Shown: positions 1 through 64,000 of the stretch, piece by piece
Position numbering within the stretch: position 1 is the first letter of the stretch
Layout: each line of letters begins with the position of its first letter
NCBI RefSeq assembly: GCF_030028105.1
Contig: NC_092387.1
Coordinates: 50,973,590 to 51,037,589, forward strand
From: Mobula birostris
Lineage: Eukaryota
Direction: 5' to 3'
Length of the DNA stretch: 64,000 bases
Translations under genes and position numbers: made by a program
The notes under the pieces: model-generated
The model's input: the letters and a program-made list of their open reading frames with translations, nothing else
What the model was told of the DNA's origin: nothing
Databases searched by the model: none

Positions 1-404
1 CTTTCTTGGTCCATGGCTCCTATGAATATTGGGTTGTAACTGGTTAGTATTGTTGTTCAATAAAGATTGCTGTTGGTTTCACTATGATCTGCCATTGCAT
101 GTTCCTTCTCCCCCCACCCCCCATATGCAGCAATGCAAAGATTTTGTTACTGAATATTTATTCTTTACTACCAAATTTACAGTCTCACATTCCTTCCCTT
201 AATGCCATAAAAGCCTTTTGCCATTCACAAACCAGACTGGAACCTTCTCAAAATGGAAAGGGCAAAATTACTGTTGGAAGATAATACAAATGTTCAAAGG
301 AAAGCTAAATAAGCTACAATTACTTCAGTGCAGAAGCAGATGTGTAACTATGCATAAATCAATGCTTATGGATACAACAGTATAACTCACAATAATTATA
401 AAGC

Positions 405-688
405 CCAATGTAGCACTTAGCATGACACTATTACAGTTTGGGGGTCCTGGAGTTCGCAGTTCAATAAGGAGACTCTGTACGTCCTCCCTGTGGAATGCGT
501 GGGTTTTCTCTGGGTCCTCTGCTTTCCTCCCACAGTCTAAAGACGTACCAGATTGGTTAAATGGTAAATTGTCCTGTGATTAGGTTAGGGTTAATCAGGA
601 TTGTTGGGGGGGGGAGGGGGTTGCTGGGGCAGCGTGGCTCTGGGGCCGGAAGCCTACTCCGTGCTGTATTGCGAAACAAAATAAATAA
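405..688 (+). mobile_element. V-SINE-type SINE (degenerate)
   Basis: Central V-domain-like segment (tgcgtgggttttctctgggtcctctgctttcctcccacagtctaaagac) and CR1-like 3' end. Related pieces at about 34700-34930 (-), 35790-35910 (+) and 63540-63650 (-). Confidence 0.65.
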
Positions 689-1099
689 CTGACTGATCCA
701 GCTTCCACTCACTACATTTCAGATCTACCCATGATAGCAAATATTTTCAAGTAATCAGCCTAGTTTGAATCTCTGTTCCAACATATTCATAATCTTCATC
801 ATTTTCTCCATCAGCATTGCCTCACTATCACAAAGCTGCCTTGGCCAGCAGTTCCAAATTCATCATCTGCTGCACTCAGTACTTAAAAACATTTTTTTTC
901 TTTCAAGCATATTTCAACATATCAAATTCTAATACTCTTGTGCATCTTTCTCACTTTTCATTTTTCTGACCCCCCCATCTCCCTTACAGTAATACTCTTC
1001 AACATGTTTCCATTATCCCTTCTGATTTTCTCATCGATCCCAAAAAACTTGTCATCCAGAGGCCCTAACTTTATCCTGCCATGTTCCCTATCTCAGTGA

Positions 1100-3340
1100 A
1101 TTTTTCAAGTCCAGCACAACGTCGAAGTCTTCTTCTGCCATCTTTGTGTCAATGGCCATTTCTTTAGGTAGGACTCGTCAAAACAAATTGAGAATGCTTT
1201 CTTCAACCTGGTTCTCCCCCTCTGTTCTATTATTCTGTGTTCACCTACATATTGCTATAACCCACGTAACACTGCACTTACTCACTAACGTCCTTCTCTG
1301 GAGTTATTGCACTTCACCACTATGGACCAATCCAATATTGTCTTCAAAGGTATAGCCCTAATGAGAAGACTGGAATGAATATGGACAAAAATGCCACTGT
1401 TTGATGATACTGAACACAAACTTGTGAGGATCAGTGTCATCCTATAAGTTATTGTCTCTCAGACAGTTAATATCACCCAATTCCCTCTTATGCTGTCATG
1501 AAAGTTTCAACCCTGAACACCCCAATCATGAACATCCCATTTCCAACTCCTCCAAAAGTTGCACTGCTTAGTAAGCCTGCTGTTTCAATGTTCTTGATCC
1601 ACGGTAATTTCTCTGACCCCCGACTGTTCTCTCATCCATCTGACATCTCCTGTCATTTTGATAGCTTTCAGACGCTCATTTTCACCCTAGACATTCAGTC
1701 CCTCTACATCACCCTCCATTACAAGGATGGTCTTAAAGCCCTCCAACCCTTTCTTGGACAGATGCTAACCATGACCATCCTCTTTAACCTTCATGGACTT
1801 ACAGTCATCACCTTTACATTATTAATTGCCTCCAAATCAAAAGGTATGAATAAAGAAACCTGCAGGAGTACATACTATGCTGTCTCCTTGTTGGATGTGA
1901 AGAACAATCCTACTTGGGATTCCTTCCTCAGCTCATTTTCTGGTACAGCGATGGTCTTGATGCTGCTTCTTGCATTCATACCGAGCTCCAAAATGTCCTT
2001 AGCTTTGTTACCATGATCTCACTTTCACATGGTCCATCTCTCTTTCCTTTTCCTTAAAATAGGTGGATAGGTTAGCAACAAACTACTAGCAAAAGCCCAG
2101 AGATTCCCATCACTACCTTCACTACAGCACCTAAAAGATCCCACTTCATTTACCTAGTTTCTCTGCTGACCACACTTTCCACAGAGCTTCCAAAATGTTT
2201 TCTTTGTTCCTTCATTATGTCATTCCATTCACCATGGTTGACTGGGCATTTGTCTACATATGTTCCATCACCCACATTTCAGCATTCACCCCCTTCTCCC
2301 TCTCTGAGTGAGAACAGTGTTTCCCTTGTGCTCCCCTTCTACCGCAATCTGCTCCTTAACCCTCTATAATCAGGAAGATACCTTTCTACAATTTCCATCA
2401 CATTAAATGTGATATTTGGCACACTTTACTCTCCCATTTCAGCATTAAATAACAGTTCCATCTACGACTCTCTGGTCTCTTTTACAACTTTGACATCACT
2501 CTGGCTCTTTTTGATGGCACTTTCCAATGAAACTGCAGGAGATGCCAAACATCTCTCACTTCCACACCTCCCACCCCACAATCTAGCGAGCCAAACATTC
2601 CTAGGTGAAGCAGCAAATCATTCATACTTCTTACAAATCACATGCTTTCTATGTTGTCTCCTCTACACTGGACAAACCAAGTGTTGACTGGGCGACTGCT
2701 TTGCAAATCACCTCTGCTCAGTCCACAAGATTGATCCTGAGATTCTAGTTGTCTCTCATTTTACTTCTTCGTCATAGTGCTTGCCACTCTGACCTCTCTG
2801 TCTTCGGTTTCCTAAACCATTTCAACAAAGGGCAAAATAAACACAAGGAAAATCATTTGATCTCCTATTTATGTACCCTTGGGATTCAACAATGAAGTCA
2901 ACACTTCAGATAACCAGCCTTTGCAAATGGTATCATAACTGGTCATTAATCTGCAAAGTTAAATCAGGTTTCATCCCTCCACTCATGCTGTGCCTGGCTG
3001 ATGGACATTTCCAACACCAACTTTATCAGATTTCCAGCAACTGCAGTGTTTTGCTTCTCATAGTTCCGGCAATGTTATTCCATCCCCCCTCCCATACCAC
3101 ATCTCTCTTCATTCATCTATTTATATCTCCTCCAGACAGATCATCTATAATTAACAAATCTTCACCACCCATCTCCCAGCCAGCACCATTGCTACTTTCT
3201 TGATTTCTGTTTTATCCCTTTTCCCTTCTCTCCACTCCTCCTCATTTTCCAGGTTCTGATGAAAGGTCACAACTTGAAACATTAAGATTGTTTCCCTTGT
3301 CACAGACTTGCTGAGAATAGTAGAACTGATGATCTGCATC
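1100..3340 (+). mobile_element. Old degenerate Neptune-type Penelope-like element
   Basis: ORF 1498-2016 contains FTLDIQSLYITLHYKDGLKALQPFL, matching MDVQSLYTSIPHPEGLKALRYFL of the younger copy at 47465. Decayed endonuclease region at about 2600-2900. Hammerhead remnant CTGATGA (3256-3262)..GAAA (3276-3279). Confidence 0.7.
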
Positions 3341-4084
3341 TGATTATTCAGAAATCTTATGAAAATTCATTAGTTTGGAATGTGAGCTGGGGGCTTGGAC
3401 TGTAGGTAGGACAGCCAGATCCAGACCCGCAGCTGATCCAAGGCTGTGACCCAGAACACAGGTTTGTGGCTGGAACCAGAGCCTGAAATACCTGTATATT
3501 TCCCATTCTTTTTGATCTTGGCTGGTTCATGAGTGTCTTAAGAGCTAAAACAAAGACTATTCACAACCTATATCAGCAATAGTTTATTATTTGGTCACAG
3601 TGGTAAGATAGGCTGTTTGCACATTCATCAGTTCCAATGTAATACATTTTACCTCTAGTGTATCACAACTCAGCAATCTTTAAACACATTGCATTTTTCT
3701 TCCTACATTTGTATTCTAAGTTTCTTACCACATCCTCCTGAAAGTAACCTGCCTGCTCCATCTGGGTTAAATTTTAAACATACTGGCCGTGATCGTATAG
3801 ACTCCTTATTTAAAAAAAACACTAAATACTAATGAATGCAGTCTGGAGTAAGGGTATCTAGCCAAACCCATACTGAATGAACTCTAGCAACATTGATATT
3901 CTTTTACTTGACTGGCCTTATCGATTATACAGGTTGTCCTTCTCTTTTACCACAAAAGATGCAGCACTTCAAACATAGACATATCAGCTAAAATATTCAT
4001 TCTCATATCTTAATTAATTTTATTTTTGAAAGAGATAAATTTATATAATTTCAACCATAGCAATATGCATATAAAAACACTAAC

Positions 4085-4400
4085 ATGGTAAAATTCAAAT
4101 GGAATTGTTGCTCAGAGATAAGGAGTTAATTTGATGTAACCAGCAAAGATGCCTCAATAAGTGACAAAGAGCTGGTCAATTTTGGCAGTATTAGCTGAGA
4201 GAACATTATTGGTCAGGACATCCTTCCAAACATCATTGGACCTTTGGCATCCATTTAAACCAGTAGACACAATCCTGGCCAAGTATCTCCTCTGAGAGGT
4301 GACAAGTCCTCAAACTTCCAAGACTCTTCTGGGATTGCAATTTGAGATTCACAACTTAAAAGATTAAAATGCAAGAGTGCTAACAATGCAATCAAGTTGA
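4085..4400 (-). mobile_element. Deu-domain SINE relic (SacSINE1/AmnSINE-like)
   Basis: Degenerate similarity to the DeuSINE body. Related relics at about 22420-22720, 27540-27700, 29400-29540, 30560-30740 and 52740-53215. Confidence 0.45.
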
Positions 4401-5399
4401 ATCATTTACTTAATCAGTTAAATTATGTAGTGTCATTTAAGCATGGCCGTTCCTCTATCACAGACACATATGTAATGAAAGTAACCTTCATGCTTTCTTG
4501 AAATAATTTTGTTAACCTTTAAACAGAGAGGACATTTGAACAAATATCAAAATACTAAAATCTTTAGAGTTCTGTGAATGTAGTTTTGACACTAACGAGC
4601 TCACATTAACTCCGCTGGAATAAAATACAAAGGGTAGAGGGAAAGAAATTCCATTATGCAAGTAAACTAGTTAATTTAAACAGGCACACTGTTTATATTA
4701 TATAGATTAGATAGAACTTTTGCTAACTCTGCTCTGTAACTGGACCCATCTCACTGTGCTATATTAATTGCTTCTGATGTTGTAGGTCTGTAATGTCAAT
4801 GGGCCAGCTCTCCAGAATGTTGAAGCTGGCTCACTTATGCCACCAGTGCAGTTGTCCAATGATGAAAATATGGATCACACACTTCCGAGGAGTGTTTTCT
4901 TTTAAAAGTGTGATACCATTTCTATTCACAACATGATACTTCAAAGTGAAGAACTCATATGCACATACACTTTTGTACCCCTCAATATAATGACAGTTCT
5001 GCAACTTTTTTTTTAAAAAGGTTACATTTTCACATAATAGCTCCAGAATCATTTGATCCAATTATTCAATTGACAATGTATATCTATACATTATAATTCA
5101 ATACAAATTGAAACTATGCTGTAATTAACGATGGAACCAAATATAAATAGCAGAAATCTAAAATTGTTATTTACATACCATCAATTAAAACTTTGCTTTA
5201 AAAGGGATTATGTGATGAATTTTGTGGTTGTTGTCTCCATGCGTTAACGCTACCATTACAGGATCACAAACAAGAGAAAACCATTGTAGGATAGCAGGAA
5301 TAAAAGGAAAATCCAAAAGAGTTGACAATGCTTGTAGGAAGGCAAGGTAGCACAGTTACAGCCAGTCTCTTTATTGAGATGTTAAATTATGACTACAAA

Positions 5400-6560
5400 T
5401 ATAAGTACGGATGCAACGTGGCTAGGTTCCATTTGGATGATTAAGAGTTCATCAATTCTGAACATCTCTGATTTAATGCGTGGAGACGAGAAGTGGGAAG
5501 AGCTTTATGGTGCCGAAGATGTGGAAAGCGGCGGGGTTGGGCTCAAGTTCCAAATAGGCTCTGCAGAGTACGTGCACTTTCCTACATCGCTTGGGGTCAG
5601 AAGGCGAGAGCAGCACTTATGGGGGAGAGAAAGAGTTGCCACGTATTCTCCCTCCTCCTTCCCCCTCCCCACCCCAACACGATCCATGCTAAGAAGCAGC
5701 AAATATCTAACGCGGGGGGGGGGGTAGGGGTGGCCGAATTACACAGACTCCCAGAGTAGTTAAAAGTACACGAAAGTTAAAATTACTGTTTGATTGCCAC
5801 CAATACTATAGCCACCTTTAATGATCATATCAACAAGTTGGATGCTTTATTTCTGCCGTTAAAAGACGGTAAAATGTTTGTGTACTTTGTTCATTAAACC
5901 AAGAAAAAAATAGTTCCCCGAAAATGTTAGAGCCAAGACAATCACGACACTCCAATAATCCATTTTTTAAAATTGTGGGACGACGTTATTCGTCCTTTAT
6001 CGGACATTTAGAACGATCGTGCTAGAACATGCGGTGCTAAAGACGAGTAATTTGACGTGCAAAGACCAAACAAACACATAAAACAATAAAGTACTAAAAA
6101 ACCAAAAATCACGCCCGCCGCTCCGAGCAAGGCCGAAGTCAAAGGACAGCGAGTAATCCACGGGCGCTTGGATAGGACGCCAAATGATAATCAAATCATG
6201 GTGAGAGCTGGAGAGATGGGGGGACGGAGGGTCGGGTTAGGGAGAGGGAAGGGGCAGAGGAGAAAAGTTTCTCGATATTTACCTGTTGAACGGCCGACGT
6301 GTTGCGCAGCGGACTGGGTGCCGGGGGTACGAGAGGCGAGCGGGGATGGAGCACACACACACACACAGCTCTGCCTGAGTGTACGGGATGGGAGTTACTC
6401 AGTCGGTCTAGCCGTTAACTCTTTCACGTACATCACAATTTTTATGCCGCGTGGGGGAGGGGGGAGGAGGTTAAAATAAGATTAATGGAAATGCAAACGC
6501 GTAAATTTGATGTGTCGTTCACAGAATCTCGAATCCGAACAGTTTTCTGCAATCCACAAA
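5400..6560 (-). promoter_or_regulatory. CpG-rich promoter and first-intron region with clustered RCGTG (HRE) motifs; candidate P4HA1 promoter
   Basis: High CpG density. CATAAAAA on the minus strand at 6446-6439. TACGTG/CACGTA at 5569, 5640 and 6425; ACGTG at 5416, 6055 and 6297. Gene identity inferred only from the P4HA1-NUDT13 head-to-head arrangement known in human. Confidence 0.55.
6283..6415 (-). other. Probable non-coding first exon of a minus-strand gene
   Basis: Strong donor CAG|GTAAAT (GT at 6282-6281) about 160 nt downstream of the TATA-like box, inside the CpG island. TSS approximate. Confidence 0.5.
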
Positions 6561-7334
6561 CAAGATTTCTGGCTGATTTTCATTAGGTGTTAGTGCAGCT
6601 GTGAGATCCCAAGATAGTCTGACCAGTCTGGTGTATTTAACTTCTGTATCATTCATTACGTGTTAAACACTGGATAATTTTCAAAGGGATCTGATGAAAA
6701 TAGACTGACGTCCTTATCTGATCTTGAATGACTTGCCAGGTCAGGTGGGCAATTAAAGGTCAACTGGAGTCACATACTCAGATACATTAATAGTAAGTTG
6801 AGACAGAACAACATGAAAGCTTCATGGCTATTATTATTACTTACCTTTTATATCACATTTAATAACAATTTAAATTATCTATCTAACATGGTGGTGAATT
6901 TCTATAGATTAGTCCAAGGCACTGGAAAATGAATCAGTTTGTCACTATACTATCATACTCCTCCAGCTCCTCCCCTAAGTTATTAGATTTCACTCAATTA
7001 AAAGTTGATCATATTATGTAAATTGATAATCCAAAGTAGAACCGACCAAGTTGCTGCCATCCACTACACGTATGTGGTCTCCAGATGAGACCATTACAAT
7101 AATCCAATCTTTTTCCAGAATGCTCAAAGGATGTATTCTCTGGACTAACATAATTAGAAACATGTCCTCTGGCTGTTAACGCTCTCTTGGTGTGGCACTT
7201 ACCTGAACAAGTCATGAAATGCAGGGGTCTTTTAAAATCAAGTGTTTCTTACAGTCAAGAGTTCAGACAGACAAGACAAAAAGCAGAACTGAGGCTACAA
7301 ATGAAGAGATAGCTAAACTCAAGATTACATAAGC

Positions 7335-7862
7335 CTCTTTCACCTCAGACGGCTGAGGAAGTCTAGTATGGGCCCCCAAATCCTAAGAACCTTCTACAGG
7401 GGCACAACTGAGAGCATTCTGATTGGCTGCATCACTGCGTGGTATGGGAACTGTACCTCCCATAATCGCAGGATTCTACAGAGAGTGGTGCAGACAGCCC
7501 AACGCACCTGTAGTTGTGAACTTCCCATGATTCAGGACATTTACAAAGACAGGTGTGAAAAAAAGGCCCGAAGGATCATTGGGGACCCGAGTCACCCCAA
7601 CCACAACCTATTCCAGCTGCTACCATCCAGGAAACAGTACCACAGCATAAAAGCCAGGCTCTGGGACAGTTGCTTCCACCAGGCAATCAGACTGATTAAT
7701 TCACGCTGACATGAGTGGATTTTTATGTTACATTGACTGTTCTATTTATAAATTATTATAAGTTACTATGATTGCACATTGCACCTTTAGACAGAGAAGT
7801 AATGTAAAGATTTTTATTCCTCATGTATGTGAAGGATGTAAGAAATAACGTCAATTCAATTC
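7335..7862 (+). mobile_element. Rex1/Babar LINE 3' fragment
   Basis: ORF 7368-7709 FYRGTTESILIGCITAWYGNC...DPSHPNHNLFQLLPS is the typical Rex1/Babar C-terminus. Ends in a (caatt)n-like tail. Confidence 0.85.
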
Positions 7863-8246
7863 GAACAAATAGGAAGAAGCGTTTGAGATATTGTCACTTT
7901 TTGTGTGTGGTGGCATTGGATGTCAAAAGTGATGTCTCAAAAAGTGGGTGTCCACCATTAAGGATCTCCATCACCCAGGCCATGCCTGCTCTCACTGCTA
8001 CCATCAGCAAAGAGGTACAGAGGCATGAAGGCACACGCTCAAAGTTAAACACACTTCCTGACATATGCTGGTGATATTAAATCTGATTGTGATTCTGAAG
8101 GCACCAAAACATGGAAATCAGATCAACGATTACATCAGTTATAAATTCTAGTATTGTGATAATGCAAGTTAATTTGAGCCCAACTGAATTGTTGTTAAAA
8201 TGAGTAATGAACAAAAATTATATTTTTGCGGTATCAAAAGAAAGTA

Positions 8247-9380
8247 ATCTGCTCTCAGGTTGAGGCTTTGCATTCTAGAACAAAGGAGATGTCCTCCCTT
8301 TTCAAAGACAGGGGCTTCCCTTTCTCCACCATCAACGCTGCCCTCAACTGCATCTCTTCCATTTCACACACATTTGCTTTTACCCCATCCTCCCGCCACT
8401 CTACCAGGGATAGGGTTACTCTTGTCCTCACCTACCACCCTCCACGTCCAGCACATAATTCTCCGTAATTTCCGTCATCTCCAACTAGATCCCACCACTA
8501 AACACATCTTAACCTCCCCCCCCCATTTTCTGCTTTCCGCAGGGATCACTCCCTATGCGACTCCCTTGTCCATTTGTCCCTCCCCACTAATCTCCCTCCT
8601 GGCATTTATCCTTGCAAGCGGAACAAGTGCTACACCTGCCCTTACACCTCCTCCCTCACTACCATAACAGAGCCCTAAACAGTTCTTCCAGGAAAGGCAA
8701 CACTTCACCTGCGAGTCTGTTGGGGTCATATAATGTGTTCAGTGCTCCCGGTGTAGCCTCCTGAATATCAGCGAGACCTGACATAGATTGCAAAACCGCT
8801 TTGCCAAGCATCTACTCCCCATCCGCCAGAAAAAGCAGGCTCTCCCAGTGGCCAACCATTTTAATTCCACTTCCCATTCCGATATATCAATCCATGGCCT
8901 CCTCCACTGTCGTGATGAGGCCACACTTAGGTTGGTGGAACAACACCTTACACTCCGTCTGGGTAGCTTCCAACCTGATGGCATGAACATTGATTTCTCA
9001 AACTTCTGTTAATGCCTCCCACTCACCACCCCCCCTTCAGCATTTCCCATCCCCTTTTCCCACCCTCACATTTCCTTGCCCGCCCATCGCCTTCCTCTGG
9101 TGGTCCTTTCCCCTCCCCCCACCTCTTTTTCTTTCTTCCATGGCCTTCTGTCTCTTTCACCAATCAACTTCCCAGCTCTTTACTTCATCCCTCCCCCTCA
9201 AGTTTCACCTATCACCTGGTGTTTCTCTCTCCCCTCCCCCTCCCCCCACCTTTTAAATCTACTCCTCAACTTTTTATCTCCAGTCCTGCCGAAGGATTTT
9301 GGCCCGAAACGTTGACTGTACTGTTTTTCCCATAGATGCTGCCTGGCCTGCTGAATTCCTCCAGCATTCTGTGTGTGTTA
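8247..9380 (+). mobile_element. Neptune-type PLE, 5'-truncated
   Basis: Frameshifted thumb, Cys linker and GIY-YIG remnants (ORFs at 8226 and 8788). Pyrimidine-rich 3' UTR. Mutated hammerhead CTGCCGA (9286-9292)..GAAACGTT. Confidence 0.9.
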
Positions 9381-10196
9381 ATCAATATGGAGGAATTTAA
9401 GTTCTGCATTTGTCTAACTCAACGATTTATTTGAGGACTGGCATATTTGAAAAATCACTAGACTCATTTTGAACCTTTAGCAAAAATTAAACATTAACAA
9501 ATAGACTAAAACGTTTATATATCATACTGGGTACATTATCCTGCAAGTCTACATGCAAGCAAAAAGGGGCAATCTAGAATTCTGCACTTGACTACTTGTA
9601 CCTTTGGATTTTAACCATTTTAATTCTGAAATATGTGCATTTCTAAAGACAGTAAGGAATTCTTAACAGAATAAAAGTTGACAGCTGTAGTTTAGAATAT
9701 TAGGTAAGCAGAAGGCAGTTTAGGCAAGTATAGGATCTGAAGGCAATTACTATCAACTGCTGAGGATTGAAGTATCTTGTGTTGCTAGGTGGAGTTTAAT
9801 AACAGCTGATAAATAATTGCTTCCTGACATAGCAATACAAATGCTTTCAAGAACTTAATGTATAGAAAACTGCATGCCAAACCATCTCACTATTTGCAGC
9901 TCGCTTTCAAGTTAGATGGAATGATGACTTGGACATGAGCACGTGTATTTTCACCATCACTGAATTAAAGTGCTGCAGTCCTCTACCTGGCAGCAACATG
10001 GAGCCATTTCACCCCATTCCCAGGATAACAGGAGGTGGGAAAGTGTGAAAGGAAGGGAAGGGCAGGGAAATCAAAATCAAATTTCACCAGTGAGGCAATG
10101 CTGTTATTTCACTTTGTCTCTCATTCAAAGACGTAGAAAAGAGAAACAACTTCAGAATAAGCAAGCACTGTGTAATTTTTAATTAAGGCAACTCAC

Positions 10197-10275
10197 CGCA
10201 AAATTTTGCAGCATTCTTGATAAAAAGAAATTCTAAGGTAAAAGAACTTCTGAAGACGTACAGGATTTGAAAATA
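10197..10275 (-). other. Candidate 79-nt internal exon (probably non-coding)
   Basis: Acceptor ttgttttccag and donor GCG|GTGAGT on the minus strand, in non-repetitive sequence. No recognisable protein similarity. Confidence 0.3.
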
Positions 10276-10481
10276 CTGGAAAACAAATATTCTTCTGTTG
10301 GCAATTCTGAGCTTGCAGAAAGTTGCATAATTAATCAGTACATATGTTCCAGTTATATTTAGTTTGGTTATATTTAATCGGAAAAGGCTGCAGAAAGTTG
10401 CAAACTCAGACAGCTCCACATCTTCAAAATGCGATGCCTCAAAAAGGCAGCATCCATCATTAAGAACTCTCATCAGCCAGG

Positions 10482-11485
10482 ACATAAGAACATAAGGAAG
10501 AGGAGCAGAGGCAGGCCATCCGGCCCATTGAGCCTGCCCTGCCATTCAATAAGATCATGGCTGATCTGTCCGTAAACTCAGCTCCATCTACCTGCCTTTT
10601 CCCCATAACCCTTAATTCCCCTACTATGTAAAAATCTATCTAACTGTATCTTAAATATATTTAGTAAAGAAGCCTCAGCTGGGCAGAGAACTCCACAGAT
10701 TCACCACTCTGGGAAAAACAGTTTCTCCTCATCTCCGTCCTAAATCTTCTCCCCTGAATCTTGAGGCAATGTCCCCTAGCTCTAGTCTCACCTACCAATG
10801 GAAATAACTTTCCTACTTCTTAACTATCCCTTTCAAAATTTTGAATGTTTCTATAAGATCCCCTCTCATTCTTCTGAATTCCAGAGAGTATAGTCCCAGC
10901 AACTCAATCTCTCCTCATAGGTTAACCCCTTCATCTCTGGAATCAACCTGGTGAACTTCCTCTGCACTGCCTCCAAAGCCAGTATATCCTTCCTCAAGTA
11001 AGGAGTCCAGAACTGCACACAGTATTCCAGGTGCGGCCTCACCAGTACCCTGTATAGTTGCAGCATGACTTCCCTGCACTTGAATTCAATCCCTCTAGCA
11101 ATGAAGGCCAACATTCCGTTCGCCTTCTTAATAACCTGTTGTACCTGCAAACCAACTTCTTGCAATTCATGCACAAGCACTCCAAGTCCCTCTGCACAAC
11201 AGCATGCTGCAATCTTTCACCATTTAAATAATAATCTGCTCTTCTATTATTCCTTCCAAAGTGGATGATCTTGCATTTACCAACATTGTATTTCATCTGT
11301 CAGACCTTGGCCCACTCACTTAACCTATCTATATCCCTCTGCAGACTCTCCACATCCCCTGTACAATTTGCTTTTCCACTCAGTTTAGTGTCATCAGCAA
11401 GTTTTGCTATGCTACACTCAGTCCCCTCTACCAAATCATCAATGTAAATGGTAAACACTGCAGGCCCAGCACCAACACCTGCGGC
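10482..11485 (-). mobile_element. CR1 (HER1-like) LINE 3' fragment
   Basis: ORFs at 11300, 11039 and 10866 give KLADDTKL, VQRDL and LVRPHLEYCVQFW in shifted frames. Inserted in a Rex-like relic (about 10380-10480 and 11500-11750). Confidence 0.9.
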
Positions 11486-11827
11486 ATACACACTCCTCAT
11501 TTCTACCCTCATCGAGAAGTTACAGGAGCCTGAAGATATACACTCAACATTTTAAGTACAGCTTCTTCCCCATTACCATCTGCTTTCTGAATAGAGACTA
11601 ACTCACTATAATTTTTGCTCTCTTTTTGCATCTTAAGTTACTTTTTGTATATATTTCTTACTATAATATAGTTTTAAAATTATGTATTGCAATGTACTAT
11701 AGCCTCAAAACAACACATGCCAGTGATATTAAAGCTGATTTAAATTATGGACCACACAGAAACATCAGTACATCATGTCATACATTGTTATGTCTATGGA
11801 CAGTGCGAAGACAGATGAGATTTATAT

Positions 11828-12968
11828 ACATAGAACATAGAATAGTACAGCACAGTACAGGCCCTTTGCCTACAATGTTGTGCCGACCTTTAAACCCTGT
11901 CTCCCATATACCCCCCCCACCTTAAATTCCTCCATATACCTGTCTAGTATTCTCCTAAATTTCACTAGTGTATCTGCCTCCACCACTGACTCAGGCAGTT
12001 CATTCCACGCACCAGACACTCTGAGTAAAAAACTTCCCTCCAATATTCCCCTTGAACTTCCCACCCCTTACCTTAAAGCCATGTCCTCTTGTATTGAGCA
12101 GTGGTGCCCTGGGGAAGAGGCACTGGCTGTCCACTCTATTTATTCCTCTTAATATCTTGTATACCTCTATCATATCTCCTCTCATCCTCCTTCTCTCCAA
12201 AGAGTAAAGCCCTAGCTCCCTTAATCTCTGATCATAATCCACACTCTCTAAACCGGGCAGCACCCTGGTAAATCTCCTCTGTACCCTTTCCAATGCTTCT
12301 ACATCCTTCCTATAGTAAGGCGACCAGAACTGGACACAGTATTCCAAGTGTGGCCTAACCAGAGTTTTATAGAGCTGCATCATTACCTCGCAACTCTTAA
12401 ACTCTATCCCTCGACTTATGAAAGCTAACACCCCATAAGTTTTCTTAACTACCCTATCCACCTGTGAGACAACTTTCAGGGATCTGTGGACATGTACCCC
12501 CAGATCCCTCTGCTCCTCCACACTACCAAGTATCCTGCCAGTTACTTTGTACTCTGCCTTGGAGTTTGTCCTTCCAAAGTGTACCACCTCACACTTCTCT
12601 GGGTTGAACTCCATCTGCCACTTCTCAGCCCACTTCTGCATCCTATCAATGTTGCTCTGCAATCTTCGACAATCCTCTACACTATCCACAACACCACCAA
12701 TCTTTGTGTCGTCTGCAAACTTGCCAACCCACCCATCTAACCCACATCCAGGTCGTTAATAAAAATCACGAAAAGTAGAGGTCCCAGAACCGATCCTTGT
12801 GGGACACCACTAGTCGCAACCCTCCAATCCGAATGTACTCTCTCCGCCATGACCCTCTGCTTTCTGCAGGCAAGCCAATTCTGAATCCACCTGGCCAAAC
12901 TTCCCTGGATCCCATGACTTCTGACTTTCTGAATAAGCCTACCGTGTGGAACCTTGTCAAATGCCTTA
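11828..12968 (-). mobile_element. CR1 LINE 3' fragment (young)
   Basis: 229-aa ORF 12000-12689 with WQMEFNPEKC, QRDLGV, LVRPHLEYCVQFWSP and RRMRGDMIEVYKI. (ttctatg)n 3' tail. Confidence 0.95.
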
Positions 12969-14268
12969 CAAATATACTTACGGAAATTAGAGCAAAAGCT
13001 GATGAATCGAAATCAGGTTTATTATCACCGATGTAGGATGTGAAATTTGTTGTTTTGCAGTAACCCTAAAGATGAGGTCTGCTTATTAGGAATTGATACA
13101 ATATTCAAAAAGGAGTTCTCCAAAAACTCAATGTAGAAGCCAATATACACAAATGAAGCTTCAACCGAACTTCAGGATCAGTTACCCCAACATCAGTAAT
13201 GGGGACATGGCTCAGAGTCCTCTCAGATATACAAAGCAACATAAATCAAGACAGACTTTGAAGCAAAGACTTGTCAAAGAATTGTTATTTGCTATTTAAT
13301 TATTTGGACACTAATACAAATTTTCATTAACATTGCTGACCTAAAACTACAAAAGCCTTACGGAATCAGTAAACCTGGCACAGAACTCCAACCTCACTCC
13401 CCCTATCCCCCACTACCCGACAGAATGATTCCAGTTTCATAGTTGTTCTGGGTATAATCCTATTCAAATCTATACTAATAAGTAAATTAAAAATGGTAGT
13501 GTGACAATCCAAATGTTCTTATTAATAATGCAAAACCGCATTCTATTGCAAATGATGGTCTTCTATACAAAATTGAAAATATTTCATGGCAACTATAAAC
13601 TTCCTTCAAACCCAGAGACACCTAACCCCGTCTTTACTGAACAACAGTTAGAGTTTGTGAATCACTACCTGAGTTATGAAGAGCAACATTGGACGACGGA
13701 TATTCATTATATGACAAAAAAAAATCCTTATTTTACAGTGACTTAAAGTTGAGAAATCACGGGAGTCTTTCTATAACAGCTGACACTAGAATATCATTTC
13801 ATTTGTCTCCATTGCTCCTTGTTATGAACTTAACTCAACATATACTTACAACTACCCGAAGAATCAATCCAACAATGATCCTATGAGACTCAACTTCAGG
13901 TTTTTGAGCTAATTACATCACCCTGCTGAAGTAACTTTGTAGCCCAGTCATTTTGCTTCCAAGGTATAATTGGAATTGCTGAATTCTGTTAAATTGATAT
14001 CCCAACATAATTTGCTATGGACACTGCACTTTGCCTGCACTGCCTTTTGTCTGTAACTTCAACACTATATTCTGCATTCAGGATTCCCCCCTCCCCAGCT
14101 TCATTCTACCTTAGTGTACTTATGTATGGAATGACGTCTCTGGATGGGATGCAAACAGAGCTTTACACGCAAACAACAGGAATTCTGCAGATGCTGGAAA
14201 TTCAAGCAACACACATCAAAGTTGCTGGTGAACGCAGCAGGCCAGGCAGCATGTCTAGGAAGAGGTGC

Positions 14269-14304
14269 AGTCGACGTTTCAGGCTGAGACCCTTCGTCAG
14301 GACT
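14269..14304 (-). ncRNA. Minimal type I hammerhead ribozyme
   Basis: AGTC-CTGACGA-A-GGGTCTCAGCCT-GAAA-CGTC-GACT: intact core, stem I AGTC/GACT, GUC cleavage triplet. Confidence 0.75.
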
Positions 14305-15799
14305 AACTGAAGGAAGAGTGATTAAGGGATTGAAAGTTGGAGAGGGAGGGGGAGATCCAAAATGATGGGAGAAGACAGGAGGGGGAGGGATGGAGCCAAG
14401 AGCTGGACAGGTGATTGGCAAAAGGGATACGAGAGGATCATGGGACAGGAGGTCCGGGAAGAAAGACGGGGGGGGAGGGGGGGAGGGCGGGGGGACCCAG
14501 AGGACGGCCAAGGGGTATATTCAGAGGGACAGAGGGAGAAAAAGGAGAGTGAGAGAAAGAATGTGTGTATAAAAATAAATAACAGATGGGGTACGAGGGG
14601 GAGGTGGGGCATTAGCGGAAGTTAGAGAAGTCGATGTTCATGCCATCAGGTTGGAGGCTATCCAGACGAAATATAAGGTGCTGTTCCTCCAACCTGAGTG
14701 TGGCTTCATCTTTACAGTAGAGGAGGCCGTGGATAGACATGTCAGAATGGGAATGGGATGTGGAATTAAAATGTGTGGCCACTGGGAGATCCTGCTTTCT
14801 CTGGCGGACAGAGCGTAGGTGTTCAGCAAAGCGGTCTCCCAGTCTGCGTCAGGTCTCGCCAATATATAAAAGGCCACATCGGGAGCACCGGACGCAGTAT
14901 ATCACCCCAGCCGACTCACAGGTGAAGTGTTGCCTCACCTGGAAGGACTGTTTGGGGCCCTGAATGGTGGTAAGGGAGGAAGTATAAGGGCATGTGTAGC
15001 ACTTGTTCCACTTACAAGGATAAGTGCCAGGAGGGAGATCAGTGGGGAGGGATGGGGAGGACGAATGGACAAGGGAGTCGCGCAGGGAGCGATCCCTGCG
15101 GAATGCAGAGAGAGGCGGGGAAGGAAAGATGTGCTTAGTGGTGGGATCCTGTTGGAGGTGGAGGAAGTTACGGAGAATAATATGTTGGACCCGGAGGCTG
15201 GTGGGGTGGTAGGTGAGGACCAGGGGAACCCTATTCCTAGTGGGGTGGCGGGAGGATGGAGTGACAGCAGATGTACGTGAAATGGGGGAGATGCGTTTAA
15301 GAGCAGAGTTGATAGTGGAGGAAGGGAAGCCCCTTTCTTTAAAAAAGGAAGACATCTCCCTCGTCCTAGAATGAAAAGCCTCATCCCGAGAGCAGATGCG
15401 GCGGAGACGGAGGAATTGCAAGAAGGGGATGGCGTTTTTGCAAGAGACAGGGTGAGAAGACGAATAGTCCAGATAGCTGTGAGAGTCAGTAGGCTTATAG
15501 TAGACATCAGTGGATAAGCTGTCTCCAGAGACAGAGACAGAAAGATCTAGAAAGGGGGGGGAGGTGTTGGAAATGGACCAGGTAAACTTGAGGCCAGGGT
15601 GAAAGTTGGAATCCTCTGGGTTCCCCCTCCCCCTCATCTTTCTTCCCGGACCTCCTGTCCCATGATCCTCTCGTATCCCTTTTGCCTATCACCTGTCCAG
15701 CTCTTGGCTCCATCCCTCCCCCTCCTGTCTTCTCCTATCATTTTGGATCTCCCCTTCCCCCTCCAACTTTCAAATCCCTTACTCACTCTTCCTTCAGTT

Positions 15800-15835
15800 A
15801 GTCCTGACGAAGGGTCTCGGCCTGAAACGTCGACT
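15800..15835 (+). ncRNA. Minimal type I hammerhead ribozyme
   Basis: AGTC-CTGACGA-A-GGGTCTCGGCCT-GAAA-CGTC-GACT. Confidence 0.75.
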
Positions 15836-17911
15836 GCACCTCTTCCCAGAGTTTTACACAGTGTCTCAGAGACAATAATAAGCCAATTTCCAATTGGACA
15901 GTAGAGATAGCATTGTTCACTTTGATCTAACATTAAGTCTTGCACACCCTCTCCCTTCTCGCCCAAACAAACACTTTCATTCCCCTTTCCTGTCTAATAG
16001 CTGTTTGACAATATTTAATGTTACAAAATTATAATTTTGAATGGCATTCTGGATGATTAAACAAAATCTCAGCAGTTACAGTAGGGTTCGCCAATTAGGT
16101 TTTAGGCATGAGGGAAACTCAAGTGAATTATACATTCACAATTCGATACATTTTAACTCGGAAAAGCACTTTTTAAAAAAATTGCTAACACCTACTCCTT
16201 GTAGTCTAATCAAACTAACGCCACACAGTTTGTAAACAGAGAATTCTGCATGCCAGGCACAAGACACTGCAGATGCCAGAACCTGCAGCGCACAGTCTGC
16301 AGAAAGAACTGGCCTGATGCGGTGTTTTAAGCCAAAACATCAGTAATTCCTTTCTCTCACAAATACTACTTGACCTGCCGAGTTCCTGCAGAAGACCGTT
16401 TGTCCTCCTGCTTGCCAGTATCTCTAAAAGCTATGTGGGATAAAATGCAGACATTTTCTATCTGACCATTGTGTTGTGAATGTTGTAGTCTGAGAATGGG
16501 CACTTAATACTAGCTGTTTTTGTTTCTCCCTGGCATTGTTCTCAAAGCTTATATAGTCACAGAACCTTGGTTCTCATAAAGCATACAAGGATACTGCACT
16601 TTTGGTCAAGATATGGAATTGTGGAACATAAATTGTCTCTGACTGTACAGTTACCAATATTGCCTGAGGCATTCCTACTGTGCATTTCTGGCTAGGTTAT
16701 CAAATCTTTTTCATACTCAGTTATATGACCTAATATAGAGTGCAACAATTTTTGGGTCACAAATCCACCAAAGAATGGACCAAAATGAACAAAAAATGCA
16801 GGTGTCATTTTTCTAAATAGATATATTATTCAATGCGAACATAATTTGACACAATTTTGTGGGAATCAAAAGTATCTGTCCCTCAAATTATTAATAATAA
16901 GTCAGTTTCCATTAAACATCCTGAATAACATGCTGCCTGTTAGACATGGAATGTTTCCAGCATTGTTTAACATACTATTTCACATGAACAAATGGTTGAA
17001 TAGATTAGCACAATGATTTTAAGGTGCACCTTGACCTGACCTTGAATTGAAATGTTTAGTCAGGTACAAATAAAACAATGTAGAACCCACAGTACCCATT
17101 ATTAACACACAGGTCCAGTAAATTGGTAGGATTCATCCACTTGAATACTCATCCAAACTCAAAATGATCAAAGTGATCATACCTATCCAATACTAAAAGA
17201 CCCGAGTGGACATGGAGAAGATGTTTCCAACAGTGAGAAGAGTCTATAGCCTCAAAATAAAAGAATGTCCTTTTAGACCAAAGATGGGGAGAAATATCTC
17301 AGCAAGAAGGTGGTGAACCTGTGGAGTTCATTGGCACAGCTGCCTATAGAGGCCAGGTCATTGGGTATATTTAAAGCAAAACAGATGGGTTCTTTATTAA
17401 TAAGATAATCAAAGGTTACAAGAAAACAGGAGAATGGGATTGAGGGAAAATTAATCAGCCATGATCAAATAGAGCAGTAAATTCAATGGGTCAAATTGCC
17501 TAATTCTGCTCCTTCATCTTATGAGCATTTATAGTGCAGTAAAATGTCCCAGGACATCCCACAGAGTGTAATCAGAGAAAAAATTTACCTTGAGCCAAAA
17601 GAGAAGGCAGTCCTCTTCTAGATTTAAGCCTGAAAATGAGAATTTTAAATTTCAAGAGTTATTTTTTTTTAGGAACCAATATATATCAGCAAGTGCAGGG
17701 ATAACATGGAAACTTGCTTCAAGTTGGGGCAGATTTGGGAGAGCTCAAGCCAGAAGATTCTGTGGCTGTGAAGTTAGGAACCAGGTAGGGGTAAAATAAG
17801 CATATCCACCTCAAGTGCAAGGACGGACAAGTCCACTCCTTTTACTCCTATGCTTTTCTCTTCTGGAATTCTCCATCCAGATTTATGGTAATTTGTTCCT
17901 TCCTGTATCTC

Positions 17912-18795
17912 AAACTAGAGAAAATCTGCAGATGCTGAAAATCAAAGCAATACCCACAAGACGCTGGAGGAACTCAGCAGGCCTGATGAAAGGTCTCGAC
18001 CGGAATGTCAACTGTTTACTCTTTTCCTTGGCTGCCGCTTGGCCTACTGAGTTCATTGAACATAAAATAGTACAGCACAGTACAGGCCCTTCGGCCCACA
18101 ATGTTGTGCCGACCCTCAAACCCTGCCTCCCATACAACCTCCCACCTTAAATTCCTCCATATACCTGTCTAGTAGTCTCTTAAATTTCACTAGTATATCT
18201 GCCTCCACCACTGACTCAGGCAGTGCATTCCATGCACCAACCACTCTCTGAGTAAAAAACCTTCCTCTAATACTGTATCCCCCTTGAACTTCCCACCCCT
18301 TACCTTAAAGCCATGTCCTCTTGTATTGAGCAGTGGTGCCCTGGGGAAGAGGTGCTGGCTATCCACTCTATTTATTCCTCTTATTATCTTGTATACCTCT
18401 ATCATGTCTCCTCTCATCCTCCTCTTCTTCTCCAAAGAGTAAAGCCCTAGCTCCCTTAATCCCTGATCATAATCCATACTCTCTAAATCAGGCAGCATCC
18501 TGGTAAATCTCCTCTGTACCCTTTCCAATGCTTCCACATCCTTCCTATAGTGAGGCGACCAGAATTGGACACAGTACTCCAAATGTGGCCTAACCAGAGT
18601 TTCATAGAGCTGCATCATTACCTCGCAACTCTTAAACTCTATCCCTCGCTTCATGAAAGCTAACACCCCATAAGCTATCTTAACTACCCTATCTACCTGT
18701 GAGGCAACTCTCAGGGATCTGCGGACATGTACCCCCAGATCCCTCTGCTCCTCCACACTACCAAGCATTCTGCCAGCATTTTGTGCGTGTTGCTC
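17912..18795. mobile_element. Short inverted pair of PLE 3' tails interrupted by a CR1
   Basis: Minus tail at 17912-17981 joined to a plus tail starting cctgatgaaagg (about 17982). The plus tail resumes as ccagcattttgtgcgtgttgct at about 18773, after the CR1. Confidence 0.7.
18058..18770 (-). mobile_element. CR1 LINE 3' fragment, same subfamily as 11828-12968
   Basis: 192-aa ORF 18190-18768 is nearly identical to the ORF at 12000-12689. Confidence 0.95.
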
Positions 18796-20439
18796 CTTCC
18801 TGTATCTGACAAGTTAGTATCAACGAACAACAGACCAAAGGGACTAGGCTAGGGCATATTAAAACAACGGGGTGTACTTCATCTAATTTCTTCTCCCTAC
18901 CCTTACGACTTCCTTCTAGTCCAACTGTGAGTCTTGCATTTTAAATAGTCAAACCAGATTCAATTAAATTAAATGAACTGGAATAATTGCTAGAGAACAA
19001 ACCCAATTACACTTTTGCTATAGATGTCAGGCAAAGAGTATTTGAAATGATTTAAAGACACCAATCATTGAAATAAAAAGATGTCTATTCTGTTTTCACA
19101 ATTATGTTTTCTAAGGGTTCTGTGAAGCATAATCCAGCATAAGAGTAGTTCTCAACAATAATAAGCATCATTTATTCCAATATCAACACACACTCCACTG
19201 GCATTCCAAATCACTGGTATTCCGTTCAACTTAACTAAACCTCCTCTGAACTGAGATACAGTATAATGAAATTATATTAACTACAAGTATCAATTTCCCA
19301 CGATCAGTTTTGAACAATGACACTGTTTTTCTCTTTCTGAAACTTTGAATAGAAGTCAAAACAAAATTAAAGCAGTACTCTGCTGCTGAAATATGATCTG
19401 GGAAAAATAAAGGTTAAAGAATTGTGGTCAAGTTCAGGTATGACAACCTAGGTATTGGAGACAGTGCACATATCCATTTTTCAGGGAAATGTGAAAATAG
19501 AACATTTAACAATTTAAATGGGATATATGAAGAGAAAGTAGATCCTATTTTTACTACAGTAAGTAGAAATGGAGAGTATTTCCATCTCTACTGATCTCTG
19601 AAAACTAATTCAGTTTTCTATTTTTCAGATGAATCTCCAAAGAGACCAGAAGACATTGCAGCAGAATTAGGCCATTTGTCCCATCAAGTCTGTTCTGCCA
19701 TTTTAAAATGGCTGATTTATTTTCCATCTCAACCCCATTCTCCTGCCTTCGCCCTGTAAATTTTAACCCCCCCCCCCCCCCCGGCTAGGTAAGAACCTAT
19801 CAACTTACTTAAAAATAAGGAGTAATTTCATTTTTCTATTTTCCAAGATTTTCATGTACTGTACAATAGATCAGCAATGCCTGTTGCTATCCAGACTGGA
19901 TATCTTGACTCTGACTCAGATGAGCATGGACTTCCAGGCAGAGCAACAACACGAGATATTCAAATAAAATTGGTTAGCGAGTATTGATATGTTACCATAT
20001 ACTACCACAAGAATGAGCCCAGGAATGAAAGGGTTAAGGTATGAGGAGTATTTGATGGACCTGGGCCTGTATTCACTGAAGTTTTGAAGGTGGGGTGGCG
20101 GTGGGGGGGGAGGTCGGTCTCATTTGAACCTTTCAAATATTGAAAGCGACACACACAAAATGCTGAAGGAACTGAGCAGGTCAGGCAGCATCTATGGAAA
20201 TGAATAAATATTGAAAGGTCCAGATAAACTGGACGTGGAGAGGAAGTCTAGGACCAGTGAGCACAGTCTCTGAATACAAGGATGTTCTTTAGAACAGAAA
20301 TCAGAAGGAATTTCTTAAGCCAGAGGGTGGTGAATCTGTGTAATTCATTGCCACAGATAGTTGTGGAGGCCTAATCATTGGGTATATTTAAATCAGAAGT
20401 TGATAGGTTCTTAATTAGCAAGAGAGTCAAACTTTATCA

Positions 20440-21610
20440 GAATCAGGTTTATTATCACTGGCGTGTGTCATGAAATTTGTTAACTTAGCAGCAGCAGTTC
20501 AATGTAATACATAATATAGAAGAATGATAAATAAAAGTAAATTAATTACAGTATATCTATATTGCATAGATTAAAAATAGTGCACAAACAAAAATAATGT
20601 ATATTAAAAAAGTGAGGTAGTGGTCACGGGTTCAATGGCAGAGGGGAAGAAGCTGTTCCTGAATCACTGTGTGCCTTCAGCTTCTGTACCTCCTACCTGA
20701 TGGTAACAATGAGAAAATGGTGTGCCCTGGGTGCTGGGGGTCCTTAATAATGGACACTTCCTTTCCGAGTCACTGGTCCGTGAAGCTGTCTTGGGTGCAC
20801 TGTAGGCTAGTACCCAAGATGGAGCCGACTAAATTTACCACCCTCTGCAGCTTCTTTCCATCTTGTGCAGTAGCCCCCCCCCCCCATACCAGACAATGAT
20901 GCAGCCTGTCGGAATGCTCTCCATGGTGCATCTATAGAAGTTTTTGAATGCTTTTGTTGACATTTCAAATCTCTTCAAACTCCTAATGAAGTATAGTTGC
21001 TGTCTTGCTTCTTTATAGCTGCATCGATATGGGACCAGGTTAGGTCCTCAGAGATCTTGACACCCAGGAACTTAAAACTGCTCACTCTCTCCTCGTTTGA
21101 TTCCTCTAAGAGGATTAGTTTGTGTTCCTTCATCTGACCCTTCCTGAAGTCCACAATCAGCTCTTTCGTCTTACTGACATTGAGGGGCAGGTTGTTGCTG
21201 CAACAACACTTCGCTAGTTGTTATATCTCGCTCCTGTACGCCCTCTCACTTCCATCTGAGATTTCACCAACAATGGTTGTATCATCAGCAAATTTACAGA
21301 CAGTATTTGAGTTATGGGTATAGAGAGAGTAAAGCAGTGGGCTAAGCACACATCCCTGAGGTGCAACAGTGTTGTTCGTCAGCGAGGATGAGATATTATC
21401 ACCAATCCTCACAGATTGTAGTCTTCCAGTTAGGAAGCTGAGGATCCAATTGCAGAGGGAGGTACAGAGGCCCAGGTTCTGTAACTCATCAATCAGGATC
21501 GTGGGAATGATGCTGTTAAATGCTGAGCTATAGTCGATGAACAGCACCCTGACATAGGTGTTTGTATTGTCCAGGTGGTCCAAGGCCATGTGAAGAGACA
21601 CTGAAATTGC
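20440..21610 (-). mobile_element. Rex1/Babar LINE fragment with RT
   Basis: ORF 21221-21700: YVRVLFIDYSSAFNSIIP, APQGCVLSPLLYSLYT, KFADDTTIVG. Confidence 0.9.
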
Positions 21611-22874
21611 GTTATGAGAAGGCAGGAGAACGGGATTGAGAGGTATAATAAATGAGCCATGATGGAATGGCAGAGCCGACTTCATGGGATGAATGGCCAA
21701 ATTCCGCTGCTAGGTCTTCTGGTCTTTATGGAGTTTCACCTTCTTGCAGGTAAATGTAAATATTTGGCATATGCTTATATACAGTAGTATATTACTGTAG
21801 CATTTTGTTAGCGCAGCTATTTTGTGTGTCGTTGATTGGGGCAGACTGGCTCTACAGCCTGTAGTCAATGGATGACACAGTGCTCGATTGAATTGAACTG
21901 AGCTGAAACTGGACTGTTTCATTGACTTTATGGTTGATGTTTTATATTCTGTGTTTTTCATTTTTTTGCCAATTGCGTGATTTGTTCCTTGTTTTTTTTT
22001 GTTCATTGGGTTTTGATGCTTTTCTTTGAATGGGTTTTATGGTTTTCTGTGTTTCATGGCTGTCTGTGGGAAGATGAATCTCAGGGTTGTATACTGCATA
22101 CATACATAATAAATATACTTTGAATCTTTGAATATGGCCCACTGTAGTGATAAAAATGATTCAGAATACTTGATTTTTCAAATACATCACCCAAATTACA
22201 GTAAATGGTTTTACACTAAATAAAACGGTTTGTTTAATTCTGTAATTTCCATCTTCCAAGTTGTTAATATACATCGGGAACGGTTGTGGGTCCAGCAGTG
22301 AAATTGATTGCCAACCACTACACTACCAGACTACTTGGCAAGAAGTCACTAAGTATTTCTTCATTAAGCGTATGGGAAAGACATTAAAATGAATCCTAGT
22401 CAACACTACCAATGATATAACTAAAAATATCATGCATTTATGCAAGACCTTTCAATAACCTCAAAATATCCTGTTGATGAATTGTACATTTTGTTAGAAA
22501 ATGCATTAGCTTGCATTTGGATTTGCATCAAGACTAGATTTCCTGAACTGAGCCAAGCTTTGATCACTGCTTAAATTTGGTTTAATGTTTCATCTGAAAG
22601 ATAACACCTCTAACATTGCAGAACTTCCGTTAATTATCAAACTGGATTACCTGTTCAAATCCATTTAGTAAAGTCTAAGCTTACAACTTCTTGAGTCAAA
22701 AGACCATTACCACTGAATTAATAATCCAAGACTCTTACTAATGGTCAAGATAAAAATCTGATACTTCTATTTATAGATTGGTCACCATTTCAAGATGTTT
22801 CACAACACTCACCACTTTTTATGGGTTGCAAATCCCTAATGAAATTTTATCACTACAATTGCAACATGTAAAAA

Positions 22875-23770
22875 CATAAGAAGTAGGAGCAGGAGTAACC
22901 AACTTGCCTGTCAAGCCTGCTCTGTCATTCAATAAAATCATGGCTGATCTGGCTACAGACTCAACATCTTCTACCTACCTTGTCCTCTTTGCAGACCCTA
23001 TGCATCTACACAATTAGCTTTTCCACTCAACTTAGTGTCATCAGCATACTTAGATGCACTACACTCGATGCCCCCTTCCAAGTTGTTTAAATAGATCGGG
23101 AACGGTTGTGGATCCAGCAGTGAACTTGATTGCCAACCAATACTCATCAATGATTGCCAACCAGAGAAACAGCTGTTTATCCTAACTCTTTGCCTTCTGT
23201 TGGTTAACCAATCCATGCCACTACATTACCCCAACAGCATGCATCCTTACCTATGGATAAGTCTTTTATGCAATATCTTATAGAATGCTTTCTGAAAATC
23301 CAACTATAGGAGATCCACCTGTTCCCCTCTATCCACTGTGTTCGTTATATCCTCAAAGAACTCCAGTAGGTTTGTCATACAGGGCCTGCTCTTAGTGAAT
23401 CCATGCTGCATCCATATGATTGAACCATTTCCATCCAGACGTCTTGCTCTTTCTTCCTTAATGATAGCTTCAAGCAATTTCCCAACTACAGATGTTAAGC
23501 TAACCAGCCTGTTACCTGCCTTTTGCCAGTGGAATGAAATTCACTGTCTTCCAATCCACTGGACCTGCCCAGTGTCGAGAGAATTTTGGTAAATTATCAC
23601 CAAGCCTCAATTATAACTTTCTCTGTTGCTTTCAGTACCCTAGGATGCATTGCATGATGACTAGGGGACTTATCAAACTTTGAGCCTGCTTTGAATTTCT
23701 TTAGTGATAGCGATTGTATCGAGGTCTGCACCTCCCACTACTTCCATAACACCTCTTTTTGGCATGTTAG
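22875..23770 (-). mobile_element. Degenerate CR1 fragment
   Basis: WLTNRRQRVRIN..KYADDTKLSG (ORF at 22998) plus a CR1 3' end. Confidence 0.8.
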
Positions 23771-24133
23771 ATGGGAGGCTTTTAATATGTATATCAAAGT
23801 TCAAAGTAAATTCATTATCTAGTTCATACTACCTGGCGATTTATTTTTACAGGCACTCATAGGAAAAAGTACAATAGAGTTTTACGGAAACTACACATAA
23901 AGACTGACAAATAACTAATGTACAAAAGAAGCAAACTGTACAAATAAAAATAACAACTAAATAATACTTCATAGTACTTAAAATTAATTTTATGCAATCT
24001 TCAAACCACCCGATACAAAGAAAATCATGCCCTCTCTATCTGTTTATACTCATGCTAACTAATGGGGAAACAAAACAGCATGCAGCTACAACACCTGTGG
24101 GAAATACCTCATATCATTAAGAAGCTCCTAGAC

Positions 24134-24188
24134 CAGTGGTTCCAAACCTGTGGTCCATGGACTCCTTGCTTAATGGTATTGGTCTATG
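24134..24188. mobile_element. Truncated hAT-type MITE
   Basis: Starts cagtggttccaaacc. 8-bp TSD tcctagac at 24126-24133 and 24189-24196. Confidence 0.55.
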
Positions 24189-25139
24189 TCCTAGACAATA
24201 TTGGGCCACAACACTACAGTCTCAGCTCAGCACCCTATGTACAGTTTAACCTATTTAGGGAAGAGACAAGGCCAAACTTTTTATAGTGGGAAAGAAATAA
24301 GATTTTACTTAAGAAAGGACATTTCTAGGTTGCAAGATGATCCCTCAATCTTTCAGTACTACCACCCAAATGCACTTATACTTACAATTTCTTTTAATCT
24401 CCACTTTCCAAAGATACTTGGAAACTTCTTTAGAACTTGGGATAAAACAAGAGGAAGTCAAGAACATTGGCTATATAGATACATGATTTACAAAGTTAGA
24501 TCATTGCTTTGTAGAGGTCAAGGACAATCCTACTGCCAGCTGATAAACTGGGACATGCTTAGTTTTCCTGGCAGACTGAGTAACCGGAAGGAGTTTCACT
24601 TAAGGTATTTTGTCTCTATGGGCCACATAAAGGAAATGTTTTACATTTTTTGGCTTTAAATACCTTACACTATCTGTACTAACTTTACAATTCCTATTTA
24701 AAAGTCATCTCCCAATGAACAACACTATAGTAACCCTTACCAAATCCTGAAGTCCAATAACTTAGAATTAACCAAACCAGAAAATAATTTAAAATAAGTG
24801 TAAAGTAGCATCATTTTCCCATAGGACCGAGATGGCCTAGCTGTTACAGTAAACCCCCCTGATTAAACATGAGGCTACGAATGATTATAGATCTGTGTTC
24901 CCCCCCCCCCCCAGTAAATGCTGCAGATTGTCTCATGAAACCAGGCAAAATCAATTTATCAGACTTTTCGAAAGATTTCCTTTGATGTCCCACTCATTTG
25001 TTTGTTAGAGGGCCAACATGGTCAAATAATTCACTTTCTTATAACAAATTTATTTGCCTCTCATTTTCCCAATCTTACAACCGCAGATAACTATAGCTTA
25101 CCAAACTATAGATAGTAGTTGGTTGCCAAAATGTAACAT

Positions 25140-25950
25140 ATTATAGCAGCTCTACTCATTCTACATTCATGACTGTGCGGCTAAGCACAGTTCAAGTGTC
25201 GTTTATAAATTCTCAGATGACGACAGGAGTGAGATAGATTGAGTGGTGTTGCAACAACTGTGCACTCAATGCCAGCAAGACCAAGGAAATTGATTGTGGA
25301 CTTCAGGAAGCAAAAGATGGAAGAACATGCACCAGTCCTCATGGGGGGGGGGGGGGTCAGCAGTGGAAAGAGTGAGCAGTTTTAAGTTTTTGGTCATCAA
25401 CATCTCAGAGAACAATCATTGAAGCAATCATGAAGAAGGCACATCAATAACTTACTCTTCATTAGGAGGTTGAGAAGATTTGGTATGTCAACAAAAAGAT
25501 CTTGGCAAATTCCTTTAGTACGGTGGAGAGCATTCTAACCCTAATGCACCACAGCCTGGTATGCAGGCTCAAATGCACAGGATCGAAAGAGACTGCAGAC
25601 TCAGCCAACTCCACCACAAGCACAACCCTTCCCAACATTGAGGATATCTTCAAGAGGTGCTGCCTCAAGCAGGTACATCCATCTTTGAGGCCCCTCACGA
25701 TCTGGGACATGCCATCTTGCCACCATCAGGGAGGAGATACAGAAGCCTGAAGACTCGCACCCAATGATTCAGAAACAACTCATATTTAATCATCATATTT
25801 CTTCCATCATCATAATTCTGAACAGTCTACAAACCTTAAATTTTTGCACTTCATTTATTTTGTAATTTATAGTAATCTATATCTTTGCACTGTACTGCTG
25901 CTACTAAACCAATTTCACATCCTGTAACACTGATAATAAACCTAATTCTG
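25140..25950 (+). mobile_element. Rex1/Babar LINE relic
   Basis: Decayed RT C-terminal half (KTKE.IVDFRK-like DNA, TVESILT) and 3' tail. Confidence 0.75.
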
Positions 25951-26589
25951 ATTCTGAGAATTGATATCCTTAAAGCAGATAAGTAAGGGTAAAAAAAACA
26001 ATAGGTTGAAGGGTAGTTGAGAGGAAGTGAAGGGATATCATGCAAATTAACACTAGCATAGCAGTATTGGGCTGTGTGACTTCTTTCCATGCTTTATGTT
26101 TATGGGAAGATGGGGTTGGTAGTAACTGGCTGAGCCTTCACAAGATCAAAAAGATGAGAATTTTTAACAGGATTTTTTTTACAATTAATTTAGCATTAAT
26201 ATTATTCTATGAATGGGAAGAAAGACACTGATTTGTTGTAAACTTTAATTTTCTCTTTTTTAAGAAGCTTCAAGCTCCTTTTGGGGTACAATTCCACAAT
26301 TCTTTATGGTCCATTTGTTTTTTGTGCAAAGCATCATGCCAGCGAGAAAGTAAACTACACCAGAATCCATTACAATTTAGCTACTCAGCTGGGCTCACTA
26401 CAAGGATGAGGGTCATGATCTAGTTACCAGTCCTTTCTTAAACAGTATGATCAAAAAGAGATGAGCTGTTTTTTTTAAATCAACATGCTTATAGTTAATT
26501 CCTCAAGCAAGGCAGTGTAAAATAACAAAGTTCTGATTCTGAATCTGAACACTTGCCAAATGCTGCATATCTCTTAACCACAGTAGAAA

Positions 26590-27405
26590 TCAGAATTCTC
26601 CTGTCTTCCACGGCTTCTGGAAGGAATGTCAGGATCCTGAAGAAATATCGGATTAATATCATCCACAAACATGTAAGGATGTTCAATTCATCCTCATGGA
26701 GGGTCAAAGATGACCTGGGGCTCAGGACAGCTGGTGTTCACTGGATTCCCGGTGAATGCCACACGGGAATCCAGTAAAGCAATTCATTTTTCCCCCGCAC
26801 AATTAAAGCATTGAATAATCTTCATCCTACCACAGTCACACAACCAAACCCAATTAAATTTAAGGCAGCTTTTCTTCTTCAAAACTCTCCGTCTTAAGCC
26901 CACCCTCCACCACCTCCAGTTTAAATTCCATGCAGAATATTTTACAGAATTAAGAACCAACCAAGACGCACCGTGAAAACCTGCATCAAGGAGCACAGGA
27001 GGTGTATCCATTTGGGTTACCTGGAGAAATTGGTGGTAGCAGAACATTGCATTTGCAGTGGCCATAGGCTCGACTTCGACGGCACAAAACTACTGTGCCG
27101 CACCAATGGATTTTGGGACCAGCTGGTGAAGGAAGCCATTGAAATATAACTAGAGGAAAAGGATTTTAACAAAGACAAAGGTCTTGCTCCAATTAAGAAC
27201 TGGAATTCGATTGTAAACAAGGTGGGACTGCAGAGACCTGATTGGATGAGGACTAACCAATCAGAAGGGATGGACAACAGGGGTATAAATACCACTGGAT
27301 TAGACATGCCCAGGCATCATCCCTGATGAAGATGACAGAGTTTATCACTGAAACTGTTAAAATCAATACCTGTACCTGCTGAAGCCAGAATAGAATTTAT
27401 TTAGA
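26590..27405 (+). mobile_element. Poseidon-type PLE 3' fragment with a nested LINE 3' piece (about 26765-26965)
   Basis: Endonuclease-region residues GVHWIPGEC and RTVKTCIKEHRRCIHLGYLEKLVVAEHC. 3' repeat with CCAAT, TATA and CTGATGA..GAAA. The nested piece encodes NSFFPRTIKALNNL, a CR1-group C-terminus. Confidence 0.7.
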
Positions 27406-27707
27406 CTTCTCCAAGTTAGACCCATTCCAACCCAAAGATTGGATAACATTCCTGTATAATCTTATGGGGACGTGATGCATCATCAGATGTGCTAAATATC
27501 CTATCTTCTCTGTCAGATGTATTTCCCTGACCAATAATTGCATCTAATTTAAAGACAGATTAGCTGATAATTATCACATTGGTGTATGAAGGAGCCTGCC
27601 ATGCATGAATCAGCTGTTGTTTTCCTACTTTACAGCAGGGATAACACTTCTAATGTGCGCTCTTTATAGCATTTTGCCACATTCTGGCACATAAATTTAA
27701 GTAGCAC

Positions 27708-27921
27708 GAAGACGAGAAAATCTGCAGATGCTGGAAATCCAAGCAATACACATGAAATGCTTGAGGAATTCAGGAGGTCAGGCATCTTTGGAAAAGAGAA
27801 AACAGTCCACGTTTCAGGCCGAGTCCTGATGAAGGATCGCTGCCTGAAATGTCAACTGTTCACTCTTTTCCATAGATGCTGTTTAGCCTGCTGAGTTCCT
27901 CCAGCATTCTGTGTGCGTTGC
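27708..27921. mobile_element. Short inverted pair of PLE 3' tails
   Basis: Minus tail to about 27821, then a plus tail starting agtcctgatgaagg with a degenerate hammerhead. Confidence 0.75.
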
Positions 27922-28082
27922 ATATAAACTTAATTATTTATCTTTCCTTTAATTTGAATGCAATTGGCTCAACTACCCTACCTATTGATCAGGTGATTAT
28001 AAATATATGGTTCATGCATTTTGCCTATAAATTTTCAGTGTAGTACTGAACAGAACGTGTAGAACGTTTCAGTGCAGTACTG

Positions 28083-29287
28083 TATCTGCTCTCAGGATGA
28101 GGTTTTTCATTCCAGGACGAGGGAGATGTCCTCCTTTTTTAAAGAAAGGGGCTTCCCTTCTTCGACTATCAACTCTGCTCTCAAACACATCTCCCCCATT
28201 TCACGTACATCTGCTGTCACTCCATCCTCCCGCCACCCCACTAGGAATAGGGTTCCCCTGGTCCTCACCTACCACCCCACCAGCCTCCGGGTCCAACATA
28301 TTATTCTCCGTAACTTCCGCCACCTCCAACGGGATCCCACCACTAAGCACATCTTTCCCTCCCCCCCCCCCCGCTTTCCGCAGGGATCGCTCCCTACGCG
28401 ACTCCCTTGTCCATTCGTCCCCCCCATCCCTCCCCACTGATCTCCCTCCTGGCACTTATCCTTGTAAGCGGAACAAGTGCTACACATGCCCTTACACTTC
28501 CTCCCTTACCACCATTCAGGGCCCCAGACAGTCCTTCCAGGTGAGGCGACACTTCACCTGTGAGTCGGCTGGGGTGATATACAGCGTCTGGTGCTCCCGA
28601 TGTGGCCTTCTATATATTGGCGAGACCCGACGCAGACTGGGAGACCGCTTTGCTGAACACCTACGCTCTGTCCACCAGAGAAAGCAGGATCTCCCAGTGG
28701 CCACACATTTTAACTCCACATCCCATTCCCATTCTGACATGTCTATCCATGGCCTTCTCTACTGTAAAGATGAAGCCACGCTCAGGTTGGAGGAACAACA
28801 CCTTATATTCCATCTGGGTAGCCTCCAACCTGATGACATGAACACCGACTTCTCTAACTTCTGCTAATGCCCCACCTCCACCTCGTACCCCATCCGTTAT
28901 TTATTTTTATACACATTCTTTCTCTCACTCTCCTTTTTCTCCCTCTGTCCCTCTGACTATACCCCTTGCCCATACTCTGGGTTCCCACCCCCCCCATCTT
29001 TCTCCCCAGACCTCCTGTCCCATGATTCTCTCATATCCCCTTTGCCAATCACCTGTCCAGCTCTTGGCTCCATCCCTCCCCCTCCAGTCTTCTCCTATCA
29101 TTTTGGATCTCCCCCTCCCCCTCTCAAATCTCTTACTAACTCTTCCTCCAGTTAGTCCTGACTAAGGGCCTCAGCCTGAAACGTTGACTGTACCTCTTCC
29201 TAGAGATGCTGCCTGGCCTGCTGCGTTCACCAGCAACTTTGATGTGTGTTGCTTGAATTTCCAGCATCTGCAGAATTCCTGTTGTCC
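28083..29287 (+). mobile_element. Neptune-type PLE, 5'-truncated
   Basis: ORFs at 28072 and 28097 with PCKRNKCYTCPY and GLLYIGETRRRLGDRFAEH. Complete 3' tail. TSD gtgtagtactgaaYag at 28038-28053 and 29288-29303. Confidence 0.95.
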
Positions 29288-29679
29288 GTGTAGTACTGAA
29301 TAGTTTTGATTTATTCAGAAACCTTGTCATTTGAAAAGTTAAACCACCTACCTTTAAAGAGGATGTTAATAAACACCAGGAGAATCAAGGTAATGTCTTG
29401 GTTAACATCTCTCCCTCAACCAATAATCAAAATCTGATTAGCTAGTCATCTATCCCACGACTGATAATGGGATGTTACTATGTATAATTTGGAAACTCCA
29501 TTCGGTCACTTCCTACAAACATGTTAAGATGCTTAACAGCAAATTGAACTTCCAAGTTAGTTCTGACTGGTAAACAATCGAAGAGAAGATTAACTTATGT
29601 ATAAATATGACACAGCTTGTTTAGACATTTACACTGAGTTATAACTCGGATAATTATGTGCAGTGAGAGTTAAAAAGTT

Positions 29680-30390
29680 CCCGTAAATCGTACCTAGGCC
29701 TTGCCTGTTCGGACAGCTCGGCTCAATCCTTCTCCCTAACTAGGATTATTCTAGCTTTCACACAACTACGCCTCCTTCCACTGGGGGAGGAAGGTACTCC
29801 CAGCGCTTCTGGACTATCACTCCACTATCTAGAGGCAAGCCTCACTCTCTCTCGCCGCCCCCTTGAACTCCTCGTCTAGACTCGCTTTTCCGGCCGCACC
29901 CCCCGGTACAAAACGTGCAGCTTCTCACACTCCGCGGTAAGCGCCAACACTGCGCCGGAGGACCTTCAACCGCTGGCGGCGCTGAGCCGGAGGTCCGCCA
30001 ACCGTGGAGAGGCGCTGAGCCAGAGGTCCTCCGACCGCTGGGGCGCTGGGCCGGAGGTCCTCCAACCGAGGAGAGGCACAGAGCCAGAGGTCCTCCGACC
30101 ACTGGCGGCGCTGAGCCGGAGGTCCTCTAACGGTGGAGAGGCGCTGCAGGCGAACGAGTCTCCCACAGCACAACCATGTCAACGTACCCTCCCCGACGCT
30201 GATACCGTGCTGTTCGCTGCCCACCGTTCCTGTATTAATCAACACAGTGAACCCCATTCCCCTTCGGCATGAAGTCACCTTTCGTTCGCGCTTTGGATTC
30301 AATATATTTTCAAATTTGATTAGAACTTCAGGACAGAATATTTACAAAAGGCAACCAGGCGATGTTATATAAAATATTTGTCGACGGCTA
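29680..30390 (-). promoter_or_regulatory. CpG island; possible upstream promoter or first exon on the minus strand
   Basis: CpG-dense, GC box (gggggcggcg on the minus strand), ACGTG at 29913-29917, donor TAG|GTACGA (exon end 29694). Confidence 0.4.
29950..30146. repeat. GC-rich minisatellite, about 6 units of 31-33 bp alternating A/B
   Basis: Units ggcgctgagccggaggtcctccaaccgtggaga alternate with ggcgctgagccagaggtcctccgaccgctgg(c). Confidence 0.9.
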
Positions 30391-30899
30391 ATAATTGCTC
30401 AAATAACTTCTTCACTCTTTGACATTCTTTGTGAATCCAATCTCTTTGTTTTCTTCTACTTGTTCTTTGCTCTCAATGCTGCGACTACCGCAGTACAGAG
30501 ATCGGGGGTGTTTTGGATGAGAATTAATACCGGGGCATCATCATTTGTGCTGTCAAAAGATCAATGTCGCGACTTAGAAAGAAGGGAGAGGAATTCTCTT
30601 TAATGTCCTAAACTATATTTAGCCTCCAATCAACGTGACAAAACCTGTTCACCATTTCACATTACTATTCTGGGAACTTGCTGTCATATTTCGTTGTACT
30701 TTTCAAATCAATTTAAGCAATTTGATAGTTTGTCGGTTGTTGCTTAATTGTAACAATTCCACCCCCCCCCCGCTCTGAAGGTTTAGGAGTTAAAGTTCCT
30801 TTCCAGAGACATGAGTCCTAAAACCCTGGACTCAGTCTCCCCATGGAGTTGCCACTGCAGTCTTTTTTAGGTGGTCCCTTAGAATAGTTCGCTACTCTC

Positions 30900-31612
30900 C
30901 CTCAATGTCGCAAAAACAAAGTAGCTGGTTGTGGACTACAGGAGGAATAGAGACGGACCCTATTGACATCAATGGATCTGGGGTTGAGAGGGTGAACAGC
31001 TTAAATTCCTCGAGGGGCATACATAGATAGCACCGAGAATCTCACGTGGTCTGTACATACCGGCTGTGTGGCGAAAAAAACACAACAGCGCCTCTTTCAC
31101 CTCAGACGGTTGAAGAAGTTTGGTGTGGGCCCCCAAATCCTAAAAACTTTCTACAGGGGGCACAATTGAGAGTATCCTGACTGGCTGCATCACTGCCTGG
31201 TATGAGAACTGTACTTCCCTCAATCGCAGGACTCTGCAGAGTGGTGCGCACAGCTCAGCGCATTTGTGTATGTGAACTTCCCATGATTCAGGACATTTAC
31301 AAAGACAGGTGTTTAAAAAGGGCCCGAAGGATCATTGTGGACCCGAGTCACCCCAACCACAAACTGTACTAGCTGCTACCATCCGGGAAATGGCATAAAA
31401 GCCAGGACCAACAGGCTCCGGAACAGCTTCTTCCACCAAGCCATCAGACTGATTAATTCACGCTGATACAGTTGTATTTCTATGTTATATTGGCTGTCCT
31501 GTTGTACATACTATTTATTACAAAATAATATAAATTGCACATTTAGACGGAGATGTAACATAAAGATTTTTACTCCTCGTGCATGTAAAGGATTTAAGTA
31601 ATAAAGTCAACT
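30900..31612 (+). mobile_element. Rex1/Babar LINE 3' fragment
   Basis: Closely similar to 7335-7862 and extends further 5'. Confidence 0.85.
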
Positions 31613-32063
31613 TAATTTTTTTTGTTGTTCTGAGGTGACCGTATGGAATTTGCAGAATCTACCTTACGGGCAATTGCAGTCTTTTGGATGAGAAATAAAA
31701 CGCAGGTTCTGCCTGCTCCCTTGGGGATGCCAAAGATTTATTGATGCCATTGTGATAATTAGACAGATATTCCTTTGGATGAAAAGTTACTGACCTGAAA
31801 ATATAATTATGTTTCTTTCCCCTTAGTGAATATTTCCAGCACTTTGTTTTCTTTTTAGAGTACCAGTATTTGCAAGTTTTGCTTATAGACAGCCATTCTC
31901 TAAACCTCGGCCAATAACATATCTGATCAAGAGCATAAGCTGCTTGTGGGAGCTTGTTGCGCACAAATTGTCTGTCATCATTGAAGTATTACCACAGGCA
32001 GTATATAGTAGCATTCTTGTTTTGAGTTAATAGGTTGAAGGAGATTGCAGCACAGAAAACTTT

Positions 32064-32221
32064 NNNNNNNNNNNNNNNNNNNNNNNNNNNNNNNNNNNNN
32101 NNNNNNNNNNNNNNNNNNNNNNNNNNNNNNNNNNNNNNNNNNNNNNNNNNNNNNNNNNNNNNNNNNNNNNNNNNNNNNNNNNNNNNNNNNNNNNNNNNNN
32201 NNNNNNNNNNNNNNNNNNNNN
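32064..32221. other. Assembly gap (158 N)
   Basis: Run of N. Confidence 1.
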
Positions 32222-32449
32222 GCTGAAATTGTTATAAGGCAGCCACAACCACAGTTCAAAACTACGTGCTTTGGGGTGTGACGAGTGTTAAATAAATATG
32301 AAAATAAAGCAACCTTGCGGAAGCAGAATTTTTCTATTCAATGACCCTCTGGTCACTGATGAGAAACATTGGCTCAGTGTCTCTGCACTTTGATCTGATC
32401 GGTATTTCCAGGACTCTATGATTTTATTGATATGATTTTCTTCTCTATC

Positions 32450-33110
32450 ACTGCGTCGACAATATCATCTCTGACCGTGCTTGTCTCATAGTATCGAACT
32501 TTGCGTTAAGTAACGTTAATTGGAAATCTTCCGGGCTGTTTCAGCAGCCTCGCCTCTGGAGGTCACTTCTCGATCCGCGGGCGGGAGCCGAGGAGGCCAT
32601 CTTGCCGCTGCTTCCGTCTTGTCGGTAGTCAGTCAGCCGGACCGGGCTTGCCGGGGTGACGGTAAAAGGTGGGGTAGCTGTAGAATCGGCGGGGTCCCAC
32701 TTGGCGGTTTGTGAACATGACCCTCGGTGGAGCAGGACTCCGCTGTTACAAACGCCACGTCGTAAAGTAATTTGGAGTAGGATTAGGCCACCCGACTCTC
32801 AGAACCTGCTCCGCCTCCACTGGGAGCTTGGCCGATCCTTGACTTCAGCTCCAATTCTCGCCCTGATTTTCGCGTGTTCCCCTCCTCTCGCCCTGAAGTC
32901 CTATATCCCCTTCTCAGCTTTGACACCCCTACCCGTTTCTCCTCCCACCTTCCCCTATGATGGCATGGCGGAGAAGCCTCGATGGGCGGAATGGTCTAAT
33001 TCTGCTCATATGTGTTATGGTTTAACATATACTTTCAGCTGTCCCACCATCACCCAGTGCCCCCTCTCGCCATGCTGTCCATGCCCCGTGCCGCCCCTAC
33101 TGCCACCCTG
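32450..33110 (+). promoter_or_regulatory. NUDT13: CpG-island promoter and likely non-coding exon 1 of NUDT13
   Basis: CpG-rich; YY1-type GCCATCTT at 32596-32603 and ETS-type CTTCCG at 32611-32616; candidate donors at 32656 and 32662; about 2.7 kb upstream of the first coding exon. Confidence 0.6.
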
Positions 33111-35465
33111 AGCCCATGTCACCTTTAATATCTAGCAATCAATTGACCTCCGAGTACATTTTATGACTCCACAGCCTTTTGGAGTACAACATTTTATGAA
33201 AATTCTGCTCATCTTAACCCTTAACAGCCTGCTCTTTATTCTGAGACCGTGATCCATGCTCCTAGATTCCAATCCCCTCTGCAACTGGCTACTTTACACG
33301 ATAGCAGATTGCTCAAACCCTACGTACATCTCAAGTACAATATACAGGCCATCCCAATGTTGCGGCAGCGTCTGTTGCTGTGCCCTGCTCCCCCGTGGCA
33401 GAAGATGCCTTAACCAGAAATCGATATACAGGGTAGCTGGTCTCCCAAATGCTCGCTTCTGTGTATGGGCTGACATGAGTCAGGAGTTGCAACCTGGGAA
33501 GATTATGTATGTCTGACTTGTGTTTTCTATGTTTATGCTTTAATTTGGCCATTGGTAGCCATTTATCCATTTGCTGCCCTAGATGAACAGCACATTCATT
33601 ATTGGAGGATATAGGACTGCAAAGTGATTGACTGCAGTTGGCAAGGACTTGGACCAATGAGCTGTTGTTGTCTGACTCCAGTTACCATAGTAGATATGGC
33701 AGAGCCTGAAGACTGGGACCTACTCAAGGAGTCACAGAAAAGTACAGCACAGAAACAGGTTCTTTGGCCCATCTACTCTGCTGAACCATTTAAAACTGCC
33801 TACTCCGATAACTTACACCCGGACCATACCCTCTATCCATGTACCCATCCAAATTTCTTTTAAACATTGAAATCGAGCTTGCATGCACCACTTAACACTC
33901 GTACAGTTCACACTCTCACAATCCTCTTGAGTGAAAAAAATCATGAATTCATTGCGGTTCTGCATATTCTGCAGGCCATCCCAAGCAACACAATGCAAAA
34001 TCTGGTCATCCCCACAGTGGAAGCAGTGTTCTGGACAGAATATCAGGTGTAAGCCATTAAGAACGGTTACAGTACAACAAGGATGACCATTTTGGTATTG
34101 CCTAATCAATGGAACTACAGATCACAAATTACGCCAGCTACAACCTGAGAAACACACGAAAAATGTTTAGCCATAAACAGAGTCTGTGTGGACTCTGGAT
34201 AACTTGACTTGAGTTATATCCTCTAAGCCCCAATCTCTTTATGCTGACATTCTACAGCTTTCTTTTCTCACTTTCCTACTGTAATTATTAAAAGTAATGA
34301 GTTTGAGCAACACCACAGTACAAAATTGTTACTTCTGAAGATTGACAAATCATTTTAGAATCAAGTTTTAATTCTTTTACATATATAACTGTGTCCTTTG
34401 CACTTATTTATGCAGAATTGCTGCAGCAACAGCCCTGGTACAAATCTGACAAAGTGATAAAGCCACTATCCTCTATTTGTGCCTACCTGCTATGGACATG
34501 GAAATTGCAGTACGTGCTTCATTTCTATTACTGTCAATCCGACTCCTTGAAGTACATGACATTAAATGATGGTGTAACCGGGAGGTATGCTTCCACAGCC
34601 GGTAGGAATAATTTAAACCTGTTCTGTTGTAATGCAGCAACAACAAACATGAAAACCACGAAAATGAAGCATAGGTGCTTTTTTAAATTTTTTATCTTTT
34701 TTATTTAGCGATAAAGCACAGTAACAGGTCAGCACTACCCCCAATACACCCACTGAACAATTAACCTACTAACCCATACATCTTTGGAATGTGAGAGGAA
34801 ACCAGAGCATCTGGAGGAGACCCATGTGGCCGCAGGGAAAGGTATGAACTCCTTACAAACATTGGCAGAATTGAATGCAGATCCCTGGCGCTATGATAGC
34901 GTTGAGCTAACCGCTATGCTACCATGCATTCAAAGGTTCTGATTTGCTTAGTGTATGTCAGCAAGTATCCAAGAAATCCAAAGTGTTTTATTTTTGTGTT
35001 TAAACCATGTAGGTGTTTGTGGCAAGACCTGTATTTATTACCTTTTAAGATTATGGCGATGAGCCAAATGCTTGAACTACTTCTGCCTGTCTGGTGAAGA
35101 TACTCTTTTAGTGTTGCTTATGGATTTGCAGAATTTACATCCCAGAACTATATTCATTATTTGGTTTTAAATTTGTACCAACATAGTTTCATTAAGACAT
35201 GGGTGCTGGTGCGCACATTGGAAACTTAGTGATTAACTTCATTTTGGAGTTCTTGTTCTGAACTGAGCCACCAAAGGGAGGTGAGATTTTATCTTGTAAT
35301 TCCCTCACCCTGCTTTACTGTGTTCTCTTATTTAATGTGTGCAGGTTTGGTTGTACTTGGGGTATAACTGGTTTCTCTTTCCTGTCAGATTACCTTGCTC
35401 TTGAGGTGACCAGAGGTCGACACAGTTAGTTAGATACTACAAGCTGGACTTGAAAACAAGCAGTG

Positions 35466-35548
35466 ATGCATCTCTTTTTGAGTAATTTCATCAAACCAGC
35501 CTCTCAGTTATCCTACAGAATGGCTTCAAATTATGTTAGTCGGATCCG
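35466..35548 (+). CDS. NUDT13: NUDT13 coding exon 1 (exon probably starts at 35389)
   Basis: MHLFLSNFIKPASQLSYRMASNYVSRI(R), resembling the N-terminus of NUDT13; donor CG|GTGAGT; 83 nt; phase fits the next exon. Confidence 0.85.
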
Positions 35549-36994
35549 GTGAGTTTTGTGTTGTGCGTCTAATCACTTATATTAGGTGTTCTATTCTTTT
35601 GTCCTCTTCGTGTTTGAGAGGAGTCAGTGGTGAACGGGGTGGTGTCCCATATTTTATATGGATTCCCATATCAAATTAGAACTGCTAAAACTATGGGATC
35701 AAGAATATAATTGCCAATTTCAAGGGATTTCCATTTGCACACTTGAAAATCTCTCTCTATTTCCCAGGCCAAGTTTTAATTTGTGTCATGAAAGTGTGGC
35801 GTTTGCATGTTGTCTCTATGACCTCATGGATTTCCGCTGAGTGTTCTGTTTTCCTCCCTCAATCCAAAGACATACCAGAAGTTTAATAAGCTACTGTAGA
35901 TTAACTTTAGTGTAGGTGGATGGCGAAAAAATCAAAGAGAAGTTGATGGATATGTGTAAAAGAACATACTGAATAAGAACTTGTAGAACATTGAAAGGCC
36001 TAGATAGAGTGGGCGTAGAAAGGATGTTCCCAATAGTGGGACAGTCTAGAACCAGAGGGCACAGCCTCGTTTTCGAATGATGTCTCTTTAGAACAGAGGT
36101 GAAGAGGAATTTCTCTAGCCAGAGGTTAATCTGTGGGATTCATTGCCATAGACTATTGTGGAGGCTAAGTTATTGGGTATATTTAAAGCAGAGGTTGATA
36201 GGTTCTTGATTATTAAGGGTGTCAAAGGTTATGGGGAGAAGACAGAAGAATGGGAATGAGAGGGAAAATAAATAGAATGGCAGAGCATGATCAAAGGGCT
36301 GAATGCCAGATTTTTTTTATGTCTTATGGTCTGATAAATTGCAAGAATATCATTCTCCTGGGAGTCAGTATAGATCTGTTGTTCCGCTTGGCTTCCTACA
36401 TTGCCATGAGCAAAGAAGGAAAAATCTCTTCTTACTATAAATTGTTACTGATTTCCATACAGTTTCAGACAAGACATTTAAGTCTTCTGAAAACAAATTT
36501 AATCGCAGTCATTCTAAAAATTTAACTGTTGTTGCCAGATGAAATATAATTGGACTGATCTGTTGCTTCACTGTAAATTGGTTATCTTGAAGAATTGTTG
36601 AGGACAAAATTGCTAAACTATTTTCCTGAGTTTACAATATTTATCACAAGTATATTACACAGCGGATTCAATGTAAACTGGAAAAAAAACCTGTATCTGT
36701 CACTTCTTTTATATCTTCCTGATTACTTGAGTAAGGAGAAAAGAATATTTTCATTTCTATAGCACCTTTCACAAACACAGAACATCCTCCCTCCCTACTT
36801 GGGGAACATTGTTCTGATTATCTGTCACCTTGGCTGTATAGGCACATTCTCTACATTCAACCCCAAAAGACCTGGTTCAAATTTTTACTCCTAGATTCTC
36901 CAGAAACTAAATAATGTCTCCAGTTATCCTTAATATCTTGAAAACTTCTAATAAGTCATGCCTTAGCCATACAAACCATGAAAACTTTCAGGGC

Positions 36995-37336
36995 GAACAA
37001 ATTAGGATATAAACACCTACAATGGTTGTTACATAGGCTTATGTACAACATTTTGGACCAGTGGAAATGGTCCAGAAGAGTTATATGGAAACTATTATTA
37101 CCATTTTTCTTAACAACTAATACCATTACTTAGCCTAATAGATTAGAATTACCACAGTACATAATTATCTATTTAAGTGTCTATTTTGCTTTTATATCAT
37201 CTCAATGTGTACTTAAGAATGTATAAATAATTATAGTTTTATACATATAAAAAAATGGAAAAGGTTGTATGTATGAAAAAAGTACATGATATTTGTGAAT
37301 TCCTTATCCAAATAAAAATAAAATTTAAAAAAAAAA
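36995..37336 (+). mobile_element. Polyadenylated retroposed insert (L1/Tx1-type 3' end or retrocopied 3' UTR)
   Basis: AATAAA at 37311, A-tail, perfect 15-bp TSD gaaaactttcagggc at 36980-36994 and 37337-37351. Confidence 0.85.
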
Positions 37337-37401
37337 GAAAACTTTCAGGGCAGAAATGGTTAATACAAAAGGCATAATTTTAATGTGATTGGCAGAAAGT
37401 A

Positions 37402-38023
37402 CAGTGTCCCCCCTTTGGAAGTTTTCATATTTTAATGTTTTACAACATTGAATCATAGTGGATTTAATGTGAGTGTTTTTGACATTAATCAACAGAGAAA
37501 GACTCTTTCATGTCAAAGTGAATGTGACTTCTAAAACTAATTTGCTGCGCCAGTGATGATTTGTTGTGTCATATTAAAGGGGGATGAACACATGCAATTA
37601 ATTATCATCAAAGTTGCTGGTGTATGCAGCAGGCCTGGCAGCATCTCTAGGAAGAGGTACAGTCAACGTTTCAGACCGAGACCCTTCATCAGGAATACTG
37701 ACGAAGGGTCTCGGCCCGAAACGTCGACTGTACCTCTTCCTAGAGATGCTGCCTGGCCTGCTGCGTTCACCAGCAACTTCGATGTGTGTTGCTTGAATTT
37801 CCAGCATCTGCAGAATTCCTCGTGTTTGCAATCAATTATTTTGTGTTTTATATTTGTAATTAATTTAGATGACTTTTTAGAGATCTGTTTTCACTTTGAC
37901 ACAGAAGATTCTTTTCTGTTAATCAGTGTCAAAAATGCCAAATTAAATCCACTGTGATTCAATGTTGTAAAACAATTGAACATGGTAACTTCTAAGGGGG
38001 GTGGATACTTTTTATAGGCACTA
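37402..38023. mobile_element. Non-autonomous Tc1/mariner element
   Basis: TA-flanked, cagtg..cacta ends, imperfect inverted repeats of more than 100 bp (acaacattgaatcatagtggattta / taaatccactgtgattcaatgttgt). Sits in a CR1 relic. Confidence 0.85.
37606..37826. mobile_element. Head-to-head pair of PLE tails, each with a hammerhead core
   Basis: Minus CTGATGA at 37692-37686 and plus CTGACGA at 37698-37704. TSD tgcaatYaattat at 37593-37605 and 37827-37839. Confidence 0.9.
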
Positions 38024-38422
38024 TATAGGGTGAATTCAGAGTTTTTTTCCCCACAGCAACACACTTCCAAGGTAGTGGTAGAAGCATATACATTAGGGGC
38101 ATTTAAGAAACTTAGATAGCCTTATGGATGATAGAAAAATTGAGAGATATGAAGGAGGGGAAGTTGGGATTAATCTTGGAGGAGGTTAAAAGGCCAGCTA
38201 ACATTGTGAGCCAAAGGGCCTGTACGGTGCTGTACTGTTCTGTGTTCTAAAAATGATTGTTACACAGTACAACAGAGAGCTTTGGGGTCTATTAAGAATC
38301 TGATGGACTGTATATTTTCTAATTCATATCACTGAACATGGAGGAAATTATGTAGATCACATTTATAAGAAAAATAACCTTTCTCTAAAACTAATCTTTC
38401 TTTTATTTTAATTATATTGCAG

Positions 38423-38562
38423 CTACCTATGTGACCTGAAGGAGGACGATGAAGCCTGCCGGAAGGCCCTGAGCTCTGGAACTTTCCTGCTCTTTCATGG
38501 TCTCTCACCTCTTTTGCAGAGGATTGAGAACAAGTACATAGCACCATTTGTTACAGCCTCAG
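38423..38562 (+). CDS. NUDT13: NUDT13 coding exon 2
   Basis: YLCDLKEDDEACRKALSSGTFLLFHGLSPLLQRIENKYIAPFVTAS; AG/GT flanked; 140 nt. Confidence 0.95.
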
Positions 38563-39698
38563 GTAGAAATACTGGAGAAAAAGTAGCCACTTAGGGGCTT
38601 TGTTAATCTTCTATTACCTTTTTAGAAACTGGAAGTAGATTAGCCAGGGTCTCTGAAAGAATGAGTTCAACGTAAGAAATCAGTCACATCTCTTTAAATC
38701 AAAACTTTTCAAAAAATTATTGTTTTATCATGTTCTGAAGAGGAAGCCTTCCTTCCAAGTCCTACTCTGACACTAATTGTAATATTGTCTTCTTTTGTGG
38801 ATGTACAATTTATTTCATTGACTGTAATTACTTTAAAGAAGTACTTCCAAACAGTTCTCGTGTCCATTTAGTAGTGGTGTAGGTCAATGGCAGAGTAGTC
38901 AAAAGATCATGCACAAATTATTGTAAACTGTAATGTGCTGTATGAACATCTTATGTCACAGTGACCATTATGACAGGATACTCACTAACTAACAACCCTT
39001 TGCACTTTGTAACACAGGAACATAGGAGAAGAAAAACCCCGGTTTGCTTTTCAATGATGATGTGACTTTCCTGTGACTTATCCACATACCAGTCCCAGTA
39101 TAGGACCATAAGACCGGAAGACATTGGAGCAGAATTAGGCTAATCGGCCCATTGAGTCTGCTGCACCATTTGGTCATGGCTGATTTATTATCCCTCTCAA
39201 CTCCGTAACCTTTGATGCCCTTACAGATCAAGAACATATTAATCTCCACTTTAAATATACTTAGTGCCTTGTCCTCCACAGCTGTGTGTGACAATGAATT
39301 ACACCAAATCACCACATTCTGGCTAAAGAATTTCTCCTTATCTTTATTCTAAGGAGACATCCTTCTATTGTGAGGCTGTGCCCTCTGGATCAACACTCTT
39401 CCACTATTGGAAACATGCAAAGCTTTGGCAAATATTAATGACAAAGCAACATTTATTGTTTGCATGTAAGTGTCAGATATAAATGATTCTGATGTGTAGC
39501 TGAAGGGAGAGGAGGTACTGTAAGTGCATTTGCTCACAGTATGTATTAATGTGGGGTGAAGAACATATTTTAATTTTCTGTATTGTTATGCCTGTCATAG
39601 TATGCTTTCAGAATGTTATTTAATTGCAATTGCAGAATTCTGAAAACTTGTTTATGTGAGCATAGAAAAGAAATTGATGTTTTAAGTTTTTGTTCCAG

Positions 39699-39806
39699 AG
39701 CTGAATGGAATTCTTAAGAAGCTGGGCCAGACAGAAAAATGGATGGAGGAATCAGTTCTAACTGGTTGTACAGAAAGTCTTGTGCCACAGTTTGCACTAG
39801 ATTTAG
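39699..39806 (+). CDS. NUDT13: NUDT13 coding exon 3
   Basis: ELNGILKKLGQTEKWMEESVLTGCTESLVPQFALDL; 108 nt; donor G|GTGAGA. Confidence 0.95.
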
Positions 39807-39860
39807 GTGAGATTGATATTAAGCTCTGTATCTAAATTAATGAAACTATCTTACCAAAAG

Positions 39861-41165
39861 TACCTGGACTATACCTCATCCCATCCAGCTACTTGTATAC
39901 CTAGACTATACCCCGTCCCACCCCGCTACTTGTATACCTGGACTATACCCCGTCCCACCCCGCTACTTGTATACCTGGATTATACCTCGTCCCACCCTGC
40001 TACTTGTAATTACGCCATTCCCTTCTCTCAATTCCTCTGTCTCCACCGCATCTACTCTCAGTATGAAGCTTTTCATTCTAGACCAAAGGAGAGGTCCTCC
40101 TTTTTCAAAGAAAGGGGCTTCCGTTCCTCCACCATCAACACTGCCCTCAACCGCATCTCTTCCATTTCACATACATCTGCTCTTACCCCATCCTCCTGCC
40201 ACGCTACCAGGGATAGGGTTCCTCTTGTTCTCACCTACCACCCCACCAGCCTCCGCGTCCAGCACATATTTCTCTGAAACTTCTGCCACCTCCAGCTGGA
40301 TCCCACAACCAAAATCATCTTTCTCTCCCCACCCCCACTTTTTGCTTTCCGCAGAGGTCGCTCCCTACGTGACTCTCTTATCCATTCGTCCCTCCCCGCT
40401 GATCTCCCTCCTGGCACTTATCCTTGCAAGCGGAACAAGTGCTTCATCTGCCCCTACACCTCCTCCCTCACTACCATTCAGGGGCCCAAACAGGTGAGGC
40501 GACACTTCATCTGAGAGTCTGTCGGGGTCATATACTGTGGTGGGTGCTCCCGGTGTGGCCTCTTGTATATGGTAGGACCCGACGTAGACTGCGAGACTGC
40601 TTCACCGAGCATCTATGCTCTGCACACCAAAATAAGTGGGATCTCCCAGTGGCCATCCATTTTAATTCCACTTCCCATCGCATTCTGATATGTCCATCCA
40701 TGGCCCCCTCCACTGTTGGGATAAGGCCACACTTAGGTTGGAGGAACAACACCTTATATTTTGTTTGGGTAGCCTCCACCCTGATGGTATGAACAGCGAT
40801 TTCTCAAACTTCCAGTAATGCCTCCACCCCCTCCCCGCTTCACCATTTCCCATCCCCTTGTCCCTCTCTCATGTTATCTCCTTGCCCACCCATCACCTCT
40901 CTCTGGTGCTCCTCCCCCCACCCCCTCCTTCCTTCCATGGTCATCTGTCTCTTTCGCCTATCAACTTTCTAGCTCTTTGCTTCATCCCTCCCCCTCCAAT
41001 TTTCACCTGTTGTCTGGCATTTCTCTCTCCTCTCCCTCTACCTTACAAATCTTATCCTCAGCTTTTTTTCTCCAGTCCTGCCTAAAGGTTTTGGTCTGAA
41101 ATGTTGCCCGTTTATTTTTCCATAGATGCTGCCAGGCCTGCTGAGTTCCTCCAGCATTTTGTGTG
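39861..41165 (+). mobile_element. Neptune-type PLE, 5'-truncated, with 4 x 37-bp tandem at its 5' end
   Basis: YLDYTSSHPATC..IPFSQFL..GIY-YIG remnants. TSD ttaccaRaagta at 39851-39862 and 41166-41177. Confidence 0.92.
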
Positions 41166-43204
41166 TTACCAGAAGTAATATTTTGTATGCCTTTGCTAGA
41201 CTGTTAATCACAGTTTAATGTATCTAAACATTTATTTTGTGAAATACATTTTATGGACTTCCCTGTATAAATCATGATAATTTTTACAATATACTTTCCC
41301 TGAAATGAGATGGTATTAATCAGTTTGTTTACTTCAAACTTTTTTTATATTTGCGTTCTTACATCTAATGTCTCAGGACATTACAAAGCATGATATAGCC
41401 TATAAGTTATCTCCCCTCTGTATTCAGTGTTATAAATAATATTGGGTGAGATTAGAACTAGAGGTCATTGGTTAAGGGAGGAAGGTGAAATTTTGAAAGG
41501 GAACATGAGGGGGAACAAGCTGCTAGCAGAAGTGGTGGATGCAGGTTTGATTTCAGCATTTAAGGGAAGATTATGTAAGTACATGGTTGGGAGGGGTTTG
41601 GAGGTCATGGTCCAGATGCAGGTCAAAAGGACTAGGCAAAGTAATAGTTTGGCACAGGCTAGATGGGCTGAAGGGGCTGTTTCTGTGCTGTAATGTTCCA
41701 TGAAACCTGGCAGCCTACAAGCACCCATAGCAGCTTAATGATAAAGAAAAGCTCATCTGTATTTATGATGATGGTTGGAGAATAGTGTTAACCTGGAATT
41801 GTGTCTTCTTCTAGATGCCTGCAACCTTGTTGTGTCTCCATTTAAGTACACATATTACTTGAACAGGTAGTAGAAGCGTATGCAATCATAATTTTCAAAT
41901 AGGAATTGGATAAATGCTTAGAACCAATGACAGTACTTTGGAGAAAGAGCTGGAATGTGACTGATCAGGTATTTCTGATAGGTGACAGAGGATTTGTGTT
42001 ATATTATTTTTTGATTCTGTGGTGGGATGTGATCTCATTTCTAGGTTATTATAGGTGCTGTAGCAATTTAAGGTCCTAAGACAGTAAGACATTGGAGTAG
42101 AATTAGGCCATTTGTCCCATTGAGTCTGCTCTGCCATTGGATCATGGCTGATTGATTATACTGTACCTCTCAATCCCATTCTTCTCCCCGTAACCTTTGA
42201 TGCTCTTACTAATCAAGAACCTAAATGCTATCTTATTTTATCTGAGTTGTGAATTGAGAGAGGTTTGGGAATGTGTACAGGCTAAATGAGTGGGTGAGGA
42301 TGAGTAGATGGAATATAATGTGAAAAAATTATAGTCATCATTGATGTTTGGCTTTTTTAAAGAGAAAAGCAGAGTAGTCCTCAAGAAGGGTCTCGGCCTG
42401 AAACGTTGACTGTTTATTCATTTCCATAGGTGCTGCCTGACCTCTTGTGTTTCATATGTGTTGCTCTGGATTTCCAGCATCTGCAGAATCTCTTGTATTC
42501 AGGAATTGATAGTTGTTCATTTTTTGGCAGATTTGTGTGGTGTTGGAGAGAGTCTTTGTATGTGAATCATGGAAAGTTAATATGCAGGCACAGCAAGTGT
42601 TTGGAAAGCAAACAGTATTAAGATTTATTGCATTAAGATTTAAATATAGTGGTAAATATAACTAATTACAATTATATAAGTCTCTGATGAGACTGCACCA
42701 GGAATGTCATGCACTGGTCTGGTTTTCCTATTGGAAGAAGGATATGATTATCAGAGAGGGAGTGCAATAAAGGTTCACCATATTTATTTCTGGAATGGCA
42801 GTTTTGTCTTATCAGAAAGTATTATGCAGACGAGGCCAAATACTCTAGAATTTACAAAAAATGAGAGGTGATTTAATTGAAAAGTACAAAATTCTCATGA
42901 GATTTGATAGGGCTGATGTACAGATGAGATTTCTGCTGACTGGTGTATCAGGGATCACAGTCTCAAAGTGAGGCATAGTCATTCAGGACTGACAGTGGAA
43001 GAAATGTCCTAGGAAGGGCTGTGCAGGCTCATTCACGGAGTATATTCAAGGCAGAGGTTGACACATTTTGGAATCAAGGGATATGGGCTTAGTGCAGGAA
43101 AGTTATAATGATTGTTGAGTGGTGGAGTAGGAACAAGGAGCCAAATAGCATTCTCCTGATATCTTATAATCAGACCATGTTTCAATTTGTGCTTTTAAAT
43201 TAAG

Positions 43205-43311
43205 GACAAACTGAAAAGGCCGGAGCAGAAATGCTACTAAAGGGAAGGTTTGTAGAATTTCGGAAAGCCTTCTTCCTTGTGGAAGGAAAGGATTCAACTC
43301 TGCTATCCCAG
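43205..43311 (+). CDS. NUDT13: NUDT13 coding exon 4
   Basis: GQTEKAGAEMLLKGRFVEFRKAFFLVEGKDSTLLSQ; 107 nt; donor CAG|GTAAGA. Confidence 0.92.
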
Positions 43312-43687
43312 GTAAGACAAAAGTTTTGGCAAATTTTGAAGATAAATATTGCTTCCATGCAAGTGTCAGATCTAGATGTTTCTGATGTGTGGCTGAAACG
43401 AGAGGGTATGATGGTGGGCTGGAGGGAGAGGAGGTAAATGCACCTACACACTGTGTGTATTAATGTGGGGTGAGGAGGGCTGTTATGTAGGTAATATATT
43501 TTAATTTTCTCTGGTTCTTATGCCTCTCATAGATTGCTTTCAGAACTTTATGTTACTGCATCCGCAGAATATTGCAGTTTTAATTTCAGGCTAGGCTCTG
43601 GTCTTGGACGTTCTAAAGTGGGCTTTTCTTGCACGTTCAAGTTCAAGTGAAGTTACTACATACATGTATATAACATATGAAACTATA

Positions 43688-44003
43688 TAATAATAATAAT
43701 AATAAAGCATCCGTTAGTCTTGCAAGACCATGGATCTGCACCTGGAAAGTCTTTACTCTTCAAGGCGCAGGCCTGGGCAAGGTTGTATGGAAGACAGGCA
43801 GTTGCCCATGCTGCAAGTCTCCCCTCTCCATGACATCGATGTTGTCCAAGGGAAGGGCAAGGGCCAATACAGCTTGGCACCAGTGTCATTGCAGAGCACT
43901 ATGTGGTTAAGTGCCTTGCTCAAGGACACAACACGCTGCCTCGGCTGAGGCTCGAACTCATGACCTTCAATTCGCTAGTCCAATGCCTTAACCACTTGGC
44001 CAC
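43688..44003 (-). mobile_element. tRNA-headed SINE with CORE-like segment and RTE-type tail
   Basis: A box gtggccaagtgg, B box gagttcgagcc, tgtgtccttgagcaaggcacttaacc. The 3' part is homologous to 58163-58350. (TTA)n tail. Confidence 0.8.
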
Positions 44004-44375
44004 ATTATAATGTATATAGAAATAAGACAATCTTTCTTTGAACCAGGATGTAAAGCACAGTAGTACACATAACACATGATAACTTATGAAGGTAAGGATA
44101 AAATCTACAGATGAATGACACATAAATAACGAACTGAAGTACATTCATATTGAATATTGGAAGGTACGGAACAGATTAATCAGTGAACACGATGTGGCTG
44201 AGAGTTTAGTAGCCTAATGGCCTGGGGGAAGAAACTGTTTCTCATCTTGACAGCTCTTGTTTTAATATATCCTAATGCTGGAATTAACATTACAGATAAG
44301 TGATCTAAGAGTCCAACATGGAGTTGAGGGACTACTTTATAGGCACCGGGTATGTTAGTGCAAACCAGGTCTATT

Positions 44376-45050
44376 GTCACAGCAGGCAGTGAAGAAAGCT
44401 AATGGCATGCTGGCCTTCATAACAAGGGGAATTGAGTATAAGAGCAAAGAGGTCTTTCTGCAGCTGTACAGGGCCCTGGTGAGACCACACCTGGAGTACT
44501 GTGTGCAGTTTTGGTCTCCAAATTTGAGGAAGGACATTCTTGCTATTGAGGGAGTGCAGTGTAGGTTCACAAGGTTAATTCCCGGGATGGCGGGACTGTC
44601 ATATATCGAAAGTTTAGAGCAACTGGGCTTGTATACTCTGGAATTTAGAAGGCTGAGAGGGTATCTTATTGAAGCATATAAGATTATTAAGGGATTGGAC
44701 ATGCTGCAGGCAGGAAGCATGTTCCCGCTGATGCGTGAGTCCAGAACCAGAGGCCACAGTTTAAGAATTAGGGGTAGGCCATTTAGAACGGAGTTGAGGA
44801 AAAACTTTTTCACCCAGAGAGTGGTGGATATATGGAATGCACTGCCCCAGAAGGCTGTGGAGGCCAAGTCTCTGGATGCTTTCAAAAAAGAGATGGATAG
44901 AGCTCTTAAAGATAGCGGAATCAAAGGTTATGAGGATAAGGCAGGAACTGGATACTGATTGTGGATGATCAGCCATTATCACAGTGAATGGCGGTGCTGG
45001 CTCGAAGGGCCGAATGGCCTACTCCTGCACTTATTGTCTATTGTCTATTG
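44376..45050 (+). mobile_element. CR1 LINE 3' fragment (young)
   Basis: 194-aa ORF with LVRPHLEYCVQFWSP..FFTQRVVDIWNALP; (tattgtc)n tail. Confidence 0.95.
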
Positions 45051-45440
45051 TATTCTGGTTCAGAAGCAGGAGTTCTTTTACTCAGCCACATGCGTATCCC
45101 ATATTGATTCATGGTAACTTAACAAGTCAGTTTATTTAATGAAGTATTTTTAATACAACTGCTAATTGCATTTAGCAATTTATCTTTTTACCCCAACATA
45201 AAAATATAAATAACTTACATTGACAATATTAAAAAATTATAAATCAATGATATTGAACATAATAGTGAAATGAATTGACTTCTGGCCAGAAGTTTATTTT
45301 TAATTCAAGTCAAGTACATTTATTATCAAATAATGTATAAATTATATACACAAAATAAACTGCAGATGCTGTGATCAAAGCAACACTTTCAGTACGCTGG
45401 ATGAACTCAGCAGGTCGGGCAGCATCAGTTAGAAACGATG

Positions 45441-45476
45441 AGTCGACGTTTCGGGCCGGAACCCTTCGTCAGGTCT
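45441..45476 (-). ncRNA. Minimal type I hammerhead ribozyme
   Basis: AGAC-CTGACGA-A-GGGTTCCGGCCC-GAAA-CGTC-GACT. Confidence 0.7.
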
Positions 45477-48400
45477 GAAGAATGAAAGATGGGGAAGGAT
45501 TTGAAGAATGCTTGTAGCTTCAGTTGAAAGACCAGTAATTTGAAAGACAAAGGGGTGGGGGAGGGGAAGCATTGACGTCATAGCTCTTGAAAACAATGGG
45601 TAGTAGAAGAAGGAGGCGGAACCATGAGGGAGGTGATAGGCAGCTGGGGGAGGGGAAGAGTGACATAGGGATAGGGGAAGGGAGGGGGAGGGAATTACCG
45701 GAAGTTGGAGAATTCTATGTTCATACCAAGGGCCTGGAGACTACCTAGATGGTATATGAGGTGTTGCTCCTCCAACCTGAGTGTAGCCTCATCATGGCAG
45801 TAGAGGAGGCCATGTATGGAGATATCTGAATGGGAGTGGGAAACAGAGTTGAAGTGGATGGCACCGGAAGATCCTGTCTGTTGTGGCGGACGGAGTGGAG
45901 GTGCTCGACGAAGCGGTCCCCCAATCTGCGTCGGGTTTCACCGATGTAGAGGAGGCCGCACCGGGAGCACCGGATGCAATAGATGACCCCAACAGACTCA
46001 CAAGTGAAGTGTTGTCTCACCTGGAAGGATTGTTTGGGGCCCTGAATGGTGGCAAGAGAGGAGGTGTAGGGACAGGTGTAGCACTTACACTTACAGGGAT
46101 AAGTGCCGGGTGGGAGATCAGTGGGGATGGACGTGCGGATAAGGGAGTCGCGGAGGGACCGATCCCTGCGGAAAGTGGAGAGGGGTAGAGAGGGAAAAAT
46201 GTGCTTAGTGGTGGGGTCCTGTTGAAGGTGGCGGAAGTAGTGGAGGATAATATGCTGGATCCGGAGGCTAGTGGGGTGGTAGGTAAGGACAAGGGGAACT
46301 CTGTCCCTGTTGTGGTTGCGGGAGGATGGGGTGAGGGCCGTAGTGCGAGAAATGGGGGAGATGCGGGTAAGGGCGTCCTTGACGACGGTAGAAGGGAAAC
46401 CATGATCCTTGAAGAAAGAGGACATTTGAGATGTCCTGGAACGGAAAGCCTCATCCTCGGAGCAGATGTGATGGAGACGGAGAAACTGGGAATAGGGAAT
46501 GGCATTTTTGCATGTGGCGGGGTGGGAAGAGGTATAGTCGAGATAGTTATGAGAGTCAGTGGGCTTGTAGAAGATGTCAGTGGAAAGTCTGTCTCCAGAG
46601 ATGGAGACCGAGACATCGAGAAAGGAGAGAGAAGTGTCCGAGATAGAGGAAGTGATATATTGAATTTGAGGGCTGGGTGGAAGTTTGAAGTAAAGTCGAT
46701 GAAATTGACGAGCTCAGCATGGGTGCAGGAAGCAGCACCAATGTAGTCTTCAATGTACCGAAGGAAAAGTTGGGGAGCAGTACCAGAATAGGTTTGGAGC
46801 ACAGACTGTTCCACATAACCAACGAAGAGGCAGGCGTAGCTGGGTCCCATGCGAGTTCCCATAATAGACATGGGAGTATATAATAGAATGAAGCACTCGA
46901 TCTCTTCATCTCCAACTGTCGGCGAGACATCAACCGTCTCAACTTCACCACTCCTCTCTCCTGTTCCAACCTCACTCCCTCTGAATGCACTGCCCTCCAC
47001 TCTCTCCGCACTAATCCCAACCTCACTATCAAACCTGCTGATAAAGGTGGTGCCATAGTAGTCTGACGGATGGACCTCTACCTCACTGAGGCAAAACGGC
47101 AGCTGACACCTCCTCTTACTTACCACTGGAACTGGACCCCACCAAAAAACATCAAACCATTATCTCCCGCACCATCACCACCCTTATCAACTCCAGAGAC
47201 CTTCCATCCTCAGCCGCTAATCTCATTTTTCCCACACCCCGTACCGCTTGGTTTTACCTCCTCCCAAAGATACACAAGCCTAACTGTTCTGGTAGGCCCA
47301 TAGTTTCTGCCTGCTCCTGTCCCACCGAACTTGTAACTGCCTACCTGGACTCCATTTTGTCACCCATAGTTTAGTCTCTCCCCACCTACATCCGGGATAC
47401 ATCCCATGCCCTCCACCTCTTCAATAACTTCCAATTCCCCGGTCCCAACCACTACATTTTTACTATGGATGTCCAGTCCTTATACACCTCCATTCCCCAT
47501 CCAGAAGGCCTCAAAGCCCTCCGCTACTTCCTGGATAATAGACCTCACCAGTTCCCCCCCACCACTGCCCTCCTCCAGTTGGCGGAACTGGTTCTCACAC
47601 TTAATAACTTCTCTTTTTGCTCTTCCCACTTCCTTCAGACTAAGGGTGTAGCTATGGGAACTCGCATGGGACCCAGCTACGCCTGCCTCTTCGTTGGTTA
47701 TGTGGAACAGTCTGTGCTCCAAACCTATTCTGGTACTGCTCCCCAACTTTTCCTTCGGTACATTGAAAACTACATTGGTGCTGCTTCCTGCACCCATGCT
47801 GAGCTTGTCAATTTCATCGACTTTACTTCAAGCTTCCACCCAGCCCTCAAATTCAATATATCACTTCCTCTATCTCGGACACTTCTCTCCCCTTTCTCGA
47901 TGTCTCGGTCTCCATCTCTGGAGACAGACTTTCCACTGACATCTTCTACAAGCCCACTGACTCTCATAATTACCTCCACTATACTTCATCCCACCCCGCC
48001 AAATGCAAAAATGCCATTCCCTATTCCCAGTTCCTCCGTCTCCGCCGCATCTGCTCCGTGGATGAGGCTTTCCATTCCAGGACGTCTCAAATGTCCTCTT
48101 TCTTTAAGGATCGTGGTTTCCCTTCTACCGTCATCAAGGATGCCCTCACCCGCATCTCCTCCATTTCCTGCACTTCGGCCCTCACCCCATCCTCCCGCAA
48201 CCACATCAGGGACAGAGTTCTCCTTGTCCTTACCTACCACCCCACCAGCCTCCAGATCCAGCATATTATCCTCCGCTACTTCTGCCACCTTCAACAGGAC
48301 CCCACCACTAAGCACATCTTTCCCTCTCCACCCCTCTCCGCTTTCCGCAGGGATCGGTCCCTCTGCGACTCCCTTATCCGCACGTCCATCCCCACTGATC

Positions 48401-49030
48401 TCCCACCTGGCACTTATCCCTGTAAGTGTAAGTGCTACACCTGTCCCTACACCTCCTTTCTTGCCACCATTCAGAGCCCTAAACAGTCCTTCCAGGTGAG
48501 ACAACACTTCACTTGTGAGTCTGTTGGGGTCATCTATTGCATCCGGTGCTCCCGGTGCGGCCTCCTCTACATCAGTGAAACCCGACGCAGATTGGGGGAC
48601 CGCTTCGTCGAGCACCTCCACTCCGTCCGCCACAACAGACAGGATCTCCTGGTAGCCACCCACTTCAACTCTGTTTCCCATTCCCATTCAGATATCTCCA
48701 TACATGGCCTCCTCTACTGCCATGATGAGGCTATACTCAGGTTGGAGGAGCAACACCTCATATACTGTCTAGGTAGTCTCCAGCCCCTTGGTATGAACAT
48801 AGAATTCTTCAACATCCGGTAATTCCCTCCCCCTCCCTTCCTCTATCCCTATTTCAATCTACCCCCTCCCCCAGCTCCCTCATGGTTCTGCCTCCTTCTT
48901 CTACTACCCATTGTTTTCAAGGGCTATGATGTCAATGCTTCCCCTCCCCCACCCCTTTGTCTTTCAAATTACTGGTCCTTCAACTGAAGCTACAAGCATT
49001 CTTCAAATCCTTCCCCATCTTTCATTCTTC

Positions 49031-49066
49031 AGTCCTGATGAAGGGTTCCGGCCCGAAACGTCGACT
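49031..49066 (+). ncRNA. Minimal type I hammerhead ribozyme, sense to the NUDT13 pre-mRNA
   Basis: AGTC-CTGATGA-A-GGGTTCCGGCCC-GAAA-CGTC-GACT; predicted cleavage after 49062. Confidence 0.8.
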
Positions 49067-49283
49067 CAATGTTTCTGACTAATGCTGCCCGACCTGCTGA
49101 GTTCATCCAGCGTACTGAAAGTGTTGTATAAAGTATATAACCTTGAGATTAACTTGCAGAATTCTGGGAAATTCTGTTGTACTGTATATCTTTCCTTGGT
49201 TTACAGTGCTGGCCACTGCAATTAGATAGTGATAAAAAAGCATCTTGGCCTGAAACACCAACTCTTTATTACTCTCCATAGAT

Positions 49284-49364
49284 CAGTGGTCCCCAACCTT
49301 TTTAATGCCGTGGACCTGTAACATTAACAGAGGGGGTCCGTGGACTCCTGCTTTAGCGCCCCTG
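49284..49364. mobile_element. hAT-type MITE nested in a PLE tail
   Basis: cagtggtccccaacc...gcccctg ends; 8-bp TSD ccatagat / caatagat at 49276-49283 and 49365-49372. Confidence 0.75.
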
Positions 49365-49592
49365 CAATAGATGCTGTCTAACTTGCTGAATTCCTCCAGC
49401 ATTTTGTGTGTCTTACTCTGGATATCCGGCAGCTGCAGACTCTTGTATTTGTGACAAAAGATTGCTCTGTTTCTATGAGTTTAAATTTATGATCAATCTC
49501 CTCAGATTTGTATTCTGAATTTTCACTGAGCTTATATTTCAGGTCAGACTATCTATGGGGAATGTGAGTCACAATAATGTGATGTATTTTAG

Positions 49593-49718
49593 GCTCAGGC
49601 CCTTCTCCGTTGGCACAGCACACATCTCTACTGTGGTAGAACTGGACAACCAACGCAGAAAAATATATCCGGCAGTAAACGTGTCTGTGGCACAGATGAA
49701 GTAATCTATTATCCACAG
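49593..49718 (+). CDS. NUDT13: NUDT13 coding exon 5
   Basis: AQALLRWHSTHLYCGRTGQPTQKNISGSKRVCGTDEVIYYPQ (degenerate zinc-ribbon region); 126 nt. Confidence 0.97.
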
Positions 49719-50762
49719 GTAGTCGTTGTGGATGATTCTGATATGCACTCAGCTCGCTTTATATGATGTTCCTTTTGTAAGGTCTACCTACCGAAGGAAA
49801 GATATTCTTTGATTGAGATTCAGCAGCCTGATTCCTGGGATGTGATTTACCTTTCTGTTACATGAGGCTACGTTAAGCAGACTGGATGTACTGTATTGAA
49901 TTTAAGTGATCGCATTGAAATACATAAAATTCTCATGGGGCCCGACAGAATGTTTCAAACAACTGATCCAAGAGGATACTGTAAATACGTCTATAAGCTC
50001 CTGTAGGCAGTCTAGGAATTTGCAAGTAGGAAGTTAGAGAAACATAGCACTGTAAAACAATTGTTGAATGACACAGTGCAACATGTTGGTGCATTTAAAT
50101 GTATTTTAATATGTTTTACATTATCCAGTATCTGTGGAGATATTCTCTTTCATTATTCCGGATAGTAGAGATTTACTGTGCTTCTACCCACTATGTCTAT
50201 TTGCTGTCACTCTATACTCATTTCCTCTAAACTAATTTTATTTCCCAGGCTCTGCACTAATGGCATTTGTAATACAACCCTTGGGCATGGAAGAAGATCC
50301 AAGATGAAATGGAGAGAGCAAAATAAATAGATAAGAAGTGCAAACAGGGGTTTTCATAAAAGTTTCAGGAATAGATGTGGATACATCTTGTTTAAATTCA
50401 TTAGTCATAACACGTTGCTCTTGAAGATGAAGGGTGTAAACACTGAGAAATGGAATTGTATATTTTGAGTGCCAAAGCTGAGTACTCAGACTATAAATTC
50501 TTCCCACTCTGCTGTAAAAATCTCACCCACAAAATAGTATCACCATCTCTACCAGTGTGATATTCTATCACTTTCCAGCGTTATTCTCTAATCAATTGGG
50601 CTCCCATCATATTGAACCATTTTATAGCAGTTAATGGCAAACATCTCCAGGAATCAGAGTAACTCAGGTTAGCAGAGGCACATCCACTACTTTAAATATG
50701 CATTGCAAATGTTTTAAACTATTTTTAAATGCTAAGTTATTCCTGCAATTCTTCATTAACAG

Positions 50763-50874
50763 ATGTCTCCTGTGGTTATCATGTTGGTATCCAATGGAAC
50801 ACATTGCCTGCTGGCACGTCAAAAGGGATTTCCTCCTGGAATGTATAGTGCACTGGCTGGATTCTGCAACATTG
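50763..50874 (+). CDS. NUDT13: NUDT13 coding exon 6
   Basis: MSPVVIMLVSNGTHCLLARQKGFPPGMYSALAGFCNI; 112 nt. Confidence 0.97.
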
Positions 50875-51548
50875 GTAATCAAATCTTCTTACAGTAACAG
50901 ATTACATGCAGTGCAAGATTATAGACAGAATTTAGCTTTTGCTGCGAAATATATTGTTTTGAAGTATTTCTAATAACAGATTACTATACCAGCAATAGAC
51001 ATCCATGATGACTGCATCCTAGTGTGGCAATGTCTTGCCTTTATTTAACTTTACTGACAGCACATTTGAACTGGTGAACTATGGGCACAGATCTGTATCC
51101 TGTATCAATTTTATATTTACTGCCATTCGGCTCAAGCTGTCTACTGTGTTACTTGCTTCCATATCTTGTAGTAGAGTGTTCTATATTCTAAACATTTTTG
51201 GGTGAAAAACCTAGCCTATTTAGCCTATCCCAACATGTATATCTTTTCATTTCTGGTGATATCCATCTGAATGTTTTTGTACATTTTTTAGTGTCTCTAT
51301 ATCTTCTCATTTATATAAAACTATAGTTGTGCATAGCACACCAAGTGCAATCCAGTAGCCCTAGTAGTTCTGTAAGCAAAGTGTGATTGAGACAAGTCAA
51401 AGTCCATTTTCATCCTGTGCAGAAATAACCCAGCCAACTGATGGGCAATCCCACAGCCACCATTAACCATTGATTGGTTTCTCGCTCTTTCAAACTGACT
51501 TGCAGCAAATTTCTTCTTTCTATTTCTCGTTTCTTTTGCCTTTCCCAG

Positions 51549-51703
51549 GAGAGACAGTGGAAGAGGCTGTGCATCGAGAAGTGGCGGAAGAAGTCGGTTT
51601 GGATGTGTCCTCACTGTCGTATTCTGCATCCCAACACTGGCCCTTTCCCAGTAGTTCTCTGATGATTGGGTGCCATGCAATGGTGCAGCCAAAGCAGAAC
51701 AAG
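51549..51703 (+). CDS. NUDT13: NUDT13 coding exon 7 (Nudix box)
   Basis: [18 protein letters not shown] completes GX5EX7REUXEEXGU; SQHWPFP NADH-diphosphatase signature; 155 nt. Confidence 0.98.
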
Positions 51704-51940
51704 GTAAGATAAGTTTTGGAGAGCCAAAAAATAAGGACCATGCTTCTGAAATTTAGCACCCTGATAACTTTGAAATCTACAAGGAGAGGGAGACCAAAAA
51801 AATGACCACAACAAAAATGTGGAAATGTGTACTGTTATGGTTTACTTTGTAAGTTGTTTCAAGTCATTTCAACTTTTCCTGTTTAGTCTGCAGAATAAGA
51901 CAGCTTCCAACATGGCTTTGCCTGTGGTGCTTTGTAACTA

Positions 51941-52448
51941 TATCTCTCTCTCCCTCTGTCCCTCCCCCTCCATCCATCCATCCATCCATCCCATAGGATG
52001 ATGATGTTTCCTTTCAGTCAGTTAGTGGCGTTGACCCTACTCCTCAGAAAGGAACACTGTGTGCGTGAATGGATTTTAGGTGAGTAGGGGGTTGCACAGG
52101 TCCAGACCCACCCTCTCGACATCCCCTCCCGGATCCAGCTGCATGGTGGGGTCCAAGATGGCTGGGGAAAGTTCTGTTGCAGTGAATGGCCAGACCAAGC
52201 TTCGATGCAAGGGATGCCCTTTCCGCACTTCACGGCACGTGTTTGCCAGATGGCCGTTGACCTTACGAGAGGGTTCATCTGTCCTTTGACAGGTCTTGTT
52301 TTTCATCCTGCAGGGTGTCTAGCCACTCTCCTCACCAGGCAAGCCTGGTGGGGGAGCCGGTTTAGTTACCGACCACCCGACCATGCGACCATGCGACAGG
52401 TAGTACTGGGTTACATGGTACCAGTAGCACTCAGGCGAGTGACCTGAC
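51941..52448 (-). mobile_element. Short non-coding retroposon, probably RTE-related
   Basis: 11-bp TSD ctttgtaacta at 51930-51940 and 52449-52459; (GGAT)n/(GA)n tail; CpG-retaining structured body. Confidence 0.7.
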
Positions 52449-54419
52449 CTTTGTAACTAGCCCCAAGAAGATAACAAGAAATGCCCAGTTGATGCTATGT
52501 ACTCTTCTGTTTGTGGCAAAGGTTGTGACTCCATTATATTCCTATTGCAAGAAACCAAGCTAGGAAGAACTCACCACATGAGGATGTTTTGGATGGATCC
52601 AATACACAGCACATTGCTTTGAAACTCCGATCCATTTTGCATTTTTAGTCAAGAGGTCTTGCTACTGAGTTCTGTCATTGCCATCACTTACGTCAAATCT
52701 TCAAATCTCAATGTATTTCACAATTCTTTATAAGAGAATGGAAACACTTCCATGTTTATAATGCCTTTCAATGAACTCTGAAATTACTAAGTACTTCATA
52801 ATCATTGAGGTACTAATAACGTGTAATAAATTTTGAAGTTTAGAAAAATCCAACAAGCAGATAGAACAGTGAATTGCAGGCCATTTTATAACCTTTTTTG
52901 CAATTTATTTTAATGATGCTAGTGGATGGATGCATATTAGACTAGGACATCCTAGATGCTGCCTGACTTACTGAGTTCCTCCATCATTTTATGTGTGTGT
53001 GTGTTGCTCTGGATTTCCAGCATCTGTAGAATCTCTTGTGGTCAATAAAAACCCTCTTTTTCAAACTAGTGCCATGAAATCTTGTTAATTTGGGAGTATG
53101 GACAGGACCTGATTTCTGAATGACAGAAATTCTGTGACAGCAGTGGACAACCTAGTAATTTTGCTTAATTCTCTAGCATGGGATTTAAAGGCACTGCTTT
53201 CTGCTTCAAGAGTGACAGTCATAGAAAAGTACAGTACAGGAACAGGCCCTTCAGCCCATCTAGTCCATGCCAAATCATTTAAAATGCCTACTCCCATCGA
53301 CCTGCACTGGGACCATAACCATCCATACACTTACCATCCATGTATCTATTCAAACTTCTCTTAATAGTTGAAATTGAGCTCAGATGCACCACTTGTGGTG
53401 GCAGCTCATTCCTGGCATTTTTCCTGTCAATTATTCTTTTTTTTAATGTGAGGAGTGAGTAATCTTCACTTTTGGCAGGCATTGTATAAATTGGGTAATG
53501 GAGAATAAAATGGGATTAGTGATTAATAGTTGGAGCAACCCAGGGGGTTTTGCCTCCATGCTGTGTGACACTGTTTATGCATAACCTGGACTGTGTGTGG
53601 AATAAACCTCGTTCTACCATATACGTTCTACATTTTCCAAACTCAAATGAGCATTCTGAGCTGCAAAGACTGCCAATCAAACATAGAATTTATGTTGAAA
53701 AGTTGGCCTTTGTGATTAATGTGATTAACACTTGGCATTGACAGGAAAGCCACAAGAGAGAGAAAAAGATTTTTTCCAGTGTATTCAGTCTCTTTTATCT
53801 TTGTTTTCTCAGTGTGTGCATTTCTGGCAGGGCCAAACTTTTATTAACAGCTACCGTTCACATTTCTCTTGCATTATCTAATATTCTATAAATCCTGCAC
53901 TGAGATTTTATTTACAAGCTCTTCCATATATGATGATGATTAATTAGAGAAACTTGTACAGAAAACTGACTGGCAGTTCGTTCTTTACAAATAGGACAAA
54001 TATGGTATAATTAACCTTTAAAGAGAAATGTTTTCCCCTCTTTTAACAGTCATAACTACCGTTTTGTAACTCAGTCATTAGTGATTAATATGGCCAAGTC
54101 GCACAGCTACATATCAACTAACTACTTTACAGTCCGTCATACACTATAAATTTTCTTGTGAAATGCACACAAAATGCCGATGAAGGGTTTTGGCCCAAGA
54201 TGTTGGCTGTTATTCCCTTTCATAGATGTTGCTTGACTAGCTAAGTTCCTTCAGCATTTTGTGTGTGTTGCTGTAGATTTCCAGCATTTGCAAAATCTCT
54301 TGTGTTTATAAATTTTCCTGTATCTTATTAACTCAAGACAAGTTGTATTTGACAAAAGTATTTGTTGCTACTGCCACTGTAATTTCCAAATATTGACAAG
54401 CATTTTGTTATGGCTTCAG

Positions 54420-54599
54420 ATTGAGCTCAACCACTCTGAGCTTGAGGATGCCCGCTGGTTCGATGCTGCAGAGATAGAGGAACCTTTAAAGCAGAAGCAG
54501 GTACCAAGCAAGAAAGAAATGGGTGAGATTGCGTTCTGGATCCCACCGCCCCAGGCTTTAGCACATCATCTAATCAAAGAATGGATGCAAAGGCACTAG
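54420..54599 (+). CDS. NUDT13: NUDT13 final coding exon
   Basis: IELNHSELEDARWF...FWIPPPQALAHHLIKEWMQRH*. Total CDS is 1011 nt (336 aa) and in frame across all exons. Confidence 0.95.
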   Translation: MELNHSELEDARWFDAAEIEEPLKQKQVPSKKEMGEIAFWIPPPQALAHHLIKEWMQRH

Positions 54600-55062
54600 C
54601 AGTCTTGAAATCTTGCAGATAATCAACTATTGGGATTGAATGGTGCACAGGTGCTGTTTCTTTGCACCATGTGTGATAGTTTATACAGTTCATGTACTAA
54701 TGAGGCAATTACAAAGAACAACTGCATTACATCAGACTATTTTCCACATTAAAGACCTTTATAAAGGGAGATATAATCAAGAATGCTTGTGTCCACTGGA
54801 GCTCCAGACAAATGAAGGAACAAGTAATTATTGTGGTGTATTCCTAATTATAAATGACAATCTCTGGCATTCAACCAGTGTTTCTGCTTTAAAGGGCTCA
54901 CCCTAAGATTCAAAGGATTTGATTTCATTTAAACCTAATTTTGATTACAAAAAATAATTTTAAGCCTTTCTTTGTGGAAAATTCTTTTCAGTTTTGGAGA
55001 TCCCCCTCCCATTTTTGATAGCCTGTATCAACTATTCCAAAAAAACCTCAGGGCTCATGTAA

Positions 55063-55177
55063 AATAAATCTTCACATCAACAGAAGTATCCCTGTTGAAG
55101 CATTTTGAAACAAAGTTTCAGTTAATCCTGTTCATTGTTAATCTGATTCATTAAAACATTTTACTTATGCTAATAAA
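55063..55177 (+). terminator. Candidate NUDT13 polyadenylation signals
   Basis: AATAAA at 55063-55068 and 55172-55177, downstream of the stop codon. Confidence 0.4.
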
Positions 55178-56820
55178 GTCTCTCTATTTTAAGTACTCCT
55201 AAACTAATTTATGATAATGATTACCATGAGAAATTGAGGATTACTGTAAATAGACTTTGATGAATGATACATTTTTAATGTTAATTACAGAGCTATTTCC
55301 TTACAGTTTTGTGCCCTATGAGTAATTTCTTATCACTAACAATGTCAAAAGGACCTCATAGCAATTTGTTTTTTTCACTTCATCTAAAGTTTGAATAAGT
55401 AAGGGATTAAACAACCCCAAGGCCGACACAAAGCCCTTCTGTTTGTCTTGTATAACTAGACAGTATTTAGTGTTTAAAATGATGAGTGCATAGAATTCAC
55501 AGTACACAGTGTGTCACAACTGTCAGGGTTCTTTCTACGCCCCAGTTACTGTACAAAAACAGTAATGAATTGAAATGGAATCATTTACTATTGACTGATG
55601 ATATAAGGTGAATGATGAGAAACAAAAGTGGAAAATGCTGGAAATACTCGGTATGTCAAGGTTCATCTGTGGGGAGAGAAACAGTAAAAAGGTTTGTAAA
55701 GCTGTTTGACAAACCCCTTCCCCCTCTCTCCTTGCAGTTTTCACCCTCTCATGTCCATCTACCACTGCAGGCTTACAAGCTTCTATTGACTCCTTTTAAG
55801 TTCTGACAAGGAGTCTGAAACATTGATGCTGTGTCTCTCTCCACAGATACAGCCTGACATACTGAGTGTTCCAGTAATTTCCATTTTTGTTTTAGATTTT
55901 CAGCATCTGCAGTGTTTTTTTTATTTTACATTGCAAGCTTGCAGGTAAAGGAAATGTGTGCTACAAATGAACAGAGCTATGTGGTATTTATGTGGAATAT
56001 TTGGAATTATAACAAACTGTTGCAAAATTTATTGTCTAGTATCTTGTACTTTTAATGGTACAGGAGGCCATTCAACTCTAGGCTAGCTTCTAGACAGGCA
56101 GCACCTACAGTCCTATTCCCTCTCTCATTTCCCTCTGTCACATGCATATAATTTCATAATGTCACAAAAGAATGTGCAAACTCTGCATCGGCAGTGCCCA
56201 TGATCAGGAACAAATCCACTCAATTGGAGCTGTTAATTATGCCATCGAGTTAGGTAGGTAATAAAAATTATGTCTTTGTAGGGGAATGCAACAGAAATAC
56301 TTATATTATTTTACACTTATTCTTATTTCTTATGTTGGTGCAATCAGTGAAGGGAAAGGTAAGTGTATCCCAGACTTCATGATTGTGACGACGTGAGGAT
56401 CTGATGTCAACAAAGGAATGGTGGGGTGGGGGGATGGAACACAAAGGAAAAGAGGGAACAGGGTTAGCTATGGAGTTGCAGTAGATTACAGAGGAAGAGC
56501 TGCAAAACGTGGGCGAAATTTGAAAGAAAGGTGTGGATTTCAAAATAGGTGAATTATTGCAAAACTGTTCAACCCATGACTTAATATCACTTCGATTCTC
56601 CTCTTATCTCAGGGCCTTGGAAATGTTTCTTTTTTATACATTTATCCTTTTTGATAATGTGGTATGCAGAAGAAAATCTTTTCGTACCAATTATTAAACG
56701 TGATTTTTCGTTACCAAGCCAGGTTAGAAATAGTTTCTTCACATAATTTTGAACATCTTTTAAAATAAAATGTCTCCTAAATCATTTCCATTCCAAGCAA
56801 AATGATCTTACTTAGCTTTA

Positions 56821-57418
56821 AAACGCTCTCTCCGCCAGAGAAAGCAGGATCTCCCAGTGGCCACACATTTTAATTCCACATCCCATTCCCATTCTGACAT
56901 GCCTATCCACGGCCCCCTCTACTGTAAAGATGAAGCCACACTCAGGTTGGAGGAACAACACCTTATATTCCGTCTGGGTAGCCTCCAACCTGATGGCATG
57001 AACATTGACTTCTCTAACTTCCACTAATGCCCCACCTCCCCCTCGTACCCCATCTGTTATTTATATACACACATTCTTTCTCTCACTCTCCTTTTTCTCC
57101 CTCTGTCCCTCTGACTATACCCCTTGCCCATCCTCTGGGTTTCCCTCCTTCTCACTTTTTCCTTCTCCCTGGGCCTCCTGTCCCATGATCCTCCCATATC
57201 CCCTTTGCCAATCACCTGTCCAGCTCTTGGCTCCATCCCTCCCCCTCCTGTCTTCTCCTATCATTTTGGATCTCTCCCTCCCCCTCCCACTTTCAAATCT
57301 CTTACTAACTCTTCCTTCAGTTAGTCCTGACGAAGGGTCTCGGCCCAAAACGTCGACTGTACCTCTTCCTAGAGATGCTGCCTGGCCTGCTGCATTCACC
57401 AGCAACTTTGATGTGTGC
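56821..57418 (+). mobile_element. Neptune-type PLE 3' fragment
   Basis: End of the endonuclease ORF and 3' repeat; hammerhead with GAAA>AAAA. TSD tacttagYttta at 56809-56820 and 57419-57430. Confidence 0.92.
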
Positions 57419-58162
57419 TACTTAGTTTTACTTGTCTCTTCACCTAACTGAAACCTTTTTCTCCCCTAAGAATTTAGGATTTGGCAGTTACCAACTTATA
57501 CACAACTACATTTCATTTTTAATTTCCTTGTATGGCTTTTTATATTTGGCTGCGTGTCGGGGCTTTGAACGTGATGAATGAAGAAGGTCAGTTGGCGTAA
57601 ATTTAATGGATTGTTGAAAATTGGTAGTTCCATTTCCAGAGCCTAAAAAATAACCTACTTCACCAGATCTCAGCCTGACAGCTCTGACACATGCTGGCAA
57701 AAGTATTTATGATGAAAATACACACAAAGTGCTGGAGGAACTCAGCAGATCAGGTAGCATCAATGAAGAGGAACAAAGAGCTGACATTTTGGGCCAAGAC
57801 CTGAAACGTTCCATGAAATCAATTTGTCAGACAAAAATGAATCTCTCGTTACTGGCCAGCATATGGGTGATTGATTTAAGAAGAAATTCTCTTTTGTTGT
57901 AAAGTTTTTCTTTAATAATTGGAGCTGGACATGTTGGCTATGCTTTCTTTGGATGCTGGATTCTCAATTCAGCCTTAAACAGGACACATACTTATCAACA
58001 GTGTGTGTTACAGTTAGTGGATGATATCTTGTGATTTAAATTTAGATATCACATGATATGATGTGTACAGTTTATTTAGAGATACAGCTCAGAATAGGGC
58101 CTTCCAGCCCAATGAGCTGTGCTGCCCAGCAACCCATCTATTTAACCATAGCTTAATCATAG

Positions 58163-58551
58163 TAGTAAGCAGCCATCGAACCCAGGGGATCATGGGTTTG
58201 TGCCTCTGGTGGACTGTGTCCTCTCCAGGACATAAGCCTGGGTGGGAAGATTTGAAGAACCGGCTGTTGCCCATGCAGCAGATTCCCTCTCCCCACGTCA
58301 CTGATGTAGTCCAAGGGAAGGGCAAGCGTCAATACAGCTAGCACCAGTGTTGTCGCAGAGGTTGCCAGAGTGAAGTAAACAACATCAAACTGTCTTAGGG
58401 ACCCTGGCTCCGGATTTCTTCCTCCCGAAGCCTTTTCCATGGGTGGATATGGCGGCAAGGCAGAGGAGGTTTTAAATCGGAGTTTTCTTTCTCCTAGAGG
58501 GGTTGCCGTCCAAGGCTGATGAGCCCCCCAGCTATGACAACCTTAGGAACC
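58163..58551 (-). mobile_element. Non-autonomous RTE-derived retroposon
   Basis: RTE-type 5' UTR motif ggcaacccctctaggagaaagaaaactc; perfect 13-bp TSD agcttaatcatag at 58150-58162 and 58552-58564. Confidence 0.75.
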
Positions 58552-59784
58552 AGCTTAATCATAGGATGATTTATAATGACCAATTAACACCATATTCTTA
58601 TTCATTTACAACAGGTGGTGGGTGCTGGCAAAATATTTAAAATAAATATGTTTAATAAAGATGTAAAATAAGAATATTTAAAACAAAATATTTAAAGATA
58701 AAAATAAAATAAAGAGCTAAACTATGAAGTTTGTACTTATTAGGAAAGTTAGAACAGACTTGGTTTATTTTCTCCTTTTAAAGGAGACTCCTGAAATGTT
58801 AAATGAGAAGAAATTGACAGGCTAGTTATAAATCAGTAGCTTTAACCTCAGCAAAACACCAACTATTTGAGGGACAGTATAAAATTTCATTTTGAAAGGC
58901 ACCTTGATCAAATGCAGCATGGATTTTCTAAGAACAGAATTTCCAGCTCTTCAATTTTTTGAAGGGTGAAGATGTGAATTGGAAGGTTGATGAGTGCAGT
59001 ATATTTGATGTAGTCTTTGTGGATTTTAGCAAGGCATTAGATAAGATGTCCAGGTGTAAAAAAAACAAACTAAAACCCAATGTGATTCAAACAAGATTAG
59101 ATAGAAGTTGGCTCAGTGATAGGAAACAAAGCAAAGATGACAATGAGGATATTTTTACCACTAGGAGATTATTACTATTGGGGCTCCACAAAGAGCTGTA
59201 TCAATCCCTTGCTTTTGTAGTATAAATAATTTAGACTGAAATGAAGAGGACATGATAAAGAAATTTACACAAGGTACAAAATCTGGTTTTGAGAAGAAAA
59301 GCTTTATCCACAACAAGATATGATGGTCTGGTCAATTGGACAGAAAACTGGTGTGGAGTTCAATCTAAAAGTATGGGAAGTAATACATTTTCGACAAAGC
59401 AAGAGAATACACAAAAAATGGAGAATACAGAGAGGTGTGAAGAATAGAAAGACCTCGGAGTGTATGAAAGAGATCATTAAAAATTGGATAAATTATTAGC
59501 AAAAGCATAGCATATAAGAGCAGAGATTATGCTAGAGTTTATACAATACTAATTGAACCATAATTTGAGTATTGCAAATACTTATAGTCATTGCATTTCA
59601 AGAATGATGCAAAATGTAGAAGACAGAAATAGAGTAGATATTTGAGAATACTGCAATGATGGAGAAATTGTGGCTGTGAGGAGATGAAACTATGAGATCT
59701 GGTCCAAAGTGATGAAGGATGTGGTTGCATTGGAGAGAGCATGGAGGACCTTCACCAGGATGTTGCCTGGATTGGAAGATGCTA

Positions 59785-60038
59785 ATCTTTTTATTCTTAA
59801 ACCCATTGTTCCTACTAGGGCGTAGGCTGCTAACAGCAGCTCACCAGAGTCCTGGGGCTGTTTCACAAGTTGTCTCTAAGTGTAGCCTATTTTAAGATTC
59901 TTCCTCTTCCAAGGACAAAGTCTTTGGAGCTTCTGCTGGCGTCTCTGCATTTCTATTTTTTTTCAGGATGGCATTGCCAGCCCTATGCCTAACCCTTCTC
60001 CTATTGCAGCCAGGCTTGGGGCCATCCATGGCAGAGCT
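59785..60038 (-). mobile_element. Bipartite non-autonomous RTE element with a 5' twister-ribozyme-like motif
   Basis: 5' agctctgccatggatggccccaagcctggctgcaataggagaagggttaggcatagggctggcaatgccatcctgaaaaa; 3' end gctgctgttagcagcctacgccctagtaggaacaatgggtttaag is typical of RTE; nested in a CR1. Confidence 0.75.
59988..60038 (-). ncRNA. Degenerate twister ribozyme (type P1)
   Basis: AG-CUCU-GCC-AUG-GAUGG-CCCC-AAG-CCUGG-CUGCAAUA-GGAG-AAGGG compared with the twister pattern AA-P2-GCC-NNN-GCCGG-UCCC-AAG-CCCGG-..-P2'-GAGGG. Confidence 0.65.
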
Positions 60039-60899
60039 GATTCCAGTAAAGAGGTGAAATGTGATAGCCTGAGCTTGTTTTCCTCGAGTAAAGAAGGCAG
60101 AAGAATGACCTGATAGAGAAACATAAAATCATAGGAGGTATGGGGTAGATAATTAGAAACTTTTCCTCGTGATAAGGTATTGAAAACAAGAGGTAGAGCA
60201 TCAACGTGATAGGAAGGAATTTTAATCAGGATTTGATGGGGAAGTAGTTTGCACAGATGATGGTTGATATCTGGAAGTCATTGCTGAAGAAAGCTTAGAT
60301 GGATGCCTAAATATACAAGGCATGGGAGGGTTTGGATCTTAGGCAGGTTAATGGGATTAACATAGTCATAGATGGTCAACAGGGCTTGCTTCCGGACTCT
60401 CCTCAATACCATAGAACTCTATGGCTCTTGACATGCGAACAATAGATCACATGCAGGATGGTGGGGTTAAGCTGAGTACTGTATCACTCCTTTGGCCAGC
60501 ACAAACCAAATGGGCCTTTAATTTTATAAGATGATTTTATAACCTGATTCAGTTTTTTTAAAATTAAGCAATAATTTGAAATCAAAACACGATATTTCTA
60601 TTCATTTTGAGTATATCTGGCTTAAGGACCCTGTTTAAAACAAACACCCAGAAATCGAGTAGAGAGAAAAAATTAATATATTTGAGATTAATGTGAAAAT
60701 GTGGGACTTGCTATCTAAAGGAGACAAATTGTATGGAAGAATTTGACAGGCATACACGCAGAGAAGTAGTGACCTGAGTTTATGCAAGGAAAGATTGGAA
60801 GAAGGTTGAAAGGAGAATAAACGGTGCTGGGTTGATTGTGCAGAATGACCTGTTTCTATGCTGTTCAGTTTATAAAATTACTCTGATGTACAATTGTAA

Positions 60900-61731
60900 G
60901 TTCCACCAAGAGGACCACAACCTTGTCGTGGTTTGGAGGCTTGTGTGCCTCAATGACCCGGAGAGCTATGTCAGCTGGAGTCAGGGCTTTATGCTTTGAC
61001 CCTTGGTAGGGTCGCCCATGCCAAAAGGTCAAAATATTCGTAAGGCCAGTGATGTTGTAGGGATGGAACTGGACTGTTTGACGGTGGTGTCTGAAAAGAG
61101 GACGCTGTCCAAGTTGCATGTCATCTTGGACAATGTCTCCCATCCACTACATAATGGACTGGTTGGGTACAGGAGTACATTCAGCCAGAGACTCATTCCA
61201 CCCAGATGCAACACTGAGTGTCATAGGAAGTCATTTCTGCCTGTGGCCATCAAACTTTACAACTCCTCCCTTGGAGGGTCAGACACCCTGAGCCAATAGG
61301 CTGGTCCTGGACATTTCCTGGCATAATTTACATATTACTATTTAATTATTTATGGTTTATTACTATTTAATTATTTATGGTGCAACTGTAACGAAAACCA
61401 ATTTCCCTCGGGATCAATAAAGTATGACTATGATTATAACTATGACTATAGAGGACAGACTAAGAGTGGTCCACCGGTCCTCCAGGTTTGGGGGTCCATC
61501 TTAGGGCTAACAACCCTGACTGGTAAAACAAAATCGTTACGGAAACAGCAATGAAGAATTCTTCTACATCTGAGTGCGACGGTATTCCTGAGTATCCACC
61601 TGGGACTTGCATGACTGACAGTAGTGAAGACCGAGAGGAAGCTACTGACACGATGAAGGAAGCCCTGAACACCGCCAGAAATGAAGGACCTTCATTGCTG
61701 CCCTAAACGTCGGTGGCATAACTGTCAGTAA
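60900..61731 (+). mobile_element. Non-autonomous RTE (Expander/BovB-like ends) with a nested Rex1/Babar fragment (about 61034-61449)
   Basis: 5' accacaaccttgtcgtggtttggaggcttgtgtgcctcaatgac; ggtcctccagg..gggctaacaaccc motif; agtaagta tail; TSD gtacaattgYaa at 60888-60899 and 61732-61743. Nested ORF DNVSHPLH..CNTECHRKSFLPVAIKLYN. Confidence 0.8.
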
Positions 61732-62347
61732 GTACAATTGCAAACTGAGCCCGCCGTAGTGTTAATATTGATGTGCCCACTTTGACTCCCCAAACACAAA
61801 CATGGAGCCTCTTCAGGAAAATCCACATCGTTTCCACAACGTAAGACGCTGGCGCTGCCATTCTATGAGAAATTTTGATATGGTTCTTATTATCATTTCC
61901 TTTCGTCACGCCCTTTTCTAATTGTAATTTAATCACTCCATCTATTTACCTGTCTGAGTCGTGCTTATTTCTATATGAAGTATCATCTTTCATGGTGTCA
62001 GGGACTCCTCAACTAAGTAAACATTTTGAACCCTGAGAATTAGAAAGACACCAAACAAATTAGATATTTTCTCTTTGAATTTTGATTTAAGGACACTCGT
62101 AAAATAATATAATCCACCATTTCCTGTGCCTAATTTTGAACATCGGACATTCTATTTTTGATTTACAGAATATTTTTTCTGTATTTCTATCCAGGGGCAT
62201 TGGGTATATCCCGTAAATCATTAACTGTTGTGGGAATAAAGGTCTGTGGGGAGAATTCAACCTGGCTCCCTCCACAGTTTAATTGCCCGTGGTTAATTTT
62301 TAATTTGACTCGGGTTGGACTTCCCGCCCCAGGTCCCATTCATTGGG

Positions 62348-62512
62348 ATGGCGGTCCCGGGACCAGAAGGTTTGCGAAAGTGGCTCCAATGCGGCTGCTG
62401 GCTGTCAGCCTGTGTTCTCTACACTGCCTGTTCTGCGTTTTTCGAGTTCTTCAGTAGGATCTTCATTAACCAGTACCGCTTCACCTTCCCCGCCTTCATT
62501 GTCCTCTGTCAG
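62348..62512 (+). CDS. First coding exon of an SLC35D-like nucleotide-sugar transporter (gene continues beyond the window)
   Basis: Strong Kozak gggATGg. MAVPGPEGLRKWLQCGCWLSACVLYTACSAFFEFFSRIFINQYRFTFPAFIVLCQ resembles the SLC35 TM1-loop-TM2 pattern (Y..cS....n+.....y.F.fp......Q). Donor CAG|GTGAGC; CpG-rich context. Confidence 0.65.
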
Positions 62513-63654
62513 GTGAGCGAACCCGGGTCTATGCATGCATCCTGGGATTTGTAATCCAGCAGTTGGATAACTTGCTCTGTTGCCGGAACAAGTGTCTCAG
62601 TCTGAGGACTACAACTCCCAACATCTTCAGCAATGTATTTAATATATCGAGTTTAATGACGCTTGATCCATCAAATAGATAAATATCTGCAACGGGGCTT
62701 GAAACTATTGTTTTAAGCGCGACATCACGTGTTTGAACACGAGTTAAGTAACTTGGAGATGAGAGGAGTTAGCGTGATCTTTAATTCGAGTCCGATGGTT
62801 GGACATTTAACTCTGTAGGGTTGAATACAGAATCCAAGAGAGCGTGGGTCGTACTGCGTAGGACCTGATGTTAGTGGTAATATATTTTTATGTATCTGCA
62901 ATTGAAATAAATTATTTCATTAAAAAAAACAACTGATATCCCCAAATTGGAGGGTGTGCGTTGGACTCTTTCGGGACAGAGTAGTTGAACCGAGAGCCTG
63001 CCTGCTTTCCCGATTAGTATAAAATATTTTGAAGGAGAAAATAAGATGCTGGAGGATCTTCGCAGGCCAGCAGGTTTTGTGGAAGGAAATTGACATTTGA
63101 CGCTTCCGGTCAAGACCTTGATCTCAACCCCAAATAACCCCTGTCCATTCCCCCCCCCCCCCCCCCCACAGACGCTGCCTGACCTACAGATTGTTTGCAG
63201 CTCTAGATTCCAGCAGCTACAGTCTCTTGTATTGTCAGTATTTTGGAGACTAGGGAAGTTCGCCCCATTGCCTTAAGCAATATTTACACTTCACTCAACA
63301 TTACTCATGCAAGTCATCTGTTCATTATTACATTGCCCTCTGTGTATAAAATAGCTGTTTCCTGCATGGCAATAGTTTCTCTGCATGCATTATCTGTAAA
63401 GTACTTTGGGACTGTCCTTCAGTGACTAGACTCCAACAACATTCAGGATACTTAGCTCCCTCCGTGACACAGCAATCCACTTCACTTGTACCCAATCCAT
63501 TAGGGTAAACATTCATACCCTCCATTACTGATGCACAGTGGGTGGATCAAGATTAGCTCCCTAAATCCATACATCTTTGGAACGTAGGAGGAAACTGGAG
63601 CACCCAGAGGAAACCTACACTGTAATGGGAAGAACATAACACACTCCTTCCAGA

Positions 63655-64000
63655 ACATACCATAAGACAAAGAAGCAGAAGTCGGCCATTCGGTCCATTG
63701 AGTCTGCTCTGCCATTTTATCATGAGCTGATCCATTCTCCCATTTAGTCCCACTCCCCCGCCTTCTCACCATAACCTTTGATGCCCTGGCTACTCAGATA
63801 CCTATCAATCTCTGCCTTAAATACACCCAATGACTTGGCCTCCACTGCGCCCGTGGCAACAAATTCCATAGATTCACCACCCTCTGGCTAAAAAAATTTC
63901 TTCACATTTCTGTTCTGAATGAGCGCCCTTCAATCCTTAAGTCATGCCCTCTCGTACTAGACTCCCCCATCATGGGAAACAACTTTGCCACATCCACTCT
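63655..64000 (-). mobile_element. CR1 LINE 3' end (runs off the window)
   Basis: Reverse complement gives ttttttagccagagggtggtgaatctatggaat and the CR1 3' hairpin/tail. Confidence 0.85.

Follow-up and report, generated by a model that had tools for sequence, protein, structure and literature searches.

The window analysed here is a 64-kb stretch of the Mobula birostris genome that holds the host gene NUDT13 and, around and inside it, about 20 insertions of a Penelope-like element (PLE), which make up 21% of its length. Eleven of the 20 insertion events are inverted (two of these are weak), the target-site duplications (TSDs) are 7–12 bp and AT-rich, and no full-length PLE copy is present in the window. 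All seven ORF-bearing events end in a hammerhead motif that lies sense to the ORF. The gene, the motifs and the insertions are as follows.

35466–54600, plus strand: host gene NUDT13, eight coding exons (35466–35549, 38424–38562, ~39697–39806, 43205–43312, 49593–49718, 50763–50874, 51550–51703, 54420–~54600), AG/GT at internal borders
49031–49066, plus: fully formed 36-nt minimal hammerhead, subfamily B, on the sense strand of NUDT13 coding intron 4, ~530 nt upstream of exon 5; cleavage is predicted to fall between 49062 and 49063
15800–15835, plus: fully formed minimal hammerhead, subfamily A (G10.1–U11.1), one arm of an inverted insertion
14269–14304, minus: fully formed minimal hammerhead, subfamily A, on the partner arm of the insertion holding 15800–15835
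45441–45476, minus: core-intact hammerhead in which stem I has a mismatch (AGAC); forms an inverted pair with 49031
37698–37729, plus: core-intact hammerhead, 5' strand of stem I lost at the inversion junction
14170–14268, minus: conserved stem-loop module on the 3' side of the hammerhead, in which both element ends lie; the gap between the ends is the PLE 'tail'
45347–49126: fold-back Neptune-type PLE insertion, minus arm 45347–46863 with tail, plus arm 46864–49126 without; arm identity 94.7%, 8-bp TSD; broken RT (DKG motif, weak RVT_1) and GIY-YIG with a CX3CxxC linker
14170–15851: subfamily A fold-back PLE insertion with a 7-bp TSD; the minus arm holds the tail and a piece of the EN ORF, the plus arm measures 240 nt
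37606–37829: short fold-back insertion in NUDT13 coding intron 1, both arms truncated inside the hammerhead
27707–27924: short fold-back insertion, subfamily C, decayed hammerhead at 27826
17911–18063: short fold-back insertion, decayed hammerhead at 17983; a LINE piece cuts the plus arm
28084–29287, plus: 5'-truncated subfamily A copy that holds an EN ORF piece; its hammerhead, at 29154, has G8 changed and U17
56831–57423, plus: 5'-truncated subfamily A copy; hammerhead at 57323 with G12 changed to A
8247–9383, plus: 5'-truncated subfamily C copy, decayed hammerhead at 9282
39930–41166, plus: 5'-truncated subfamily C copy in NUDT13 coding intron 3, decayed hammerhead at 41074
1657–3314, plus: old PLE copy, RT/EN traces at 32–45% aa; hammerhead-like motif at 3256, at its end
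42360–42500, plus: short copy carrying a tail, a decayed hammerhead at 42376 and, at the 5' end, a small inverted piece
54165–54307, plus: short copy with tail and 12-nt inverted arm, 11-bp TSD, decayed hammerhead
20142–20208, minus: short copy starting ~5 nt past the cut site and so lacking a hammerhead; 12-bp TSD
49237–49450, plus: short copy interrupted by a small insertion (about 49284–49360)
52950–53043, plus: short copy with tail, no hammerhead
55633–55921: old, probably inverted pair of 3' modules
57688–57810, minus: short copy with stem II disrupted and a small inverted piece
63041–63232: old inverted pair of 3' modules
16262–16429: very old, weak pair of 3' modules
18765–18808, plus: small 3'-module fragment

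A strict hammerhead pattern has five exact matches in the 64-kb window, at 14269–14300(-), 15804–15835(+), 37698–37729(+), 45441–45472(-) and 49035–49066(+), compared with a mean of 0.00 in shuffled sequences, none of 100 of which reached five; a core-only descriptor gives eight matches against 0.03 expected. A 3'-module profile made from 14 copies in the window, which match it by construction, gave 37 hits there, 27 of them with E<0.05, and five in the reversed window (best E 6.5). The original prediction had named five intact sites. The pattern does hold at all five, but only the three listed above as fully formed have all stems, and rather than separate copies the five are arms of three inverted insertion events. 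All ten sites that it had named as decayed were found. Its figure of about 15 copies stands in that the sites are present and the profile finds still more, but the 15 named sites correspond to 12 insertion events and are not independent.

The anatomy of stem I, stem II, the extra A and the ACGT palindrome is as claimed, stem I being open-ended and stem II closed. All 12 positions of the catalytic core (C3 U4 G5 A6 N7 G8 A9, G12 A13 A14 A15.1, U16.1 H17) are present in 8 of 15 scored sites, six of which have C17, and the extra A between A9 and 10.1 occurs in 14 of the 15 scored rows and in the copy at 17983 (C3 at 17983, with a deletion in stem II/GAAA). Stem III is absent, and the 15.2/16.2 palindrome, which would permit dimers, is CG in all five core-intact young copies. 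The first pair, 10.1–11.1, is G-C in subfamily B and most commonly G-U in subfamily A, with G10.1–U11.1 in most of the youngest subfamily (~77% by summed depth in X1). Among ten decayed sites, seven have U17, and G8 or G12 is gone in several.

The motif is the minimal type I hammerhead already described for PLEs. It resembles the min-HHR of metazoan PLEs (PMC4209133), most closely the Neptune motif of Acropora digitifera, in its CUGANGA core, single extra base before stem II and GAAA, in the 2-nt palindrome that replaces stem III, the short stem I and the U-rich 5' flank, and in its place in a PLE terminal repeat, mostly in single truncated copies. It differs in its ray-specific stems, a 4-bp stem II with wobble pairs, and the G10.1–U11.1 pair of the youngest subfamily. 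A canonical type I hammerhead (of the Rfam Hammerhead_1 type) is not matched, there being no stem III, and an Rfam search of the window at E up to 5 returned seven chance hits and no hammerhead family. At about 50 fully formed and more than 200 recognisable hammerheads per Mb in the window, the very high abundance predicted for the family is borne out, and this local density lies far above the 4,000–9,000 per genome given for coelacanth and Xenopus (PMC4209133). No cartilaginous fish row was found in the accessible parts of Table S1 and Fig. S3 of that paper. Very high-copy vertebrate hammerheads are already known, with 126,247 motifs in axolotl (PMC7229834, section 15); the ray copies are ordinary in kind and notable only for their abundance.

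The broken ORFs beside the motifs give hits to RVT_1 (E 9e-5) and GIY-YIG (E 4e-4 and 1e-3), all below the curated Pfam cut-offs. RT is followed by a C-terminal GIY-YIG, with two Cys between GIY and YIG, a DKG motif, and an RT–EN linker that reads CX3CxxC in subfamily B and CX4CxxC in subfamily A; protein homologues stand at 56–81% in rays and sharks and at 35–49% in marine invertebrates. In the accessible text of PMC8557442, a CX2-5CxxC linker is defined for Neptune and Nematis and is absent in Poseidon, and the EN+ PLEs of the former two share with the ray element this linker, the C-terminal GIY-YIG, CCHH-type cysteines and the DKG motif, as well as 5' truncation, inverted copies and a 30–40-bp tail at one end. 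Unlike the elements as described there, the ray copies have visible TSDs, and no insertion into (TA)n microsatellites was seen among those in the window. By its domains and linker, the parent element is probably a Neptune-type PLE (RT + GIY-YIG), the linker being found in Nematis also. Several related loci carry the motif listed for an Acropora Neptune element in the accessible parts of Fig. S3/Table S1 of PMC4209133.

Between subfamilies, the 36 nt of the motif align without gaps at 0.78 identity, compared with 0.28–0.59 in the upstream UTR and 0.72–0.82 in the EN ORF. Among 57 related loci having at least 300 nt downstream, 26 carry the motif 79–142 nt past the ORF (0 hits in three shuffles), a shorter UTR than the roughly 210–310 nt of the ray; a strict match is missing in the other 31, several of which hold degenerate motifs found by a model. 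Stem I is formed by 24 of 33 distinct cores of relatives, against 5.0 expected, with no pairing demanded, while 15.2/16.2 is self-complementary in 26 of the 33 and G10.1–C11.1 is present in 27. Two-sided changes occur at all eight stem pairs across 24 sequences, 17 of which came from a descriptor demanding pairs (0/500 shuffles); the window's young subfamilies alone give no covariation. The prediction that these are PLE hammerheads in 3' repeats thus agrees both with conservation across subfamilies beyond the flanks and with stem covariation in distant relatives. Because conservation between subfamilies equals that of the protein, and distant relatives carry the motif at the same place with covarying stems, sequence comparison indicates that the motif was under selection in the active element. 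The inserted copies decay and have no excess conservation at the motif: within subfamilies, identity is 0.88 in the motif and 0.83–0.95 in most flanking windows (seven copies).

The isolated motif folds no better than shuffled sequences (z -0.69 to +0.49). In folding predictions without tertiary contacts, the double-hammerhead form reaches -9.5 to -14.7 kcal/mol, compared with -23 to -28 for inactive dimers, and the monomer is a rod in which G5–G8 pair with the cut site (P 0.95–1.0). Cervera and de la Pena (PMC4209133) saw no monomer cleavage and only low dimer cleavage, and the lizard PLE hammerhead of Frangieh et al. (PMC11167929) cleaves only with PLE protein, so the original statement that such motifs cleave best as dimers needs a caveat. 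We predict that self-cleavage is weak and requires a dimer or the element's protein; given the published behaviour, a negative assay on naked RNA would not refute membership. The motif might instead be kept as a protein-binding or folding signal that no longer cuts in these rays, as would fit the predicted rod, the low published activity of such motifs (PMC4209133) and the shift to G10.1–U11.1 in a subfamily whose relatives mostly have G-C. We consider this unlikely: from rays to invertebrate relatives it is exactly the catalytic core that is conserved while the stems covary, the 'lock' helix lacks covariation and is broken at N7 in 10 of 24 sequences, and the Anolis motif cuts with protein, with C3G/G8C rescuing (PMC11167929).

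Because the five sites are arms of just three fold-back insertions, a read-through transcript would pair each with its own antisense copy, and in folding predictions each intact sense copy is taken up completely in a duplex with its antisense arm (-204 and -150 kcal/mol; stem II probability 0.0 at 37698). The motif forms no tandem arrays in the window, where TRF finds no array, and the closest same-strand cores lie 1,302 and 1,332 nt apart, with decayed copies in each such pair. Without tandem copies there is no network of the kind first envisaged; every core-intact, C17-bearing young copy is predicted to be masked by its own inverted arm in read-through RNA.

Short copies (about 70–230 nt) had been taken for non-coding derivatives of a separate kind, and an alternative is that they are a non-autonomous family, SINE- or retrozyme-like, which has its own 5' end close to the hammerhead and is mobilised in trans by the Neptune protein. 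ORF sequence is indeed absent from 13 of 20 events, 10 of 15 listed 5' ends are confined to 17 nt within the hammerhead, with no end at -34 to -208, the RT-start module is complete in short copies, and animal retrozymes are PLE derivatives (bioRxiv 10.64898/2026.07.22.740005). We nevertheless find such a family rather improbable, since the 5' ends vary by copy (-33 to +29) and are mostly inversion junctions with microhomology, short and ORF-bearing copies share subfamilies, and tandem arrays are absent from the window; under exponential cDNA length, 5'-end clustering gives p 0.10 for a mean of 30 nt (not significant) and p 0.007 for 50 nt. With varied 5' ends, TSDs and inverted partners, the short copies look like 5'-truncated PLE insertions rather than a separate family, and the TSDs and the tail, which is confined to one arm in 4/5 judgeable inverted pairs, match PLE insertions in PMC11167929 and PMC8557442. 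Non-LTR retrozymes (PMC7229834; bioRxiv 10.64898/2026.07.22.740005), reported in one chondrichthyan genome, likewise have type I hammerheads from PLE termini and high copy number, but they are head-to-tail tandem repeats, often with canonical hammerheads, whereas the ray copies are dispersed singles or head-to-head pairs. We rejected retrozyme identity, as the window holds no array of at least two head-to-tail units with complete hammerheads.

We conclude that the sites are very probably 3' ends left by a Neptune-type PLE massively expanded in elasmobranchs, whose copies here are 5'-truncated and often fold-back; each end carries a 36-nt minimal type I hammerhead and, after it, the stem-loop at which cDNA synthesis would begin. 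The two element ends in this module lie at about +60–66 and +95–103 from the cut site; the tail end, 14170, is also seen among the loose ends of public runs, which in 4/4 runs cluster at 14268 and 14304, the exact motif borders. The full-length active element would have the motif in both pseudo-LTRs, ~3 kb apart; in one related locus (L010), copies 3,066 nt apart lie on either side of a 989-aa open frame. Having no stem III of its own, the hammerhead would cleave after GUC only through pairing between the ACGU palindromes of two copies, probably assisted by the element's protein, and cleavage would trim the element RNA out of a longer transcript. The protein would nick AT-rich DNA and start reverse transcription ~60–100 nt 3' of the cut site, on a template that may be uncut, or cut then re-ligated. 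The hammerhead would thus be copied first, and nearly every truncated copy would have one. In the Anolis carolinensis Poseidon PLE (PAc; PMC11167929), too, the hammerhead immediately precedes two RT start sites with the tail between them, and the targets are AT-rich; PAc extends both strands, which fits the ray fold-back insertions with a one-arm tail. PAc, whose ORF begins inside the hammerhead, belongs to a different clade, and Poseidon lacks the CX2-5CxxC linker of the ray element.

In the model of PMC4209133, the template would be circular: two hammerheads excise a unit-length RNA, which is ligated, and reverse transcription, beginning 60–100 nt 3' of the junction, crosses it and continues round the circle. 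RT-start ends close to the cut site on its 3' side, relatives with the motif at either end of a full ORF, and read-through of the cut site by nearly all copies (none in the window starts exactly at it, the nearest at about +5) would all fit. An uncut linear template gives the same pattern, however, and Anolis hammerhead mutants left in vitro insertion unaffected, with no reads ending at the cut site (PMC11167929); a circular template is in our judgement possible but doubtful.

As remains of this Neptune-type element, the window copies are probably dead passengers that decay largely at CpG and are unlikely to cut host RNA. The host might have co-opted them as a regulatory network cutting intronic RNA of genes such as NUDT13, given the fully formed sense copy in intron 4 and a preference of single insertions for the plus strand (8/9, p 0.04). 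This seems hardly credible to us: the motif in inserted copies is conserved no more than their flanks, decayed sites carry U17 or lack G8 or G12, the antisense arms are predicted to occupy the intact sense copies completely, a tandem partner is lacking, and only three of the nine single insertions lie within the NUDT13 coding span.

The intact core is kept in 3/3 young inverted events and in 0/2 young single copies. A broader reading, which we regard as distinctly improbable, is that the hammerhead load of rays ranks among the densest known (possibly 10^5 or more copies per genome) and that geometry keeps it harmless: cDNA synthesis would tend to stop and switch strands inside the hammerhead fold and so yield fold-back insertions, intact copies would persist mainly as self-masking pairs, and unmasked sense copies would be purged or mutated, because pre-mRNA would be cut when two meet or Neptune protein is present. 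If so, ray genomes would be a large natural experiment on PLE hammerhead cutting in vivo.

Motifs of this kind have been known since 2014, so the family brings nothing new conceptually; its value is practical. Since Rfam fails to detect any of these motifs, ribozyme counts for sharks and rays are probably too low. What PLE hammerheads do is described as unsettled in PMC11167929 and PMC8557442. An elasmobranch family that combines young copies with several subfamilies and a very large number of insertions gives the statistics to probe this from the genome alone, through the position of cDNA stops relative to the cut site and the depletion of intact sense intronic copies unless masked.

The predicted hammerhead pattern occurs in the window: the string starting at C3 and ending with stem I has five exact matches against 0.00 expected (100 shuffles), a descriptor of the core only has 8 against 0.03 expected, and every one of the ten degenerate sites named in the original prediction is present in the sequence. 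The proposed type I anatomy also holds, with 36 nt comprising a 4-bp stem I, CUGAYGA, an extra A, a 4-bp stem II with a tetraloop, GAAA, CG, U16.1 and C17. Five sites had been called intact; all five have intact cores, but only three have complete stems.

Hammerhead sites with intact cores
14269-14304, minus strand: all stems; arm of insertion 14170-15851
15800-15835, plus strand: all stems; arm of insertion 14170-15851
37698, plus strand: 5' strand of stem I missing at the inversion junction
45441, minus strand: stem I mismatched
49031-49066, plus strand: all stems; arm of insertion 45347-49126; sense copy inside NUDT13

In the best copy (49031-49066), cleavage is predicted between 49062 and 49063. 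The five sites group into three head-to-head insertions (14170-15851, 37606-37829 and 45347-49126), with clean target-site duplications flanking the first and last. Using a 3'-module profile trained on 14 window copies, we found that 27 of 37 hits in the window had E<0.05; the reversed window gave none below E 6.5. An Rfam scan of the window did not match the hammerhead family, and the window has no tandem hammerhead cores, the nearest same-strand pairs lying 1.3 kb apart with decayed copies included. At position 11.1 of subfamily A (14281), the youngest subfamily mostly has G10.1-U11.1 and relatives have G-C in 27 of 33; the G-U pair could be a genuine variant and not a product of CpG decay.

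The motif lies in Penelope-like elements (PLEs). Their CX2-5CxxC linker, a mark of Neptune or Nematis in the accessible portion of PMC8557442, excludes a Penelope or Poseidon identity by the criteria given there. Homologous proteins from rays and sharks are 56-81% identical, those from marine invertebrates 35-49%. Counted by hand, 20 PLE insertion events make up 13,284 bp, or 21% of the window, and the copies form three alignable subfamilies (A, B and C) plus older remains. None is full-length; every copy is 5'-truncated. Measured from the cut site, the 3' ends lie at roughly +60-66 or +95-103, the gap between them being the PLE "tail". Eleven of the 20 events are inverted, two of these with weak support, and the tail is on one arm only in four of five judgeable inverted pairs; in the fifth, the short arm stops at +19. 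A script found clean, AT-rich target-site duplications of 7-12 bp in 4 of 18 events tested. This is the same insertion anatomy as that in the accessible part of PMC8557442, and it is compatible with the two reverse transcriptase start sites and two-strand extension that the available text of PMC11167929 gives for an Anolis element.

Non-inverted PLE insertions lie on the plus strand in 8 of 9 cases (p = 0.04), outside NUDT13 too. At 39861-40008, four tandem repeats of a 37-nt unit of PLE ORF sequence sit at a PLE copy's 5' junction, and at 49284-49360 a small insertion with a short duplication lies within a PLE fragment; the latter looks like a DNA-transposon relic. Folding z-scores downstream of the hammerhead (-0.86 to +0.84) revealed no significant stem-loop; the region is conserved as a block, in which one change looks compensatory by eye.

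We compared seven long window copies between and within subfamilies. Between subfamilies, identity over the motif was 0.78, without gaps, versus 0.28-0.59 in the upstream UTR and 0.67 just downstream, so the anticipated conservation of the motif above its flanks was borne out; over the ORF's final 180 nt it reached 0.72-0.82. In all four public sequencing runs searched with 14000-14750, which are contig sets, two of them tentatively taken as RNA, loose ends pile up at the exact motif borders, 14268 and 14304, among the 24 listed of about 2,400. Judged from sequence, the motif was under selection in the active element. Within subfamilies, motif identity was 0.88 versus 0.83-0.95 in most flanking windows, and many losses in inserted copies trace to altered CpGs, at C17, G12 and C15.2. 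These comparisons give no sign of selection on the inserted copies.

Relatives came from 80 metagenome loci, the best of 502 that were confirmed as related; there are duplicates among them. In this set the motif lies 79-142 nt past the ORF in 26 of the 57 loci with >=300 nt downstream (shuffles, 0), and the covariance-model search that had been proposed as a check returned 52 matches, 17 of them training sequences. Two-sided changes occur at 8 of 8 pairs across 24 aligned motifs, a set chosen partly for pairing. Because of that choice we reran the search without the pairing requirement, and stem I formed in 24 of 33 distinct cores, against 5.0 expected with 3' strands swapped. One locus, L010 (540-3647), has a 989-aa open frame with a hammerhead at either end. 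Apparently full-length PLEs are found at L010:540-3647, L031:317 and L037:66, with frames of 989-1139 aa that cross the upstream hammerhead; they could serve as intact references. A hammerhead of another kind, whose stem III is a 6-nt palindrome and whose stem I has 6 bp, lies near 2030 on the minus strand of L052; it would be either canonical or retrozyme-like.

An Acropora digitifera Neptune motif from the accessible part of the PMC4209133 supplement recurs in several related loci; in the same part, no cartilaginous fish was found in the motif tables. The exact ray motif had no match in viral contigs or in metagenome contigs, and none of 128 candidates in viral contigs was a related protein. 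Five ray gene models with ordinary gene names (P0001, P0007, P0008, P0014 and P0025) contain the ORF of the window PLE, which may reflect exonisation or annotation error; C-terminal read-through in P0007 and P0014 is compatible with hammerhead codons.

We tabulated 15 5' ends, three of them adjusted or estimated by eye, and excluded 55799 (about -40), 18765 (+41), 63166, 55633 and 16262 (old or poorly aligned) and the ORF-bearing copies. Ten of the 15 fall within 17 nt inside the hammerhead, a clustering reached in 0 of 20,000 draws from a uniform null and with p = 0.10 or 0.007 under exponential nulls of mean 30 or 50 nt; we treat it as a lead rather than a result. No end in the set of 15 starts at the cut site, and no cluster of loose ends lies there among the 24 listed of about 2,400 from the public runs, where the sole listed opposite-strand joint touches 14303, at the edge of stem I. 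Because copies cross the cut site and none begins there, we infer that the RNA template was uncut or re-ligated. Joints 14304-14268, 14315-14274 and 14321-14278 in run X5 may be retrozyme-like tandem duplications of the 36-45-nt hammerhead alone.

In the accessible portion of PMC4209133, monomers of such minimal motifs are uncut and dimers cut weakly. According to the available text of PMC11167929, cleavage of a lizard motif requires the PLE protein, insertion in vitro proceeds without cutting, and no RNA-seq reads ended at the site. The isolated ray monomer is predicted to fold as an inactive rod, and predicted energies are -9.5 to -14.7 kcal/mol for the double hammerhead versus -23 to -28 for inactive dimers. 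A selected "safety lock", in which G5-G8 would pair with the cut site, was rejected: the two stretches do not covary (as much is seen in 123 of 500 shuffles), and the pairing is broken in 10 of 24 sequences and absent in longer context. In a full-length element, two pseudo-LTR hammerheads would, with protein help, trim the RNA, and reverse transcription would begin just 3' of the hammerhead; such a start would account for the hammerhead in almost every truncated insertion.

Complete motifs occur at 47 per Mb in the window (95% interval 10-137, from three non-independent copies) and recognisable ones at 234 per Mb (131-387). The family is very large, because the 751-nt stretch 14000-14750 matched >100,000 contigs from each DNA run. 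Summed contig depth in run X1, which is not a copy number, was 5.3-5.9 million over the motif versus 7.9 on the flank, a hint of very high family abundance; divided by 31, it gives a floor of about 2x10^4. The accessible parts of earlier reports count 4,000 minimal motifs in coelacanth and 9,000 in Xenopus (PMC4209133), and 126,247 hammerhead motifs in axolotl (PMC7229834). The portion available of a preprint (bioRxiv 10.64898/2026.07.22.740005) describes retrozymes in one chondrichthyan, linked to PLE termini, and its tables may already include related families. A literature search, with most subscription papers, Repbase and Dfam outside it, found no paper on Neptune-type Penelope-like elements in sharks, and in the accessible parts of papers on chondrichthyan hammerheads and Penelope we did not find the ray family described.

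Named homologues point to a ray near Hypanus and Mobula as the source of the window. The full set of eight NUDT13 coding exons lies in it, plus strand, between 35466 and about 54600; the identity of each exon to the Hypanus protein, where the two align, is 84-98%. There was no sign of a second host gene among 137 ORFs, which yielded a NUDT13 exon, one LINE reverse transcriptase and one marginal match; none of 60 shorter minus-strand ORFs matched. Other retroelement fragments, presumably of CR1/L2 type, lie at 7333-7861, 10477-13065, 18054-18813, 20844-21732, 31090-31617 and 44359-45028, with RVT_1 hits at 12003-13012 and 21224-21709. A GC-rich tandem repeat (29950-30146; period 64, three copies) lies in a CpG-enriched stretch ~5 kb upstream of the NUDT13 start, CpGs are also enriched around 5-7 kb, 32-33 kb and 62-63 kb, and 32064-32221 is an assembly gap of 158 N.

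The insertion at 45347-49126, a 1.5-kb inverted repeat with 94.7% identity, takes up most of NUDT13 intron 4, with exon 5 about 470 nt on, and is likely to form long double-stranded RNA and an editing substrate. Its subfamily B arms have a predicted duplex energy of -204 kcal/mol. All 36 nt of 15800-15835 are predicted to be bound by 14269-14304, and stem II at 37698 has a predicted probability of 0.0. Intact copies in host transcripts, including the sole complete sense copy in NUDT13, are thus predicted to pair with their own antisense arms. On sequence grounds, the motif is real and functional in origin, and most likely inert in the window copies. We conclude that the family is an elasmobranch addition to the already known minimal hammerheads of PLEs.

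Follow-up and report, generated by a model that had tools for sequence, protein, structure and literature searches.

In the sections of PMC8501958 on the Perere-3 T-variants of Schistosoma mansoni, a type-P1 twister stands at the 5' end of an RTE LINE that starts at AA, cleavage leaves a 5'-AA end, and the target-site duplication (TSD) supplies the 5' strand of the P1 helix. The R2 SIDEs of Drosophila, as presented in the parts of PMC3414825 that describe them, join a 5' ribozyme to the 3' end of a LINE, are released from a co-transcript and rely on the protein of their parent. Additionally, bipartite RTEs made of just the 5' and 3' RTE ends comprise RTE-N1/N2_Lch of the coelacanth (262–286 nt), RTESINE1/2, MAR4, WALLSI3 and Bov-A (PMC5786205). 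The portions of that paper on these elements cite self-cleaving ribozymes only generally (Ruminski 2011) and leave open why RTE, Ingi and R2 spawn bipartite mini-LINEs; the word "twister" does not occur in the paper. The locus studied here lies in the window, by which we mean the whole 64,000-nucleotide stretch of the Mobula birostris genome that was analysed. Like the Perere-3 T-variants, its family carries a predicted type-P1 twister at the 5' end, starts at AA, continues with the same following sequence and belongs to the same RTE lineage (71–73% amino acid identity in the RT half); like the bipartite RTEs, it keeps only two RTE ends, at a length similar to that of the coelacanth elements. 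We propose, with a probability of roughly 0.8, that the locus is a decayed, internally deleted RTE of about 250 nt with a twister-like head, that copies of its family start at the predicted cut site, and that the ribozyme likely freed the element RNA from host transcripts (Table 1).

Table 1. Element, predicted ribozyme parts and insertion site in the window; Osa denotes the rice Osa-1-4 twister.
Feature	Position in window	Strand	Basis or remark
Decayed bipartite non-autonomous RTE copy	60038-59787	-	
Element start, predicted post-cleavage A	60038	-	
Predicted minimal type-P1 twister core, decayed, +1 to +46; in order: L1 5' strand, P2, T2 strand, C-G pair with 3-nt loop replacing P3, P4, L4, 8-nt linker, P2', general-base position, T1 strand	59993..60038	-	Copy alignments; Osa-1-4 numbering from mutant list
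A>G at +2 (second A of L1; Osa A8 equivalent)	60037	-	A in 23/30 core-selected copies
U>C at +18 (Osa U24 equivalent)	60021	-	T in 24/28 BLAST-set copies
G>A at +42 (general-base G; Osa G45 equivalent)	59997	-	G in 28/30 aligned copies
Predicted P1 3' strand; 5' partner would derive from host flank	59989..59992	-	Rfam alignment
Remaining 5' UTR piece up to parent base 145: hairpin, A-run, conserved stretch	59894..59988	-	
3' piece: parent 3052-3155, last ~33 ORF codons and terminus	59797..59893	-	74% to parent majority
Decayed (AAG)n-type tail	59787..59796	-	
Candidate 3' copy of 9-bp TSD	59778..59786	-	5' copy at 60047-60039; 6/9 bases match, not significant alone
Older repeat fragment, insertion target; presumably CR1-like, from its translated motif	59650..59777, resumes 60039-60330	+	

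A search of the 4.0-Gb genome with the 254 bases of the window copy returned 1,757 candidates, and the 40 that were scored are 72–75% identical to it over nearly the full length. When 30 scored copies are aligned together with their flanks, homology begins abruptly at the column for 60038, with A in 28 of the 30, and the DNA upstream is unrelated. The original prediction had quoted a minus-strand sequence running down from 60038, with an A at 59997; both lie exactly where it placed them. It had read this sequence as a twister relic at the 5' end of the element, and the Rfam results bear out that reading for the family and not for the window copy itself. Specifically, window positions 59000-61000 give no twister match at E≤10, whereas a search of the genome with the twister-P1 model (RF03160) at E≤0.001 gives six matches of 39–42.6 bits, all six of which are heads of this family; none of 14 control genomes gives an RF03160 match. 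The family heads match locally along the whole model (E of 1e-6 to 1e-5) and remain 25–28 bits short of the gathering cut-off of 67.2, the best reaching 42.6 bits. The optional P3 helix of the model is absent from the alignment, and a single C-G pair closes a 3-nt loop in its place. Because P3-less heads fall below the Rfam cut-off, vertebrate twisters are probably undercounted.

As had been anticipated, the family majority restores the conserved nucleotides of the twister core (L1 AA, L2 GC, L4, the general-base G, A and GGG) and pairs P2, P4 and both pseudoknots, with an A-G mismatch at the first P4 position across the family and a linker of 8 nt between P4 and P2'. Among the 17 distinct natural loci in which the core is intact by our own criteria, counts by sample are 13/29, 7/30 and 1/28, the three samples overlapping and the first two being core-selected. 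The architecture is that of Osa-1-4, a minimal twister of rice that is P3-less as well, and the Osa-1-4 positions tolerating no change (G13, G30, A46 and G48) are all present in the family majority (PMC5113685). The ray family differs from Osa-1-4 in two replaced P2 pairs, an A for C20 and a linker of 8 rather than 5 nt (PMC5113685). In the matrix row of PMC5113685 for this position, which was read by order without column labels, A at C20 has an RA of about 0.86 and appears tolerated; in the parts of PMC5113685 and PMC11662667 that deal with these helices, P1 is dispensable and flaws in P1 and P4 are tolerated. Apart from P3 and the linker, the family core agrees with that of the S. mansoni T-variants in Table 1 of PMC8501958. 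Covariation among the copies is of no use here, their differences being mostly CpG decay. Single-strand folding of three copies, with a tool that cannot predict pseudoknots, misses the twister and performs no better than on shuffled sequences (z of 0.24–1.32). One locus (L031) was considered as a covarying subfamily and dismissed, its P4 changes being explained by CpG decay on both strands. Between +44 and +71, two pairing partners are available to the C-run of the downstream hairpin, the G-run immediately preceding it and the G-run of the T1 pseudoknot, and this alternative pairing might act as a folding switch for the ribozyme. Taken together, these comparisons identify the first 46 nt of the family as a predicted minimal, P3-less type-P1 twister.

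The window copy still pairs at 4/4, 3/3, 3/3 and 2/2 positions of P2, P4 and the two pseudoknots when G-U is counted, including wobbles in P2 and P4. Its departures from the conserved core are at A+2, U+18 and G+42, all three of which have changed. The general-base column is also mostly G in other contigs of the family from four related organisms. The original prediction had held the copy to be probably dead through the general-base G>A and CpG-type decay in P4; death remains probable, and the published measurements place its cause elsewhere than in the general-base change alone. In the relevant data of PMC11662667, a general-base G>A still leaves a cleaved fraction of 0.54, compared with 0.76 without it, and changes at twister A2 remove nearly all activity. 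In the starts of the corresponding rows of PMC5113685, the Osa-1-4 double mutants A8G/G45A and A8G/U24C stand at 0.09 and 0.10. Since the single G>A is only partly damaging in print, we do not put the loss down to it alone; the combination of three changes, A>G at 60037, U>C at 60021 and G>A at 59997, has probably inactivated the copy. Of 85 short copies it has diverged furthest (20% versus a median of 13%), and it is likely a defunct relic showing no hint of function.

The position of the 5' boundary was examined in two samples chosen independently of the 5' end. In 30 copies chosen solely on bases 16-46, A occupies +1 in 25 and +2 in 23 and C occupies +3 in 27, whereas position -1 is mixed (T 12, A 9, G 6, C 3). 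Among 30 copies chosen on parent bases 129-156, homology reaches to within 4 nt of +1 in 19 and to within 13 nt in four more; the remaining seven start at parent base 20 or later, two from base 20 and five without the ribozyme, and none of the 30 has upstream sequence in common with the others. The predicted pile-up of 5' ends at the A of 60038 thus holds in samples not selected for it, and so does the proposed start at the post-cleavage A with the upstream P1 strand missing, as homology begins there and the DNA before it is random. TSDs with at least 8 of 10 matching flank positions are found in 25 of 77 both-ended copies, versus 2.7% of shuffled pairs, and with at least 7 of 10 in 49 of 77, versus 16%. 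Copies of the family also carry microsatellite tails. At positions not used for choosing the diagonal, TSD identity is 0.76, 0.60 and 0.60 for -3 to -1, stands at 0.52 at +1 (0.30 in the control), and drops by +2/+3 to reach 0.12 at +3. For RTEs, the passage of PMC6007223 on target-primed reverse transcription gives TSDs of 7–15 bp. Pairing between the upstream flanks and the P1 3' strand does not exceed chance (1.86 versus 1.88 pairs, n=84), which is expected where the 5' strand is host DNA. In four copies (L037, L046, L052 and L061), the TSD takes in the first A or AA of the element, possibly reflecting the use of microhomology at the 5' junction. Together, these alignments indicate that copies begin at the predicted twister cut site, with TSDs reaching up to it.

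The suspected derivation from an RTE was confirmed by finding, in the same genome, a parent RTE with the same head. The parent was traced through a DUF6451 search of the genome, which gave RTE fragments of which 3 of 15 share the 3' end of the short element, and then from one such fragment, which led to 100 candidates. At the 3' end, a short copy (L048) and a long copy (L071) are 91% identical over 104 nt. Among 19 long loci examined, 16 of them extended ones chosen mostly for far upstream reach, ten retain the 5' UTR, and eight of these ten are in the +1 register at their 5' end and carry the same twister; two parent copies (L123 and L126) have clear TSDs whose last position is -1. The parent is about 3.15 kb long, with a single APE+RT ORF running to the 3' end (parent base 3150), so that an autonomous-type RTE has both ends in common with the short element. 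Window copy positions 60031-59894 correspond to parent 8-145 with 80% identity and are fused directly to parent 3052-3155 (59893-59797), and the head of the short element maps to parent base 1. The element had been described as lacking an ORF, which does not hold, as its 3' ~105 nt correspond to the final ~33 codons of the parent ORF. The RTE-type 3' end that had been noted is real, although the homologous end lies at 59797 and only a short tail follows it to 59787. The label "SINE-like" also has to be given up: none of six loci has a tRNA in the head, no tRNA-, 5S- or 7SL-type Rfam match was found, and both ends derive from the parent, which makes the element an internally deleted LINE and not a SINE.

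All translated parent copies are broken; they lie 13–17% from their own majority, with one (L083) at 24%. Owing to frameshifts, a Pfam search of individual reading frames from two parent copies recovered DUF6451 alone, in 2 of 12 frames, and the domain content is therefore taken from tblastn. Its domain set (APE, RT and DUF6451), together with the RT similarity, is that of the Perere-3/Sr3-like RTE lineage. The RT half is 79–80% identical to RTEs of Littorina and Batillaria and 71–73% to those of Schistosoma, and the parent majority (loci L118-L133 and L081-L083) is 80% identical over 138 amino acids to a cyprinid RTE. All 36 named protein matches are mollusc, cyprinid or Schistosoma RTE-type proteins, and in a tree the parent falls outside the Schistosoma clade with no firm placement among the mollusc rows. 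By these similarities the parent appears nearer to marine gastropod and cyprinid RTEs than to those of Schistosoma, in keeping with the horizontal spread already described for Perere-3/Sr3 (PMC13155389); we claim no novelty for a horizontal transfer of the parent. RTE fragments at G000:C38:14.8-17.3 Mb and C5:3.8-4.3 Mb have equal scores and a spacing of ~130-170 kb, pointing to probable large tandem segmental arrays.

The 31-nt core pattern has 1,148 matches in the genome at up to two mismatches, 63 of them exact, and a reversed-pattern control has none. A binomial fit puts the number of heads at ~6,300-6,600 and calibration on parent heads (3 of 10 match) at ~3,800, so that the genome is estimated to hold roughly 4,000–6,500 copies. 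Long 3' ends are far fewer, a 27-nt pattern confined to them giving 70 matches versus the 1,148 heads; likewise, of the 30 copies chosen on parent 129-156, 25 are short, one continues into the ORF and four have no 3' piece that could be found. Bar individual decayed copies, all short copies retain ~140 nt of the 5' end and 70 nt of the 3' end. Junctions were scored in 71 short copies, six interrupted copies being excluded: 24 share the window type, 13 a second and eight a third, and the rest fall into several others, giving at least eight classes, counts that rest on 16 splits of our own choosing in samples biased to the junction of the window copy. A G directly follows the terminal TAA in 35 of 45 short copies versus 3 of 25 parent copies (p=1e-7), which favours amplification of short masters. 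An A at +16 was considered as a parent-specific mark and rejected, being present in 12 of 28 copies of an unbiased short set. With a median of 13% from its majority, the family is an old one undergoing neutral decay. Two loci (L002/L003, at G000:C13:30136681 and 30138088) have identical flanks and opposite orientations at a distance of 1.4 kb, which marks a local inverted duplication.

Since the head matches a minimal twister and the copies start at its predicted cut site, the ribozyme likely excised the element RNA. In the mechanism we propose, a host read-through transcript would enter a copy, and the twister would fold, with the host flank giving the dispensable P1 5' strand, and cut before +1. 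The product would be a unit-length RNA with a 5'-OH that needs no promoter of its own. The endonuclease/reverse transcriptase of the parent would then recognise the retained 3' end, and insertion would proceed by target-primed reverse transcription. Several deletion derivatives may have arisen at different junctions, some of which multiplied as masters and came to outnumber the parent.

An alternative concerns the multiplication of the short copies, namely that they never multiplied themselves and each arose as a one-off jump of the reverse transcriptase from the 3' end to the 5' UTR on parent RNA, with the twister acting on parent RNA only. Tail types do not co-segregate with junction types, which keeps this alternative alive; it would also suit the many junction classes, to which the copies chosen on parent 129-156 add further ones, and the similar age of short and long copies (13% versus 13–17%). 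However, nucleotide-exact junctions recur in 24 and 13 of the 71 copies, and short copies are distinct from the sampled parent copies at both the terminal base and position 84; one-off products of a single RNA should lack such a difference, unless it goes back to an unsampled parent variant. On balance we regard one-off deletion as unlikely. A different challenge concerns the 5' boundary itself, which an internal promoter at +1 could set, the twister being a passenger inherited from the parent. There is precedent in the HDV-like heads of trypanosome L1Tc/NARTc, which are reported to act as promoters as well. Yet the boundary falls exactly on the predicted scissile position, just as it does in Perere-3, whose cleavage was mapped, the source elements kept an intact core, and the head is not of tRNA type; we therefore hold a promoter-set boundary to be less probable still.

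The sub-threshold Rfam scores and the lack of a match in the window copy could also be read as a chance twister resemblance in the GC-rich head of a repeat. Such a coincidence is extremely improbable given matches at E of 1e-6 to 1e-5 that span the whole model, the near identity to the assayed T-variants in an element of the same RTE lineage, and the empty reversed-pattern controls. Going beyond release by a twister-like head as the preferred reading, one may speculate that twister release from host transcripts alone brought a promoterless 250-nt retroposon to thousands of copies in rays, that Perere-3-like RTEs can exchange their ribozyme as a module, and that some of the at least 17 intact heads still cut host RNAs running through them; we offer this wider picture as tentative, and think it somewhat more apt to fail than to hold.

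A second RTE family in the same genome carries a different head. It is represented by L084:3300-3520 on the minus strand (G000:C11:136090799-136091059) and L165-L181, with 20 head matches, is less diverged, and is 57–61% identical at the amino acid level to a Littorina RTE. It shares the hairpin and A-run of the twister family, and the conserved stretch in 59894..59988, behind a different head of ~80 nt with its own sharp 5' boundary. This second head folds into four stems and has no ribozyme match in Rfam, and a full HDV-like fold could not be fitted to it by hand; its stem followed by UAA presumably resembles HDV-like RTE ribozymes. A different head before the same hairpin in one genome suggests head exchange, and hence that the ribozyme heads of these RTEs may be an exchangeable module.

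The insertion in the window lies in an older repeat, and contigs of this host repeat bridge both flanks of the element with 23–30 letters in between. The insertion (window 59500-60350) is common to two or more related organisms. A single contig from organism B covers all of 59500-60350 with 10 differences, one contig of organism D spans the 3' junction with 25 differences in 341, and loose contig ends accumulate at 60036 in the three related-organism runs giving such ends. The twister-headed family is found in all four related organisms compared, and one short-copy locus (L048) is present in eight organisms. The last coding exon of NUDT13 lies at window 54420-54599 (+) and is 93% identical to that of Hypanus sabinus and 64–77% to those of sharks, skate and electric ray, which marks the host as a ray; the element lies ~5.2 kb beyond the NUDT13 stop codon, in antisense orientation.

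The original prediction knew of no description of such a family, and this stands in part: the combination was not found in print, whereas teleost twisters with the same downstream sequence had already been listed. Specifically, the supplement and text of PMC8501958, as far as they bear on vertebrates, list twisters from teleosts and snakes, of which some are followed by the same sequence as here; Rhincodon and Callorhinchus have no matches in the supplement as consulted, and "non-autonomous" occurs only once in the text as consulted, in the introduction. Aegilops tauschii twisters in the same supplement share their first bases after random flanks, like the head of a retroposon. Scleropages and Sinocyclocheilus appear both in Table 2 of PMC13155389 and among the vertebrate twisters of the PMC8501958 supplement. 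The main text of PMC13155389 has no occurrence of twister, ribozyme, shark or Chondrichthyes, and its preprint does not mention ribozymes either; the paper describes a spread of Perere-3/Sr3-like elements in metazoans by horizontal transfer that concerns the lineage of our parent. A search of published papers found no description of a twister-headed non-autonomous RTE, and the 1,948 twisters assayed in PMC11662667 might include ray sequences; the search also found no paper joining the twister ribozyme and sharks. The parts are thus known singly, as the twister on Perere-3, the R2 SIDEs and the bipartite RTEs, and for their combination we found no paper.

By the accounts in those sources, the ray family departs from each of these systems in its own way. 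Unlike in S. mansoni Perere-3, all that remains of P3 is one pair and a 3-nt loop, the linker is 8 rather than 5 nt, and the carriers are mostly non-autonomous elements of ~250 nt rather than an RTE LINE (PMC8501958). The R2 SIDEs are HDV-like, of the R2 clade, rDNA-specific and rare, whereas the ray family is twister-headed, of the RTE clade, dispersed and present in thousands of copies (PMC3414825). For the bipartite RTEs, a 5' ribozyme that makes a promoter unnecessary would favour bipartite mini-LINEs, a possible answer to the question left open in the sections consulted of PMC5786205, and the spread of junctions would map the minimum needed in cis for RTE mobilisation to ~140 nt of the 5' end and 70 nt of the 3' end. 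If our reading is true, the one described eukaryotic role of the twister, 5' processing of Perere-3 in a blood fluke, extends to a vertebrate and to non-autonomous elements.
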